Virus record (IMG/VR): IMGVR_UViG_3300025849_000018
Span: 30,928-94,927 of that record
Origin: a virus
DNA: 64,000 nt
Strand: one strand, 5' to 3'
The notes under the pieces are model-generated. The model was not told the DNA's origin. It worked only from the letters and a program-made list of their open reading frames with translations, and did no database searches. Both the position numbers and the translations under genes were made by a program. Of this stretch, positions 1-64,000 are shown one piece after another. The stretch's first letter is position 1. The number at the start of each line of letters is the position of its first letter.

Positions 1-52
1 TCGAAGCGCCGTTTGGTAAAAACTGATTTGAATCTATACGATATTGCGCCAC
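1..52 (-). CDS. Hypothetical protein, 5' part only (runs off window start)
   Basis: GTG at 52, 3 nt after the stop of the previous gene; open frame MAQYRIDSNQFLPNGAS to the edge. Confidence 0.45.
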   Translation of the reverse strand, partial: MAQYRIDSNQFLPNGAS

Positions 53-55
53 AGA

Positions 56-520
56 TTAGTATCCAGACTTCGCTTTCTTTTTGCTTTCTTTCTTCACTTT
101 TGGATTAGTTTCAATTTCGACTTCATCATCGTCGTCTTCATCATCGTCGTCTTCATCATCATCTTCATCATCATCGTCTTCATCATCGTCGTCACTTTCG
201 AAGATTGCTGCAACCAACTCATCATAACCTTCTTCTGTTGCAAATAATTCTTCAAGAGCTGCGCGATCTTCCTCAGATGCTTCTTCTAGGAAATCTTCAA
301 CTGCTTGTGTGATGTCAGCGGCGTGCTGTTCATAAACTTCCTCGTCTTCGCCGGGAGTATAACCCTTCCGATCAGCGAAGGAAGAATTTTCAACAGCTGC
401 ACGAATCTCTGCGTATCCTGGTCCTTCCATTGCAACAACGGTGTGCTTATTGATGAATTTCTCTTCATCACCACTACGTGGTTCATATTTTTCCAGAATC
501 TCTAGTAGTCTATCCTTCAT
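56..520 (-). CDS. Highly acidic prohead-core/scaffold-region protein
   Basis: ORF 56..640; likely start ATG 520 (MKDRLLE) after GGAG; D/E-rich with a basic C-terminus; lies downstream of portal and gp67-like gene. Confidence 0.6.
   Translation of the reverse strand: MKDRLLEILEKYEPRSGDEEKFINKHTVVAMEGPGYAEIRAAVENSSFADRKGYTPGEDEEVYEQHAADITQAVEDFLEEASEEDRAALEELFATEEGYDELVAAIFESDDDDEDDDDEDDDEDDDDEDDDDEVEIETNPKVKKESKKKAKSGY
121..195. repeat. 12-15 nt tandem repeat encoding a DDDED run
   Basis: cttcatcatcgtcgt-type units, about five copies. Confidence 0.85.
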
Positions 521-698
521 CGTTATCTCCAGCTTCTTCTGTATCTGTAGTTTTGTTAAAAATTGCCGAAGACACTGAATCATACTTCGCCTGCAAAGCA
601 GAAACCAATTTAGATTCAATCGCGGCCGAGAACGCATCATATGTTTGATTCGGCTTCTCTGATACGGCCGCGGTAATAATGTTTGTAATATTCGTCAC
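510..698 (-). CDS. Prohead core protein, gp67-like
   Basis: 62 aa, GTG start after GGAG, directly downstream of portal, acidic C-terminus; T4 order is 20-67-68. Confidence 0.65.
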   Translation of the reverse strand: MTNITNIITAAVSEKPNQTYDAFSAAIESKLVSALQAKYDSVSSAIFNKTTDTEEAGDNDEG

Positions 699-716
699 AA
701 TTAAACTCCTCTCAGT

Positions 717-724
717 TATTTATA
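717..724 (-). promoter_or_regulatory. T4-type late promoter TATAAATA
   Basis: Exact TATAAATA on the minus strand between the portal stop and the gp67-like start. Confidence 0.75.
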
Positions 725-726
725 AA

Positions 727-2352
727 TTACTTTTGTTCAGATTCTTCTTCGTTGTCTTGTTCTACTTCATCCGGTTGTTTATCTTCCGGTGGTTCTGGTT
801 TTGGTTCTGGTTTTGATTCTGGTTCATCATCATCGTCACCTTCAAAATCCATATCAGCATCAGCATATCTCGGATCATTCTTTTCACTGGCAATCTGTTC
901 ATCAATACTTTTAATGTCTTCTTCACTTTGTTGAAGAATTTGTCGCCGCGTGTATTCGTGTGAGTAATATGTACCGATCGACTCTTCCATCTCTCGCAAA
1001 AGGCTTACTCTATCACGAAATATTTCCATTTGCTTTAGTTCATGAAAATAATTATCAATCGCGTAATCGTATTGTATTATATGTCGCCACTCTTTCCAAT
1101 CATCAGGCGTACAAATACCCTTTAGTAACAACTGTTGTTCAAGAAGTTTATTAAACAGTTCGCTGAACTTATTTCTCAAACGAGTAATAAACTTAGAGAA
1201 CTTTACTTCATCTCTTGTGATCTCAGTGGCACGACCTAATGAAAATGTAGAATCAGACTGTAAACGAGTAATTGGAACATTCAGAGACTTATACAAAAGA
1301 TTCTGAAAATATTGTACATCTTCTATTTCACCGAGATTCTGACCACCTGGCAATGTAGTGATTTCTGTACCACGACCACCATCTCGTCTCGGTAACCAGA
1401 AATCCTCAAGCATCGTCATAAACTTACGATCATCTCGAACTTCACCCGTGCCTGAATCATACACAACTTTATTTTTAAACTTTGTCATGATGCTGTTTAG
1501 ATACTGTTCTGCCTTTGCTTTTGGCAGTCCACCAACATCAACATAAAAAATTCTGCGTTCTGGTGCTCTTGATATACGATAGATAACAAGAGAGTCTTCC
1601 ATAGATCGTAACTGATTCAATGGTCGAATCGCTTTATGCATATATGAAAGAATTAAATTATTGTCTGTTGCTTGTATACCACTGGTACAATAAGCAATTG
1701 AGTCTTTTGAAATCTTGATACCAGCTGACTGGCCAGAACCGCCGGTTGAATTTGATCGGTTCAAAAAACCTGCTGGATTGTAAATGTAATATTCTGCAAC
1801 AACTTTTTCAACAGTCACATCTTGTGCTGTCTTTTCTTTTTTTACTTCACGAACTTTCTTGATATATCTTGGATCAATATAACGAAGTTCAATAATTCCT
1901 TTGTTTGGTTTACTTTCATCAATAATGACATGATAGTATAATCGACCATCAATGTACCACCGACGGAATATTTCGTAACTCAAATAATCAAACTCAAGTT
2001 TTTGTAATAATGTGGTAAACTCTTTACGGATACTGTTCTTAATGCTATCACTAACTTTTAGATTGTCGAGTACCAATTGAACAGTTTCTTCATCAGAATC
2101 TTCAACAATTGCTTCATTGCAAATATCTTGAACAGCGAGATCAACAATAGGATCCAATGCCATTGTTCGGTACTTGGTTACAAGTTCCGCTTCAGTTCTA
2201 ACACTGCCGTCTAGATCAACATATGTACCATAAACTCCACCCGATGCAATGGTTAACGAACCATCGTCATTGGATGGAGGTACGAAAGAAACAACTTTCT
2301 CTTGTTCCTTTTCCTCTTTTTTTCTGTTAATTTGAAAACCAAATAAATCCAT
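727..2352 (-). CDS. 20: Portal vertex protein gp20
   Basis: MDLFGF start; WYIDGRLYYH, YRISRAPERRIFYVDVG, MLEDFWLPRRDGGRGTEITTLPGGQNLG motifs. Confidence 0.97.
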   Translation of the reverse strand: MDLFGFQINRKKEEKEQEKVVSFVPPSNDDGSLTIASGGVYGTYVDLDGSVRTEAELVTKYRTMALDPIVDLAVQDICNEAIVEDSDEETVQLVLDNLKVSDSIKNSIRKEFTTLLQKLEFDYLSYEIFRRWYIDGRLYYHVIIDESKPNKGIIELRYIDPRYIKKVREVKKEKTAQDVTVEKVVAEYYIYNPAGFLNRSNSTGGSGQSAGIKISKDSIAYCTSGIQATDNNLILSYMHKAIRPLNQLRSMEDSLVIYRISRAPERRIFYVDVGGLPKAKAEQYLNSIMTKFKNKVVYDSGTGEVRDDRKFMTMLEDFWLPRRDGGRGTEITTLPGGQNLGEIEDVQYFQNLLYKSLNVPITRLQSDSTFSLGRATEITRDEVKFSKFITRLRNKFSELFNKLLEQQLLLKGICTPDDWKEWRHIIQYDYAIDNYFHELKQMEIFRDRVSLLREMEESIGTYYSHEYTRRQILQQSEEDIKSIDEQIASEKNDPRYADADMDFEGDDDDEPESKPEPKPEPPEDKQPDEVEQDNEEESEQK

Positions 2353-2370
2353 TATAATTCAACTCCGAAT

Positions 2371-2403
2371 AAAAAAAGTGAGGGCATAAAGATATTTATG
2401 CCC
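2371..2403 (-). terminator. Rho-independent terminator after tail tube gene
   Basis: Minus strand GGGCATAAA-TATC-TTTATGCCC stem-loop followed by TCACTTTTTTT. Confidence 0.7.
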
Positions 2404-2434
2404 CCATATGTGACGAAGTTTGCGCTCGATGGTA

Positions 2435-2941
2435 TTAACTACCGGGAGCCATCACATCAAATGCCCATGTCACAGAATAAGTACCGATTGTATCAGTTGT
2501 ATTCCAATCCAATTCAATAGTACCTACATCTGTTGGCCAACAACCTTCGAGTTTGTAAGAACGAAGCGCACTGCCTCCACCCTTACCATACAAGAAAACT
2601 TCTGCGTCAGTCTTATATGCTTCAAAGACTTCATCACGAGTATTACCAGCAGCAGAGTTAATTGCTTCTTGCCAATCCTCTAACTCATTTCGCAGAGCGA
2701 AGTCTTCTTCAATCATGAGCGTTGTTGTCCATTCGGCATATGTTCGATCGCCAGCAACTTTGATCTTACGACCAAAGTAAGGAACCTCAATTACTCCCAT
2801 TGTCATTCCAGGAACTTGCGAGGCCTGACAAAGGAAGTTCATGGGATTACCTAATCGTGTGACTTGCACTTCGAACAGGGCAGGACGATACCCACCCGCT
2901 GCGATCGCGCCATTCTTAAATGATTCAATACTGAAAGCCAT
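2435..2941 (-). CDS. 19: Tail tube protein gp19
   Basis: RPALFEV, VPYFGRKIKVAGDRTYAEW, WPTDVGTIELDW; position after sheath. Confidence 0.95.
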   Translation of the reverse strand: MAFSIESFKNGAIAAGGYRPALFEVQVTRLGNPMNFLCQASQVPGMTMGVIEVPYFGRKIKVAGDRTYAEWTTTLMIEEDFALRNELEDWQEAINSAAGNTRDEVFEAYKTDAEVFLYGKGGGSALRSYKLEGCWPTDVGTIELDWNTTDTIGTYSVTWAFDVMAPGS

Positions 2942-2971
2942 TTTTTATTCTCCTATTATTTTATCTATTTA

Positions 2972-5281
2972 TTAAAATTGACCGATAACTTCGGAGAATT
3001 CTACGCCAGACCTAACAGCAACAAAGTTCAGCTGAATGAAGTTAATGGATCGAGCAGGTTTGATGTATATATCACCAATAAACTCATTGCGATCAACAAC
3101 TTCTCCAGTATTGTTTGTTTCGTCACAGATTACAACAAAATCAGTAATACCACGACGACCCTGTACATTACGCAGGAACGGTGTCACTAGATTGACGAAT
3201 GAAGCACGAGTAAATGAATCGTTGAACTCAAACAGAGTAAACTTAGCAGATGTCGCAATCGCCTTCTCAAGAACGATAAACAGACGACGAACATTGATCC
3301 GATCAAAGGCGGATGGTTTCGCCAGAAGAGTCTTGTCGCCGAATAATACAGTACCTTGTCCGGGGAAGTTGACAACTGGGTTTACACCATTTGAATAAAG
3401 TACATCGCGTTCTGCCTTCTTAGGATTCCAAGAAAGACGAAGAATGTTCTTTACTTGACCACGATTGAATCCAGCAGGTGACCACCACGCATCATTAGTG
3501 TCTGCGGTATATGCAGTCAAACCAGCAGTATCGCCGTTCAAAGGAACATACCGATATTGATCATTATACTTGTCATATTGATACTTGTATGCAGAATCAA
3601 GCACACCATAAGAAGTTGATCGAAGTGCATCTCTGAAAGCAAGGACCTGTTGCTCGGTGTCACCATAAGTCTGGTTGACAACATCAGCACGATCGGGCGA
3701 ACAGAATACAAGACAGTCTTTTCGCGTTTCAGCAATGTTATCTATCAGATAGTTGGCAAGTTGTTGTCCTACAGAACCACCACGAGATTTGCCGGTGATG
3801 AGTAGAGAGATATCGATATCTTCTGCTGACTTATAATGGTCATATGCATTAATAACATCTCCAACCGCAATGTTGGTTTCGTTTTTGGTATCACGACCGC
3901 CAACAAATGACTTACTATAGGGTGCAGTGTTAGTGGAGGACGCTAAGTTATCAGAGGTTGCAGAAGCAGCGCCAGATATGTCGTGCCCGTACCAAACATA
4001 TTCTGAAGTTGTATTCAAGACATCTTTATAGTAGTTATTTCCACCATCAAGAGTTTTCGCGTCAGTTGCGCGAGATAGTCCCTCATACACTTCAAGAGCA
4101 GTGCCAGGTATACCTGAAATCTTACCATCTTCATCATAAACAATAACGTGCATCTCATCTTGAGCGGCAGTGTTACCGTTTGCTAGTTGATAGGGTGATT
4201 GCTTGGGTGCTTTATTCACAAGACCAGCACCGCCCCAGAGTCTTCGTAGAGTTGTATCTGAGAAGTCAGAACTCAGAACAAATCGATCGCTGAAGTTGAT
4301 AACAACAGTTGCTTCGCCGTTTTCTGATTCCTCGACCACTGTTTTATTGATAACACCGATTGAGGTGATCACTAAGTCCTGTTCACCTACAGAACTATTG
4401 CCTGCTCGAACTAAGTCATTTACAGCTAAAGTTCCGATTATTGTTGTAAGCGCGCCTGAACTTGAGTTCGCATCACCATTTGCCGTCGCACCGACAGAAA
4501 TTGTAGCAGTGTTGGAACCAATTGTGAAAGCGATATTCGCTGTTTCAACGTGATCAGCAGTGTTTCCGCTGGTATTAGCAGACTGTACAGTCAATAGATT
4601 GGTGTTGCTACTAAAGGCAGCGGCACTGTCACATACTGAGATACGCAGAGAGTTACCGAGTTCTCCAGGATACTTTGCTACAAATTGAACATCTGAATCA
4701 TAGTTGCCTTCCGCGGTAATATAGTCCTCATCATTCTTTGTGATTTGAGAGGCTAGGTTTGCAATATTGGTATTTGCAATCGCATTGAATGAATAGTTGG
4801 CATCAAAGACTTGAATGTCCGCTGCGGCAACACTGTTTGCAGTAGCAGCTACAGACAGTTCAAACGCGGTATTACTAGTAACCGATGCGACGGTTGCGTC
4901 AGCTGGTATACCTGGACCAAATACAGCATCTCCAACAGCGATGCCGGTTGTGTTACTAACAGTTACAGTGGCATTAGCTGCTGTTGTTGTGGCTCCACTG
5001 AATGAAAAAGTATTACCAGTTGAGTGATGTGCGCGACTTACATATAAGGCATCAGCATATGCCAAGAAGTTTGCGGCGCTAAAAAATGTTTCGTAGTTTG
5101 CGTTAGTCGGTTTACCGAATCGGTCAACTAACTGATCTTCGTTTTGAATCAGTAGTGGTTTGTCTACTGGTCCCCAACGAAAAACACCACCGATTGCTGC
5201 TTCAGTAGTAGATACTGCTGGAATTACAGTAGTCAAATCTACTTCGGTGACATTTACGCCCGGACTAAGTTGAAAAGGCAT
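2972..5281 (-). CDS. 18: Tail sheath protein gp18 (with inserted domains)
   Basis: LSPGVNVTEVDLT, FRWGP, WWSPAGFNRG, FDRINVRRLF, IKPARSINFIQLNF. Confidence 0.97.
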   Translation of the reverse strand: MPFQLSPGVNVTEVDLTTVIPAVSTTEAAIGGVFRWGPVDKPLLIQNEDQLVDRFGKPTNANYETFFSAANFLAYADALYVSRAHHSTGNTFSFSGATTTAANATVTVSNTTGIAVGDAVFGPGIPADATVASVTSNTAFELSVAATANSVAAADIQVFDANYSFNAIANTNIANLASQITKNDEDYITAEGNYDSDVQFVAKYPGELGNSLRISVCDSAAAFSSNTNLLTVQSANTSGNTADHVETANIAFTIGSNTATISVGATANGDANSSSGALTTIIGTLAVNDLVRAGNSSVGEQDLVITSIGVINKTVVEESENGEATVVINFSDRFVLSSDFSDTTLRRLWGGAGLVNKAPKQSPYQLANGNTAAQDEMHVIVYDEDGKISGIPGTALEVYEGLSRATDAKTLDGGNNYYKDVLNTTSEYVWYGHDISGAASATSDNLASSTNTAPYSKSFVGGRDTKNETNIAVGDVINAYDHYKSAEDIDISLLITGKSRGGSVGQQLANYLIDNIAETRKDCLVFCSPDRADVVNQTYGDTEQQVLAFRDALRSTSYGVLDSAYKYQYDKYNDQYRYVPLNGDTAGLTAYTADTNDAWWSPAGFNRGQVKNILRLSWNPKKAERDVLYSNGVNPVVNFPGQGTVLFGDKTLLAKPSAFDRINVRRLFIVLEKAIATSAKFTLFEFNDSFTRASFVNLVTPFLRNVQGRRGITDFVVICDETNNTGEVVDRNEFIGDIYIKPARSINFIQLNFVAVRSGVEFSEVIGQF

Positions 5282-5355
5282 AGTGTTTTCTCCCTTTATT
5301 GGTTTTCAATTATAGCATTTTAAATTATTGTGCTTTAAGTTTTTCTTCTATTTTT

Positions 5356-5363
5356 TATTTATA
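5356..5363 (-). promoter_or_regulatory. T4-type late promoter TATAAATA
   Basis: Exact match upstream of gp18. Confidence 0.75.
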
Positions 5364-5384
5364 AGATTTGATATTTCTCATAGT

Positions 5385-7040
5385 TCACCGTTCATCGTCG
5401 GCAAAAAGAAATGCATTACCTTTTACCGCCATGGGAGGGTTATCTTCAAAGTGATCCTGCCCGTCATCAATGATTCCGAAAGGAGTTAATTCATTCATCA
5501 GTTGTTCATCATTCATTTCTCGTAACTGACTAATAGTATTTATATCAGTTAATTCTTTAAAGAATTTCTGATTAGATACCCAAGCAAAGAGTACAAGTCC
5601 CATCACAAGATCATCATGACATCCAGATTCGGCTTCCCATCCTACACCTTTTTTACTGAATGTTGACAATTCTTTAATCGTATCAAAATCATTTATTATC
5701 AGTTGGTTCTGTTCAATCAACAATTTCAGTATAGAACAACCTACCGACTTAACGGTTTTTGTTGTTCGTACACCCTTATCAGACTTTGATGAGAATCCAG
5801 TAGTTAATCGTTTCCCGCCGCGGCCGGCATTTTCAGTGAATAACATATTCTCATATTCAAAATCTTCATATAATGTACTGGAGACTTGTTCACCAATATC
5901 ATTAACCTCAACAAGAATTTGTGCTTCATTATAGAAAGTACCTATTCTATGGATTACTGAAGAATAATCCATCGGAGAAATCATATTGTCACGATATGCA
6001 CATACTTGCATATAAGGCATTTGAGTGGTGTCTATGACTTGAAATGCCGAATAATCTAATCCTTTACCGCGAGAAACATCAACCACAATAGTGTAATTGT
6101 GATCGATCACCGGTCTATAGAACATAGACAGACCATTCTTTTCTTCAATCGGTTCACGATACACAAGTTGTTTTAGTTTATTACCTGATATAAGTGTACC
6201 ACTACTACCTTGAAATTCACACTCCATTTCTTGTGCGAACTTCTCAGTGTCAAAGTCCAGCGCGGCGAGCGTTTCTTGTTTCCAATTCTCGTCGCGACCA
6301 GGAACATCATACCACATTACAGATACAAACTGATATCCATTTTTACCTTCTCGGGCACCTTCACAAGTTTTATAAAAATGATTCAATCCGTTTGGTGTAG
6401 ATGTAAGCAATATTTTTGTGGTTGTGCCTGAAGATATTGTTGGAAATACTGCGGCGAAGAATTGATCCCAGTTCGTAACGAAAGCTGTCTCGTCAATGTA
6501 TAGGAAAGATACGGATTTGCCACGAATAGCAGTAGAGGAAGTAGCGGTTGCGATGATCTTTGATCCATTTTCAAACTCTACTGATCCTTTGTTCCATTCC
6601 ACGACTCCTTGTTGTAACCATTTTGGTAATGCTTCGTAAGCTGTTTTGATACGATCCAATATTTCTCTTGCAGAGTCTCCTTTATCAGCGAGTAGAGCGA
6701 CAAGTTTATGATTATTGAAAAGAATATAATGAAGTATAAGACATACAGCAGTCGTTGTTTTACCAGACTGCCGCGCTGTAACGACACATGTTCTTCGGTT
6801 GTTTGTTGTCTTTTCAATGATATCTCTCTGATAATCATATAGATCAATAGGTATTAAACCACGATCTACATGGACTATTTGAATATATTTTTCTGAAAAA
6901 TAAATCGGATCAGATGAACAAGTTACATATTCGCGGATCATATCCTCCGTCCACGAAATATCTACACCGTGTCTTTTTAAATTGGTGTTACCCAAATACG
7001 ATCTATATTCTTCAATATCTTTAATCGGTACTGACATCAT
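5385..7040 (-). CDS. 17: Terminase large subunit gp17
   Basis: Walker A ARQSGKT, Walker B FLYIDETAF, TSTPNGLNHF, nuclease motifs VDVSRG and HDDLVM; start 7040 or 7037. Confidence 0.97.
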   Translation of the reverse strand: MMSVPIKDIEEYRSYLGNTNLKRHGVDISWTEDMIREYVTCSSDPIYFSEKYIQIVHVDRGLIPIDLYDYQRDIIEKTTNNRRTCVVTARQSGKTTTAVCLILHYILFNNHKLVALLADKGDSAREILDRIKTAYEALPKWLQQGVVEWNKGSVEFENGSKIIATATSSTAIRGKSVSFLYIDETAFVTNWDQFFAAVFPTISSGTTTKILLTSTPNGLNHFYKTCEGAREGKNGYQFVSVMWYDVPGRDENWKQETLAALDFDTEKFAQEMECEFQGSSGTLISGNKLKQLVYREPIEEKNGLSMFYRPVIDHNYTIVVDVSRGKGLDYSAFQVIDTTQMPYMQVCAYRDNMISPMDYSSVIHRIGTFYNEAQILVEVNDIGEQVSSTLYEDFEYENMLFTENAGRGGKRLTTGFSSKSDKGVRTTKTVKSVGCSILKLLIEQNQLIINDFDTIKELSTFSKKGVGWEAESGCHDDLVMGLVLFAWVSNQKFFKELTDINTISQLREMNDEQLMNELTPFGIIDDGQDHFEDNPPMAVKGNAFLFADDER

Positions 7041-7437
7041 TCTCTTGATTAATCATTTTTAATAAATCACTCGTAGACCCAACAAATAAATTATTATTTA
7101 CGGTGTTGGGTGACACATTTTCTTGTTCAGTATTTAAGAGTTTCTTTTTCTTGTCGTGAAGATCAATTAAATCTTTATTCAGTTCGCTCATATTTTTAAT
7201 CAGTCCTGAGAGAACCTCATATGATCTAGGATGTTGCGATTGATCAGCAATTGTTAATAACTCATCCATTGACCTAGTACCCTTCTCTATTAAGTCGTAC
7301 ATATTCTTACGAACATATGCTACATCTGTTTCTGCCTGTCTATTAGAGGACATAGTAGGTTCATAAGTTGTCGGAATGTTTTCTTCTTTTGGCATTGGAG
7401 TAAGATCAAGAACTTCACCGATTATATCATCTGACAT
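7021..7437 (-). CDS. 16: Terminase small subunit gp16
   Basis: HPRSYEV and NNNLFVGSTSDL motifs; start set at ATG 7437 after GGAG. Confidence 0.92.
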   Translation of the reverse strand: MSDDIIGEVLDLTPMPKEENIPTTYEPTMSSNRQAETDVAYVRKNMYDLIEKGTRSMDELLTIADQSQHPRSYEVLSGLIKNMSELNKDLIDLHDKKKKLLNTEQENVSPNTVNNNLFVGSTSDLLKMINQENDVSTD

Positions 7438-7438
7438 A

Positions 7439-8299
7439 TTATGCTCCATCATCTGGGAATGTTTCATCTATGTCCACTATATAACCAAAGTTTTCATCAG
7501 AAGAGATATTATTGGAAGAAACAGTCAAAGATGCGTTTGATGTAGCCGCGCCGTTTGCTGTTTGACCTGGTGTGACTGTAATTCTCGATATAACATCAGT
7601 GTTGCCAACAGCATCATCAATGTCGTTAAACAGTGTCGCATCATATAACTGAGTATTCGCGAGTTTGATGATCTCACTCTTCTTGGTAGGTCCAAAGAAG
7701 AATCCTTTCATCGTGTAATCAAAGGTAAAGATCAACGACTTTCTTTCCTCAAACGAACCTTCATACACATCATCTTGTGAGGTGCCTGTTAGAACCAGAG
7801 GAATGTCAAGAGTAATATCTGGATCAGAAATCAACTGAACTGTCGTTGTCCACTCAGGAGTAAAAAACGGTAGAATCTGTTCTATGATCTGAGTACCATC
7901 ATCAACAGTCTTTACAAAAATTGACAAAGAAAACTGAATATCATAAGGCACTGGGTTATACTGGTATCTCTTTTGATCTTCATCCGCATCTGATGGTGTC
8001 GTTACAAATCGTCGAATTGTTGGCAATTTTCTCTCAGGCGCATAACTAAACCCGGTGATTTCAAATCCCATTCTCGGTAATGTAATTGCGAATGGCTGAT
8101 CCATTGGATCGAGGTCTTGATCAACTCCATCAATACGAGCAAGAAACTTTTCTTTTGGTCCATATGCGAGAGGAACTTTGAATGATGCCTTAACATTACC
8201 ATCAGAATCTTTGCGATTAATCCACACATCGTTAAATAATGTGCCAAACAGTATGACATATTTTCGAAGTGTACCATGTGCGAAAGTTTGACCAAACAT
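7439..8299 (-). CDS. 15: Tail sheath stabilizer/completion protein gp15
   Basis: FGTLFND, KVPLAYGPKEKFLAR, LPRMGFEI, QIIEQILPFF. Confidence 0.95.
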   Translation of the reverse strand: MFGQTFAHGTLRKYVILFGTLFNDVWINRKDSDGNVKASFKVPLAYGPKEKFLARIDGVDQDLDPMDQPFAITLPRMGFEITGFSYAPERKLPTIRRFVTTPSDADEDQKRYQYNPVPYDIQFSLSIFVKTVDDGTQIIEQILPFFTPEWTTTVQLISDPDITLDIPLVLTGTSQDDVYEGSFEERKSLIFTFDYTMKGFFFGPTKKSEIIKLANTQLYDATLFNDIDDAVGNTDVISRITVTPGQTANGAATSNASLTVSSNNISSDENFGYIVDIDETFPDDGA

Positions 8300-8300
8300 A

Positions 8301-9029
8301 TTAGATAGACCCTTCTGAGAAAGGATTTGTTTCGGTGAAGTCTATAATATCAGCACCGGATGACTGGAACGTAGCATTCTCGGAAAATGGATCATCAGTA
8401 GTGTAATCAGGTGCGGAAACTGGTCGTCCAGTGTTCGCGTCCATAATAATATCACCGTTCGCATATGTTGAGTCGGCGTTTGACACGGCAATATTTTCAG
8501 AATATAATTTCTCTAAATTGTCAATCTCAGGAACGCCTGTATTTAAATCTTCATGACTATATTCAAACAATTCGCAACGCAAATCATAACACTGTAAGGC
8601 ACCCATTTGATAAAAGTTAGGTGCTTCATGTTCAGCAATCTTGATAACATATACTTTACCGGTAAGTGGGAAAAATATCAAGTCACCTTCTTCAGGCCGA
8701 ACCTGTATTTCTGGCGCGCCTATTTCGTTGGAAAATACTCTCTGTGAAACAGTGAAGGTAATTTCATCACGAATCTGAATATTGAACTTAGAGAGAAAGT
8801 CACCTTCACCCTCAAACCCCTCAACATTCTTAATATACATTTCAACCAGATATGCATCATTATAGGAGGCAACGGTAACTTCTCCAAAAATATCATCTTG
8901 TTCATCAATTGTTCTCGGGCAGTAATACAAATCATGACCGTAGATTTTAATTGATTCAATGATCAAATCTTCGATTAGATTTTGTTCTGCATAACTCTGA
9001 AAATTATTGAAGAAGACGTTGGTTGTCAT
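8301..9029 (-). CDS. 14: Neck protein gp14
   Basis: EQNLIEDLIIESIKIYG, GFEGEGDFLSKF, RPEEGDLIFFP, ETNPFSE. Confidence 0.95.
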   Translation of the reverse strand: MTTNVFFNNFQSYAEQNLIEDLIIESIKIYGHDLYYCPRTIDEQDDIFGEVTVASYNDAYLVEMYIKNVEGFEGEGDFLSKFNIQIRDEITFTVSQRVFSNEIGAPEIQVRPEEGDLIFFPLTGKVYVIKIAEHEAPNFYQMGALQCYDLRCELFEYSHEDLNTGVPEIDNLEKLYSENIAVSNADSTYANGDIIMDANTGRPVSAPDYTTDDPFSENATFQSSGADIIDFTETNPFSEGSI

Positions 9030-9033
9030 GTAA

Positions 9034-9777
9034 TTATCCCAACATATCAGAAACAGGGAGGGAATAATTGTTAATCATTTCTTCTTCCAATCTCTTAATT
9101 TCGGTATCGGCATCATCGTATATCTTATTGCCATTAAATGTCACGCCGCCCGGTAATTGTAATCCCTCAAACTTTGTTAGGTTTGAACCCCATTGCCTTT
9201 TAATGAGTTGTGCAGTATAATGTTGTAACCAACGATCTGCCCACACATCAGTGTATACATCAGGATCAACAACCTCATAAGCCTCCACTAACAAATACTG
9301 CCCAACAGTCATAGTAGATTTAGTTTTGTCGAGGTGTAAAATGTCGCGATGGCGATTATAACGTATCGGAGTTTTGCCAACAAGCATCTCTTGAACAAGT
9401 CCAAGATGTGTCATTGTCGCATAATAGTTTGTAAGTCCAATATTAGACAATGTATGCATGTCGTTGAGTGCGATTTGATACTTTATATTAAACAGATCAC
9501 CAGTGGATGAGGTAGGATCGCCGAGTTCAAATATCTTAACAACACCAATGATATTCTCGGGAAGAGTAATCGACTGCGTTGATATCGTATTCGCGTCTAT
9601 CTGATGTTTATAATACGTTTTTTCGGTTCCATCAAAGTGATAATCCCAATAGAAACGTATTGCCTGGTCAATACGATCGTCGACTTGATCGTCATCAACG
9701 TTGATCTCGATGACAGGTTTGCCGAGTGATCGCAGGCAGTATTCTTTAAAATCAGAACGTGTAGCAGGGACTGCCAT
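9034..9777 (-). CDS. 13: Neck protein gp13
   Basis: YCLRSLGKPVIEINVDDDQ, KRQWGSNLTKF, LPGGVTFNG. Confidence 0.95.
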   Translation of the reverse strand: MAVPATRSDFKEYCLRSLGKPVIEINVDDDQVDDRIDQAIRFYWDYHFDGTEKTYYKHQIDANTISTQSITLPENIIGVVKIFELGDPTSSTGDLFNIKYQIALNDMHTLSNIGLTNYYATMTHLGLVQEMLVGKTPIRYNRHRDILHLDKTKSTMTVGQYLLVEAYEVVDPDVYTDVWADRWLQHYTAQLIKRQWGSNLTKFEGLQLPGGVTFNGNKIYDDADTEIKRLEEEMINNYSLPVSDMLG

Positions 9778-9809
9778 TTGATATCTCCGTAATTAGTTTG
9801 TCTCGGTGT

Positions 9810-9817
9810 TATTTATA
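9810..9817 (-). promoter_or_regulatory. T4-type late promoter TATAAATA
   Basis: Exact match upstream of gp13. Confidence 0.75.
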
Positions 9818-9825
9818 TAATCAAA

Positions 9826-10629
9826 TTATTGTCTCCAGAACTCAAGACCCCGCACATCACTTATAACTTGTGGAGGCAAAACATCCGCTGGCTTTCTACA
9901 ATAGTATTTTATTTTAGAACTGACATGATGCATATCAGACAATCCATAGACTTTATTATCCTTCTCTCTATGTTTATTATATAGATTTTTATAATCATGT
10001 TGATAATAGGGTTGTTCTATAAAATTATAGATTGATTTCATAGTCGCGTCTGTATTTTCTACTAGATCAGAATATTCAACTAAGAGTATGTTATCCTTTA
10101 ATTCGCCCGACAAAGCATTTTTCAATCCTGTATATGCTCTTCCTAGAGGACCATCTGATGCGATATACTGACAACGTGTAAAATCATTCAGAGGAAGATT
10201 ATTGGATTGTAGAAACCTATCAATAAAATTCAATTTCTTGTCTTGATTTCGCGAAATCATCGCGATGAAAGAAGTTAACACTTCGTCGAGATTTCGCACA
10301 GTACATATAATCTTTGGATTTTTTATATCAAAATATTTTGAAATATATTCGGGTCGGTGTGTCCAACTTCTATTCTTATCAAAAATAATATCTTCTTTTA
10401 CATCATTATAATAATTGTATAATGAAGATTGCAACATGCTTTTTTTATACGCGGGTTTTGGATATGATTTATACAGGTCATTATTTTCTATAGAAGATTC
10501 AAGTGCGACGATCGAACCACATACAGGAGAACTTGGACCACTATAAAATGTAGGATTTTGATTTAACAAAGCAGACAACATTGAACTGCCGCTTCGCGGA
10601 AGTCCAGACAAAAAATAATAAGTTTTCAT
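9826..10629 (-). CDS. PAPS-dependent sulfotransferase family protein
   Basis: N-terminal 5'-PSB loop GLPRSGSS, DKNRSW, 3'-PB-like CTVRNLDEVLTS, VEYSDL. Confidence 0.85.
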   Translation of the reverse strand: MKTYYFLSGLPRSGSSMLSALLNQNPTFYSGPSSPVCGSIVALESSIENNDLYKSYPKPAYKKSMLQSSLYNYYNDVKEDIIFDKNRSWTHRPEYISKYFDIKNPKIICTVRNLDEVLTSFIAMISRNQDKKLNFIDRFLQSNNLPLNDFTRCQYIASDGPLGRAYTGLKNALSGELKDNILLVEYSDLVENTDATMKSIYNFIEQPYYQHDYKNLYNKHREKDNKVYGLSDMHHVSSKIKYYCRKPADVLPPQVISDVRGLEFWRQ

Positions 10630-10632
10630 AAT

Positions 10633-11172
10633 CTACTTCTCAAAGAAAATACTCAGACTAAAACGATACTTTGGACCTAGTCTCGATTGCGGCCGGATTG
10701 TATGTGGAATTTCTCCATCAAACCAAATGATTCTTCCTGGCACAAATCGCGATCCAAAGATAATATCGTGGTTCTCGTTCTTATCATAGAACAATGTCTC
10801 ACCCGACCAATGATCTTGCCAATCCATATTTACATAATATAGAAAAACATTTTCGTTGATGTGTGTATGTGTCCAATGTGTGTTTGTACATACATCATTG
10901 TTTACAATACAACGAATGAATTTGTCGGGATTAATTTTCTCGTGTAAAGGATGTCCCTCTACAAAATCAGAAAAGAAATTGATTGAATTGAGTTTTTCGG
11001 GAGTCCACCGAGAGAACATATATTGTTCGGAATTGTCAGTATTATCAGACCACCCTATCTGATAAGGACATTTTTTCACCGACTCTTGTATATCAAATCT
11101 TTTTGCTAAACTAAAGACATTATCATATACATCAACTCCTTTTATAGGAGAGTAGTGTGTTATCTTTTTCAT
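10633..11172 (-). CDS. 2OG-Fe(II) oxygenase-like protein
   Basis: HTH...LYYVNMDW..WSGETLFY...PGRIIWFDGEIPH..RP...RFS; jelly-roll His/Arg motifs, first motif HxH rather than HxD. Confidence 0.8.
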   Translation of the reverse strand: MKKITHYSPIKGVDVYDNVFSLAKRFDIQESVKKCPYQIGWSDNTDNSEQYMFSRWTPEKLNSINFFSDFVEGHPLHEKINPDKFIRCIVNNDVCTNTHWTHTHINENVFLYYVNMDWQDHWSGETLFYDKNENHDIIFGSRFVPGRIIWFDGEIPHTIRPQSRLGPKYRFSLSIFFEK

Positions 11173-11199
11173 TATAAACTTCCATTGTGTTAGTCTTAT

Positions 11200-11228
11200 A
11201 TCATATCACAAAAATATATTACTGTCAA
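11200..11228 (-). promoter_or_regulatory. sigma70-type promoter for oxygenase-sulfotransferase pair
   Basis: Minus strand TTGACA (11228-11223), 17-nt spacer, TATGAT (11205-11200), with extended -10 TGn. Confidence 0.75.
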
Positions 11229-12445
11229 TCTAAAATATCCAGATGATGTTTTACGAATGGTGTGTTCCAAATATATGCTGAACCAGATGAACCACCATTA
11301 TCGTCATCCAGATAAGAACCAACCACGATTCTACCTGATCCTACCGCAACTGATCTACCGAACCTGTCATTTGACGCAGCATCACTGGCAACTATCTTGG
11401 CGAGTTGAGTGCCATCCAGATCAAAGATATATGATGAACCAGAATCATCACCATCACCATAAGCACCAACCACGATTCTACCTGATCCTACCGCAACTGA
11501 GAAACCGAAACTGTCACCCGACGCACCATCACTGGCAGTTATCTTGGCTAGTTGGGTGCCATCCAGATCAAAGATATATGCTGAACCAGTCTGACCACCA
11601 TTGACGTCATCACCATAAGAACCAACCACGATTCTACCTGATCCTACCGCAACTGAGTGACCGAACCTGTCACCCGCCGCAGCATCACTGGCAGTTATCT
11701 TGGTTAGTTGGGTGCCATCCAGATCAAAGATATATGCTGAACCAGACTCACTACCATCATCGTCATCCAGACTAGCACCAACCACGATTCTACCTGATCC
11801 TATCGCAACTGAGGTACCGAACCTGTCACCATTGTTAGCATCACTGGCAGTTATCTTGGTTAGTTGGGTACCATCCAGATCAAAGATATATGCTGAACCA
11901 GATGCAGAACCATCATCGTCATCCACCAAAGCACCAACCACGATTCTACCTGATCCTACCGCAACTATTTCCCCGAAATAGTCAGTCGCCGCACCATCAC
12001 TTGATTTTATCTTGGCGAGTTGGGTGCCATCCAGATCAAAGATATATGCTGAACCAGACTGACTACCATTATCGTCATCACCCGAAGCACCAACCACGAT
12101 TCTGCCTGATCCTATCGCAACTGAGACACCGAAAAAGTCACTTCCCGCAGCATCACTGGCAGTCATCTTGGCGATTTGAGTGCCATCCAGATCATAGATA
12201 TATGCTGAACCAGACTGACTACCATTATCGTCATTACTATAAGCACCAACACAGATTCTACCTGATCCTACCGCAACTGAGTAACCGAACTCGTCACTTG
12301 ACGCACCATCACTGGCAGTTATCTTGGTTTCATTGCTGGGTGTAGTGGTATCATCATATTCATCAGTAACACCCATATCCTCTTCATAAAAACTTAGGTC
12401 TCTGCTTAAAAAACTACCAAATGTAGATATATTTCTATAAGGCAT
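11225..12445 (-). CDS. FG-GAP (integrin-alpha-like) 7-blade beta-propeller protein A
   Basis: Seven ~52-aa repeats KIxASD..D.FG.SVAVGSGRIVVGA..D...GSAYIFDLDGTQ. Confidence 0.85.
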   Translation of the reverse strand: MPYRNISTFGSFLSRDLSFYEEDMGVTDEYDDTTTPSNETKITASDGASSDEFGYSVAVGSGRICVGAYSNDDNGSQSGSAYIYDLDGTQIAKMTASDAAGSDFFGVSVAIGSGRIVVGASGDDDNGSQSGSAYIFDLDGTQLAKIKSSDGAATDYFGEIVAVGSGRIVVGALVDDDDGSASGSAYIFDLDGTQLTKITASDANNGDRFGTSVAIGSGRIVVGASLDDDDGSESGSAYIFDLDGTQLTKITASDAAAGDRFGHSVAVGSGRIVVGSYGDDVNGGQTGSAYIFDLDGTQLAKITASDGASGDSFGFSVAVGSGRIVVGAYGDGDDSGSSYIFDLDGTQLAKIVASDAASNDRFGRSVAVGSGRIVVGSYLDDDNGGSSGSAYIWNTPFVKHHLDILD

Positions 12446-13066
12446 TTACAATGCTCCAATTGTGTCTATAGCACTCCAAGTTGTATCATCTTCTGTATCA
12501 ATGCTGTTTAACTTGTTTTTGTTATCCTGATAACGACCGAGTAAATCACCGAAGGCCACTCGCATTAGGTTATCTTTGTCAACAATCTTCTGAGCAAGTA
12601 CATCAACAGTTTCACCACGATTCGTGGACATTATTGAAATCATTGGTACAACCGAAGTGTTATCAGCAAGGTATCTCTCTGCTTCAGAAACCTGTACATA
12701 CCAACTTTCCCTTTCTGACAGAGGGTAGTCTTTTACCATTTCTCCCGACAGATATGCAAACCGTTTCTCATTATTCTGATCTTTTGTTTTATGTAATGCC
12801 AGAAATTTCTTCTTACGGTCTGCATCATCTTCAAAGTATCGAGCTTCAATCGTATAATTTAAAATATATGCATCACCATTTCTAGTAATATCAGCATATC
12901 GTAAAACCTCATCCCACGCAGTCGCTGGCCGATTTGTGTAGGTATCAACTTCAACTACATCATCCGGTAAAGTCTCGCCCCTTTGAATATTTCCAGTGAG
13001 TTCATTATTCCTATAAGGAAACTCAATAACGTCACCTGTTGTTGTATCTATTCTTGCGTAATTCAT
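12446..13066 (-). CDS. Putative tail-fibre assembly/accessory protein
   Basis: C-terminal YPLSERESWYVQVSEA..YLAD...RGETVDVLAQKI resembles phage fibre-assembly domains; abuts FG-GAP genes. Confidence 0.5.
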   Translation of the reverse strand: MNYARIDTTTGDVIEFPYRNNELTGNIQRGETLPDDVVEVDTYTNRPATAWDEVLRYADITRNGDAYILNYTIEARYFEDDADRKKKFLALHKTKDQNNEKRFAYLSGEMVKDYPLSERESWYVQVSEAERYLADNTSVVPMISIMSTNRGETVDVLAQKIVDKDNLMRVAFGDLLGRYQDNKNKLNSIDTEDDTTWSAIDTIGAL

Positions 13067-13067
13067 A

Positions 13068-14267
13068 TTAGTATCCTAATTGTCTTTCAATATAAGTGTC
13101 GAAATTTTCGTCCAGATCATAGATATATGCTGAACCAGAATCAGTAGCAGTATCGTCATCGAAATCAGCACCAACCACGATTCTACCTGATCCTATCGCA
13201 AGTGAGACACCGAAATGGTCAGCATTCGCAGCATCACTGGAAACTATCTTGGCGAGTTGGGTGCCATCCAGATCAAAGATATATGCTGAACCAGAACCAG
13301 TAGCACCGTACGGAGGATGTCCGCCAACCACGATTCTACCTGATCCTACCGCAACTGATCTACCGAACTCGTCATCTGCCGCGCCATCACTGGCCTTTAT
13401 CTTGGCTAGTTGGGTGCCATCCAGATCAAAGATATATGCTGAACCAGAATTAGAACCATTATCGTCATCGTCATAAGCACCAACACAGATTCTACCTGAT
13501 CCTATCGCAACTGAGAAACCGAAACTGTCATCTGCCGCGCCATCACTGGCAGTTATCTTGGTTAGTTGGGTACCATCCAGATCAAAGATATATGCTGAAC
13601 CAGAATTAGAACCATTATCGTCATCACGATAAGCACCAACCACGATTCTACCTGATCCTACCGCAACTGATCTACCGAACAGGTCACCTGCCGCAGCATC
13701 ACTGGCCTTTATCCTGGTTAGTTGGGTACCATCCAGATCAAAGATATATGCTGAACCAGCTAGACCATCATCTGCATCAGCACCAACCACGATTCTACCT
13801 GATCCTACCGCAACTCCGGCACCGAACTGGTCACCTGTCTGCAAACCGGTACCTTCTATAATGGCGATTTGGGTGCCATCCAGATCAAAGATATATGCAT
13901 GACCCCCGCCCGCCTTGTAAGCACCAACCACGATTCTACCTGATCCTACCGCAACTGAGAAACCGAAAAAGTCACCTCCATCAGCATCACTAGCAACTAT
14001 CTTGGCGATTTGGGTGCCATCCAGATCAAAGATATATGCTGAACCAGAATTAGAACCAGCTAGACTATCATCACGAGAAGCACCAACCACGATTCTACCT
14101 GATCCTACCGCAACTGAGAAACCGAACTGGTCATTTGACGCAGCATCACTGGCAACTATCTTGGTTTCGGTACTCTGTATGGTTCCAGTCAGGCGATTAA
14201 ACGATTTGTGCAATAGTTCGCCTTTGTCACTTATTACTATATCACTTGCGCTGTCTTTAAAGGCCAT
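13068..14267 (-). CDS. FG-GAP 7-blade beta-propeller protein B
   Basis: Seven FG-GAP blades; start ATG 14267 (MAFKDS) coupled to the upstream stop as TAATG. Confidence 0.85.
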   Translation of the reverse strand: MAFKDSASDIVISDKGELLHKSFNRLTGTIQSTETKIVASDAASNDQFGFSVAVGSGRIVVGASRDDSLAGSNSGSAYIFDLDGTQIAKIVASDADGGDFFGFSVAVGSGRIVVGAYKAGGGHAYIFDLDGTQIAIIEGTGLQTGDQFGAGVAVGSGRIVVGADADDGLAGSAYIFDLDGTQLTRIKASDAAAGDLFGRSVAVGSGRIVVGAYRDDDNGSNSGSAYIFDLDGTQLTKITASDGAADDSFGFSVAIGSGRICVGAYDDDDNGSNSGSAYIFDLDGTQLAKIKASDGAADDEFGRSVAVGSGRIVVGGHPPYGATGSGSAYIFDLDGTQLAKIVSSDAANADHFGVSLAIGSGRIVVGADFDDDTATDSGSAYIYDLDENFDTYIERQLGY

Positions 14268-15511
14268 TAGTATCCACTCTCCCAATCTTTTACATCGAAC
14301 GGTGTAATAACATCTGGTGTGTCCCAAATATATGCTGCGCCAGCACTACTACCATCACCATAAGCACCAACACAGATTTTACCACATCCTACCGAAATTG
14401 CGGCACCGAAATTGTCACCTGCCGCACCATCATTGGCATCTATCTTGGCGAGTTGGGTGCCATCCAGATCAAAGATATATGCTGAACCAGAATTAGAACC
14501 ATTATCGTCATCCAGATAAGCACCAACACAGATTCTACCTGATCCTATCGCAACTGATCTACCGAAATAGTCACCTGCCGCACCATCATTGGCATCTATC
14601 TTGGCGAGTTGAGTGCCATCTAGATCAAAGATATATGCTGAACCAGAATAAGTACCATTATCGTCATCACCATAAGCACCAACACAGATTCTACCTGATC
14701 CTACCGCAACTCCGGAAGTGCCGGAGGCGAATGGCGCCGATCGACCGAAATAGTCGCCAATGTCACCATCACTTGGTTTTATCTTGGCGAGTTGATTGCC
14801 ATCCAGATCAAAGATATATGCTGCGCCAGAATAAGAACCATTATCGCTATCCCCCGAAGCACCAACTACAATTCTATCGCATCCTACGGCGACTGATTCA
14901 CCGAATCGTTTACTCTCCTCTACATCACTGGCAACTATCTTGGTTATTAGAACACCATCCAGATCATAGATATATGCTGAACCAGAATTATTCTCATTAC
15001 CGTCATTGATACCGTCATCAAATAGGGCACCAACTACGATTCTACCTGATCCTACCGCAACTGATCTACCGAACCTGTCATTTGACGCAGCATCACTGGC
15101 AACTATCTTGGCGAGTTGAGTGCCATCCAGATCAAAGATATATGCTGAACCAGCTTGACTAGCATCACCATAAGCACCAACACAGATTCTACTTGATCCT
15201 ACCGCAATTGAAGCACCGAACAGGTCACTCGCCGCGCCATCACTGGCAGTTATCTTGGCGAGTTGAGTGCCATCTAGATCAAAGATATATGCTGAACCAG
15301 ATGCAGAACCATTATCGTCATCACCATAAGCACCAACACAAATTCTACCTGATCCTACCGCAACTTGCCCACCGAAATAGTCCGAATCCGCAGTATCACT
15401 ACCAACTATCTTGGTTTCATTGCTGGGTGCAGTGTCAACATCTCCTGATCCGTACATAAACGGAATTCCACTCTGACTCAAAACTGCAACGTTATTTACT
15501 TTAAATGTCAC
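14267..15511 (-). CDS. FG-GAP 7-blade beta-propeller protein C
   Basis: Seven FG-GAP blades; likely GTG start 15511 after GGAGA (ORF track starts at TTG 15523). Confidence 0.85.
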   Translation of the reverse strand: MTFKVNNVAVLSQSGIPFMYGSGDVDTAPSNETKIVGSDTADSDYFGGQVAVGSGRICVGAYGDDDNGSASGSAYIFDLDGTQLAKITASDGAASDLFGASIAVGSSRICVGAYGDASQAGSAYIFDLDGTQLAKIVASDAASNDRFGRSVAVGSGRIVVGALFDDGINDGNENNSGSAYIYDLDGVLITKIVASDVEESKRFGESVAVGCDRIVVGASGDSDNGSYSGAAYIFDLDGNQLAKIKPSDGDIGDYFGRSAPFASGTSGVAVGSGRICVGAYGDDDNGTYSGSAYIFDLDGTQLAKIDANDGAAGDYFGRSVAIGSGRICVGAYLDDDNGSNSGSAYIFDLDGTQLAKIDANDGAAGDNFGAAISVGCGKICVGAYGDGSSAGAAYIWDTPDVITPFDVKDWESGY

Positions 15512-15529
15512 TAAATTCTCCAATACATA

Positions 15530-15558
15530 TTGACAAATGAGTTAAATATAAGTATAAT
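15530..15558 (+). promoter_or_regulatory. Perfect-consensus sigma70 promoter for glycosyltransferase-methyltransferase pair
   Basis: TTGACA 15530-15535, 17-nt spacer, TATAAT 15553-15558. Confidence 0.85.
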
Positions 15559-15560
15559 TG

Positions 15561-15568
15561 TATTTATA
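15561..15568 (-). promoter_or_regulatory. T4-type late promoter TATAAATA for FG-GAP genes
   Basis: Exact match on the minus strand ~50 nt upstream of propeller C. Confidence 0.75.
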
Positions 15569-15599
15569 CTAAAACAATCCTCTTTGAGAACCTTATTAT

Positions 15600-18233
15600 A
15601 TGAAACTTTGCTTTGTTGATACACTCGGCCTCTGTTATGATGGATCCACACTCGATAAAAGAGGATTAGGTGGTTCCGAGTCCGCAATCATTCTAATGTC
15701 AAAAGAACTTGTTCAACTAGGATTCGAAGTTACTGTATTTAACGACTGTATACACGACGATGCAAATCCAGGCATCTATGACGGTGTTACATATCGTTCT
15801 CTACATGACATAGAACAATATCATAATTACTTCGATATTTATATCTCTTCAAGATCAGTGGTTTCATTTGCACCCAACTCAATGAAAGAAAGATTTAAGT
15901 GGGCAGACAAACTACCTAATCTTGAAAGTGTCGCAATGACATCTAAACATCGTGTACTCTGGATGCATGATACATTCTGTGATGGTGATGATCTGATTGA
16001 AGACTTTGTATTACGAGGTCGCATTCATGAAATCTTTACTCTGTCTGATTGGCATACATCATATGTAACAACATGTAATCACGGCAAACAACGAAGTTAT
16101 GAAACACTGAAACAATATATTTTCCAAACTCGCAATGGTATTCAACTTCATCACGAATGGGTAGATGTAAAAGCAAAAGACCCCGATCTGTTTGTTTATA
16201 ATGCGTCAGTTACAAAGGGTATGATACCTCTTGTGAATAATGTGTGGCCGATTGTCAAAGAAAAACTACCTAATGCGAAACTCAAGGTCATTGGTGGTTT
16301 CTATCGATTTCGATCTACACATGGTCCAGATCAACAGGAACTTGACTGGCGAGATATGGTTGATAATCCAGTTCACGCAGATAGAGACATAGAGTTTACT
16401 GGTATCATATCACAAAAAGAAATCGCTGACATACTTGTGAAGTCTTCATATATGATATATCCTTCTGCGTTTCCTGAAACATTTGGCATCTCTACACTTG
16501 AGTCTCTCGCATATAATACACCACTCATTACTTGTCGTTTCGGCGCACTTGAAGAAACTGCGATTGATGTTGCTTGTTATAAAATACCTTATCCAATACA
16601 ACCAAACTTTCAATTACCGTCAATTGATACCGATATTCAATCGGCAATCTTTGCTGATGCTGTTGTTCGCGCATACAACACTCCTTATCTACATCAACAG
16701 AAGATGTATGCTTGTAATCAAGTCAAAGATATTTGTGCGTGGTCAACAGTCGCATTACAATGGAAACAACACTTCTATAAACTAATGGGTGACTTCTTAT
16801 CAATCCAAGAATATCGTAAAGTGACTGATATTAACAATCGTGTTCATAAAGTATTTGGTCGCCGTTTTCATAACTACGAAGAAGCGACCATTCGCAAACA
16901 GATAGAGAAACCTATTGTAGTTATTACTGCTGTTTATAATGCAGAGAATTATATTGACAAGTGTATTCGTTCTGTTGCGGCACAGGATTATGAAAACTAT
17001 CGGATGATTATTATTAATGATGCATCAACAGATCGCACTGCTGAGGTGATTGAAAATACAATCGCTGAAACTGGTCTTGAAAACTTTGAGGTGATTACTC
17101 GTAAAGAAAATGTGGGAGCAGTGTTCAATCAAATATCAACCATTCAATCAAAATGTGACCCAGAAGATATTACAATGATCCTTGATGGTGATGATTGGTT
17201 AGTCAATAATTCAAATATCTTTAACCTGTATAATAATCTATATCATGATGGCGCAGAATATACCTATGGCAGTTGCTGGTCGTTAGTTGATAAGATACCA
17301 TTGATTGCTCAACCTTATCCACCAGAAGTCAAAGCGAATAAGTCTTATCGCGATTATAAATTCAACTGGAACTTTCCGTATCCGCATTTAAGAACTTTTC
17401 TTGGTAGACTTGCCTTGGACCTAGACGCCACACTGTTCCAAGACGCGCAGGGCGAATGGTATCGTGCAGGTGGGGATAACTCTACCTTCTACAACATCAT
17501 TGAACAGGCAGACCCAGAGAAGGTCGTATGCGTGCCTGACATCGTATATAACTACAACGACACCAATCCAATCAACGACTATAAAGTGAATGGCACAGAA
17601 CAGAATGAAACTGCAAATAACATTTTAGGAAAAAATATGAAGAAAACTAAACGAATATTGATTGCTATTCCCACAGCGAAGTATATTGAACCAGAGACAA
17701 TGAAGTCAATCTATGATCAGATTATTCCAGAAGGTTATCAAACTGAGTTTCAGTTCTTCTATGGTTATCAGATTGATCAAATTCGTAATCTGATTGCTAA
17801 CTGGATGGAAAATAAAGATTATGATTATTTGTTCTCCGTTGACTCGGATATTATATTCCCTCCTGATACATTGATTCGCCTACTCGATCATGATAAAGAT
17901 TTGGTCACAGGAATATATCGGCAACGACTGCCTAATCAAACTCTTGAGGTATATGATCAAAATCTACAGAATATTCCAATTGAAAATTTACCTAATAACT
18001 CTCTAATAGAAATTGGCGGTTGTGGTTTCGGTTGCGTTTTAGTTAAGAAAAAATTATTTGTTAAGATTGGTTATCCGCAGTTTGTTTATCATTCAGCGAT
18101 TGACCATAAAGATACTTTCAGTGAAGATAATTATTTCTGTAAAGCAGCGAGAGAAAATGGTTTTCAACTGTATGCTGATACCAGTCTTTTCTGCGGTCAT
18201 AAAGGAACACATGTATACGAGGTTGTCAAATGA
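15600..18233 (+). CDS. Multi-domain glycosyltransferase (GT-B/GT4-like plus two GT-A/GT2-like domains)
   Basis: GLGGSE and YPSAFPETFGISTLESLA (GT4-like); VITAVYNAENYIDKCIRSV..INDASTD..LDGDDWL (GT2); ILIAIP..FSVDSDI..GCGFGCVLV..SEDNYFC..GH (second GT-A). Confidence 0.9.
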   Translation: MKLCFVDTLGLCYDGSTLDKRGLGGSESAIILMSKELVQLGFEVTVFNDCIHDDANPGIYDGVTYRSLHDIEQYHNYFDIYISSRSVVSFAPNSMKERFKWADKLPNLESVAMTSKHRVLWMHDTFCDGDDLIEDFVLRGRIHEIFTLSDWHTSYVTTCNHGKQRSYETLKQYIFQTRNGIQLHHEWVDVKAKDPDLFVYNASVTKGMIPLVNNVWPIVKEKLPNAKLKVIGGFYRFRSTHGPDQQELDWRDMVDNPVHADRDIEFTGIISQKEIADILVKSSYMIYPSAFPETFGISTLESLAYNTPLITCRFGALEETAIDVACYKIPYPIQPNFQLPSIDTDIQSAIFADAVVRAYNTPYLHQQKMYACNQVKDICAWSTVALQWKQHFYKLMGDFLSIQEYRKVTDINNRVHKVFGRRFHNYEEATIRKQIEKPIVVITAVYNAENYIDKCIRSVAAQDYENYRMIIINDASTDRTAEVIENTIAETGLENFEVITRKENVGAVFNQISTIQSKCDPEDITMILDGDDWLVNNSNIFNLYNNLYHDGAEYTYGSCWSLVDKIPLIAQPYPPEVKANKSYRDYKFNWNFPYPHLRTFLGRLALDLDATLFQDAQGEWYRAGGDNSTFYNIIEQADPEKVVCVPDIVYNYNDTNPINDYKVNGTEQNETANNILGKNMKKTKRILIAIPTAKYIEPETMKSIYDQIIPEGYQTEFQFFYGYQIDQIRNLIANWMENKDYDYLFSVDSDIIFPPDTLIRLLDHDKDLVTGIYRQRLPNQTLEVYDQNLQNIPIENLPNNSLIEIGGCGFGCVLVKKKLFVKIGYPQFVYHSAIDHKDTFSEDNYFCKAARENGFQLYADTSLFCGHKGTHVYEVVK

Positions 18234-18895
18234 GTTACGAATCTCTAACACATCAAGTAGAAGAAAAGATTGACAATGTGGAATCTTGGACTTGGATTGA
18301 AAAAGACTGGGAAGGTTTTCGTTGGCCAAAAGAAGATTGGCAAGATGCGATCAAAGGGTTGATTGAAAAACATGTGAACAGTAGAACTGTTGTCGTTCAG
18401 GCAGGAGGATTACAGGGAATGTATCCAAGATTACTCAGCGATATGTTTGAACGAGTATATACCTTTGAACCTGATCCTCTCAGTTTTCATTGTCTTGTCA
18501 ATAACTGTCAAAAAGATAATATCATAAAAATACAAGCTGCGGTCGGTGAACACAATGGTCTCATAGACATCAATAGATTTTGCGAACACAATGTTGGAAT
18601 GAACAGTGTGATACAAGGTAACAAGTATCCAATGTTTACCATTGACTCACTGGGTTTAGATACATGTGACTTTATACAGTTAGATGTAGAGGGGTTTGAG
18701 ATTCCCGCATTGCGTGGTGCCAGTAACACCATTGATAAATTCAGACCAGTGTTGTGTATTGAAACAAGAGTGGGAACTGAAAAAGAGGTGAATGATTATA
18801 TGAGTAATTTACGATATTACAATATTGATACGTATCATCACGATAGTTTTTGGTTGCCGATTATTCAACATCAACCAAAGGGATTTGTTTCCTAA
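18230..18895 (+). CDS. FkbM-family SAM-dependent methyltransferase
   Basis: VVQAGG..G, YTFEPD, TIDSLGL..CDFIQLDVEGFE..ALRGA..TI.KFRPVLCIE; ATGA-coupled to the glycosyltransferase. Confidence 0.88.
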   Translation: MSYESLTHQVEEKIDNVESWTWIEKDWEGFRWPKEDWQDAIKGLIEKHVNSRTVVVQAGGLQGMYPRLLSDMFERVYTFEPDPLSFHCLVNNCQKDNIIKIQAAVGEHNGLIDINRFCEHNVGMNSVIQGNKYPMFTIDSLGLDTCDFIQLDVEGFEIPALRGASNTIDKFRPVLCIETRVGTEKEVNDYMSNLRYYNIDTYHHDSFWLPIIQHQPKGFVS

Positions 18896-19152
18896 TACTC
18901 GTCGGGTAGATGAGAACCTTTCACTTCAGACATATATGAGTGATAACAATGATTTGTCTCCAGTGGTCGGAATAGAAAGTCAAGAATTGGCCTCATAATC
19001 CTTCCAATTCTTTTGTCGTCTCGTTCAAGTCTCCAACAAGCAGCGGAAATAGTCTCGTCAGGCCACGCGGCACCCAACGAGATTACAGAAAATATAAACT
19101 GATCCAGAGCAATCAATAAATGAAGTATTCTTCTTTGAAAGGTTAGTTTCAT
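18892..19152 (-). CDS. Small conserved phage protein (PDETIS motif, hydrophobic N-terminus)
   Basis: LLIALDQ...WPDETISA..WR...HC..SY; ATGA overlap with the upstream gene. Confidence 0.65.
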   Translation of the reverse strand: MKLTFQRRILHLLIALDQFIFSVISLGAAWPDETISAACWRLERDDKRIGRIMRPILDFLFRPLETNHCYHSYMSEVKGSHLPDEY

Positions 19153-19694
19153 GATGGCCAAGTCATCACTGGCAATTCAGCAATTAATTCTGAAACTGTT
19201 GGCAAAGTTCTAGTCTCTGCCTCAACATCTGCTAATACTTGCTCGACGTATTCCCAAACTGCCACTCTCCAAGTCAATGCTGCTTGCCCTTCTGTAGCAT
19301 ATGTTCCTGTACCAGAAGCATATGAACAAGCAGACATAATATTGTCGTACAGTTTCGTTTTTGCTTCTGTGTCTAAATGTTCTTGTACTGCTTCAGAATA
19401 TTCACCAATTAAAATTTGTTTATATGCGTCTTTTTCTTCTGCTGTCATTTCTACAACAGTTTTATTTATAGTCCAAACTCCATCAACTAAAGATGGAGTA
19501 GAACCAACTACAATCTTATGCGTGACTTTATCATATGTGGGATCTTCGACAATTGTTACAGGATAAACACCCCACTCTGCTAACAGTTCTTCTGATGTTT
19601 CTTTCGGAAAAGAAACATTAGCATTATCTGTTTTTAATTGCCTAACAGAATATGGATATGTTTCAACTAAGTTATTTGCTATTTTAACATACAT
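19149..19694 (-). CDS. Putative tail-fibre assembly-like protein
   Basis: YPYS..QLK.DN.NVSFP..LLAEWGVYPV and AVQEHLD..A...YDNIMSACSYA..W motifs typical of fibre-associated small proteins. Confidence 0.55.
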   Translation of the reverse strand: MYVKIANNLVETYPYSVRQLKTDNANVSFPKETSEELLAEWGVYPVTIVEDPTYDKVTHKIVVGSTPSLVDGVWTINKTVVEMTAEEKDAYKQILIGEYSEAVQEHLDTEAKTKLYDNIMSACSYASGTGTYATEGQAALTWRVAVWEYVEQVLADVEAETRTLPTVSELIAELPVMTWPS

Positions 19695-19707
19695 TTAATA
19701 TTCTCTC

Positions 19708-20325
19708 TTACGATCCAAATCCTGAAGCATCAAGTCCTGAGTCTTCAGTCCAAATTCGAATCTCATCTATAGTGCCATTAAAGTTTACTTCATAAGCAGA
19801 GCCAATGTCTGCAATGCCTGAGTTATTTTGCCCGTATCCTTTACCGTTGCTTCCGTAAACTTGACTTTGCCCCCCGCCAGCAGTATCAGTTCCTAGTTCA
19901 ACTATTGAGTTTGCCGATCCTTTGCCGCCTTCTTGTACATAGACCGTGAGAGTAAAGGTGCTTGCATCAACAACAATATAATAGGTTGCGTCTGATCCAG
20001 TATATGAGGATATATCGACCTCAACCTCTGCTGCATCTGGATCAGTTCCCCATGAGGAATTTCCAGCACTGTCAAAAGCCCTTGCGCGTAAAGTCCCATT
20101 ATTGACCCCAACAGCCAAACCAGCACCACCATTGCCGCCCAAATCAATTAAAACACCGTCATTAGTTGATGAAATGTTGGCATCAATCGCTATGAGAACA
20201 TCATAAAAACCGAACACCCCAGTTCCGGTGCTTGGGAAAGACGTTATCGTGTAGTCTGGCGTACCGTAGTCCGCTTCATAATCAAACTCGACAAAAGACG
20301 AAAGTAGTGCTTTAAATCTGAACAT
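19708..20325 (-). CDS. Putative ConA/LamG-like lectin-fold fibre-tip protein
   Basis: Beta-rich, ends FNGTIDEIRIW; start ATG 20325 via TAATG coupling. Confidence 0.5.
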   Translation of the reverse strand: MFRFKALLSSFVEFDYEADYGTPDYTITSFPSTGTGVFGFYDVLIAIDANISSTNDGVLIDLGGNGGAGLAVGVNNGTLRARAFDSAGNSSWGTDPDAAEVEVDISSYTGSDATYYIVVDASTFTLTVYVQEGGKGSANSIVELGTDTAGGGQSQVYGSNGKGYGQNNSGIADIGSAYEVNFNGTIDEIRIWTEDSGLDASGFGS

Positions 20326-21040
20326 TAAGAAGAAACCCCAACCAATGCTCCATATAATACTGAACCAACTTTCCACACATTAATAATTGTTTCATTTGTT
20401 GTATCAAGCGTTGGAGCAGTACCGCCAATCCATTCCATTGTCGGCCAAGTAATTGTGTATGCTGTTCCGTCGAGAATATGCATTGTGATATATTCGCCTG
20501 TTGTAAGACTATCACTGAATGTAGAACTCGCAGAAAGTGTCAAGTTTTGAATTGTACCATTTGAAGGATCAAGGGCAAATGTTGCACCAACTGTCGCGTT
20601 TGTATAAACATTTTCTTGAATTGCTTTTGCGAATGTTACAGTTTCATCTGAACCAATAGTAATTGCCGTGGCATCACCGTTGTCTACAATACTCGTGACA
20701 CCTGATGAACCAGTAAATCCTGTTGATCCTGCTGACCCAGTAAAACCTGCACCTTGAGAACCAGTAAATCCTGTTGGGCCCGCGACTGTTGAGTCAGAAC
20801 CCTTCGATCCAGTAAATCCTGTTGGGCCAGTGTCGCCTTGAGAACCAGTAAATCCAATAACACCTTGATCACCTTGAGAACCAGTGAATCCGATAACACC
20901 TTGATCGCCTGTATCACCTTTTGATCCAGTATAACCTAAGTCACCTACAAAAATCCACTTTGATCCGTCCCATCGCCAAATACTTGTGCCGACTGTATGA
21001 TCGTCATTTAGACTCGGTGAATTTGGGAAATTAATCGCCA

Positions 21041-21041
<1 letters not shown>
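20325..21041 (-). CDS. Short collagen-like fibre protein
   Basis: N-terminal MAINFPNSPSLND..WRWDGSKW module, GFTGS Gly-X-Y repeats, C-terminal ITWP..WIGGTAP domain. Confidence 0.75.
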
Positions 21042-22918
<1,877 letters not shown>

Positions 22919-22931
22919 TTTATTTTATCTC

Positions 22932-25900
22932 TTAATCTGAACTTGACTTGCCAGAAATACCATATGAAGCATCAAACTCTAGATAGACGGCGTGCATTCC
23001 ATCTTCAAAAGATGCTTCTGTGTGACCGCCGATAATCAATTTATTCCCCAAAGATTCTATTGAAGTACCGAATTCATTTGAACCTGTACCTATTTGATAT
23101 TGTTTCCAAGCATCAGCATCCATGTCTATAATACCAACAATTAAATCTAACAACCCAGAAGTCTGATTATCATCTGCGAAGAATCCGGAACTATGACCGA
23201 CTATCGCAATTCTACCATCTGGAAGTTTAGTACTGTGATGCCCGTTCTGTGTTACCAAGCACGACCTTAATGTTCCTGTTTGATACGCATCACCCCAAAC
23301 ATCAGTTACATAATTAAATTTAACTACACCGAAATCTTCTGATCCAGAGTTGGTTTGATTACCAAGCGCACCATTTGTAGAATATGTTACAACTAATGTA
23401 TTCGCGCCAATATCATGTATATTTATACCACTATCATTGAAGCCACTTCCAGTTTGATAATATTCGGTAGTGTGAGTTGTCATCTCGTGGATACCTAAGA
23501 AAATATCATATCCACCTAGATTCGTATGAGTAGGATCACCTAACGTGCCTGTTGATCTTCCAGTAATAGCAATGTCTGTATTCTCCAATTCTGTGACTGC
23601 ATATATCTCTTCATCTTTGGTAGAACCATTCTGAAAATACATAAATGCGCCAGTTGATGGATTAATATGATAGATAATATAATCATACACACCAGACTCA
23701 CCAGTGTTTTTTCTTCCTATATCTCCTGATGTCACACCAACAGGTACAATCATTCCTCCGCTGTGTTGTATAATATCATATCCAAATGCGTTACCATCAT
23801 CAGCAGTACCATCACCAACAGTAGCTACTTGATAGAAATTAAAGATACTATCGGTAAAGTTGTATCTCAGCCCTGAAGTTTTATCCGATCGATAAGAATC
23901 TGTATTTAAATAATTTTGCACATCAGACAAGTCAACTGACGCTGCCCAGAACTGAAATACACCTTGCGCGCCGAATGAACCATCATATTCTTCAACAGTA
24001 GCAAAGGTTGCAGTGTATGTCGGACTGCCGGCCGCAGTTCTTGTCCAACTAGCAGTTGAATCGGCAGAAGCAGAAATAGAAGTAATTGTCGCACTATTTA
24101 AAGATTCCGTTAAAGTTGTTGCTTGATATAACATCTTTGTGGTTGGGTTACCATTAATATGATAGTTACCCGTTCCGAACTCTTGTTTCCAAGATCGGAA
24201 TAACATTCCATCAATACTGTCAGAGTGACTTGTTTTGGTTCCAACAGAAACAATATTATCCTGTGTAGCATCATCAATCACAGCAACAAGATTTTCTGTT
24301 CCCATGAACCCTATGCTATTTTGCCATTGAATTGCACCAGTATTATCATACTGTACAATAACACCATTTGCTCCTGCTTGACCAACAACATGAATCTTTC
24401 GATTCGTATTGCCAATAACCCAGTTTGGATTTGTGTAGTTTTCAGCAACAACAGAATTAAAAGTACACGAACCAAGAGTCCTTGACCAAGTCTTACCGAC
24501 GTTATATGATGCAGAACCTAAAGTTTCGTCAACCTGTAACTGTAATACAAAACCATCAGATTCTTCATTACCAACTACCGCGTAATCAGCGCCGTTACCA
24601 GAACCATCAGGGTCGCCAATACATGCAATATCATTCGCGGCACCATTGGCAGAAGCAGAAAAACCACCAATCCATTGAATCATTCGATTTGATGTACTGT
24701 CAGTTTCACCCATACCATAACGAATCTTATTTGCACCATTATCGCCGGAGAATAAGAATCTGCCTTTTGTGCTATCAGTATCAGGGCGAAGTCGATTTAC
24801 ATTCAGATTAGAAACGGTGTTAACTTCTGTCACAGTGCCGTCTAAATCAACAACGGTAAAGTATGTTGTTGTACCAGTTTCCATCGCCATAACAACATAC
24901 TCTGTACCGCCATCGTTTGTTACGACTACGCTCTTCGCAACTTCAGCACTAGAAGTTCCATATGCATATGACCAAGTGACAGAAGAAGTTGTGCCTGTTG
25001 GATTTATTTTAATTAAAAGAGCATCGGTGCTACCTGCGCCGAAATTAACAGTGCTTCCACAAATATAAAGATTGTCGCTAGAATCTATCGCGATACCATA
25101 TGCTACATCTGCGCCAGTTGATCCACTATCATATTTGTATTGCCAAACTTCCTCGAAGTTTTTATTTAATTTATAGATAACAATGTAACCATCTTCATGA
25201 TTTGCCAGTGTGTAGTAGTTTTCATCAGAGTCTTGTATTACATCGACTGGAGATATTTCGTTTAATCCGTCTTCAATATTCCTCAAGAATCCATGGCATT
25301 TGATATCACGCTTCGTGACAAGTTCTGATTTAGTGTACCCCGTGAGCCATATTTTATCATCAGATGCTTGACACACGCCAGTACAGAAATCTACACCCAT
25401 TCCACCATAAACAAAATGAACTTCACGATCTGTGTTATCACCATCAATCAAACTAAATAAGATATTTTTTTCTGATGTATTTGCAATATTTAATCCATTA
25501 ACTTGGCCAACCGCTACTTTTCTTCCATCATTTAAAGGAAGAATATGTTCATAGATTTCTTCACCACCCAAATCAATTTCTTTTTTACGATAGAAACTTG
25601 GACTTCCTGTGGAATATTCCAAAATTCTTTTATCGGTCGCGATACCTTTTGGTTCGAGATTATTGTATCTGGACACAGAACCATTGTTTGTATCATACTC
25701 AAGATATCCGGTGTTGGCGGCTGAACGAGTTAAAAATCCTCCAGTTGAGGAATCATAATCGAGGTGTTCATAACCAAGAAATTGTTCGTCGAGTTGAAAC
25801 GAATAAACTCCATCGCCCTGATAGGTTGAAGCACCGCCATCAGATGTCCCACTTAATAAAAGGTAGAACGAGGTGTCTGATGAGTTATAACGAAAACCAT

Positions 25901-27104
25901 GTACACGGACAGGACTTGCGCTTATATTTGTAAGTACCTGTCCCTCGTCAGTCCAAGTTGTTCCATTATATGAATGTATACGAATACCGCCATTGATGAT
26001 ATCGCTATATGCGACAAATAGATCGGATCCGACCGAAACACATTGAGCATCGCATGGACCAAGAAAATCAGATTTTAATACTTGTCTAACGAGATCACTA
26101 CTGTCTTGTGTTGCGGCGCTCGGTATCGACCAAACTTCCAAATCCGTGTTAGCAGAATTGGTTTGATTTGTCATTAAGACTGGGAAATATACTCTAGTGT
26201 CTAATAAGTCTCCGCAACTTGCTCTTACTGGCCAATTCTTTTGTACACCAGATGTGCCATTCGCAGTAAAGACAGGATCCCTCAAGTCGAATGTTCCTAA
26301 CTGTACCTCACCTGTAAAAGAAGTTGCAGAATCGTTGTATGTTTTACTGAATACATCCCAACTAGTGTTATTCGCGCTAATATAAAAGTAATGATACCGA
26401 TCACTTGTGCCGCGTATTAAACCGCCTGTCATATAATTTTTATTTGCCGTGCTGGGTAGAGTTACATCATTGTGTGAGTTGTGCGCGCCACCAACTGAAG
26501 GAGTATGAACTCTTGCTAAACGACTCTGATATTTTGTTCCTTGAGTATTGACATCGATACTAATCGAATATCCAAAAGATTTGTCATCAGAATCAATGAA
26601 TCCACCGCCAGAAGTTGTTTCTCGGCCGCCCTCATAATCCACATAGAAAGAAGGTAGGTGTTTGTGATACTGATAATAATACCATTCAGTATCGCCTTCT
26701 GGAAGATAAAAACGATCCCAATAAAATGCATCGTCAGGCACGGCATATGCTCCCATGTGGGAAAACATTATCGCGTCATCTTCTATTGCGTTGGTAAGAT
26801 CGTTAACTCCCGCACCAATATGTTCAATTGCTCCTGCGTGATAGTTTACAGACGATCCATCCCAATCTTCAGACAACAAAGGAATTGTACCTTCTATTGT
26901 CAAATAATCGGCCGCGCTTTCCAGGTCAGCAATATTGCCCCACTCGTGTAACCTTACCTTAGCACCGACCGTATCATTTGAACCATTGACAGGAAGATAT
27001 GTATACCAAAATCCTTGCCTATCAATGTTATTGTTGATAGGCAACGGTGAATACTCAGAAGTATTTGCTGAGTATTCGTATGTTACATTAATGTAAGTTG
27101 CCAT
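22932..27104 (-). CDS. Large multi-beta-propeller structural/adhesin protein (SBBP-like repeats)
   Basis: 1390 aa; DVAYGIAIDSSDNLYICG, GSTDALLIK, LGGYDIFL, QxGxxxD repeats. Confidence 0.6.
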   Translation of the reverse strand: MATYINVTYEYSANTSEYSPLPINNNIDRQGFWYTYLPVNGSNDTVGAKVRLHEWGNIADLESAADYLTIEGTIPLLSEDWDGSSVNYHAGAIEHIGAGVNDLTNAIEDDAIMFSHMGAYAVPDDAFYWDRFYLPEGDTEWYYYQYHKHLPSFYVDYEGGRETTSGGGFIDSDDKSFGYSISIDVNTQGTKYQSRLARVHTPSVGGAHNSHNDVTLPSTANKNYMTGGLIRGTSDRYHYFYISANNTSWDVFSKTYNDSATSFTGEVQLGTFDLRDPVFTANGTSGVQKNWPVRASCGDLLDTRVYFPVLMTNQTNSANTDLEVWSIPSAATQDSSDLVRQVLKSDFLGPCDAQCVSVGSDLFVAYSDIINGGIRIHSYNGTTWTDEGQVLTNISASPVRVHGFRYNSSDTSFYLLLSGTSDGGASTYQGDGVYSFQLDEQFLGYEHLDYDSSTGGFLTRSAANTGYLEYDTNNGSVSRYNNLEPKGIATDKRILEYSTGSPSFYRKKEIDLGGEEIYEHILPLNDGRKVAVGQVNGLNIANTSEKNILFSLIDGDNTDREVHFVYGGMGVDFCTGVCQASDDKIWLTGYTKSELVTKRDIKCHGFLRNIEDGLNEISPVDVIQDSDENYYTLANHEDGYIVIYKLNKNFEEVWQYKYDSGSTGADVAYGIAIDSSDNLYICGSTVNFGAGSTDALLIKINPTGTTSSVTWSYAYGTSSAEVAKSVVVTNDGGTEYVVMAMETGTTTYFTVVDLDGTVTEVNTVSNLNVNRLRPDTDSTKGRFLFSGDNGANKIRYGMGETDSTSNRMIQWIGGFSASANGAANDIACIGDPDGSGNGADYAVVGNEESDGFVLQLQVDETLGSASYNVGKTWSRTLGSCTFNSVVAENYTNPNWVIGNTNRKIHVVGQAGANGVIVQYDNTGAIQWQNSIGFMGTENLVAVIDDATQDNIVSVGTKTSHSDSIDGMLFRSWKQEFGTGNYHINGNPTTKMLYQATTLTESLNSATITSISASADSTASWTRTAAGSPTYTATFATVEEYDGSFGAQGVFQFWAASVDLSDVQNYLNTDSYRSDKTSGLRYNFTDSIFNFYQVATVGDGTADDGNAFGYDIIQHSGGMIVPVGVTSGDIGRKNTGESGVYDYIIYHINPSTGAFMYFQNGSTKDEEIYAVTELENTDIAITGRSTGTLGDPTHTNLGGYDIFLGIHEMTTHTTEYYQTGSGFNDSGINIHDIGANTLVVTYSTNGALGNQTNSGSEDFGVVKFNYVTDVWGDAYQTGTLRSCLVTQNGHHSTKLPDGRIAIVGHSSGFFADDNQTSGLLDLIVGIIDMDADAWKQYQIGTGSNEFGTSIESLGNKLIIGGHTEASFEDGMHAVYLEFDASYGISGKSSSD

Positions 27105-27107
27105 ATA

Positions 27108-27476
27108 TTAAGTTCCTGAGATAGGAGTTCCTGGTCGAAAAATAATATCAGTTGAATTAACTGCGAACCCTATAAACAGTGATCGCACTGTTGTTGAGGG
27201 TGTCGGGGGAGAACTGGTTGGTGTTCCATCTGCTGCTAGAAAAAGTGTAGAACCTGCGCTCAATCCAGTAAATCCTTGAACTAATCCCCAACTATAATAT
27301 ATATCATTTATTTTGATTAAAACATTGTTGAGTTGTATAGATGTGTCACTCGAATCTGCATCTGTAACGGTGTTAGTTCCATTGATGCGAACAATCTTGC
27401 CATTAGTACCTCCAGTTAAACCGCTCACTGTGAGAGCAACATCGGTAATCACATTTGTTGATTTAACAAAAGACAT
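27108..27476 (-). CDS. Hypothetical fibre-associated protein
   Basis: 122 aa, tightly packed; FTGLSAGSTLFLAADG..IGFAVNST. Confidence 0.6.
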   Translation of the reverse strand: MSFVKSTNVITDVALTVSGLTGGTNGKIVRINGTNTVTDADSSDTSIQLNNVLIKINDIYYSWGLVQGFTGLSAGSTLFLAADGTPTSSPPTPSTTVRSLFIGFAVNSTDIIFRPGTPISGT

Positions 27477-27478
27477 TT

Positions 27479-28432
27479 TTAAACTCCTTTCCTTGATATT
27501 TCTATATATGCGGTATTAGAAACAGAACCAGTGTTATCTGAATTTTGAACATACATTTCCAGATAATCATTCTCAGCGAGCGAATATATTTCGTCCAAAG
27601 AAACTGTGGAGTTTGGACCGAGAGTGGCTGTTTCAAGTGTTGTTGTGGCATTTTTCTTTAAAGAAAAAGTATACGAATCAGAAGAACCTGCTGATGTCGT
27701 TGTAAACAGACCATTTACTCTATAGTATCCATCAACCTTTATTGTCAGTCTTGATGCTGTACCATTGCTCCAATATTCTGATCCCAATACATCAGCATTT
27801 TGATCATATTCTGTTTCGGAAAAGGTGATCGCCGTGTCGCTGGATGTTACCGAAAAGGGAGAGGTCAAATAAGTCTTAGCACCTGAGAAAGCACTCCAAG
27901 TAGAAATGCCTGTGCCGAGAGATAGACCTTCTTGAGTAAATTCTATGAAACTTGTATCGCTTTCTATTGAACCTGCGGCCGTGCTTTCTGCCGCAAAAAT
28001 TTCTATATAATCTCCAACAGTTAGTTGTAATACATCTTCAAAATTGACAAACTGATTACTTGATACAGTTGTTGTTGATAACTGTGTTCCATTTTTATAA
28101 ATCGCGATTGTATATGAAGAAGCAGTACCACCCGCAGTTGTGTTTATCTGACCATTCAACCGATAAAATCCATTCTCAGTAATAGAAAATCTTGTCGGTG
28201 CTGAGACAGTCCAAAGACCAGCGGTGTCAAATTCTTCAGTTGTCCAGGATATTCCTGTCATCGTTTCACTTAACGCGAAGTCCGAAGATAACTTGAGTTT
28301 CGCACCTTTAAATGCTCTCTTTGTTGAACGTGTGATCACGTCCCACTTCTCGCCATCCCATTGCCACACAGCAGCATTGTCATCTGTATATGTGTCATTC
28401 GTTGACGGTGATGTTGGAAAATCTAATGCCAT
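27479..28432 (-). CDS. Protein with two C1q/TNF-like domains
   Basis: N-terminal MALDFPTSPSTND..WQWDGEKW module, then two copies of AF.GAK...FD....TR.TI...G.YR.NG...L..GDY.E. Confidence 0.6.
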   Translation of the reverse strand: MALDFPTSPSTNDTYTDDNAAVWQWDGEKWDVITRSTKRAFKGAKLKLSSDFALSETMTGISWTTEEFDTAGLWTVSAPTRFSITENGFYRLNGQINTTAGGTASSYTIAIYKNGTQLSTTTVSSNQFVNFEDVLQLTVGDYIEIFAAESTAAGSIESDTSFIEFTQEGLSLGTGISTWSAFSGAKTYLTSPFSVTSSDTAITFSETEYDQNADVLGSEYWSNGTASRLTIKVDGYYRVNGLFTTTSAGSSDSYTFSLKKNATTTLETATLGPNSTVSLDEIYSLAENDYLEMYVQNSDNTGSVSNTAYIEISRKGV

Positions 28433-29217
28433 TATTGTGTCGCTCTTATTTTTTTCCTAATATTAGGACTTGTTAATTCACTTGATGTAGATTGACCATA
28501 TAAAAACTCAACGCCTTCGTTAGTCCGCGTTTGGTCCGATCCATCCAATTTAAAATAAACTCCTATCATCAAATATCCATCGGCAGAACCTAATTCGTCT
28601 CCTGCGGATGCAAAACTGTCACAGTACCAAGAAATATTCATAGTCGCGGCAGACATATTGGTTTCTCTTTGACTTTCTGCTGTTGTAATTGATGTTGTCA
28701 AACCAGCATCAGAAAACATTGGGACAGCACCAGGAGAAGAATAACCAGAAGCAGGAACCCATTGGTTAGTTGATGTGTCAAAACCACCAACGAACAGTTG
28801 CGCGCCCATTCGCATGTCTAGTCTTTGTCTACTGGTCCTGATGTTCTGTACATCTAATGATAACGACCACTGGCCAGCATCAAATTTAGTATTGTAAGGA
28901 TATAATAATGCTATTCCATTATTTACCACTAATTGTTCGCTCGCGCCAGATGTCACGTTTCTCGTAAAAGTTCCTGTCGTCAGCGATGTGCCAGCGGTGA
29001 CGCTCCAACTTGGTAACGAACCAGACAAGTTATTATCATTTATCTCACTACCTCCAGTAAAAGTCTGGTCCATCCATCCATATTGCGTACCACTCTCACG
29101 GCTAACATTCCAAATACTTGTAGTTGAATCATTAGTTCCTGTTGGTACGCCAGTCAAAGATGGTTGCCAAACTAAAGCATTATTAATTTGATTTAAATAC
29201 CAAGTCTTAGTTGCCAT
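28432..29217 (-). CDS. Hypothetical beta-rich structural protein
   Basis: 261 aa ORF, TAATG-coupled to the next gene. Confidence 0.6.
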   Translation of the reverse strand: MATKTWYLNQINNALVWQPSLTGVPTGTNDSTTSIWNVSRESGTQYGWMDQTFTGGSEINDNNLSGSLPSWSVTAGTSLTTGTFTRNVTSGASEQLVVNNGIALLYPYNTKFDAGQWSLSLDVQNIRTSRQRLDMRMGAQLFVGGFDTSTNQWVPASGYSSPGAVPMFSDAGLTTSITTAESQRETNMSAATMNISWYCDSFASAGDELGSADGYLMIGVYFKLDGSDQTRTNEGVEFLYGQSTSSELTSPNIRKKIRATQ

Positions 29218-29228
29218 TTCAATTCACC

Positions 29229-31823
<2,595 letters not shown>

Positions 31824-31831
31824 CTCTAATT

Positions 31832-31867
31832 CTCTATATAGAGTTCAATAAAGGATTATATAATCCT
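31832..31867. repeat. Two perfect TATATA-centred palindromes
   Basis: CTCTATATAGAG (31832-31843) and AGGATTATATAATCCT (31852-31867). Confidence 0.85.
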
Positions 31868-31877
31868 AATACTAATA

Positions 31878-33536
31878 TTATTTATTTTTTAATATATCAA
31901 CTTCTTTCTTCAGGTCTTTGACTGCTTCAATTAAATATCCAACCAAATTACCATAAGAAACAGTGAGATATTCTCCGGTGTTGTCCACTAGTTCAGGAGC
32001 AATTTCTTGCATTTCTTGTGCGATTACACCACTTTCTTCTCTACCACCTTTCGTGTATGAAACACCACGCATATCATAAACTTTTGTACCATCAAGAGTT
32101 TCTATGTTGTCTTTCAATCTCACATCAGAAGTTGAGTTGAAATTAGCTGCCGACATATCACCTGTTATGGTTACAGAATTTGTACCAGAGTTGAAAACAA
32201 ATCCAGATGATCCCGCTAATGTTCCACTATTATTAAACTGAACCTGTGTGTCTGATCCGGCGACACCAGATGGAGCGGGTATCCAGTCATAATCAGTGCC
32301 AGTCCAACTCAACACCTCAGAAGATGCTGCTGAACTGGTGTTTAAGTGAGTATCTACATCTGAATTGGTATAACCAGCATTATCTACCCACGCATAATCT
32401 GTTCCATTCCAACTCAGTACATATCCACTTGTTGGATTGGTTTGATTTAGATGTGTATCTACTCTAGCATCTGTATAGTAAAGGTTAGTCGAACCTTCTG
32501 ATACATCATCAGTATCAGCTGCTGCAATTCTAGCATCTGCTCTAGCATCTGTATAGTAAAGGTTAGTCGAACCTTCTGATACATCATCAGTATCAGCTGC
32601 TGCAATTCTAGCATCTGCTCTAGCATCTGTATAGTAAAGGTTTGTTCCTTCACTTAAATTTGTTGTTGACTTAGCAGTGAATCCTGCATCTACTCTAGCA
32701 TCTGCTCTAGCATCTGTATAGTAAAGGTTAGTCGAACCTTCTGTTATTTCATCCGTATTATCTTTTGTTAATATTTGAGTATCAACGTATGCTTTTACTG
32801 ACTGTTGTGTTGGAACTAATGCATCACTGTTAGATAACATGGTATCTTCATCAATAAATCCATTGATTACGTGTGCTGAATCCGCTGGCACCGCGCCAGT
32901 AATTATTAAATCAGTGCCATCATGTTTTATTGTAACATCCGATCCAGTACCAAACGACAACGGAATATTATCATTAACCCTTGGACCAGAAGAAGTGAAG
33001 ATTAGAAATCCGCTGGTATGAATATCCTGTGCATCTGATCTTAAAAACGACGTTGAATCTAAATTATCAAATGTATTTGCGTTACCTGAAATCTCAACGC
33101 CATCAGCAGAGATGTTTGTGAGACCCGATCCATCGCCCCAAAATTTAGTAGCACTAACATCTCCTACCACGGTAAGCGCATTAGAACTAGGTGCTGTGTT
33201 GACGCCGACTCTATTATTTGTAGTATCTATGTATAGGGTATTAGCATCGAAGTTTACATTTGAACCCGTTACGTTTAACACAGTGCCATTGTGGGTGAAA
33301 GTGACATTCGGACTGCCACCAACGATTACACTGGTGGAAGTATGAATGTCTCCTGCCACATCAAGTGCATAGGAAGAACTGGGTGTTGTGTTGACTCCGA
33401 CACTATCTGCGGATGTGTCTACAAAAAGGGTGTCTGTATCGACTATAAGATTGGCAGAAACGGTCACTGTATTTGTAACATTGACCGCTCCAGTTGAGTT
33501 GATACCATCGAGGGTCTCAAACTTCTTATTCGCCAT
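31878..33536 (-). CDS. Tail fibre protein with C-terminal intramolecular chaperone (peptidase S74-like)
   Basis: LFVD...VGVNT.P repeats, EGSTNLYYTDARADAR repeats, GSDTQVQFN, SDVRLKDNI..GVIAQE..LIEAVKDL. Confidence 0.85.
   Translation of the reverse strand: MANKKFETLDGINSTGAVNVTNTVTVSANLIVDTDTLFVDTSADSVGVNTTPSSSYALDVAGDIHTSTSVIVGGSPNVTFTHNGTVLNVTGSNVNFDANTLYIDTTNNRVGVNTAPSSNALTVVGDVSATKFWGDGSGLTNISADGVEISGNANTFDNLDSTSFLRSDAQDIHTSGFLIFTSSGPRVNDNIPLSFGTGSDVTIKHDGTDLIITGAVPADSAHVINGFIDEDTMLSNSDALVPTQQSVKAYVDTQILTKDNTDEITEGSTNLYYTDARADARVDAGFTAKSTTNLSEGTNLYYTDARADARIAAADTDDVSEGSTNLYYTDARADARIAAADTDDVSEGSTNLYYTDARVDTHLNQTNPTSGYVLSWNGTDYAWVDNAGYTNSDVDTHLNTSSAASSEVLSWTGTDYDWIPAPSGVAGSDTQVQFNNSGTLAGSSGFVFNSGTNSVTITGDMSAANFNSTSDVRLKDNIETLDGTKVYDMRGVSYTKGGREESGVIAQEMQEIAPELVDNTGEYLTVSYGNLVGYLIEAVKDLKKEVDILKNK
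32462..32742. repeat. 78-nt tandem repeat (EGSTNLYYTDARADARIAAADTDDVS)
   Basis: Identical units start at 32462 and 32540; partial/diverged copies at 32618 and ~32705. Confidence 0.85.
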
Positions 33537-33561
33537 TAGTTATACTCTCTTTTAAATTCTT

Positions 33562-33993
33562 TTAAAGTTGAAAAATACCACTAGCATTCCACTCAATTTC
33601 GATATTTGAATTGTTTGGCGACACAGGCAGACCAGAAACGCTAGTATCTAAAAACGCAACAAGACGCGAAGTTGCTTCATCGCCAGTATCAATCCAAATG
33701 AGTAATGCATTACCTGTAGCTACTGGAACGCGGGGGGCCAGATCACTTGCGGGAAAAATCACATCATCACCATCAAATAACCCACCGACAACTGTTGTGT
33801 TTCCTATAGTTATTGTTGACAACACACCTTGATCGGTAACATCATCTAAATCACTATAAAATGTATGACTAACATCATATGGTGTAAGAGCTGTATTGAT
33901 TAAGGATACCTTTACATTAGTGCCTGTAAGAGATATATCTGTGGATCCGCTTATAAGTGACTCTTTATATTTTGGATAAATCGCATTAGCCAC
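33562..33993 (-). CDS. Conserved phage tail-associated protein
   Basis: MANAIYP..K..L...FDGDDV.F...LVAFLD...LPVSPN...I.WNASGIF. Confidence 0.6.
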   Translation of the reverse strand: MANAIYPKYKESLISGSTDISLTGTNVKVSLINTALTPYDVSHTFYSDLDDVTDQGVLSTITIGNTTVVGGLFDGDDVIFPASDLAPRVPVATGNALLIWIDTGDEATSRLVAFLDTSVSGLPVSPNNSNIEIEWNASGIFQL

Positions 33994-34228
33994 CTACCTT
34001 CTCTCCCTTAACTTGATCGGACTTTGTTTCTTTTTTTTGTGTCGCGTGTTCGAGTTTGTAGATTGATGCATCAAGTTCGCGTATCTTCTCATCTTTTTCT
34101 AATAATGATTCTCTCAAAAATATGTTTTGAACTTCCATGTTTAAGACATCGGATTGAAGGGTATCAAATTTCGATCTTAAAACTTGTATATATTTATTCA
34201 CAAATTGCGCGTTAGCATCTTCAGACAT
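33986..34228 (-). CDS. Small coiled-coil protein
   Basis: 80 aa, GGAG RBS, heptad-rich. Confidence 0.6.
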   Translation of the reverse strand: MSEDANAQFVNKYIQVLRSKFDTLQSDVLNMEVQNIFLRESLLEKDEKIRELDASIYKLEHATQKKETKSDQVKGEKVGG

Positions 34229-34255
34229 AATTTACTCCATACTATTTGTCATAAT

Positions 34256-34278
34256 AAAAGGGGGAGAAATTCTCCCCC
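34256..34278 (-). terminator. Rho-independent terminator
   Basis: GGGGGAGAA/TTCTCCCCC inverted repeat followed by TTTT on the minus strand, after the 635-aa gene. Confidence 0.75.
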
Positions 34279-34293
34279 GATTCTCAGTACTAT

Positions 34294-36201
34294 TTAGAAC
34301 GTTCCACCATCAAGTGTTCCGAACTCAGGCACGCCACCCGAACCTGCTTGCAGTACTTGACCTTCAGTGCCAGCGGCTGTTACGTCAAGTGCATTTGAAC
34401 CGTCACCGTAGATGATACCGTTGTCAGTAAATGAAGTTACGCCAGTACCACCTTGAGGCACCGCGAGTGCGGTTGTCAGTGTTAAACTAGCAGCGTCAAG
34501 AGCACCAACGTCTAAGGCAGCAAGAGATTGTCCCGTGGCATCATATGCCATTCCTGTTGGTTCAACAGTAAGACCATCGAGCAGTTTCCAAGTACCTGAA
34601 TCAGACGCATCTCGAATGAATCCAGAATACTTCTCAGCACCGTCATTATATTGACCATATACACCGAAGTCGGTAGTTGTGTTAGCACTAGATGACGCAA
34701 GACCAATCATGTTGTCTTCAACAAGCAACTGAGTTGTGTCGATAGTTGTTGTGGTACCCGATACTGTGAGGTTACCGGAAATGGTTACGTCATCTGGGAG
34801 ACCGATGGTTACGGATCCAGTCGATGTATCAACTTCAATTTCGTTTGCGGTACCAGTGATGTCACTTACATAATCGCCAGTCAGTTGCGAAGTAGCGATA
34901 GAAAGTGTACTATCAATGACATGCAAACCAGTCGTGTTAGCAACAAGTGAAGTATCGCCAGAATCATCGACATTCACTCCGCCAGCTGTTACGGAAATAC
35001 CGTTGGCGGCAGTAACAGACAGTGAATGTGCAATCGTTTCACCTGTAGTCGCACCCGTTGATTCAATACCGTTTCCGCCAGTTACCGTTGCAACATAGTT
35101 TCCTGTAGTATCAGTGCCAAGTGTAACATCATCAGAGATTTGAGAAGCAGTAATTGAAAGATCACCTTCGTGCTGCGTAATCATTCCGGAGGTAATATCG
35201 CCATTTTGAATTGTAGAGTCAACCCAAGCACTTCCGTTATATCGGAGGAACTCACCAGTAGCAGCAGCAGTGATTGTAACATCTGACACATCATTTAATG
35301 CTACGGTTGTCAGGTATGTACCCAGATCGCTGATTTGTGATTCAGTGATAGAAAGTGTACTATCAATGATATGCAAACCAGTTGAGTTAGCAACAAGTGA
35401 AGTATCGCCAGAATCATCGACATTCACTCCGGCAGCTGTTACGGAAATACCGTTCGCGCCAGTAACACTAATGTCATCTGCGGCCACAGTTATACCGTCA
35501 CCTGCGCCAACATTGAGTGTGACATCACCCGCAGTACCACCACCTGTAAGACCGCTACCAGCAACAACACTTTCAATATCACCTGCATCATTAGTAAAAC
35601 TGAATTCACCAGTACTTGAGTTATAACTGAGATCACCAGCTGCACTAAACAATCCGCGGATATCAGAGTCGACTACTGCCAGTGTATAAGTATCAGTGCC
35701 ATTCGCGTATGAACCTGAGAGGGCATTACCTGCTGTTAATGTAGCATCAACCCACTTCGCTTCAGTCGCGTCATAAACAAGGAAAGCACCTTCAGCGGGT
35801 GTTGCAACATTCACATCTGAAACATCATTTAGATTAGAAACGCCAGCGCCTGCAACCGAGTCAACATATGCTTTGATTGATTCAGAAGTAGCGAGAGCAG
35901 TATTTGAAACACCACTGTCAAAGCCGTCTACATCGATGACAGATGTTACTGCATAGCCTGATACTGTAAGACTAGCTGTATCCAATGAATCTATCTTTCC
36001 GGTACTATTCGCAACGAGTGCTTGATTTGCAGTTAAAACTCCAGGTGTCTGTTCACCGCCAATACGAATATTAGCAGAAGAACCATCTGGATGTCCAATA
36101 TATAATACATCGCCGTTAGCGGTGTAGGCTAATTCGCCATTAGCTAAATTTGGTACGGTCGCGTTATTTAACGAACGCTTGATTTGCATTAAGTTTGCCA
36201 T
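34294..36201 (-). CDS. Tail fibre/shaft protein
   Basis: N-terminal QIKRS..P.LANGELAY; LNDVSDV repeats; GNLTVSGTTTT; LAVPQGGTG; ends LDGGTF. Confidence 0.75.
   Translation of the reverse strand: MANLMQIKRSLNNATVPNLANGELAYTANGDVLYIGHPDGSSANIRIGGEQTPGVLTANQALVANSTGKIDSLDTASLTVSGYAVTSVIDVDGFDSGVSNTALATSESIKAYVDSVAGAGVSNLNDVSDVNVATPAEGAFLVYDATEAKWVDATLTAGNALSGSYANGTDTYTLAVVDSDIRGLFSAAGDLSYNSSTGEFSFTNDAGDIESVVAGSGLTGGGTAGDVTLNVGAGDGITVAADDISVTGANGISVTAAGVNVDDSGDTSLVANSTGLHIIDSTLSITESQISDLGTYLTTVALNDVSDVTITAAATGEFLRYNGSAWVDSTIQNGDITSGMITQHEGDLSITASQISDDVTLGTDTTGNYVATVTGGNGIESTGATTGETIAHSLSVTAANGISVTAGGVNVDDSGDTSLVANTTGLHVIDSTLSIATSQLTGDYVSDITGTANEIEVDTSTGSVTIGLPDDVTISGNLTVSGTTTTIDTTQLLVEDNMIGLASSSANTTTDFGVYGQYNDGAEKYSGFIRDASDSGTWKLLDGLTVEPTGMAYDATGQSLAALDVGALDAASLTLTTALAVPQGGTGVTSFTDNGIIYGDGSNALDVTAAGTEGQVLQAGSGGVPEFGTLDGGTF
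34897..35454. repeat. 108-nt internal duplication, 450 nt apart
   Basis: 34897-35004 vs 35347-35454, few mismatches (NGISVTAxGVNVDDSGDTSLVANxTGLHxIDSTLSI). Confidence 0.85.
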
Positions 36202-36248
36202 TGTTTTTTCCTATTTGATGGTACCGGTTATTATTCTTATTACCTTAT

Positions 36249-36256
36249 TATTTATA
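36249..36256 (-). promoter_or_regulatory. T4-type late promoter TATAAATA
   Basis: Exact match upstream of the 635-aa fibre gene. Confidence 0.75.
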
Positions 36257-36259
36257 ATA

Positions 36260-36505
36260 TTAAAATGTTCCACCATCAAGTTCCGCCTCAACAACTTCAT
36301 AATTAAGGGTTGAGGAATTGTATTGAAGAAATGCTCCATCAACTTTATTGACAGCCTCAACATTTCCTATTGATTCTATAGTATTCACTGTTGCCGTTGA
36401 TCCTTCTCTAACAACATTTCTCAGAGAAACTGGTTTATTGGTGCTACTCAAAACTGATCCAGATTGATTTAAAGCAATTCTATAACCACCTTGTTGTAAT
36501 GCCAT
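36260..36505 (-). CDS. Small fibre adaptor-like protein ending LDGGTF
   Basis: 81 aa; TAATG-coupled; DGAFLQYN..LDGGTF. Confidence 0.6.
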   Translation of the reverse strand: MALQQGGYRIALNQSGSVLSSTNKPVSLRNVVREGSTATVNTIESIGNVEAVNKVDGAFLQYNSSTLNYEVVEAELDGGTF

Positions 36506-36837
36506 TATCGTGTGACTCCTGGGTTAATTGTTACGATTCCTTCCATGATCCTGGAAATAGTACCATCTGAGGTATAAGTTAGTTCCACATCATAAAGATA
36601 TCGGCCGTGATCCATAGCATTAGAAGTAGCCGCATCAAGTTCCAATTGAACAGTACCAGTGTCAGCTTCTATCGTTACAGTAAAACTATTATAAGTTGTC
36701 GAGGTATAATATTTTCTAATATGAGATTCACCGGTGTATCCTGTGAGACTTAACGCAGTACCATCATCATCTGTCAATGTAACAGAAGTGATGAAATCCG
36801 ATCCTTGATCAATATTGAGATTAGCCTTTGTTCCCAT
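36505..36837 (-). CDS. Conserved virion structural protein (fibre-attachment/BppU-like fold suspected)
   Basis: ANLNIDQGSDF..LTGYT...IRK.Y..GRYLYDVE...RIMEG.VT..PGVT. Confidence 0.65.
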   Translation of the reverse strand: MGTKANLNIDQGSDFITSVTLTDDDGTALSLTGYTGESHIRKYYTSTTYNSFTVTIEADTGTVQLELDAATSNAMDHGRYLYDVELTYTSDGTISRIMEGIVTINPGVTR

Positions 36838-37709
36838 TATCGTGTCTCTATTCTGACAATGTTAAACGAATGTGTGTTGGCGCCAGTTGCTGAGTCACAG
36901 GTGGCCGACAATACTACATTCGCTCCGCTGATGCTTGGTGTTATTACTGCGTCAAAGTTATTGGTGAGTTCACCGTATCGAGTAAAAAATATATCGGTGT
37001 CATTATGACCACACATCAATTCAAGAGTAAACACGCTGGAAGCGTCACTGTTGACTCCATGAATAATATATTTGAATCCTTTAGAAGTTGTTTTATCAAA
37101 CTGATCAATCACAAAAGTTGATGAACTTGTTGTGGATGCATTGGCCGTGAACATTCCTCCATCAGGAAATGTTATATCTCTAACAGATAGGTTTCCAGTG
37201 ACATCCAGGTTTACAAGGTTGGCAGTATCAGAGACATCCAGATTTGCACAAAAAGCAGTATGAGTAATGTGTATGTTTGCAAAATGCCCCTCTGAGAATT
37301 GATAAGTGGTGTTTCCTACAGTGTAAGTGAGATCGGTGTTTGCAATGACATTTTCAAAACCAGTGTTACTTGAACCAAAGTTTAATTGTCTATCAACAGT
37401 CAATGTGTTGGCGACTGTTACCAAATTACAGTCAGTATCAAACGTAGCGTTTGAAGAGATAGTCAATAGAGCAGCGGAAATATTACCGCTGACATCTAAG
37501 TTGCCGCCTTGTAAACTGTCAACCACGGAAACAGTGTTAGCAACAAATGATCCAATTAATCTGGCATCACCATTTGTGTTAGCGACAGTGGAGTTAGCAG
37601 TGAGGACATCTTCGCGCATCAAAGTAGACATGTCGTTGGTTCTCAACAACCAATCACTGAACGTGTTGTTAGCAGCGTCAATTAAATCAAAACCTGAGTT
37701 AAGTGCCAT
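36837..37709 (-). CDS. Virion structural protein (baseplate/fibre connector-like)
   Basis: NNTFSDWLLRTN N-terminus; C-terminal IDQF....KGFKYII..H...YG domain. Confidence 0.55.
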   Translation of the reverse strand: MALNSGFDLIDAANNTFSDWLLRTNDMSTLMREDVLTANSTVANTNGDARLIGSFVANTVSVVDSLQGGNLDVSGNISAALLTISSNATFDTDCNLVTVANTLTVDRQLNFGSSNTGFENVIANTDLTYTVGNTTYQFSEGHFANIHITHTAFCANLDVSDTANLVNLDVTGNLSVRDITFPDGGMFTANASTTSSSTFVIDQFDKTTSKGFKYIIHGVNSDASSVFTLELMCGHNDTDIFFTRYGELTNNFDAVITPSISGANVVLSATCDSATGANTHSFNIVRIETR

Positions 37710-37903
37710 TAAGTTAACCTATTTTCTATGTTATATAACCTACTTTGTAGGTCGCGAACTTCTTTTTCTAAAGAGTCTACTTTCGACTCCAATGTTTTTT
37801 TATCAATAATCTCACGCCGGCGTTGTTTATATTTCTCATATTCACTGAGATTATTATTGACTACAACACCATCATCGTTTTTTATGTACTCACTATTTAT
37901 CAA
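37709..37903 (-). CDS. Small coiled-coil protein following the wedge proteins
   Basis: 64 aa; VVNNN..YE.Y..RR...LE.EV..L; TTG start uncertain. Confidence 0.55.
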   Translation of the reverse strand: MINSEYIKNDDGVVVNNNLSEYEKYKQRRREIIDKKTLESKVDSLEKEVRDLQSRLYNIENRLT

Positions 37904-40653
37904 GCAGATACACCGATTACACGATAATCATTTATCTTTGGTACAGTCACAGAACTAGTAGACAACATCACGGTTTTAATTACAACTCCTGAATATGTGT
38001 CATAAATCTCACCAGTAGATCCAAAGTAACGCACGATATTTAAATTTTCTTTATTATTAAATGCTGTATTTGGTGTAGTTAACTTATCTATTTTCAAACC
38101 GGCATCAGCAACAATATTGTTATTAGAGACAGGTGTTGATAATGTAATCGCAGTATCGCTGTCAACCGAGGCGATAGAGAATATACCATAGTTCTCATCA
38201 GGAAACAAAGGGTCGTAAATTCGAATCACATCGCCATCTGCTAGATCAGAAGTAAAAGTTGTACCAGCACCATTAACAGTTGAATTGGCCAGTGCAGTAT
38301 TCGCCGTTCCAACTAAAGTTCTATCAGTTGGTGGGAACGAGGGAAATCCAAATTCATATTCACGGAAATCGTCGTATTGATTAGTCACACTAAATTCATT
38401 AGCTGACTTCAGTTCCAACTTCGTCCAAGACTTATCACCGATCGGTTCTGGGTCTTCACTATTTATAATTTTCGCAAAGCACAGAACATCAGTACCAGGT
38501 GGTCTATATGAATTATATATAACGCGAATGTCTTCAGCTGCATTTCCTTCACCAAATGTTAACATTCTTGATATGTGTTTAGAGGCAGAATTACCGTATG
38601 CAGTATGCTCATTGGTAGAATCATTATTAATAACCCACTGTGTTGATGAAATATTAACATCATTGATATTAATCGTGGGTGTCTCAAATGATAACAAGTC
38701 TTGCGGTCCAGTGTATTCAACTTGGAGAGCAATATTAGCAGACTTAGCACCTGAAAGGTTGGCAACTTCCAATGATCTAGATAAAATATACGCAGTATTG
38801 TTGGCAATTAAATTTGATCTGAATAAATCTAGGGTTGCCGGGGCGGTCATTCCATTGGTACTATTGGCGAAACTATATGTTCCCGAGACTTTATAGTTTG
38901 TGGGAAGTTTCATATCCATGCTAGTCGAGAATGCTGAGATAGGCACTTTATCTAAAGAAACAACATTCGCTGAAACACCAGATTCAGTGCCGATAATAGT
39001 ATTGCCAGCCATTATTTTTCGCGTTGAGTTAGCAGTACTTTCAGTCAAATACAACCGACTATTAGAAGCAGCAAAATTTGTTACTTCGGCTGTTGTAGTT
39101 CTAATGTAAGTACCAGCGATGGTGTTCATTACAGGTTCACCAACTTTAACTAATGTGGCACTCTCAAGTCCGCCGCCGGACGCTGTTGGAGAATCTCCGA
39201 TTTGAACCACCTCTACTTTTGTTGGATCACCAGTGTCTATCAGAACAATTACTTCATCGTCAGTCAAAGCAGTGAAGTCGGTGCCTACACCGATTAAATC
39301 TGTCGTGCCTGCGGTGATAGAGACGGTTCCAGTCTGCGCGGTAGCGGAAACATACACAATTTCACCAGCGAAGAATTTTAAACCACCTCCAGTAGGAGCG
39401 GTGATAGTATCGACAGTTAAGAATTCATCTTCATCGTTGTTTATAATAAGATCGATATTGGTTGATACGTCATATTCCGCAGCGTGTATCTCGAACTTTA
39501 GTTCAGTTTTGGGTCGGTTTTTAAAGGCACTGTTTATCTGACTGTTGGGGTCAGAATTACCATATTCAAATAAACCACCCCTATAATCTTTCTTTGCTCC
39601 TGGTGACGCATCGTTAGTACCAAGTGTTCTATCGCCAGATTTACAGTCCCATAGAATGTATCCTGGATCTTCGAGGTCAATCACAATACCATATTGCCGA
39701 CCGGTCTTCAACGAAATCGGATCAGAGAACGCAAAGGTTGTACCAACAGATGCATCTGAAGAAGCAGTAATATTGCCATATTTCATTTTTTTAATTGATT
39801 TCGAATATTGACTTGTTACCACTGGTTGCCCATTGTCAACATCAACCAAAAATATAGTAACTCCTGGACTTTGAATGCCAGATGCATTTGAAATTGCATC
39901 TGGTTTTGCTTTGAAGAACAGTGTAATATCAGAAATATCAACTTCATCAACATTGTCGAGTTTGTTTACATCCAAGTCAAATGTCTGTATAAACTCAAAA
40001 GGTATTTCTTGATAAGTTTGTGCGGGACCCGGGTGAAGATATCCGGGGGATCCGAAGATTACCGGATCAGGGTTGGTTGATAAACCTGAATTTATCGTAA
40101 AGACACCACCACCGGCATCTGTTAGTTCAGATACAGGTAAAACAATCAGATCAGATTTTGGGCTTTCAGTTAAGGATTGTTCAATCTGCGTATACAGACC
40201 TGAACGATTAAAGTTTCCTCTGCGCCACAATCCATGCCAGAAAATTCTCAACTCTAATTCGCCATCGTCATCACTTAAAAAGTCGTCTCCACCCCAACTG
40301 TATCCATACTTGGAGTTTGAAATCAGTCGGCGGTTCGATCCTGTTATTAAGCGATTAACAAAGTTATTATAGTATCTTGAACGCCCCCGAGGGAAACAAA
40401 ACCCTGTGATATCATAATAACTACTTGTTCTGACATTACCAGACTTTGGCGCTACAAAATTTTCATTGGGAACTAATACTTTGTATTTCGTGTTTGCTTT
40501 TAGGTTCTCAAATTCAAACTCTCCATATCCACCCCGGAATCCTTGATTATATCCTCTAAGTTTAAATTCTACGGTGGCATCAGACAGTCCAACACGATTG
40601 GCTAGTGAACTAGGTATATCTAGCAACTTCTCGCCTTTTTTTGTGTTACTCAT
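37900..40653 (-). CDS. Large baseplate structural protein (C-terminal half of DUF4815/VrlC-like)
   Basis: FIQTF..ISDITLFFK.KP..TTFAFSDPISL..Y; SKHISR.L..AEDIRV..YRP..FREYEF..VPKINDYRVI. Confidence 0.7.
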   Translation of the reverse strand: MSNTKKGEKLLDIPSSLANRVGLSDATVEFKLRGYNQGFRGGYGEFEFENLKANTKYKVLVPNENFVAPKSGNVRTSSYYDITGFCFPRGRSRYYNNFVNRLITGSNRRLISNSKYGYSWGGDDFLSDDDGELELRIFWHGLWRRGNFNRSGLYTQIEQSLTESPKSDLIVLPVSELTDAGGGVFTINSGLSTNPDPVIFGSPGYLHPGPAQTYQEIPFEFIQTFDLDVNKLDNVDEVDISDITLFFKAKPDAISNASGIQSPGVTIFLVDVDNGQPVVTSQYSKSIKKMKYGNITASSDASVGTTFAFSDPISLKTGRQYGIVIDLEDPGYILWDCKSGDRTLGTNDASPGAKKDYRGGLFEYGNSDPNSQINSAFKNRPKTELKFEIHAAEYDVSTNIDLIINNDEDEFLTVDTITAPTGGGLKFFAGEIVYVSATAQTGTVSITAGTTDLIGVGTDFTALTDDEVIVLIDTGDPTKVEVVQIGDSPTASGGGLESATLVKVGEPVMNTIAGTYIRTTTAEVTNFAASNSRLYLTESTANSTRKIMAGNTIIGTESGVSANVVSLDKVPISAFSTSMDMKLPTNYKVSGTYSFANSTNGMTAPATLDLFRSNLIANNTAYILSRSLEVANLSGAKSANIALQVEYTGPQDLLSFETPTININDVNISSTQWVINNDSTNEHTAYGNSASKHISRMLTFGEGNAAEDIRVIYNSYRPPGTDVLCFAKIINSEDPEPIGDKSWTKLELKSANEFSVTNQYDDFREYEFGFPSFPPTDRTLVGTANTALANSTVNGAGTTFTSDLADGDVIRIYDPLFPDENYGIFSIASVDSDTAITLSTPVSNNNIVADAGLKIDKLTTPNTAFNNKENLNIVRYFGSTGEIYDTYSGVVIKTVMLSTSSVTVPKINDYRVIGVSA

Positions 40654-40666
40654 TCAATTACTTCCT

Positions 40667-43600
40667 TTATTTAAGTGAAAATCTGGCCGTGCTAACGAGG
40701 CCCGAACCAACCATCGATCTATCTAATGAACCACCAGAAGAATAACTAACATCTGTTGTTGATGGTGCTGTTATATTATATCCTGTCAGATCAGGTATTG
40801 TCATGCCACCGAGATTTGTTGGCAGATATGTTGAATTAATTTTCTGAACCGCTTCTTCAATTTTAGTTTTCTGTACAATAGGTATCTGAGTGGTGACGGG
40901 TGGCGGGTCAAAACTCGCACTAGGACTAAACCCGAGTAAATCTTCCCTATTTGTCTTAGGAAGTCCTGTATCAGGTGTCTTGATCGGCACAGGAGTTTTC
41001 ACCGGTCGTATACATATTGGCCAACGGACTGGCCGCGTAGGCGGCTTATAAGTCGGCTGCCATGGGGGTTTGATGACCGGATTACTGGGTGAAGGTGGTC
41101 TATCAGGATTAGTTGCCCAAACGGGTAACTGTATATCATTTAGACAGTCTCTCGGATATGTAATATAGTACTCATGGGCCCACGAAGCTTTCACCACTCT
41201 CACCTTCAAGTATCGACCAGCACTAGCATTATATGGAAAAGTTAGAACACCAATATGTGTGGTCCAATAGTTCTGCACAGCGTCCTTACTCGATTGTGCG
41301 AAGTCTTTGCGACCCGTCCAGTTTGGCGCCCAATGCTTGTTTATGTTATAGTTTGGGTCTTTATTCTGTAGTTGTCGCCTTCTGTCTGGTGTGATATTAG
41401 TAGGAGTTAAAGTCTGACTATTATATATCTCTGTAAATCCAGTTGACGGCGATGACGATTGGAAAATTTCGAATCTATCCTTTCCGCCGTACAAATCAAA
41501 TTCGATCGTAATGTTCATCCCATCAGCATCGGCATTTGAAGACAGTGTAAATGTATTTTCTTCGAATACCGTACCGTTGTTTGCATTCTTTCGGTGATGG
41601 TTTGAAATAAACACCTCGGTATTGCAAACAGTGATCTCCGGCGGCGGAGGATCGATATCAACGATTACCGGTCCATCGGTGATATCATTCTGAGAAATAA
41701 TTTTGCGTCTGTCGGAGGATAATTTTGCTTCGTGTAAAGAGACAAAACTATTTTTTGTATTTTCATCCATATTCAACTTAATATTGTAAGACTCGCTCGC
41801 TGGCAATAATAATCCGCCAAAGAAAGTTGTGTTCTGCTCTGGATGTGCGAGATCAGTAAAACTGGCACTTGTAAAATTATCAACAAAAAATCCAAACTTA
41901 AATCTTTCTAATGTTGAATCAACTGAACTCGGAATAGTCTTGTCTTTTACCTGATCTTCTGTTTCACTTAAATTGACATAATACTCCAGTGTGGCAATTC
42001 TTCGTTCAAGTTTGCCAATCTCTTCCATTGTATATCCGGGTGCCTGATCATCGATTGAAGAGATTTTAGTTGTGTATCGTTGCCTTCTTAGTTTAGCAGA
42101 TGAACCCGCAAGTCCAGTTTCGAGAATGTCAACAATTTCAGTTGACAATGCGCCAGGCAAAGTTGGATATGCAGGTACATTAATTTCATAAAGATTTAAT
42201 TCTGATGCAGTTTTAGTGGGTGTTTTTTTAACATCAGTTAAAACAGTATACGGCCGACTTTGGTCGTCCTTCGCAATCACAATATCTTTTCGGGGATTAT
42301 AAAATACCATTGAACAGAACATATCACTTTCTGGCGCGGGAAACTTTATAGTCCCAGCAAATCGTGATGCATCAACTGCTTTTAATGGGTTTACCGGAGC
42401 GTCTGCGGCCGCGGTATTGGCAGTTACCGTGTTCGATGTGACTGGTCTAAAATCAATCGCTTCTCTTAGATCGTGATAGTTACCAGTGCCGCCAACAAAC
42501 TCTGGAATCTCAAGTGTATTGACATTTGCCGTCAGGTCAGTTAAAGCAACACCATCTTCAACAGTGTATGAACTGACAGTCTTGACACCTTGTCCAGAGT
42601 GTGATGTATAATCAAACTCAACGAGAATAAACTTGTTCTCTAAACTCAGACTTGATCCGTATTTCAAGTGTAAGGATCCGAGATCATAATAGTTTTCAGT
42701 GTGATTTGCGTCAATATAAAACTGATCAGTAACATTCGTATCGGTCTCATCGACAGCAGAAGCAGAACCCAGATAAACATTTCTAAGACGAATGATGTCT
42801 GAATGACCAAGACACCAAGGACCAGACGAACCAGCAGCATTGAGGTCGGTATTTATTTTCACAAAAACATTTCTTACGGCAGTTTTAGCAACAGAGTTGG
42901 TCGATGTTCCGTCAGCGCGTTGATTGTATACTACGGAGACATTTGCAGCTGCCGAGATGTTAATGTCCATATCTACTGTTAAAGTAGAACCGGTCACTGT
43001 CGCAGTAGCATCGGGTCTGCCAGATAATGGTATTGGGACGCCGGTAGGATAACACCGCGTTAGAGCGCCAGTAGAAAGCGTTGAGGTGGGCAAATAATTC
43101 AATACTGTATCACTTACAACTTCCTTGACAAGAACAGTGGTGGCACCAATTTTAATATAATCGCCTGCACTTAGAGTGGTAAGAAAAGCAGACGCGCTGG
43201 CGGTGAGCACCCCTGTTGTTGATGAGACCCAAGTGCCAAGCGAGAGAGTGTCAATAAAATCTTCTTCGGGAGTAATGATCAATTCTCTTTCTTCAACAAA
43301 AGATAACGCGCCACTATAATTCCAAGTCGCGTTGGTGTCTGCCGAAAGTGTGAAGATTCCCGCCGTGCTGGATTCGACATTGGTCGCAGTAGATCGGTAT
43401 TGATAGTCAACATTTGCTACCGACTTGAGAGGATATACTGTATCAAACAACAGAGAGTTTCTGTTTGTTTCTTTCATTACAGCACCGGTACCTGAGGTCG
43501 CGCCTGCCACCGGTTCTAATATCAAATCGCCGATTGCCCCAGCAACGAAGATTGATTTAACATCAAAGAACTTTTTGCCTTGACTCATTTTAACATCAAA

Positions 43601-45445
43601 TAAGTACACGCGATAAATTGCTTCTGGTGTACCTTCAATACCATTCTCGTGTATAATTGAACGAACTCTCGCGTCACCTATTTTGGCGCCGGGAGTAGCA
43701 ATCGCAATATCAATACTGGTACTCAAATAATTTTTAGCAGTACTATGTAACTCTATTTGACTGCCGGTAGTGAAGTTGTGGAATCCAGCAAACTCACTAA
43801 CACGAATATAGTTACCATAATAAATGTCTATATTGGCATTTGCTAATGTTGTTTCCCTAGTTCCCTTCTCTACATTCTCTGAATAGTTTCTAATTGTCTG
43901 AACACGCTTACCATTAATATATGCGTGACCAGGATCAATTACATAAGAGAAGTGTGAGTCGGTGTTGGCGATGGACAGTGTTGAACGAGTTTGTAAGTTA
44001 AATCTATCCAGTACATAGTTACCGGACTCTTCATATGTTCTCCTGGCAAGTTCGTCACCTAACTTGTCATATTGTGTATTTTCTAAAATTGAAAATACAC
44101 GACCCTCGGAGAAATTCACGAGAGGAAGGTATTCTGAATTTCCTTCTGCCTCTTCTTTAGTTTTATTTGTAAGTATCGGCACTAACTGAAGTCTATCAGC
44201 TCCTGGTGCATTTTCATTTAAGAATCCAGCAGAATTATCAAAGAGTGAGGTATCTTGAGAAGAAGTTATAATTGATTCTTGGGTAACATATCCAACCGAC
44301 TCTTGGTCAGGTGAAGTATTATACTTGCTGATAATCAAAGATTGTGCGTCAGTTCTCAGAAAATGTCCTTTCTGATAAATCACACCCTCTGATACAGAAA
44401 CACCATAACCGAATCCTATAGGATTAGTGGCAGAATTAGAAACAGTAACATTTGCTAAAAAGTTATCTGCCGTCAATACCAGTGCAGTAATGGTGCTCGG
44501 TTGATTGTTTTCGGTGGACACTGTAATGTGAGGAACAATCCGATATCCTGTTCCTTTATTTGTCATCGTGACTGTATTGATGCCACCCTCACCGGTGGTG
44601 GTCAGACTTGCGTTCGCACCCTGTCCGACGAAATTAGCTAATACGGAATCTGAAATACCTTTAGCGGTTACAGTAATGTCCTGATTTATTTCAAAATCCC
44701 AATTATCGGTGTTCGCAATCTGTAAGTCGCTGGTGAGTGGTTTGATCCGTAAAGTGACTGCCTGTGTATTGGCGGTTGTGTCAACGGAAATCACGGTCGC
44801 ATTCGCGCCGGTGGAAGATTGAGTAATGATGTCGCCGGCCGCGAACACTACTGAACCAGTCGTATTTGAGAATGTTGTGCCGCCAGTAGTGTTCTGCACT
44901 TCAATTGCGCTTAGAACTACAATACTGTCGGTGTTAGAAAATCCACTCGATCGAGCGACCACTCGTATTTCTTCTATTCGATTGTCGTTGTTATATATTG
45001 TTAAATTTTCGTCAGCAGCAAATGATGCGACATTACCGGCAGTGCCATCATTGAGATAAGTGACATACAAAGTGTTTAAATCTGGATTCTGTAATTCAAA
45101 ACCCGAGACTGTTGAATTGATCTTGGCAATTTTACCAAGCGCATTCTTGGCAAACAATCCTTCATAGTTGGACACCGCAACTGCAAAATTTCGATCGGTA
45201 GTATCTCGTAGTTTAACATACGGAATCTTTTTCTGAAATGAGAATTGACAACCTTCAAGGACTGTTCCTCTCTGTAGAATATGATCTCCAAAAGTTTCTA
45301 TCTGCTGTTGCAACAAAGTCTGTAGTTGGTTTAATTCTCGTACCTGAACAGGGACAGACGGTTGGAACAGTATTTTGTAATAGTCTTTATCTTCTCGATA
45401 ATCATCGAAATAAGGAGTGACTGATAGGTCTGTTTCAATTGACAT
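40667..45445 (-). CDS. Large baseplate structural protein, DUF4815/VrlC-like
   Basis: DLSVTPYFDDY..ILFQP..VQVRELNQLQ; NAPGADRL; LARRTYEESGNY; DFRP; YTMEEIGKLERRI..LEYY; RFKFGFFVDNF. Confidence 0.85.
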   Translation of the reverse strand: MSIETDLSVTPYFDDYREDKDYYKILFQPSVPVQVRELNQLQTLLQQQIETFGDHILQRGTVLEGCQFSFQKKIPYVKLRDTTDRNFAVAVSNYEGLFAKNALGKIAKINSTVSGFELQNPDLNTLYVTYLNDGTAGNVASFAADENLTIYNNDNRIEEIRVVARSSGFSNTDSIVVLSAIEVQNTTGGTTFSNTTGSVVFAAGDIITQSSTGANATVISVDTTANTQAVTLRIKPLTSDLQIANTDNWDFEINQDITVTAKGISDSVLANFVGQGANASLTTTGEGGINTVTMTNKGTGYRIVPHITVSTENNQPSTITALVLTADNFLANVTVSNSATNPIGFGYGVSVSEGVIYQKGHFLRTDAQSLIISKYNTSPDQESVGYVTQESIITSSQDTSLFDNSAGFLNENAPGADRLQLVPILTNKTKEEAEGNSEYLPLVNFSEGRVFSILENTQYDKLGDELARRTYEESGNYVLDRFNLQTRSTLSIANTDSHFSYVIDPGHAYINGKRVQTIRNYSENVEKGTRETTLANANIDIYYGNYIRVSEFAGFHNFTTGSQIELHSTAKNYLSTSIDIAIATPGAKIGDARVRSIIHENGIEGTPEAIYRVYLFDVKMSQGKKFFDVKSIFVAGAIGDLILEPVAGATSGTGAVMKETNRNSLLFDTVYPLKSVANVDYQYRSTATNVESSTAGIFTLSADTNATWNYSGALSFVEERELIITPEEDFIDTLSLGTWVSSTTGVLTASASAFLTTLSAGDYIKIGATTVLVKEVVSDTVLNYLPTSTLSTGALTRCYPTGVPIPLSGRPDATATVTGSTLTVDMDINISAAANVSVVYNQRADGTSTNSVAKTAVRNVFVKINTDLNAAGSSGPWCLGHSDIIRLRNVYLGSASAVDETDTNVTDQFYIDANHTENYYDLGSLHLKYGSSLSLENKFILVEFDYTSHSGQGVKTVSSYTVEDGVALTDLTANVNTLEIPEFVGGTGNYHDLREAIDFRPVTSNTVTANTAAADAPVNPLKAVDASRFAGTIKFPAPESDMFCSMVFYNPRKDIVIAKDDQSRPYTVLTDVKKTPTKTASELNLYEINVPAYPTLPGALSTEIVDILETGLAGSSAKLRRQRYTTKISSIDDQAPGYTMEEIGKLERRIATLEYYVNLSETEDQVKDKTIPSSVDSTLERFKFGFFVDNFTSASFTDLAHPEQNTTFFGGLLLPASESYNIKLNMDENTKNSFVSLHEAKLSSDRRKIISQNDITDGPVIVDIDPPPPEITVCNTEVFISNHHRKNANNGTVFEENTFTLSSNADADGMNITIEFDLYGGKDRFEIFQSSSPSTGFTEIYNSQTLTPTNITPDRRRQLQNKDPNYNINKHWAPNWTGRKDFAQSSKDAVQNYWTTHIGVLTFPYNASAGRYLKVRVVKASWAHEYYITYPRDCLNDIQLPVWATNPDRPPSPSNPVIKPPWQPTYKPPTRPVRWPICIRPVKTPVPIKTPDTGLPKTNREDLLGFSPSASFDPPPVTTQIPIVQKTKIEEAVQKINSTYLPTNLGGMTIPDLTGYNITAPSTTDVSYSSGGSLDRSMVGSGLVSTARFSLK

Positions 45446-45448
45446 TCT

Positions 45449-47575
45449 TTAAAACTCCAAAATAATACGGATTTGTTCTGATTGAGTTGATTCTCTTGTA
45501 ACGGATACATCGTTCTGTAGATAGATGATATTGCCGCTCGTTGGATCGATATCACCATCATATTTATAAAACCCACTCTCAAAAATCTCACCAGAAGTGA
45601 CACCAACAATATTGATATTTGTTGCAAGATTGCCCGATAATCTTGTTAAACTCAGCTGAGTTGTGTTTGATGAGTGTACACGAGCTGTCGATATTACAAC
45701 ATTGCTTGAGTTAGTTTGTTTGACTTCTTCATCGTTTGTAAACTCACCTCCGGTGCCCACACAACGAACCATCTGGTTATAAGTTACATAATTAAATGCG
45801 GGAGTTGATCCGCCAATTCTTTCATTCACATCAACGCCTGTGATCGTGGCAGAGGCGAAACTGTTCGCGGCAATAATAAAACCTTCTTTCGAAAAACCTG
45901 GACTGCATTTCTCAAGATACAATCTTGTTGAACTTGAGATAGATTTCACCACACCATTAGCGACCGGTCGGGCAAAGTGTAATCGTGCTGATGTTGAAGT
46001 GAAGTTAACATTAGATGCAACCACGATGTGCGAACTATTGCTGACCGAAGTCACGGTTGAAATAAACTTATTCTCAACAGAGGCACCGACAGTCTCATCA
46101 GATATATATATAAAATCGCCAGTCTGAAAAAACTTTTCAAGATCATTTGTATCAGCTGATGGGGATGTTATAGCAACTGTGCTTATTGATGAATTTACTG
46201 TTACCAAATCATTTAACTCAATTGTCTGAATTTGTCTAACAAGTTCACCGGTTCTGAATATGCCATCTGATCCCGCGCTATTGCTTTCTTTTTCAATATA
46301 AATTTCTACATTAGAATAGAGAGGATCACGGATTAGACCAAATGTGCCAAAAGTATTTTCGGCAGAGAGTGTGTTGCTTTCATCACGAGAAAATAATGAA
46401 GAAAAACATATTGCGGTCGAGTCTAACTCCGATGCAGGATCAAAACCGTGGCCACCTGGAGGTGAAAGTATTGGCCGCACAGTTGCATTTGATGGTGTTA
46501 CTACATCAGCAATACCTTGAAGAACAGATGCAGTTGAGAAAGAATAATTTTTCCCTGGATTTAAGACCTCAACCTTACTTACACTATTAGAGGATAAAGG
46601 ATCGATAATAGCTCTCGCGAAAGCATTCACTGTCTGTTCGCCATTATCTGTCAACAAAACTTGCGGCGATATTTCGTAATGTGTATCCTGTGTTGGGCTT
46701 ATTGAAAATGTGTTAGCGTCTGTAGTATCTACGCCTGCAATTTCTACAAATACACCACTAGTATTTCCGACGGAACTTATAACTTTCTTAAATTGTCCAG
46801 CACCGGTGCCTGAAGTAAGAGTAATAATGGTATTACTATAAAAGTTTTGAGTTGAATTTGTAACGCCAGATAACTTAAATAGTCTCTGATTACCGTCAAT
46901 ATGAATATCACTGGCAGTAAATGTCGTGTCAGTGATATAATTATTATAATTTTTACCGGCCGCATCAACCTTAACCACATTGATTGCCCCAGCAACAGCG
47001 GTATTCTGCACTGATGTGTTTGCAATCATAGGAATATATTCTTGTGAAGAAAACTTATTGAAATCAACCGAAGAGATCGTGTACATGTATTTCCACTGAT
47101 ATCCATCAGAAGTCTCATAGTAGTCATCACCGGCGGCAAAGAGTGCCTCGTCAAATGTGTTGTCCTGAAAGACAGGCTTTACAGTTGATGCTTGACCATT
47201 ATTATTGAATAGACATTTGTATACATGATAGTTACTAACCTCTTGCACTACAACAAAATACTTCTTTGTACCTAATAGAGCATCTTCGTCATCATACATG
47301 TCATATTTTGTATCTGAGGCCCAATCGTATCTTTTAACCATTAGGGTAATATCACTAGGCGTTAACTTTTTACCGAATATCATATTCCTAAAAGTTTCAA
47401 CCGTCAAGTTACGATAACTTTCGTTAGGTTGGGTGACATCATTCTCAGTTACACCAGTGGCCATGTGATCACCGGCAAAGGCATAATATGTTGTGTTTGC
47501 CGGTTCACCAACAGATTCCGCCAATTGTTGCAGAATGAGTGTTTTTATTTCACTGGGTACAATTTTCTTTGCCAT
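45449..47575 (-). CDS. 8: Baseplate wedge subunit gp8
   Basis: MIFGKK..RYDW...YDMYDD..VYKCL.NN..S..KP..DGYQWKYMYTI; SPPGGHG; SGNIIYLQN..R..QSEQIRIILEF. Confidence 0.88.
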   Translation of the reverse strand: MAKKIVPSEIKTLILQQLAESVGEPANTTYYAFAGDHMATGVTENDVTQPNESYRNLTVETFRNMIFGKKLTPSDITLMVKRYDWASDTKYDMYDDEDALLGTKKYFVVVQEVSNYHVYKCLFNNNGQASTVKPVFQDNTFDEALFAAGDDYYETSDGYQWKYMYTISSVDFNKFSSQEYIPMIANTSVQNTAVAGAINVVKVDAAGKNYNNYITDTTFTASDIHIDGNQRLFKLSGVTNSTQNFYSNTIITLTSGTGAGQFKKVISSVGNTSGVFVEIAGVDTTDANTFSISPTQDTHYEISPQVLLTDNGEQTVNAFARAIIDPLSSNSVSKVEVLNPGKNYSFSTASVLQGIADVVTPSNATVRPILSPPGGHGFDPASELDSTAICFSSLFSRDESNTLSAENTFGTFGLIRDPLYSNVEIYIEKESNSAGSDGIFRTGELVRQIQTIELNDLVTVNSSISTVAITSPSADTNDLEKFFQTGDFIYISDETVGASVENKFISTVTSVSNSSHIVVASNVNFTSTSARLHFARPVANGVVKSISSSTRLYLEKCSPGFSKEGFIIAANSFASATITGVDVNERIGGSTPAFNYVTYNQMVRCVGTGGEFTNDEEVKQTNSSNVVISTARVHSSNTTQLSLTRLSGNLATNINIVGVTSGEIFESGFYKYDGDIDPTSGNIIYLQNDVSVTRESTQSEQIRIILEF

Positions 47576-47610
47576 CTTTTATCTCAGTGGTTAAAGGTTC
47601 TATATGTTAT

Positions 47611-50600
47611 TTATGAAATACTAGCAGTATAAAATGTGTTTTGATTCTCAAACAAACTAAAACTAACAAACATCTCAGTCAAACGAACTATATCTACTGT
47701 AATATCAAGTGAAGCTCCAATATCAGATGATGTCGTACTAAAATATTTACCAAAAGGTTTTGTGCCTGAAACATGTAATACATCAACTAAAACTTTACGA
47801 TAAGTATCAAAAGGTAATGAGGTTAATACTTGATAAGAATACTCTTGATAAAAATCATTGTCATGTAGGTATTTATCACTACTTAAAAACCCCCTGCGAC
47901 TTGTAAAGTAACCAGGAGCAATGCCCTGTTTTCCAAGACCTAGTTTGAAAGATGATGTGACGGTCGGATCACGATTAAGCGTAGCGTTTACTGTCTCACC
48001 ATCACTGTAACCAAATCCAGAGTCAATCAAGGTTGTAGTAGAAATAAAATTATTACCAGACAGCGCCTCTGAAGTGACATTCGCGTTTAACCCAGTCCTA
48101 GGATAGTTTCTAAATTCGTTGACATATGACAATGTAACTGTAAGACCCGTTTCAAGACTTGTAAAAGTTTCACCTACAACAAAATCGTTTGTTGATGGAT
48201 CGTCGTCCGAAATGGATTGAAAACCTCTTGATGTGGGTAGTGTAATTCTAGTTGCGTTGATAGTCTGTGTATTTAGGTCATGTGAGGTGATTACCGCCTT
48301 GGCATAACCGGTGTTTCCTTCAATCGTTTCGCCTACGACAAAGTTTTGACCGACACCCGAATATTTTAATTCATAATCATATCTTTCCAAATAATAAGAC
48401 TTTGGTTCGTGTATTATAAAAATGGGGTCTTTGGCGTATAGTTCGCCTTGAGTGGTCTGAACAATGAACTCAACAGAACCAATCGAAACATCTTCGAAGG
48501 TAAGACCGGTCGTGGCCGTATAATCAATATTGGCAGCGCCACCGCCATAAGTAGTAGAGACATCTAAATTTGCAGTGTTGTATCCAGTAATATTACCTAT
48601 AATAGTATTAGAGTAAAAATTGGTATAAGTTACCTGGTTGTTGCGACTACTGACGGTAAAGTTTGCTGGTGTGCGATAACTAAAAACTCTACCATTTGAA
48701 TAAGATCCGGTTTCAACGCCGTATGTATTGGCATTTTCATAGAATATATTATTGATACTGATTACACCAACTTGAAACTCACTTATTTTTTCAATAGCAT
48801 ATGACTGTGCCGTAGATCGCGAATATATTGGGCGATCTGTTCTGAACGCGCCTGCGCCCGGATTTGTTGTTACTGTTAGTTGATACAATGGAGGTTCAGT
48901 TTTAATTTCACTGACTTTAGCACTGGCATATTCTTGATCGGAATCATTCAGTTGATATATTGTTTCATTCACTGTGATCGCATCATTGGCGCCGATTGTA
49001 TAATCAATTTTAAAAGTGTCTTTGACTCCGATTACATTTGCTGTGGCAGAAATATCAGTATTGGTTGATATTTCGCTTGACAATGTATCGTTTTTTAAGG
49101 ATAATGTATTAACATCGCCTATATAGTCTGTATTAAAGGAAGAAGCTCCTGCTGGAATGGGAAGGGTGGTGTAGAGTTTAAGATCGTCAAAATCGCCAGT
49201 TACTCTGCCAGTGTTATATAATCCAAGGTTTAAATCATTATTATATGTCTGAGTCCCCGGTAAAGTATCTGAAGCAACCAAAAGACCATTTAAATATAAG
49301 TATAAATTATTTCCGCTCTTTACTAACGTATAGTGGTTCCAGTCTGTCCAAGTGGGTTGTGTAGAAGCAACAGTAGTTTGCCAACCTCCGCTCACAGTGT
49401 GCCGTATCTGCAAGCTTGGAGTGGTTGAATTGGGTGCTGTTGCACCTATGTGGATTAACTGATTGCTGTATCCAGTGCCTATGACTGCGGATGTATCTCC
49501 AAAAGCAGAGCCGTCTTGTTTGAACCAAACCGCCCACATAAAATCACTGTTGTTATTCGTGGGTGAAGTTGCAAAGCGCAAAGTGTCGCCTGATGTATAT
49601 TCGAACGCGGAATTGATCACGCCATCTTGACCAGTTTCGTATGTTGGTGTAGCGCCAGAAGTGATGTTTATAGAACCACTGCTACTTCCATCGTTGTCTA
49701 AATTGCCGTTGAACTTATTCCAAACATAAGGGGTTGGGGCGATCGGTACAAAACTATCATAGTCCATTACAAATCCAGTGGCTGAAGACTTTGTTACTCT
49801 TCCCGCATAAACCACAGCATTGGTTACAGAATCGATAATCTCAACATTAGAAGATACTGTAAATGAACTCATATCTTCATTGGTATTAGCTAAATTTACA
49901 CTGACCAGATTTTGTTTGATTGTTTCAAATTGTTTAAACGCTGTCTGATGGTAAAACCACTCCTCGTTCTCGTTGGTCAAGTCATTCATTAAAAGTATTG
50001 ATTCTGATCCTAGAATGCTAGCATTCGCCGAATAACCCCAACCACCATTTATTAACTCAAACTCTACCAAACCTGTTTTGTCTACTACCGAGTCAACACG
50101 CAGTTTACCTCCACGGCCATCACCGTCAGTGAAAGCGATGATGTCACCCAATTTGTATCCTTCGTCATTTTTAACAATCGTTAACGATGAGAGTGATCCG
50201 AGAATACGCGCACTTACATTAGTAGATAAATCATATGTTCTTACATCTTCACCTGTTTGAAAGTTACCTGAAACATTCTCAAGATAAACGACTTCAATAA
50301 ATCTAGAATTCTTCTTGACACGAACCAGTCTATCAGCATAGGCAGTTGATCCAGTTATAGTGCCAGTGATTGTCTGACCAATCAACTGTACATTGGTTTC
50401 ATTCGGATCAATTTCAAGATATTGTACATTGACAAACTCATTGTCTGATGCTTTCAACAAATCATCAGCAGGATAATATATACCAGCTTCAATACCGTAT
50501 ATTAATTTGAAAAATAAATCTACTGCTCTCTCGGTGCCCTTTGCCCTATAAAAGTCTAAAGCATTTTTGATAAAGAGTCTTTTGTTTGACGCGGTGTTGA

Positions 50601-51048
50601 ACTGAATATCAGGTAGATACTTGTTCTTAAATGAAACAATGAACTTCTCAATAGTCGTGTCAATGTCACGAATATCTACTAACTTTCTTGCGAGGTATTC
50701 GTGATTAAAACTTTCAGCGGTGTTAATGTATGATGAACCACCGGAAGAACTAGTACAAAGAGTCAAGTCATTACAGAGAGTGTTACACCTAAACTGATCC
50801 AGTTTATCCAGCTGAACCATATAATAAGTTGAATACACAGCAATGATTTTACCAGTGGTATTTCCCTGCGTGACTGTATCGTTTTTATTGAAATTTGTTG
50901 TATCTTCAAGTGTCAGTAGTTGAAGATTATTTTCTGCCCACTCATAATATGCCTTTACAAAGGTAACAAACATTTTTCCTTCGTCACGATAAAACGCAGG
51001 AAACTGTCCCTCAACAAGAGGACTGATAAAGTCTTCAATCTGACGCAT
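47611..51048 (-). CDS. 7: Baseplate wedge initiator, gp7-like, with inserted LamG domain
   Basis: QFPAFYRD..FV.FVKAYYEW; DFYRAKGT..LFFKLIYG; LHDNDFYQEYSY..LHVSGTK.FG. Confidence 0.8.
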   Translation of the reverse strand: MRQIEDFISPLVEGQFPAFYRDEGKMFVTFVKAYYEWAENNLQLLTLEDTTNFNKNDTVTQGNTTGKIIAVYSTYYMVQLDKLDQFRCNTLCNDLTLCTSSSGGSSYINTAESFNHEYLARKLVDIRDIDTTIEKFIVSFKNKYLPDIQFNTASNKRLFIKNALDFYRAKGTERAVDLFFKLIYGIEAGIYYPADDLLKASDNEFVNVQYLEIDPNETNVQLIGQTITGTITGSTAYADRLVRVKKNSRFIEVVYLENVSGNFQTGEDVRTYDLSTNVSARILGSLSSLTIVKNDEGYKLGDIIAFTDGDGRGGKLRVDSVVDKTGLVEFELINGGWGYSANASILGSESILLMNDLTNENEEWFYHQTAFKQFETIKQNLVSVNLANTNEDMSSFTVSSNVEIIDSVTNAVVYAGRVTKSSATGFVMDYDSFVPIAPTPYVWNKFNGNLDNDGSSSGSINITSGATPTYETGQDGVINSAFEYTSGDTLRFATSPTNNNSDFMWAVWFKQDGSAFGDTSAVIGTGYSNQLIHIGATAPNSTTPSLQIRHTVSGGWQTTVASTQPTWTDWNHYTLVKSGNNLYLYLNGLLVASDTLPGTQTYNNDLNLGLYNTGRVTGDFDDLKLYTTLPIPAGASSFNTDYIGDVNTLSLKNDTLSSEISTNTDISATANVIGVKDTFKIDYTIGANDAITVNETIYQLNDSDQEYASAKVSEIKTEPPLYQLTVTTNPGAGAFRTDRPIYSRSTAQSYAIEKISEFQVGVISINNIFYENANTYGVETGSYSNGRVFSYRTPANFTVSSRNNQVTYTNFYSNTIIGNITGYNTANLDVSTTYGGGAANIDYTATTGLTFEDVSIGSVEFIVQTTQGELYAKDPIFIIHEPKSYYLERYDYELKYSGVGQNFVVGETIEGNTGYAKAVITSHDLNTQTINATRITLPTSRGFQSISDDDPSTNDFVVGETFTSLETGLTVTLSYVNEFRNYPRTGLNANVTSEALSGNNFISTTTLIDSGFGYSDGETVNATLNRDPTVTSSFKLGLGKQGIAPGYFTSRRGFLSSDKYLHDNDFYQEYSYQVLTSLPFDTYRKVLVDVLHVSGTKPFGKYFSTTSSDIGASLDITVDIVRLTEMFVSFSLFENQNTFYTASIS

Positions 51049-52823
51049 TAGAGTCTGACCTGTTCAACAGTCACGGTAATATCTTCTGGACGGATTTTTA
51101 GAATGGTTCTTCGCTCTGACTTCACATCTAGATCAAAAGTTTTAGCAAAAATATTAAAAGATTTATCAACCAGTTCTGTAGGCGCAAATTGATTTATTAC
51201 TAAAACGCCTGTCTCATAATTAACTGTACCAATGTTACGAAGAGCAACGTGGGTTCCGAATGATGTTGTGCCGATATTCAGTATACCACCGCCGTCATCC
51301 TCAATGAAACATTCGTGTCCGCTAAAGATAAATTTAGAAGATGATATGATAGAAGTTTCGTTGGCACCGTGAACACTTGGTAACTTAGGTATATTGTCTT
51401 TTAACTTGACTCCAAAATCAACGGTGAAGTTTGTAGGTTTCTTAACCACTGGCACAATCGTTTTGACAGCGAGAATCTCAGTATCGTTACTAACGATTGA
51501 TATCTGAGAACTATCAATACTAGCAAGAAGGCGACTATAACGAAGCGTCTTATTAAATCCATTCAAGGTGCTCGCATTATAATTTTGAATTGATGACTTG
51601 ACAATGAACTGTATATCGTTTACTGTCAACTGAGTTTGGTTCAGGTTATAACGAACTTTAGAATCCACTTTAATGTAAGTATATTCGGGTTTCACGAATA
51701 TGGGATCAATGGCCAATGGCGAACGCTTCTTTATGAAACTAGCGAATGCCGCTCTTCGTGAAGGAGGTAACTCATCTGTTGATTTCAAGTCAACAGCAAT
51801 AATCACTTTACCAAACTTCGGCGGCACGAACTCTTCACCACCATAAGCTGAGACATCATTGATTTCAGTAAACTGGTTAGACAGCAGTGTTTCATAATCC
51901 CTTGATGTAACAACGCGCTCTTGTGTAGTGAACGCACGAGGAGCATTGAACTTAATGGAGTCTAGACTTTCTGAGATTGTTCCACCCTTAGCAGCCTCGT
52001 TCACAACAACATTTGTAATGAGACTTGTTCCTACTTTGCCATCAGCTGAGAACAACGCAATCCCGTTAGGTAACTCACCGTTACAAGCGCGATACTGAAT
52101 CGTTACGATTGCTCTATCTTTTGGTTTGCGACCAATGATACCATCACCAAATACAATCTCATATCGGTCGTTGTCTGCCGGCTGAATAAAGAATACCTCA
52201 GATGTTGATCCAAGACCAAACAGAGAATCTGATCTGGTATATGACTTGAGAGTGCCGCCGTTATCTTCAAGCACACCTACAAGAAGACTTGTAACATCAA
52301 TTGTTTTATTTGATAATATAAATCGTTGTGAGTCATCGTTATTGACTACAAATGAATCTGAAACATAATCGCCTTCGTATAAATTAATATTCTCTGCGAT
52401 GAAAGTATTAGCCGCAACACCCGGCTTCGTAACAACATTATCACCAGTTACAAAAGTATAGTTGCGATTGCCCGATGTTCCAGTGAACGAGGTGCCGCGA
52501 GGAATAATAACTGAGGCCGCGTCACCATCATAGATAGATAAATTGACATTCGCAGTAGCAGACCTAAAAGAACGAGGTAAATAGTTAAGTTCTTTTGTGT
52601 GAGATATAACAGAATCGCGCAGCTGAGCGCTGTCAAGAAACATTTCACTTCCTAACATATTCAAATAAAATCCATTAAGATAACTATTATATGAAAGAAT
52701 ATCTAAAAGAACATTGATGTTTGACCCTTCAAAATCATAATCTTGAAAGACAGTTTGTTCTTTTAGATAATTTTTTAAATTTCCCTTGATTGAATCAAAA
52801 TCAAGTGTTGTTAAGTCAGTCAT
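51048..52823 (-). CDS. 6: Baseplate wedge subunit gp6
   Basis: LDFDSIK.NLK..DYDFEGS..LLDILSYN..FLDSAQLRDSV; YEIVFGDG; IKFNAPR.F.TQ.RVVT..DY. Confidence 0.95.
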   Translation of the reverse strand: MTDLTTLDFDSIKGNLKNYLKEQTVFQDYDFEGSNINVLLDILSYNSYLNGFYLNMLGSEMFLDSAQLRDSVISHTKELNYLPRSFRSATANVNLSIYDGDAASVIIPRGTSFTGTSGNRNYTFVTGDNVVTKPGVAANTFIAENINLYEGDYVSDSFVVNNDDSQRFILSNKTIDVTSLLVGVLEDNGGTLKSYTRSDSLFGLGSTSEVFFIQPADNDRYEIVFGDGIIGRKPKDRAIVTIQYRACNGELPNGIALFSADGKVGTSLITNVVVNEAAKGGTISESLDSIKFNAPRAFTTQERVVTSRDYETLLSNQFTEINDVSAYGGEEFVPPKFGKVIIAVDLKSTDELPPSRRAAFASFIKKRSPLAIDPIFVKPEYTYIKVDSKVRYNLNQTQLTVNDIQFIVKSSIQNYNASTLNGFNKTLRYSRLLASIDSSQISIVSNDTEILAVKTIVPVVKKPTNFTVDFGVKLKDNIPKLPSVHGANETSIISSSKFIFSGHECFIEDDGGGILNIGTTSFGTHVALRNIGTVNYETGVLVINQFAPTELVDKSFNIFAKTFDLDVKSERRTILKIRPEDITVTVEQVRL

Positions 52824-53258
52824 TTATCTTACTCTATAAAGTGTAATGTTGAGTTTTTCGGGTGTCGGCGATGTTGATGTCGCAAACTTTAAACTTATAA
52901 TTAACTCGTCTTCTTTCTCATTTGTAGTTACATTCAGTTCTAGAATTCGCACCCTCGGTTCATTATTGTCAATTGTTTTCCTAACACGATCTTCTACCTC
53001 ACCCAATACTGTTTCAGAAAAAGGTTCAAACAGATACGCCGAAATAGTAGAACCGAAAGCAGGATTTCTTCTTCTCTCATATTTATTAGTCAATAAAAGA
53101 TTCCTAATTGCCATAGAAACCGAAGATTCATTGGTCTTACGAGACAACTGCCTAGTAAAGGGATTAGGCAAAAAAGATTTATCAAAGTCACTATATATTT
53201 CATAGTCAGCATCAGTCTGTTTATACTCCTGATTATTCTTTATGATTCTTGCGGCCAT
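52824..53258 (-). CDS. 25: Baseplate wedge subunit gp25
   Basis: YSDFD..F..NP..IRNLLLT..ER..P.FGS...LFE..EPRV. Confidence 0.9.
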   Translation of the reverse strand: MAARIIKNNQEYKQTDADYEIYSDFDKSFLPNPFTRQLSRKTNESSVSMAIRNLLLTNKYERRRNPAFGSTISAYLFEPFSETVLGEVEDRVRKTIDNNEPRVRILELNVTTNEKEDELIISLKFATSTSPTPEKLNITLYRVR

Positions 53259-53268
53259 CTGTTATACC

Positions 53269-53844
53269 TTATGCGTTTTTCGGACCACCGGTGTCGCCGG
53301 AAATAGTAAATCCATCCGAGAATGTATGAGTGTGCGCGGCGAAATCAAGACCCGAAGTTGATCCAGTTGTACCAGAAGCACCGCCACCATCCGTGAAGAA
53401 GTGTTCGTGCGTCTTCAGATTAATAGTATCAGCAATGACATCCGTTGTACCTGTGACTGTTGCTCCAGTTATATTGCCTGTTGTAGTAATATTTGCTGCC
53501 CCGAAATTTGCAGTTGTAGCGCCACTCACTGTAACCGAAGAACCAGAAACAGTAATTGTCACTGTCCCGTTTGTAATTTTTACTGTTTGATTTGCATCTA
53601 TTTCGATATGCCCCGCAGAAGCAGCATTAGGATATGGATTATATGCGCCAGCAGGATTGTTTGCGCTAAATGTACTGTTAGCAGTTAATCGAATGCTTCG
53701 AAGTTCTATATCTAAATCTTCAAGTTCTTCTGGTATTGCTGCTGACTCTGCATCTTTAGTTACTTTTAATGTTTGAAATTCAGTAACTAAATCATCAATC
53801 TCGCTTTGAAAACTTGTTACAAATTCCGGTGTAGTATATGCCAT
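53269..53844 (-). CDS. Putative spike/tip protein with HxH motifs
   Basis: Beta-helix-like ITTTGNITGATVTGTTDV..LKTHEH...HTHT..GDTGGP; start ATG 53844. Confidence 0.55.
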   Translation of the reverse strand: MAYTTPEFVTSFQSEIDDLVTEFQTLKVTKDAESAAIPEELEDLDIELRSIRLTANSTFSANNPAGAYNPYPNAASAGHIEIDANQTVKITNGTVTITVSGSSVTVSGATTANFGAANITTTGNITGATVTGTTDVIADTINLKTHEHFFTDGGGASGTTGSTSGLDFAAHTHTFSDGFTISGDTGGPKNA

Positions 53845-53850
53845 TATCAA

Positions 53851-54492
53851 TTATCCTGGAATTGTTATGTTTTCTAAATCAGTTATGTTATCCTGTACGC
53901 CGGCCACAGAACTAGAAACGCTATCAATTTGAGTTGTTACTTCACCAACAGCATCGCTGACTGTTGTGCTTAAAGAAACAATCTCATCATAACCAAGTTG
54001 GTCAAGTGCTTGGTCTTTCAAAGAATCGACGATACCTATTGCTTCATTCTTAATTGCGATTGCACCATCCATTACTGCGTCTGCTAAATCGTCTAAAGTA
54101 TTTCTTACAAGATCAGTAATACAATCTGCCAACTTTGTAGCAAGACTAGCAACTGCCCCTGCAATTTTAGCAATTGCACCAGCAAGTTGTGCAATTTGAA
54201 TTGCTAATTCGATTGCCGCCTCAATCGCTGGACCAGCGAGTCCGAGGACAACTTTTTTCGCCCACTTTAAAATCTTCAAGGGATCGGTGGGAAGCGACAA
54301 TATCGGCGCATACTTTGATATGAGATCAGTCATCTGTGTAACTTTCGCTAAAATTAGATCAGTCACAGTTTTTACATATGTGTCTACTTGTAATTGCAAG
54401 GCATCACAATTTAATGCACCGCCAGCAGCAGTGAGTCCATCGATGCTGTCTGCCCATTCATTTACTGTATCAATTGTTCCTTCTAATGACAT
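53851..54492 (-). CDS. Hypothetical alpha-helical protein
   Basis: 213 aa, A/L/I-rich amphipathic, downstream of gp5. Confidence 0.6.
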   Translation of the reverse strand: MSLEGTIDTVNEWADSIDGLTAAGGALNCDALQLQVDTYVKTVTDLILAKVTQMTDLISKYAPILSLPTDPLKILKWAKKVVLGLAGPAIEAAIELAIQIAQLAGAIAKIAGAVASLATKLADCITDLVRNTLDDLADAVMDGAIAIKNEAIGIVDSLKDQALDQLGYDEIVSLSTTVSDAVGEVTTQIDSVSSSVAGVQDNITDLENITIPG

Positions 54493-54548
54493 ATATTATT
54501 TCAACCTATGTGATGTCTGTTATGATCCCGGTTTGGGTGTGATGTCTG

Positions 54549-56099
54549 TCACTCATCGATGTCTGTTACAATGCCTTTCGTTACTGTGATGTTTTTTCCG
54601 TTGATATCAGTGAACGTTCCTGTAACACCTGTACCAACAGTCAAACCTCCTTTGATATTCACGCTGCCTAAAATGCCGACAGAAGGTGTATCTAATGCAA
54701 CTCCCACTGCTTTTAACTGAATTGCCCCGTCTAAACATTCCATGAATAGTGAAGTGTTTGAAGTGATTTTATAATCTTTTTGTACTGTCTCTGATCTATT
54801 ACCTTCAGTCAGAGATTTATAATTCTCGCCAACATACACATGATAATCTTTAGCAACGTCAATATACATTGATTGACTTTTTGACGGCGACTTGTCAATC
54901 CTTCGTTCGTTTTCAGGTGTTACACCAACACTCAATACAAAGTTATTACCTGAAGTTTGTATTGTATTATTAAGAACATCAAGGTATAAATTGTATTTAT
55001 CAAGTCCACCACCTGCGTAATCAGTTTTTCCGTTATCATTTATTCTATTTTTCGGTGTTTCTTGATGGCCGACTGTCCAGTGTGCTGAGTTACCAATCTT
55101 TGTCGTTTCAATATTGCCAATCTCAACGTTGTGATCTCGTTTGATTAGTTCGTTATGATCCTTTCCAACCACCTCAAAGGACGAATCCATGGTTTTCTTG
55201 CTGCGTCTTCCCTTATAGTCGGGTTCTGAAACGCCACCCGCAGTCTTATATTGAAACCCAGTTGGACCGTTTTCAGGCCAATCCTTCTTTTTATTCTCAA
55301 ATGATCGTGTATCGCCATCTAAAAAAGGTGATGGTCCATTTGATATTTCTTCATAACAACCTGAGTTGTGCCAGATGTGTATGCGTTCATGATTGGGCGT
55401 ATCATCCAGTTCTATCGCGTGACCAGACTTGGTTGTGTATGTTGTGTTATATGGATATTCTGTATTGTATGCTGTTGGAAACTCATCTACTGGTGCCTGA
55501 TCTTTCGCTTCCTTTTTCCAAAGAGTGCTAACTGTATACGGTTCTTTTGGTAGTGTCTGACCAGAACCCGCAATCTTTTTTTCAGCATCGATGAAGTAAC
55601 CCTTTGCCAACGCAGCAACATCACTGTAAAAATAATTTTGCTTTGGATTCTTTTCCAACTGAAGCATCGACTTTTTACCAGTCGGGATATCTGTCAGTGG
55701 TTCTGGATATCTGGATTCTTTATGGTATGTTCCAAAAATGACAGGTATGTTTTGTTCATGTCCATCAAGATAAAAACCAAACACATATGTTGAAAGTGCG
55801 ATACCTGTCGGTGAAAGACCTACCGCATCAATCCAATCTGGAGTTTCAAACTCTTCCATCTCCTTGACTTTAATCCAACTGAGAGATGCGGACTGAACTG
55901 CTGACATCGGCCATGCCCATAGAAGGTCTTCATCAAGAATACCCTTGGGCATCGCGCCGCCTACGATAGACTTCTTACCCATCTCACCGGTCTGATCGTT
56001 TATTACACGAACCTTAACACGACCCAGATATCTAGGATCCTTAATGTCAACAACTCGACCCATAAACCATTTAAATTGTTCGCCAACCTTATAAAACAT
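54549..56099 (-). CDS. 5: Baseplate hub/spike gp5 (no recognisable lysozyme domain)
   Basis: WFMGRVVD..DP..LGRVKVR, VFGFYLDG...P; YPYN....T.SGH.IELDDTP..ERI...H.SG. Confidence 0.9.
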   Translation of the reverse strand: MFYKVGEQFKWFMGRVVDIKDPRYLGRVKVRVINDQTGEMGKKSIVGGAMPKGILDEDLLWAWPMSAVQSASLSWIKVKEMEEFETPDWIDAVGLSPTGIALSTYVFGFYLDGHEQNIPVIFGTYHKESRYPEPLTDIPTGKKSMLQLEKNPKQNYFYSDVAALAKGYFIDAEKKIAGSGQTLPKEPYTVSTLWKKEAKDQAPVDEFPTAYNTEYPYNTTYTTKSGHAIELDDTPNHERIHIWHNSGCYEEISNGPSPFLDGDTRSFENKKKDWPENGPTGFQYKTAGGVSEPDYKGRRSKKTMDSSFEVVGKDHNELIKRDHNVEIGNIETTKIGNSAHWTVGHQETPKNRINDNGKTDYAGGGLDKYNLYLDVLNNTIQTSGNNFVLSVGVTPENERRIDKSPSKSQSMYIDVAKDYHVYVGENYKSLTEGNRSETVQKDYKITSNTSLFMECLDGAIQLKAVGVALDTPSVGILGSVNIKGGLTVGTGVTGTFTDINGKNITVTKGIVTDIDE

Positions 56100-57373
56100 T
56101 AACCCAATGACCTCTTCAAATTTGGTCTCCTACAGTCGAGAACCATAAAATGTTCAAACTTACCTGTGCCTTCTTTCTGTTTATTTAACATGTGACGGAT
56201 TGTTTTTACCAGAAAAATACCAGAATATACTTCTTGATCATCTGGAGCTGTAGAAAGAGCAGTGATTTCTGGAACCTTTACATCAATACAATCACCTACC
56301 ATTAAATTGGTGTCACCATAAACTCGTAAATTCATACCATAAGCAAATATCTTTTGACGAAAGGCAGCCTTATAATGCATGTGTTGATTAATTCGCATCT
56401 CAGGGCGAGTTCCGTCTTTTAACGCTAGATTGACAATAGATGGAGATGTTTCGGCAAAAGAGTTAAATGATGAACTGTGTATGTCATCTGACGAATCCGT
56501 GTTCTTAAATGACTTATGATCGACACTATTCACATACTCTTGTTTCGCAAAATAGTCGCCGTGTAAGATATCAAACTCCACATATTTATTTTTATGTGCG
56601 CCTTGTTTTATTTTATTCATAGAATCGCCTTGATTGAATACTTCATATTTCAAGATGTTTCTATGATTCACTCGTTTGTCTACATCCTTGGCTCCTGTGC
56701 CTGTTGGATATTCAAACTCAAACTGACTTGCCTTTGATTTGCGTGTCTCAATCAGATGTTCTATTGTCAAGAATTGATATTTTTCATTATCTTCGTAGAA
56801 TATATAATCAGAACCTTTATGTTCTTTTGACACCGCTCGTTCACAAATTAAATCTATTACTTGAAAGGGTCTGGTACGATTTACAGTGTAATCAAAAAAT
56901 CCATTGGTTCCATCCGGTGTTTCTATTGTCTTACCACTACCGAGGTCTTTCTGAACAACCTCCTTTAACGCCGCAACATATTCCATGTCCTTATATCTTT
57001 TAGTAAACAGACTATAAGAATTTTTCATCGCGTCCATTGTCACGCACCGAAGAACATATGACTTCAGCGAGGACATGTCATTTGACTGCATGTTCGTGAT
57101 GCTCTCTACAAAGAAATTATATGAAATCTCCTTGCCACTCGCGGGTGTTTTTATTTTAAAAGTAACTTTCTCTTCAGCGCCTATGGGAAGAAAGTTCATA
57201 AGTTCAATGCCTTCCGTCACCATAATGTCACAGACTATAGTATAATTATCTAAAGACTCAAAGATATCTACAGCCGTTACAAGATGTGATATCTCTTGAG
57301 GGTTACCACCAGTAAAGGTTGTGATTTTTATACTATCAAGTTCTACCGAACCCGCGTCAACTGTTTCCGCCAT
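56099..57373 (-). CDS. Baseplate hub protein (gp27-like)
   Basis: IFESL.., PF.VI, YIFYE..F.TIE.L, VYGD..L.VGD.I, YSG.FLV..IRH; between gp53 and gp5. Confidence 0.7.
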   Translation of the reverse strand: MAETVDAGSVELDSIKITTFTGGNPQEISHLVTAVDIFESLDNYTIVCDIMVTEGIELMNFLPIGAEEKVTFKIKTPASGKEISYNFFVESITNMQSNDMSSLKSYVLRCVTMDAMKNSYSLFTKRYKDMEYVAALKEVVQKDLGSGKTIETPDGTNGFFDYTVNRTRPFQVIDLICERAVSKEHKGSDYIFYEDNEKYQFLTIEHLIETRKSKASQFEFEYPTGTGAKDVDKRVNHRNILKYEVFNQGDSMNKIKQGAHKNKYVEFDILHGDYFAKQEYVNSVDHKSFKNTDSSDDIHSSSFNSFAETSPSIVNLALKDGTRPEMRINQHMHYKAAFRQKIFAYGMNLRVYGDTNLMVGDCIDVKVPEITALSTAPDDQEVYSGIFLVKTIRHMLNKQKEGTGKFEHFMVLDCRRPNLKRSLG

Positions 57374-57381
57374 ACTCTAGA

Positions 57382-58290
57382 TTACCTCATAGATTCGGTG
57401 AGTTGGCTGCTCAAGGTCTTTGAGTTGAGCTTGTCAACTAAAAAGATTTCTTTTTTCTTATCATTTAATTCAACTTCATAATCATAATAAGAAACTGCCT
57501 TTTGATAGACAACCTCGGCCGCGGGAATTACTTGTCTATCTGTCTTAACCGAGGCAGCATTTACTGTTGCTGTTACACCGGCATCGTTGGTAATAGTATA
57601 GTTACTACCGGATGTAAAATCACCTAATACATTCTTAACATTGCAAACAGATGTATTCGCAAAAACAATTTCGCCGTGATTATATTCGTCTCTCTCAACT
57701 ATGTCACCAAGTGTAAATGCTGTTGTCATTGGAGTCGTAAAACCAAACGACATAATCTTATTTGTGTTATATAAAATGGTTTCCTTGGATCGTTCGTAAC
57801 CGACAACTCCAATTGCCGATACTAAAGGTGCCCAATACTTTTTAACATTACTAACTGAATCTGGGTCAATATTTTCACCTAGACTAAATGTCGGTGACAG
57901 TGCTTCATATCCGCTTTTAGATAAGATTGTATCATCAGATTGATAATCACTCTTATAATGAATAATTTTTCTAATCGCATTGCGGCGAGAACCATACTTC
58001 TTAACGATATATTGATCAAAGTCAAGTCCAGACATAGAGGTGTCATAGTGTGGATCAATAATGTCATTTGCCAGATAAACCAACCAATCGTAGTTAACAT
58101 CGTCGTAGTAGTTAAAAGCAAGTTCATCAACCGTTTCATCGCGCTTCATTGTGTGAGTGTAAAATGCCGTCAAGTATTTTTTGACCGATGTTGACAGTCC
58201 AACTCTCTTCAAAATATTAATTGAAAGTTGTCCCTTATATTGCGTCAAGGGAAACTTACTGAAATACGATCTTTGCTTGTTAATCGCCAT
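57382..58290 (-). CDS. 53: Baseplate wedge subunit gp53
   Basis: YFSKFP..Y, LA..YY..YDWLV.LANDI.DP, YI.KKYGS, YDYE.ELN..K..I. Confidence 0.88.
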   Translation of the reverse strand: MAINKQRSYFSKFPLTQYKGQLSINILKRVGLSTSVKKYLTAFYTHTMKRDETVDELAFNYYDDVNYDWLVYLANDIIDPHYDTSMSGLDFDQYIVKKYGSRRNAIRKIIHYKSDYQSDDTILSKSGYEALSPTFSLGENIDPDSVSNVKKYWAPLVSAIGVVGYERSKETILYNTNKIMSFGFTTPMTTAFTLGDIVERDEYNHGEIVFANTSVCNVKNVLGDFTSGSNYTITNDAGVTATVNAASVKTDRQVIPAAEVVYQKAVSYYDYEVELNDKKKEIFLVDKLNSKTLSSQLTESMR

Positions 58291-58292
58291 CG

Positions 58293-59465
58293 TTAGGAAC
58301 CCTCTCTAACATCTTCTCTGGTAAACAATTCAGCTTCTCTCAACTGCATTGACAGAGCGATTGAAACCGGTGACCCATCATTAAAGAATGCGGAAGTGCC
58401 TTCTCCTGTATAGTTAACTGAAAATGTTTCAACGAACATGGTTTTGAATACTCCATATTGTTCTGCTCCTCTACCCTCAATCTTAATCTCAAGCAAATCG
58501 GGATATACCATAAAATCGTCTGACACACTTGGGAGAATCTTGAACTTGATTTCATCAATAATCTTTTTTAAGTTTGATGCATCATCCTTATCAAGAGGCA
58601 CAAGTTTCCATGAAAAATTAAATGATCGAAGCGGTAAACCTTTGAAGAACACAGAAGGGTGTGGATTATAAATTTGACCCATTTCTTGTTGTATTACACT
58701 ACCCAAGCTTGGTAAAGGACCGGAGTCTGCGGCCGCAAAGGCAGCGCGACCCACCACTGCCGCGCCGCCACTGAGCGCCGTCTCGAGCCCGGCGAGGGCC
58801 TTCTCACCCGCACTATCAGCACCTTCGAAAGATTCCATCATTTGTTCTCTGATTGCGCCAGTAGCACCTGTTTCCTGAGTATCATAAGACACATTTAAAT
58901 CTTGTTGGAAATTTTCCGGTAAAGGCAAATAAATGTCTCCAGCCGGTCCGGTAGTTCCTTCAGATTGCGCGTCTGTTCGTTTATACGCAAGAAATTTTAA
59001 TTTCAAGTAAGTGTGCGCTGCATTTTCGAGATTAGCGGGAAACATCATGGATTCCCCCGCCCCCTCACCTTGTGCTTTGCGTGCCTTCTCTGCTTCAGTG
59101 TCGGGATTGCTTTTACTACTCTTGACATTTGATGTACCAGATTTACCAGTCCCCGCCGTGCTGTCGGTCGCACTATCAGCTAAAGAATTCTTCTTATTAA
59201 CCGCATCTGATACAATATTGTTTGTGAGGCTGTTTATTTGTGTAGAAGTGAATCCCGCATCCGCCAATCCAGAAGATATGGTAGACTGTATGGCATTCAA
59301 ACCCGACTGAGTACTATTAGTGTTTTTCAGTGCGGTGACACTTGTTCCGTTGGTTGAATTTGGTGAATATGTATTGACACCAGTAACACCCGATTGTTGG
59401 ACATTGATATTATCAATACTTCTTTGTAATGAACCAATCTCAATTGACGTTGGTAACTGTGACAT
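58293..59465 (-). CDS. 48: Baseplate tail-tube cap gp48
   Basis: IYLPLP, NPH...F.G..LRSF.FSWKL.P, SVNYT..G..F.DG.PV...L...E. Confidence 0.85.
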   Translation of the reverse strand: MSQLPTSIEIGSLQRSIDNINVQQSGVTGVNTYSPNSTNGTSVTALKNTNSTQSGLNAIQSTISSGLADAGFTSTQINSLTNNIVSDAVNKKNSLADSATDSTAGTGKSGTSNVKSSKSNPDTEAEKARKAQGEGAGESMMFPANLENAAHTYLKLKFLAYKRTDAQSEGTTGPAGDIYLPLPENFQQDLNVSYDTQETGATGAIREQMMESFEGADSAGEKALAGLETALSGGAAVVGRAAFAAADSGPLPSLGSVIQQEMGQIYNPHPSVFFKGLPLRSFNFSWKLVPLDKDDASNLKKIIDEIKFKILPSVSDDFMVYPDLLEIKIEGRGAEQYGVFKTMFVETFSVNYTGEGTSAFFNDGSPVSIALSMQLREAELFTREDVREGS

Positions 59466-59481
59466 CTATATTTCCTATAAC

Positions 59482-59489
59482 TATAAATA
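59482..59489 (+). promoter_or_regulatory. T4-type late promoter for the gp4 operon
   Basis: Exact TATAAATA on the plus strand. Confidence 0.75.
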
Positions 59490-59505
59490 GTGTAACTGAT
59501 TACTT

Positions 59506-59513
59506 TATTTATA
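59506..59513 (-). promoter_or_regulatory. T4-type late promoter for the gp48/baseplate operon
   Basis: Exact TATAAATA on the minus strand. Confidence 0.75.
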
Positions 59514-59549
59514 CAACTTATCAGATATGGCACGGAGAAAGATGTAGAT

Positions 59550-59993
59550 ATGCCTAGATATTATCAAGGTGTTTTTAAACCTTATAACCCGCATAAATAC
59601 AAAGGCGACTCATCTAATATTGTCTATCGTTCGCGGTGGGAGTTTCGTTTAATGGAATATTTAGACAAACATCCTGATGTAAAACAATGGGCAAGCGAAG
59701 AACTGATCATACCATATCGTTCACCAATCGACGGCAAGGTTCATAGATACTTTCCTGACTTCTGGGTTCGTAAAATTAACCGAGAAGGAAAAGAAGATGT
59801 CGTGGTTATAGAGGTAAAACCAAAAGCACAAACAGTTGAACCAAAGATTCAGAAAAAACTCACTAAGAAGTATTTATACGAAGTGCAGACTTGGGGAGTA
59901 AATAAATCTAAATGGATTGCAGCAGAAGACTATTGTAGGAAAAAAGGATGGCAGTTTTCCATTATGACAGAACATGATTTGGGGATAAAATAG
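59550..59993 (+). CDS. 4: Head completion nuclease gp4
   Basis: NP.KY.GD..IVYRS.WE, W.SEE..IPY.SP.D...HRYFPDF, IEVKP, N..KW.AA. Confidence 0.93.
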   Translation: MPRYYQGVFKPYNPHKYKGDSSNIVYRSRWEFRLMEYLDKHPDVKQWASEELIIPYRSPIDGKVHRYFPDFWVRKINREGKEDVVVIEVKPKAQTVEPKIQKKLTKKYLYEVQTWGVNKSKWIAAEDYCRKKGWQFSIMTEHDLGIK

Positions 59994-60595
59994 TGGCATC
60001 ATATATCTTTCAGAAAATCGCTAAAGAAGGTGAGGCAGCAGGTGTCAAAGCTGGGTCTGAGGAGTCGAAGGATTGGTTCCGTGATCAGGCAATGACAGTT
60101 GGCCAGGTCAATGTTCAGAAAGAGATGAGGAACAAAGAACGATTATCAAACAAACTGACGCAAACTGACATAGGTCGCATGTATCATTTCTTTTATGATC
60201 CAAAACATAAAAACACTTTGCCATACTATGATAGATTTCCTCTTATTTTTGTAATGGAAAGATATGGCGATGGATTTCTTGGTATGAACTTACATTATCT
60301 TCCTCCAGTATATCGCGCACGACTGATGGACGCACTATATACTATTGAGAAAAACGATGCTGTTAGAGACTCTAAAAAACTGAAGATGTCTTATAGTCTA
60401 TTAGCAGGCGCAGCAAAGTTCAAATATTTCCAACCGTGCGTGAAAAGATACCTTGAAAATCATGTTAGGTCGAGGTATTTGTATATCCCTGCTGAAGAAT
60501 GGGATGTGGCATTGATGTTACCCACAGAGCGTTTTAAGAAGAAGAAAAAGTCATCGGTCTGGAAGGATTCAAGGAAATCAGTTATTAGGAAATAA
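59993..60595 (+). CDS. 2: DNA end protector gp2
   Basis: G.MY.F.YDPK.K..LPYYD.FPL, G.NLHYL, PCVKRYL..HV.S, LP.ERF; GTG start. Confidence 0.92.
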   Translation: MASYIFQKIAKEGEAAGVKAGSEESKDWFRDQAMTVGQVNVQKEMRNKERLSNKLTQTDIGRMYHFFYDPKHKNTLPYYDRFPLIFVMERYGDGFLGMNLHYLPPVYRARLMDALYTIEKNDAVRDSKKLKMSYSLLAGAAKFKYFQPCVKRYLENHVRSRYLYIPAEEWDVALMLPTERFKKKKKSSVWKDSRKSVIRK

Positions 60596-60600
60596 AAAAT

Positions 60601-61137
60601 ATGGCATTCAGTATTCAAGACATGAAAGACACCATCAACACCGATGGATATTTACACGCAGCAAACTATGAGGTGATAGTCATACCTCCTGCTGCTGTTG
60701 GTGGCGGCGAACTCTTGAGAATAAGAGCGGAGTCGGTATCATTACCAGGAGTTTCTTTTGCTTCTGTTGATGGTTATAAAGCATACGGAACAGGAAAAAC
60801 TTACTCAGTACCCCATACATTTACTCCGGCAGCAGTTGCGGTAAATCACTTAATTGATAACAGCGGTGAAGTTTTAAAAATTCTAAACGACTGGAGTAAT
60901 AAGATTGTAGATTTCAGAGGGGCTGGAGATGGCCGTTACACAGCATCATATTTCAGTACTTATGTTGTTGATGCTGATATAGTTTTATATGGTTCTGATC
61001 AGCAAATAGTCAAGACGATTAAGTTGTATGATATGTATCCATCAACCGTTGACCAAGTACAGATGTCTTGGGGCAGCTCCGACGAACTTGCGAAAGTAAG
61101 TGTTCAATATCAATTTGTAGATTATACTATTAGTTAA
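60601..61137 (+). CDS. Tail tube-like baseplate initiator (gp54-like)
   Basis: gp19-like fold motifs: ES VSLPG, L.D.YP..V....SW. Confidence 0.7.
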   Translation: MAFSIQDMKDTINTDGYLHAANYEVIVIPPAAVGGGELLRIRAESVSLPGVSFASVDGYKAYGTGKTYSVPHTFTPAAVAVNHLIDNSGEVLKILNDWSNKIVDFRGAGDGRYTASYFSTYVVDADIVLYGSDQQIVKTIKLYDMYPSTVDQVQMSWGSSDELAKVSVQYQFVDYTIS

Positions 61138-61153
61138 ATTAAGGTGGAATATT

Positions 61154-61861
61154 ATGTTACCCAAACTTGCCGTACCAACTTTTGAAATGAAACTCCCGTC
61201 AACTGGCGAGAGAATTTTATACCGGCCGTTTCTGGTCAAAGAAGAGAAAGTCCTGCTGTTTGCCAAACAAAGTGGTGAACGAGTAGATATTATAAATGCG
61301 ATTAAACAAGTGATTACCTCATGCGTTTTAAATGATGATTTTGATATAGATAAGATCACTGTATTCGATATGGAATATTTGTTTATTAAAGCACGATCAG
61401 TATCCGTTGGAAATGAAATTTCATTCACTGTCAGAGATAGTACTGATGAAACAACATATGAGTTTAAACTCAATTTGGATGAGGTTGAAGTAACTTTTCC
61501 AGAAGACGCGAATAAACAAATATTACTCACGGATGATATTGGCATTATGATGAAGTATCCGACTATGGAGTTATCTGAGAAAATCGCAGATATCGATGAT
61601 GTTTTAGATATAGCATCAGAGACGGTTAAGCATTGTATTGATTATGTCTTTGATAAAGAAACCACTTATCCTTGGAGTCAAGAGCCCGAAGAAGACAAGG
61701 ATGAATTTCTCAATCATTTAGATCAAAGTCAATATGAAAAGATCACGGACTTCTTTACGCGAGTACCCAAGATAGAACACATTTTTGAGTACACGAACGG
61801 CAAGGGGGAAGACAAGAAAGTTTATTTCAGGAAAATAGAAGATTTTTTTCTATTGGGCTGA
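61154..61861 (+). CDS. 26: Baseplate hub subunit/assembly chaperone gp26
   Basis: MLPK...P.F...LPSTG..I.YRPFLVKEEK.LL, FD.EYLF..R..SVG, MKYP, FF...PK. Confidence 0.9.
   Translation: MLPKLAVPTFEMKLPSTGERILYRPFLVKEEKVLLFAKQSGERVDIINAIKQVITSCVLNDDFDIDKITVFDMEYLFIKARSVSVGNEISFTVRDSTDETTYEFKLNLDEVEVTFPEDANKQILLTDDIGIMMKYPTMELSEKIADIDDVLDIASETVKHCIDYVFDKETTYPWSQEPEEDKDEFLNHLDQSQYEKITDFFTRVPKIEHIFEYTNGKGEDKKVYFRKIEDFFLLG
61843..61849 (+). other. Candidate -1 ribosomal frameshift site T-TTT-TTT
   Basis: Slippery heptamer 3 codons before the gp26 stop; the -1 frame is open straight into the gp51-like ORF. Confidence 0.6.
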
Positions 61862-61866
61862 GTTAT

Positions 61867-62022
61867 ATGAGTTTACAAAACTTATATAAAATCAATTTCG
61901 ACATAACTCAGTATCACAAATTTACATTGACAGAAATTGAAAATATGATTCCATTTGAACGGGACATATATGTTATGATGTTAGAAGAAAAGATTAAAAA
62001 AGAAGAAGATGCCAGAAAATAA
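61867..62022 (+). CDS. 51: Baseplate hub assembly catalyst gp51-like (not in ORF track)
   Basis: MSLQNLYKINFDITQYHKFTLTEIENMIPFERDIYVMMLEEKIKKEEDARK. Confidence 0.8.
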   Translation: MSLQNLYKINFDITQYHKFTLTEIENMIPFERDIYVMMLEEKIKKEEDARK

Positions 62023-62037
62023 AATAAGGTACTACGC

Positions 62038-64000
62038 ATGATCGGACCATTAATAAAAATTATCATGAAACTGGGTAAAGGTACCTCAGCAGTGGGAAGA
62101 GGTGTTGCCAAGGGTGCCCGCGCAATGGGCAAAGGCAAAGGCCTGATGAAAGGCGCTATGAAGAAGGGTGGTCCTTTGGCCGCTATAGGTGCCATAGGTT
62201 CTTTATTTGGTGGTGACGATGAAGATGATGCGGCGGCGCCGGGTGCCCTTGGCGCGGCCGGTGAAATCGGTACTCCTTCATCGTCGGCAACAGGATCAGG
62301 TTCATCTTTAGTTTTAGTTGACTTTTCAAATGTTCTTGAGCTCAATATGCCAACCGTACCTGAGTTGCCGTCACTCGATATAAATGTAAATGATTATAAT
62401 GAAGTCGAATCAACACTAAACAAAGATGTTGAAATACCTTATGACATAGAAAAAATGTTCGATGAAGAACAGGGTTCGTTGATCATACCCAAGAATACTT
62501 TCCTCGACTTTTCTTCTGATAAATTAAAGGCGTTGAGCGCGTCTGTTCTTACACTGTCATCAAACTTAAATCAAGTCAATCAACAAATAGCTTATCTCAA
62601 CAGTAGAGTTGGTGGAATTGAAAATGCGGTTGCGCTGGCAGATGATGGTAATCGCCAAGCAGTCTTAAACCATGAAAGAGCGAAGGATGAAGAAGCGATA
62701 GAAGGATCAAAACCTAGTTTTAAAGATAAATTAATTGGAAAGGCAAAGAATGCAGGAGAAACAGCTAAAACAGTAGCGACGGGCGGGTTAATGGCACTTG
62801 GCGCTCAAATAGGAGCGGCCGCACTCGGTGTTGGTAGTATGTTATACTCTGAGCAAGTGGAAGCCGAATCGGGCGACGGCGAAATTGGTGCTGCCGAGTT
62901 GGCTGGACTAACAGCGGCCGCTGCGGGAGTTGGCATTGTAGCTCATAAAACAGGGAAAGTTATTGGTAAAAAGATTGCCGAAAAAGGCCTCGCTAAGGCC
63001 GCTGGGACACTTGGTCAAGAAGGCGCAGAAGCAGCTACGAAGGCAACCACGAAGGCACTTGGTCAAGAAGGCGCAGAAGCAGCTACGAAGGCAACCACGA
63101 AGGCACTTGGTCAAGAAGGCGCAGAAGCAGCTACGAAGGCAACCACGAAGGCAGCTACGAAGGCAGTAAGTAAGGCAGCAGTAACATCGGCAATCGAAAC
63201 AGTAGCACCAAAGAAACTGGCAGGTTTAGCAGGCAAGGCAGTTCCGGGAATTAGCTGGTTGGTTGGTGGTGCGATTGCTGTCACACAATTGGCGAAAGGT
63301 GACTTCGCTGGTGCTGGTTTATCTGTCGCCGGAAGTGTAGGCGGGATTGCCACTGCTTTACCGGTTGTCGCCATAGAAATCATAAGAGAAGTTTATAATG
63401 CTGTTTATGGTAATCCTGACGGCGAAACGACGTATGAAAAATTCCCGCATGAATGGGATGCCGCGAACCCAGAAGAATCTGATTATGCTGAGAAACAAAG
63501 TGAGATTTATGAACCTGTACAGGAATATATCGGTTCATGGTTTGAAAGCAATGCAGAATATCCAGAAGATGAAGAGTCTTTAAAGTCTGCTATTGAGAAA
63601 GGAATATACGATCACGACTATGTTGGTGATTCAGAAGTAGATTTAAACAGAGTCTCAGAACTAACTGTTCCTGAGATGAAAGCAATTATCGGTGATGACG
63701 ATATCGATGACGAGACGAAACAAGTTCTACAGAAACAAATAGACATTATCGAAGACCCAGTACCACCAATACCAGAGTCGGGAGCGGGTGTATTGGAACT
63801 TGATTTTCTTGCTGGTGCAGGTGCTTCAGGCACTTCAGGTGCTTCAGGCACTTCAGGTGCTTCAGGCACTTCAGGTGTTGCTGGTGCTTCAGGTGTTGCA
63901 GGTGTTGCTGGTGCTTCAGGTGCTTCAGGTGTTGCAGGTGTTTCAGGCACTTCAGGTGTTGCTGGTGCTTCAGGTGTTGCTGGTGATTCAGGCACTTCAG
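62038..64000 (+). CDS. Tape-measure/baseplate hub gp29-like protein, 3' truncated (not in ORF track)
   Basis: ATG 62038 (MIGPLIKIIMKLGKG); the translated stretches at the start, repeats and end share one frame, and absence from the ORF track fits no stop before the edge; A/G/K-rich, KAVPGISWLVGG..GDFAGA; follows gp26/gp51. Confidence 0.65.
   Translation, partial: MIGPLIKIIMKLGKGTSAVGRGVAKGARAMGKGKGLMKGAMKKGGPLAAIGAIGSLFGGDDEDDAAAPGALGAAGEIGTPSSSATGSGSSLVLVDFSNVLELNMPTVPELPSLDINVNDYNEVESTLNKDVEIPYDIEKMFDEEQGSLIIPKNTFLDFSSDKLKALSASVLTLSSNLNQVNQQIAYLNSRVGGIENAVALADDGNRQAVLNHERAKDEEAIEGSKPSFKDKLIGKAKNAGETAKTVATGGLMALGAQIGAAALGVGSMLYSEQVEAESGDGEIGAAELAGLTAAAAGVGIVAHKTGKVIGKKIAEKGLAKAAGTLGQEGAEAATKATTKALGQEGAEAATKATTKALGQEGAEAATKATTKAATKAVSKAAVTSAIETVAPKKLAGLAGKAVPGISWLVGGAIAVTQLAKGDFAGAGLSVAGSVGGIATALPVVAIEIIREVYNAVYGNPDGETTYEKFPHEWDAANPEESDYAEKQSEIYEPVQEYIGSWFESNAEYPEDEESLKSAIEKGIYDHDYVGDSEVDLNRVSELTVPEMKAIIGDDDIDDETKQVLQKQIDIIEDPVPPIPESGAGVLELDFLAGAGASGTSGASGTSGASGTSGVAGASGVAGVAGASGASGVAGVSGTSGVAGASGVAGDSGTS
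63008..63151 (+). repeat. Perfect 48-nt tandem repeat x3 (LGQEGAEAATKATTKA)
   Basis: cacttggtcaagaaggcgcagaagcagctacgaaggcaaccacgaagg, three copies. Confidence 0.9.
63820..64000 (+). repeat. 9-nt repeat encoding Gly-X-Y (GAS/GTS/GVA)
   Basis: ggtgcttca/ggcacttca/ggtgttgct units, about 20 triplets to the window end. Confidence 0.9.

Follow-up and report, generated by a model that had tools for sequence, protein, structure and literature searches.

Exposed virion proteins encoded in the window, the whole 64,000-nucleotide stretch of viral DNA analysed here, carry a real, roughly 2-fold excess of the dipeptide Ala-Asn (AN), with composition, local composition and paralogous repeats excluded as its cause. 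Pooled over 15 non-collagen exterior proteins, AN occurred 108 times against 52 expected from composition shuffles (z about 8), which removes A/N composition as the explanation; it ranked first among the 400 dipeptides (runner-up, z 3.7), and the reverse dipeptide NA was not enriched in the same 15 proteins (46 vs 52 expected). When shuffling was confined to 20-aa blocks so that local composition was kept, the excess was unchanged (z 7.5); segments of paralogous similarity hold only 2 of 110 AN sites, so repeats are not its source, and all eight codon pairs for AN are used about proportionately, which places the signal at the protein level. The remaining proteins of the window contain 21 AN against 29 expected.

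An initial annotation had noted this pattern by hand count, and its numbers were reproduced exactly for the 290-aa fibre-like protein and for the portal, large terminase and tail tube, each recounted as 0 (Table 1). For the tail sheath, said to hold 13 sites with 9 in residues ~100-270 and none in the C-terminal core, we found 9 of 13 at residues 102-271, in the variable outer domains, the last site at 509 and zero in 510-769. Three strings that had been placed in the gp14 and gp15 tails belong elsewhere: TANSTVANT to the 290-aa protein, SANTSGNT to the sheath and TANTALANST to the 917-aa protein. Among 80 IMG/VR sheath homologues, AN numbered 798 against 464 expected, with a density of 2-4 per 100 aa in residues 50-300 versus 0.05-0.35 in the C-terminal core, and in the AF2 model of the sheath the variable AN sites lie mostly in strand-adjacent loops. 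Homologues of gp15 (45 sequences; 112 vs 42.5 expected) and members of the 290-aa family (41 sequences; 352 vs 126 expected) were AN-rich, and 63 portal homologues held 42 where 85 were expected (ratio 0.49). Within the 290-aa family one AN site never varies, three more are conserved in most members and the others turn over; in the AF2 monomer model a helix leads into an unfolded, shaft-like stretch at residues 37-178, which contains 8 AN, and a C-terminal beta-sandwich follows. Solvent exposure of AN sites was assigned from domain position and secondary structure.

Table 1. Features of the window, with AN dipeptides observed and, in brackets, expected
Feature	Position	Strand	Evidence or remark	AN observed (expected)
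Portal gp20, internal control	727..2352	-	Pfam	0
Tail tube gp19, covered control	2435..2941	-	Pfam	0
Tail sheath gp18, 769 aa	2972..5281	-	Pfam sheath domains	13 (6.9)
Large terminase, non-virion control	5385..7040	-	Pfam	0
gp15	7439..8299	-	Pfam	2
gp14-like neck protein	8301..9029	-	Pfam	2
Sulfotransferase, 267 aa, accessory	9826..10629	-	PF13469, PF00685	
Small 2OG-Fe(II) oxygenase-like protein, 179 aa, prolyl-hydroxylase type	10633..11172	-	PF13640, 21 bits	
Sigma70-type promoter-like site, TTGACA-17-TATGAT with TG	11200..11228	-	directly upstream of oxygenase/sulfotransferase pair	
Three FG-GAP beta-propeller genes	11225..15523	-	Pfam; between the enzyme pairs	1 (1.1), 1 (1.2), 2 (2.3)
Perfect sigma70 consensus, TTGACA-17-TATAAT	15530..15558	+	41 nt upstream of glycosyltransferase start	
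Three-domain glycosyltransferase, 877 aa	15600..18233	+	Pfam; antisense to neighbours	
FkbM-family methyltransferase, 221 aa	18230..18895	+	PF05050; 4-nt overlap with glycosyltransferase stop	
Two collagen-like fibre genes, 238 aa and 625 aa	20325..22918	-	Pfam Collagen, Peptidase_S74	0
1390-aa structural protein	22932..27104	-		13 (6.1)
Collagen-like fibre, 864 aa	29229..31823	-	147 GXY triplets; Y = Thr 74, Lys 18	2
552-aa fibre with S74 chaperone domain	31878..33536	-		5 (4.0)
635-aa fibre	34294..36201	-	z 4.7	13 (4.0)
290-aa fibre-like protein	36837..37709	-	z 6.3	12 (2.6)
917-aa baseplate/fibre protein	37900..40653	-		11 (4.3)
DUF4815 protein, 1592 aa	40667..45445	-		15 (7.8)
Baseplate wedge gp8-like, gp7-like, gp6	45449..52823	-		5 (3.5), 9 (4.9), 3 (2.2)
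193-aa protein	53269..53850	-		5 (1.4)

Enrichment was seen for A-N, A-N-T and A-N-x-[ST]. In the window A-N-x-[ST] occurred 35 times against 10.3 expected (3.4-fold), and plain N-x-S/T was marginal (161 vs 140, z 2.1), so that the earlier statement that A-N-T/S and N-x-S/T are frequent stands for the forms led by Ala and hardly for the general sequon. Enrichment of A-N-x-[ST] reached 2.8-3.6x in the window, the IMG/VR relatives G001 (93% complete) and G002 (96% complete) and phage Cr30, with none in AN-neutral phages. An x-Ser/Thr followed 34% of AN sites compared to 25% of other Asn (Fisher P = 2e-6; 32% vs 21% in the window alone), and no such effect was detected for A-D, A-S, A-T, A-Q, A-G or A-K. 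The form N-T-x-T was in excess only in Cr30 (16/5.6), with 8 vs 8.9 in the window, 22/16 in G001 and 32/29 in G002. The residue context of AN is strand-like, with hydrophobics alternating in phase with Ala and Thr in phase with Asn. Judged from these sequence patterns, AN, often as T-A-N-T or A-N-x-S/T, has the character of a short motif under selection and is restricted to the exposed parts of sheath, neck, baseplate and fibre proteins.

Using orthologue sets picked by homology alone, we compared observed/expected AN ratios between phages. AN-rich were G001 (2.02), G002 (1.90), DLP6 (1.84), Cr30 (1.87) and, more weakly, phiM12 (1.40), whereas OC (1.12), phiM9 (1.09), HTVC008M (1.08), Syn19 (0.94), T4 (0.84) and K490 (0.74) were neutral. 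The portal plus terminase tree placed the six AN-rich phages (window, G001, G002, DLP6, Cr30 and phiM12) together on one side of one branch (SH-aLRT 87), and the AN excess appears to be an inherited trait of one T4-like clade that includes the window, phiM12, Cr30, DLP6 and many uncultured relatives. Sheath, DUF4815, gp7 and gp8 are AN-rich in this clade and neutral in sister lineages; DUF4815 orthologues, for instance, gave 27/12.3 in G001, 22/13.1 in G002, 10/10.0 in OC and 5/6.5 in phiM9. The sites lie mostly in non-conserved alignment columns, indicating positional turnover, and with column frequencies controlled AN showed a greater excess than any other dipeptide in the sheath and was surpassed by only one in the 290-aa family. 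AN thus looks selected as a unit at the protein level, with Ala and Asn gained together.

The initial annotation read AN(T/S) as an acceptor tag for four co-located enzymes that would coat the particle. The enzymes are truly encoded within the structural region, with Pfam confirming the three-domain glycosyltransferase, the FkbM methyltransferase and the sulfotransferase, and the AN signal on exposed proteins is genuine; the 2OG-Fe(II) oxygenase is present as a PF13640 match, but a weak one, short of the Pfam cut-off of 27 bits. Against the tag, equal enrichment in relatives lacking the enzymes, which the annotation itself had named as refuting evidence, is what was found. In G002 no match was obtained for the three-domain glycosyltransferase, GT2, FkbM, Sulfotransfer_3 or 2OG-FeII_Oxy_3, yet its AN ratio is 1.85-1.90 (rank 1-2), and G001, at 2.0-2.07, lacks the glycosyltransferase, FkbM and sulfotransferase. 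The individual searches agreed: no three-domain glycosyltransferase homologue in G001 or G002 at E<=0.001, no FkbM family in G001, G002 or G003, no PF13469 sulfotransferase in G001, G002, G003 or DLP6, and no 2OG oxygenase family in G002 or G003. Because G002 without all four enzymes and G001 without three are equally AN-rich, the AN excess is independent of the window's four enzymes, whose families do not track AN sites. In flanks of up to 10 kb around AN-rich sheath genes, moreover, sulfotransferase, oxygenase or glycosyltransferase homologues were found at 0/80 loci and FkbM at 1/80, and the collagen-like fibres and FG-GAP propellers adjacent to the enzymes are not AN-rich. The suggested Asn hydroxylation fares no better, as the best PDB matches of the 2OG protein are HIF and bacterial prolyl hydroxylases (weak, E 0.01-0.3) rather than Asn hydroxylases. 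We rejected tagging of AN by the local enzymes, which is very improbable.

Our preferred reading, at somewhat short of an even chance, is that two separable things are present: AN would be a surface-structure motif of the clade, and the local enzymes most likely build or alter a glycan on a target other than AN. Structurally, the small Ala would pack inward and an exposed Asn would sit at strand ends and in loops, often with Thr/Ser at +2, a picture that the strand-like residue context and the strand-adjacent loop sites of the sheath fit. Three considerations run counter to it: a purely structural cause should not be clade-specific in orthologues of the same fold; a fold-independent, surface-restricted, position-shifting motif is the pattern to be expected if a trans-acting factor recognised it; and x-Ser/Thr is specifically more frequent after AN than after other Asn.

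These features would also suit an alternative that we consider unlikely, in which A-N(-x-S/T) is the acceptor for an Asn-directed modification, most plausibly N-glycosylation, by a writer conserved clade-wide rather than by local genes. The leading candidate would be a stand-alone GT1/GT4-like transferase, whose glycan might then be built upon by variable enzymes such as the window's. The motif is specific to the clade, limited to surfaces, co-selected and shifting in position, with A-N-x-[ST] enriched and AN significantly associated with the sequon, and GT1 orthologues (36-63% identity) occur in G001, G002, G003, DLP6, Cr30 and phiM12 and are absent from T4, Syn19, K490, HTVC008M and phiM9. 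In many members GT1 forms an operon with heptose-pathway genes, adjoining rnh; its neighbours encode a GHMP kinase of HddA-like type, an epimerase/dehydratase and a cytidylyltransferase-like protein, in Cr30 a heptose 7-phosphate kinase and a phosphoheptose isomerase are annotated at this place, and a cytidylyltransferase-like homologue (51% identity) lies on the window's contig. However, phage OC, with AN at only 1.12-1.19 (rank 55-107), carries both a GT1 orthologue (38% identity) and a homologue of FkbM, DLP6 and phiM12 are AN-rich without the kinase, epimerase and nucleotidyltransferase, and since the AN trait arose once on the tree, shared ancestry confounds its association with any gene of the clade. 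GT1 is located among replication genes, where DNA or another target fits equally well, and two AN sites in three lack S/T at +2. Pfam scans covered 40 of the window's 48 proteins, with all those at 2972-58290 and every glycosyltransferase-like protein among them, and gave GT1, GT2 and GT21-like domains only and no GT41, the family of the cytoplasmic N-glycosyltransferases (HMW1C/NGT) that use N-x-S/T acceptors, about 47% of the phage genome lying off the contig.

We know of no phage virion shown to be N-glycosylated. In the chlorovirus capsid motifs NTGT, NTET and NTAT, the acceptor Asn is preceded by Ala or Gly. The chlorovirus capsid protein (PBCV-1 Vp54), N-glycosylated by virus-encoded cytoplasmic enzymes, offers a precedent for the Asn-directed alternative, and its soluble enzymes include the early-expressed three-domain glycosyltransferase/methyltransferase A064R (PMC9614988, PMC5408694), with atypical acceptor sites NTGT, NTET, NTAT and NIPG (PMC9614988). 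The window may resemble this system in its virus-borne three-domain glycosyltransferase plus methyltransferase and in short Asn motifs on the particle surface with Thr following. Chlorovirus glycans, however, are chemically proven at a few capsid sites, whereas the window motif is known from sequence and is scattered over a dozen proteins of tail, baseplate and fibres, the distribution of the local enzymes does not follow it, and the chlorovirus-type N-T-x-T is not enriched. The only proven phage particle glycosylation is, to our knowledge, that of mycobacteriophages, reportedly O-linked on Ser/Thr-rich C-terminal extensions of siphovirus capsid and tail-tube proteins, with the glycosyltransferase genes said to adjoin those capsid and tail-tube genes. 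There, glycosyltransferases encoded by the phage put sugars on proteins of the virion (Freeman et al. 2023, Cell Host Microbe 31:1216, as cited in PMC12801897), whereas the window comes from a T4-like myovirus and has Asn as its candidate residue, in a motif that is scattered.

The gene order of the window, gp5-gp25-gp6-gp7-gp8-DUF4815-fibres-collagen-like fibres-GT/MT-FG-GAP-oxygenase/sulfotransferase-gp13-gp14-gp15-terminase-gp18-gp19-gp20, has a hypervariable block, made up of fibres and sugar enzymes, inserted between baseplate and neck modules of a T4-like core. Structural genes are preceded by TATAAATA late-promoter-like boxes (14 vs 4.5 expected), and both enzyme pairs, glycosyltransferase with FkbM and sulfotransferase with oxygenase, look accessory to the hypervariable fibre cluster because they carry sigma70-type consensus promoters instead and because glycosyltransferase homologues at IMG/VR loci sit in fibre clusters, an arrangement that recurs on a 201-kb contig. 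The glycosyltransferase has GT1/GT4-like (201-323), GT2 (441-575) and GT-A-like (729-859) domains and 1777 homologues, many with an FkbM fusion; its domains are of generic GT1/GT2 types, with solved relatives that make polysaccharides and teichoic acids.

Such enzymes may remodel the glycans of the host envelope (O-chain, capsule or EPS) while infection proceeds, for instance to block superinfection, a possibility that we entertain at well below even chances. The multi-domain glycosyltransferase with its methyltransferase resembles polymerising and terminating enzymes of polysaccharide pathways, its nearest solved GT2 relatives have polysaccharides and teichoic acids as substrates, and its homologues are named 'glycosyltransferase involved in cell wall biosynthesis' in their sources. 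The sigma70 consensus promoters make early expression by host polymerase likely. Host-envelope remodelling is the usual reading of hypervariable-region glycosyltransferases in pelagi- and cyanomyophages, whose host-recognition cluster similarly forms a large hypervariable baseplate-neck block of tail fibres, glycosyltransferases and sugar-related genes, the glycosyltransferases being assigned in pelagimyophages to host O-chain modification; that work reported no virion-protein sequence motif, and HTVC008M has no AN excess (PMC7029224). On the other side, no transporter or lipid-carrier genes were seen near the enzymes, and a cellular origin of the glycosyltransferase family is unsupported because the one long 'bacterial' contig that was inspected, bearing a homologue, is phage-like.

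Somewhat less probable, in our view, is that the glycosyltransferase and methyltransferase, perhaps with the oxygenase and sulfotransferase, modify Thr, or Lys/Pro after hydroxylation, in the G-X-Y repeats of the neighbouring collagen-like fibres, for which Bacillus BclA and mimivirus L230 may serve as models. The three collagen-like genes contain 257 GXY triplets, with Y = Thr in 124 and Lys in 32; the 238-aa and 625-aa fibres contain GFT, GSK, GDT and GTT triplets and almost no Pro (Y = Thr in 50/110; 14 GSK). Collagen-like ORFs adjoin glycosyltransferase homologues in 27/34 IMG/VR loci of at least 12 kb, and also in L170, compared to 5/33 sheath loci that hold such ORFs, the oxygenase belongs to a prolyl/lysyl-hydroxylase-type Pfam family, albeit with a match below the cut-off, and a neighbouring protein has a sub-threshold BclA_C match. 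L230, a lysyl hydroxylase and glucosyltransferase, acts on viral collagen-like proteins of low proline content, hydroxylating Lys and adding glucose, and in Bacillus anthracis BclA oligosaccharides are attached to the collagen-like region (PMC9614988). The window may parallel these systems in having low-proline G-X-Y proteins with Thr and Lys at Y near a 2OG oxygenase and glycosyltransferases, but its oxygenase is a stand-alone 179-aa protein with a weak prolyl-hydroxylase match, and its glycosyltransferase domains are generic GT1/GT2, with relatives acting on polysaccharides, not of the collagen GT25 type. Furthermore, G001 has long collagen-like fibres without such a glycosyltransferase, the association may merely reflect shared location in the fibre cluster, and early-type promoters are unexpected for enzymes acting on late proteins, although chlorovirus glycosyltransferase genes are also early (PMC5408694).

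Collectively, under the preferred reading of two separable things, the local enzymes would make or modify a glycan elsewhere, on the neighbouring Thr/Lys-rich collagen-like fibres or on the host envelope, and the clade would build hydrophilic outer surfaces with AN, at most a putative modification site.

In the 15 non-collagen exterior proteins of the window, pooled, the Ala-Asn dipeptide (AN) was observed 108 times compared to 52 expected (z about 8), ranking first among the 400 dipeptides with the next-best at z 3.7. The reverse pair NA stood at 46 vs 52 expected in the same proteins, and AN at 21 vs 29 expected in the remaining window proteins. Every AN count given in the initial annotation was reproduced; three strings quoted there had been assigned to the wrong proteins, which leaves the main point unaffected. 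Within-protein shuffles excluded amino-acid composition as the cause, and shuffling in 20-residue blocks left the outcome unchanged (z 7.5), so domains rich in both Ala and Asn do not explain the excess, an account also excluded by the preponderance of AN (108) over NA (46). All eight GCN-AAY codon pairs occurred at about the frequencies that codon usage predicts, which places the signal in the protein rather than in a DNA-level motif, and since paralogous similarity covered just 2 of the 110 AN sites, the excess is not a product of internal repeats or shared modules; the TG, GF and FT excesses, unlike that of AN, were merely collagen repeats. The accompanying proposal of N-x-S/T enrichment held in part, the plain form being barely enriched (z 2.1) and the AN-containing forms well above expectation (A-N-T, 30 vs 5.5; A-N-x-[ST], 35 vs 10.3). 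The AN excess is a solid observation and, to our knowledge, is absent from the literature.

The excess extends beyond this phage. Across 80 IMG/VR sheath homologues (47-72% identity), AN reached 798 vs 464 expected and was concentrated in the variable outer domains, whereas the accompanying portals were depleted (42 vs 85 expected). Among complete or near-complete genomes, with virion sets chosen solely by homology to the window, observed/expected ratios were high in the IMG/VR relatives G001 (2.02) and G002 (1.90), DLP6 (1.84), Cr30 (1.87) and phiM12 (1.40), and neutral in Ochrobactrum phage OC (1.12), phiM9 (1.09), HTVC008M (1.08), Syn19 (0.94), T4 (0.84) and K490 (0.74). The latter six exclude the excess as a generic property of T4-like virions. 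The result was the same for hand-curated virion sets, in which AN ranked first or second of 400 in each AN-rich phage, and this agreement with the homology-only sets excluded a bias from hand-picking. The contrast persisted in orthologues of the same fold, namely the sheath, DUF4815, gp7-like and gp8-like proteins. On a portal and terminase tree a single change suffices for the six AN-rich phages (branch SH-aLRT 87), and the AN excess is thus a clade trait with one origin. Two other dipeptide biases were observed. The tail tube of the window together with 76 homologues (loci L009-L088) carried NA at twice expectation (131 vs about 64) and AN at expectation, the NA excess probably reflecting conserved sites; in HTVC008M structural proteins (L151-L153), Phe-Glu (54 vs 19) and Thr-Leu (155 vs 91) were strongly over-represented, possibly through a repeat, which shows that other lineages own different top dipeptides.

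The positions of AN were mostly not fixed. The sheath alignment contained three conserved AN sites, and 436 of 803 occurrences fell in columns in which AN was shared by under 20% of the sequences; the family of the 290-aa fibre-like protein behaved in the same way, with AN enriched in 41 of 41 members. When adjacent pairs were compared to the expectation from their two column frequencies, AN exceeded prediction by more than any other dipeptide in the sheath (689 vs 574) and ranked second in the 290-aa family, with NT adjoining it in both rankings, so the two residues tend to be acquired as a pair. In the residues flanking AN, hydrophobic side chains alternated in phase with Ala, and Thr lay in phase with Asn. 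Ser or Thr at +2 was more frequent at AN sites (34%) than at other Asn residues (25%, P = 2e-6), and the pairs A-D, A-S, A-T, A-Q, A-G and A-K showed no such effect. In structure models read for secondary structure only, most variable AN sites of the sheath lay in loops flanking strands, and most AN sites of the 290-aa protein lay within a stretch unfolded in the monomer model, as a trimeric shaft would be.

The window comes from an uncultured T4-like myovirus (94.9-kb IMG/VR record, estimated 53% complete) and holds the structural half of it. By sheath, the nearest cultured phage is Stenotrophomonas phage DLP6 (56% identity); in the portal and terminase tree the window pairs with Sinorhizobium phage phiM12, for which a cryo-EM map exists. 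The minus strand of the window encodes, in order, the portal, tube, sheath, terminase, gp15, gp14 and gp13, a hypervariable block, and then DUF4815, gp8-, gp7- and gp6-like proteins, gp25 and gp5. The block contains a sulfotransferase, a small 2OG oxygenase-like protein, three FG-GAP propellers, a three-domain glycosyltransferase (GT) and an FkbM methyltransferase on the plus strand, and collagen-like and further fibres, a neighbourhood that fits the host-recognition cluster of pelagi- and cyanomyophages (PMC7029224). Three of the fibre proteins share an N-terminus, and in two of them a longer pattern probably marks a common attachment module; the glycine-triplet run of a 654-aa ORF at the window end is unlike the collagen-like fibres in composition.

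Coordinates of the features discussed, by record
Feature	Record	Coordinates	Strand	Remarks
Tail tube	window	2435-2941
Three-domain GT	window	15600-18233	+	877 aa; overlaps FkbM gene at 18230-18233
FkbM methyltransferase	window	18230-18895	+
Two collagen-like fibre genes	window	20325-22918	-	238 aa and 625 aa; G-X-Y triplets
Collagen-like fibre	window	29229-31823	-	G-X-Y triplets; N-terminus Met-Ala-Asn, MAN-x-x-Q-I-K-R-S
Fibre protein	window	31878-33536		N-terminus Met-Ala-Asn
Fibre protein	window	34294-36201		N-terminus Met-Ala-Asn, MAN-x-x-Q-I-K-R-S
290-aa fibre-like protein	window	36837-37709	-
Open-ended 654-aa ORF	window	62038-63999	+	runs off window end; 20 terminal G-A-S / G-V-A / G-T-S triplets
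Putative heptose operon beside rnh	G001	72559-75968		cytidylyltransferase-like, epimerase/dehydratase, GT1, HddA-like kinase
Putative heptose operon beside rnh	G002	37361-40688		cytidylyltransferase-like, epimerase/dehydratase, GT1, HddA-like kinase
Putative heptose operon beside rnh	Cr30	2793-6532		cytidylyltransferase-like, epimerase/dehydratase, GT1, HddA-like kinase, GmhA
HExxH protein (150-195 aa)	window's own contig (G000)	12218-12745		outside window; invariant A-H-E-x-V-H-x-K-Q
HExxH protein (150-195 aa)	G001 (= L097:5111-5686)	119111-119686		invariant A-H-E-x-V-H-x-K-Q

The initial annotation had taken AN(T/S) to be an acceptor tag written by these co-located enzymes, and had named equal enrichment in relatives lacking them as the result that would count against it. 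That is what was found: G001 and G002 equal the window in AN richness, yet G002 (96% complete) had no match to the three-domain GT, GT2 above noise, FkbM, Sulfotransfer_3 or 2OG-FeII_Oxy_3, and G001 (93% complete) none to the three-domain GT, GT2 above noise, FkbM or Sulfotransfer_3, which excludes these enzymes as the cause. Within up to 10 kb flanking the 80 sheath loci, the sulfotransferase, oxygenase and GT were found in none and an FkbM homologue in only one. The oxygenase weakly matched prolyl rather than Asn hydroxylases. The proposal that the adjacent enzymes supply the mechanism is thus left without support. Structural genes were preceded by TATAAATA boxes, unlike the enzyme genes; a perfect TTGACA-17-TATAAT lay upstream of the three-domain GT and TTGACA-17-TATGAT upstream of the oxygenase.

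The three-domain GT belongs to a family of 1777 homologues, often fused to FkbM: the two genes are separate in the window, many relatives (P0176, P0180, P0183 and others) have them joined into one protein of 1100-1350 aa, and some homologues carry a duplicated N-terminal GT-B module. Its IMG/VR homologues are sited in fibre clusters, with a collagen-like ORF in 27 of 34 GT loci (at least 12 kb) compared to 5 of 33 sheath loci. In L170 (CAZIWB010000010.1, 201,532 bp), binned as a Cellvibrionaceae MAG, an antisense GT homologue is surrounded by collagen-like fibres, a DUF4815 gene, an S74-chaperone fibre and DUF4376. This shared arrangement marks the contig as phage-like, and apparently the genome of a T4-like phage, or a prophage, was assigned to a bacterial MAG during binning; with the sole long 'MAG' contig read being phage-like, a bacterial origin of the GT is not supported. 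The collagen-like fibres of the window are rich in G-X-Thr and G-Ser-Lys and nearly Pro-free, and modification of collagen-like proteins has precedents in mimivirus L230 and Bacillus BclA (PMC9614988). Since G001 encodes collagen-like fibres but not this GT, the association is only suggestive as a clue to the target. The published view for such pelagimyophage genes is modification of the host O-chain (PMC7029224), and the enzymes may act on either the collagen-like fibres or the O-chain; we rank neither over the other.

A gene distributed more nearly like the AN excess encodes a stand-alone GT1/GT4-like transferase (GT1), present in G001, G002, the further IMG/VR relative G003, DLP6, Cr30 and phiM12 (36-63% identity) and absent from T4, Syn19, K490, HTVC008M and phiM9. 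An HddA-like kinase adjoins it in G001, G002, G003 and Cr30, as does an epimerase/dehydratase in G001, G002 and Cr30; genes for a cytidylyltransferase-like protein and GmhA are close by in some of the phages, and rnh is adjacent in G001, G002 and phiM12. In Cr30 the GT1 gene is gp009. This conserved operon is a putative phage nucleotide-heptose pathway. The window's contig has only the cytidylyltransferase-like gene of this set, and the others may lie in the half of the genome that the contig does not cover. GT1 is the best candidate writer should AN be a modification site. It is not sufficient for the signature, as OC has an orthologue without it, nor is the heptose cassette a necessary partner, as DLP6 and phiM12 do without its kinase, epimerase and nucleotidyltransferase. 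Moreover, with a trait of single origin any clade gene co-occurs. A 191-aa protein that belongs to no Pfam family and carries a metalloprotease-like HExxH motif, invariant among its homologues, was found in 8 of 8 AN-rich and 0 of 7 AN-neutral records, and has more than 390 homologues, on phage contigs of about 165 kb; despite this perfect match we set it aside as an explanation and treat it as a clade marker.

It is conceivable, though we consider it unlikely, that in the phiM12/Cr30/DLP6-type clade an A-N(-x-S/T) sequon on the exposed sheath, neck, baseplate and fibres is N-modified by a clade-conserved cytoplasmic enzyme, with GT1 and phage-made nucleotide-heptose as candidates, and that variable fibre-cluster enzymes diversify the coat. 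If true, bacteriophages would have their first example of an Asn-linked glycan coat, and chlorovirus capsid glycosylation would gain a parallel among the viruses of prokaryotes. The closest proven system is the chlorovirus capsid, where soluble enzymes encoded by the virus N-glycosylate Asn residues in atypical motifs (PMC9614988, PMC5408694). Its N-T-x-T motif, however, is not enriched in the window. Mycobacteriophage virion glycosylation is O-linked, in contrast to Asn as the candidate residue in the AN phages.

Collectively, a motif whose two- to three-fold enrichment is confined to the particle exterior and to a single clade, and which selection maintains while its positions shift, needs explaining, and the cultured members Cr30 (Caulobacter), phiM12 (Sinorhizobium) and DLP6 (Stenotrophomonas) make the question directly testable. 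If AN is not a modification site, it would be a clean case of virion proteins with a surface grammar particular to their lineage, and a warning that sugar enzymes nearby are not evidence of virion glycosylation. If it is one, it would represent an undescribed Asn-linked phage coat, with consequences for host range, for how well particles withstand proteases and grazers, and for the way antibodies recognise therapeutic phages such as DLP6.
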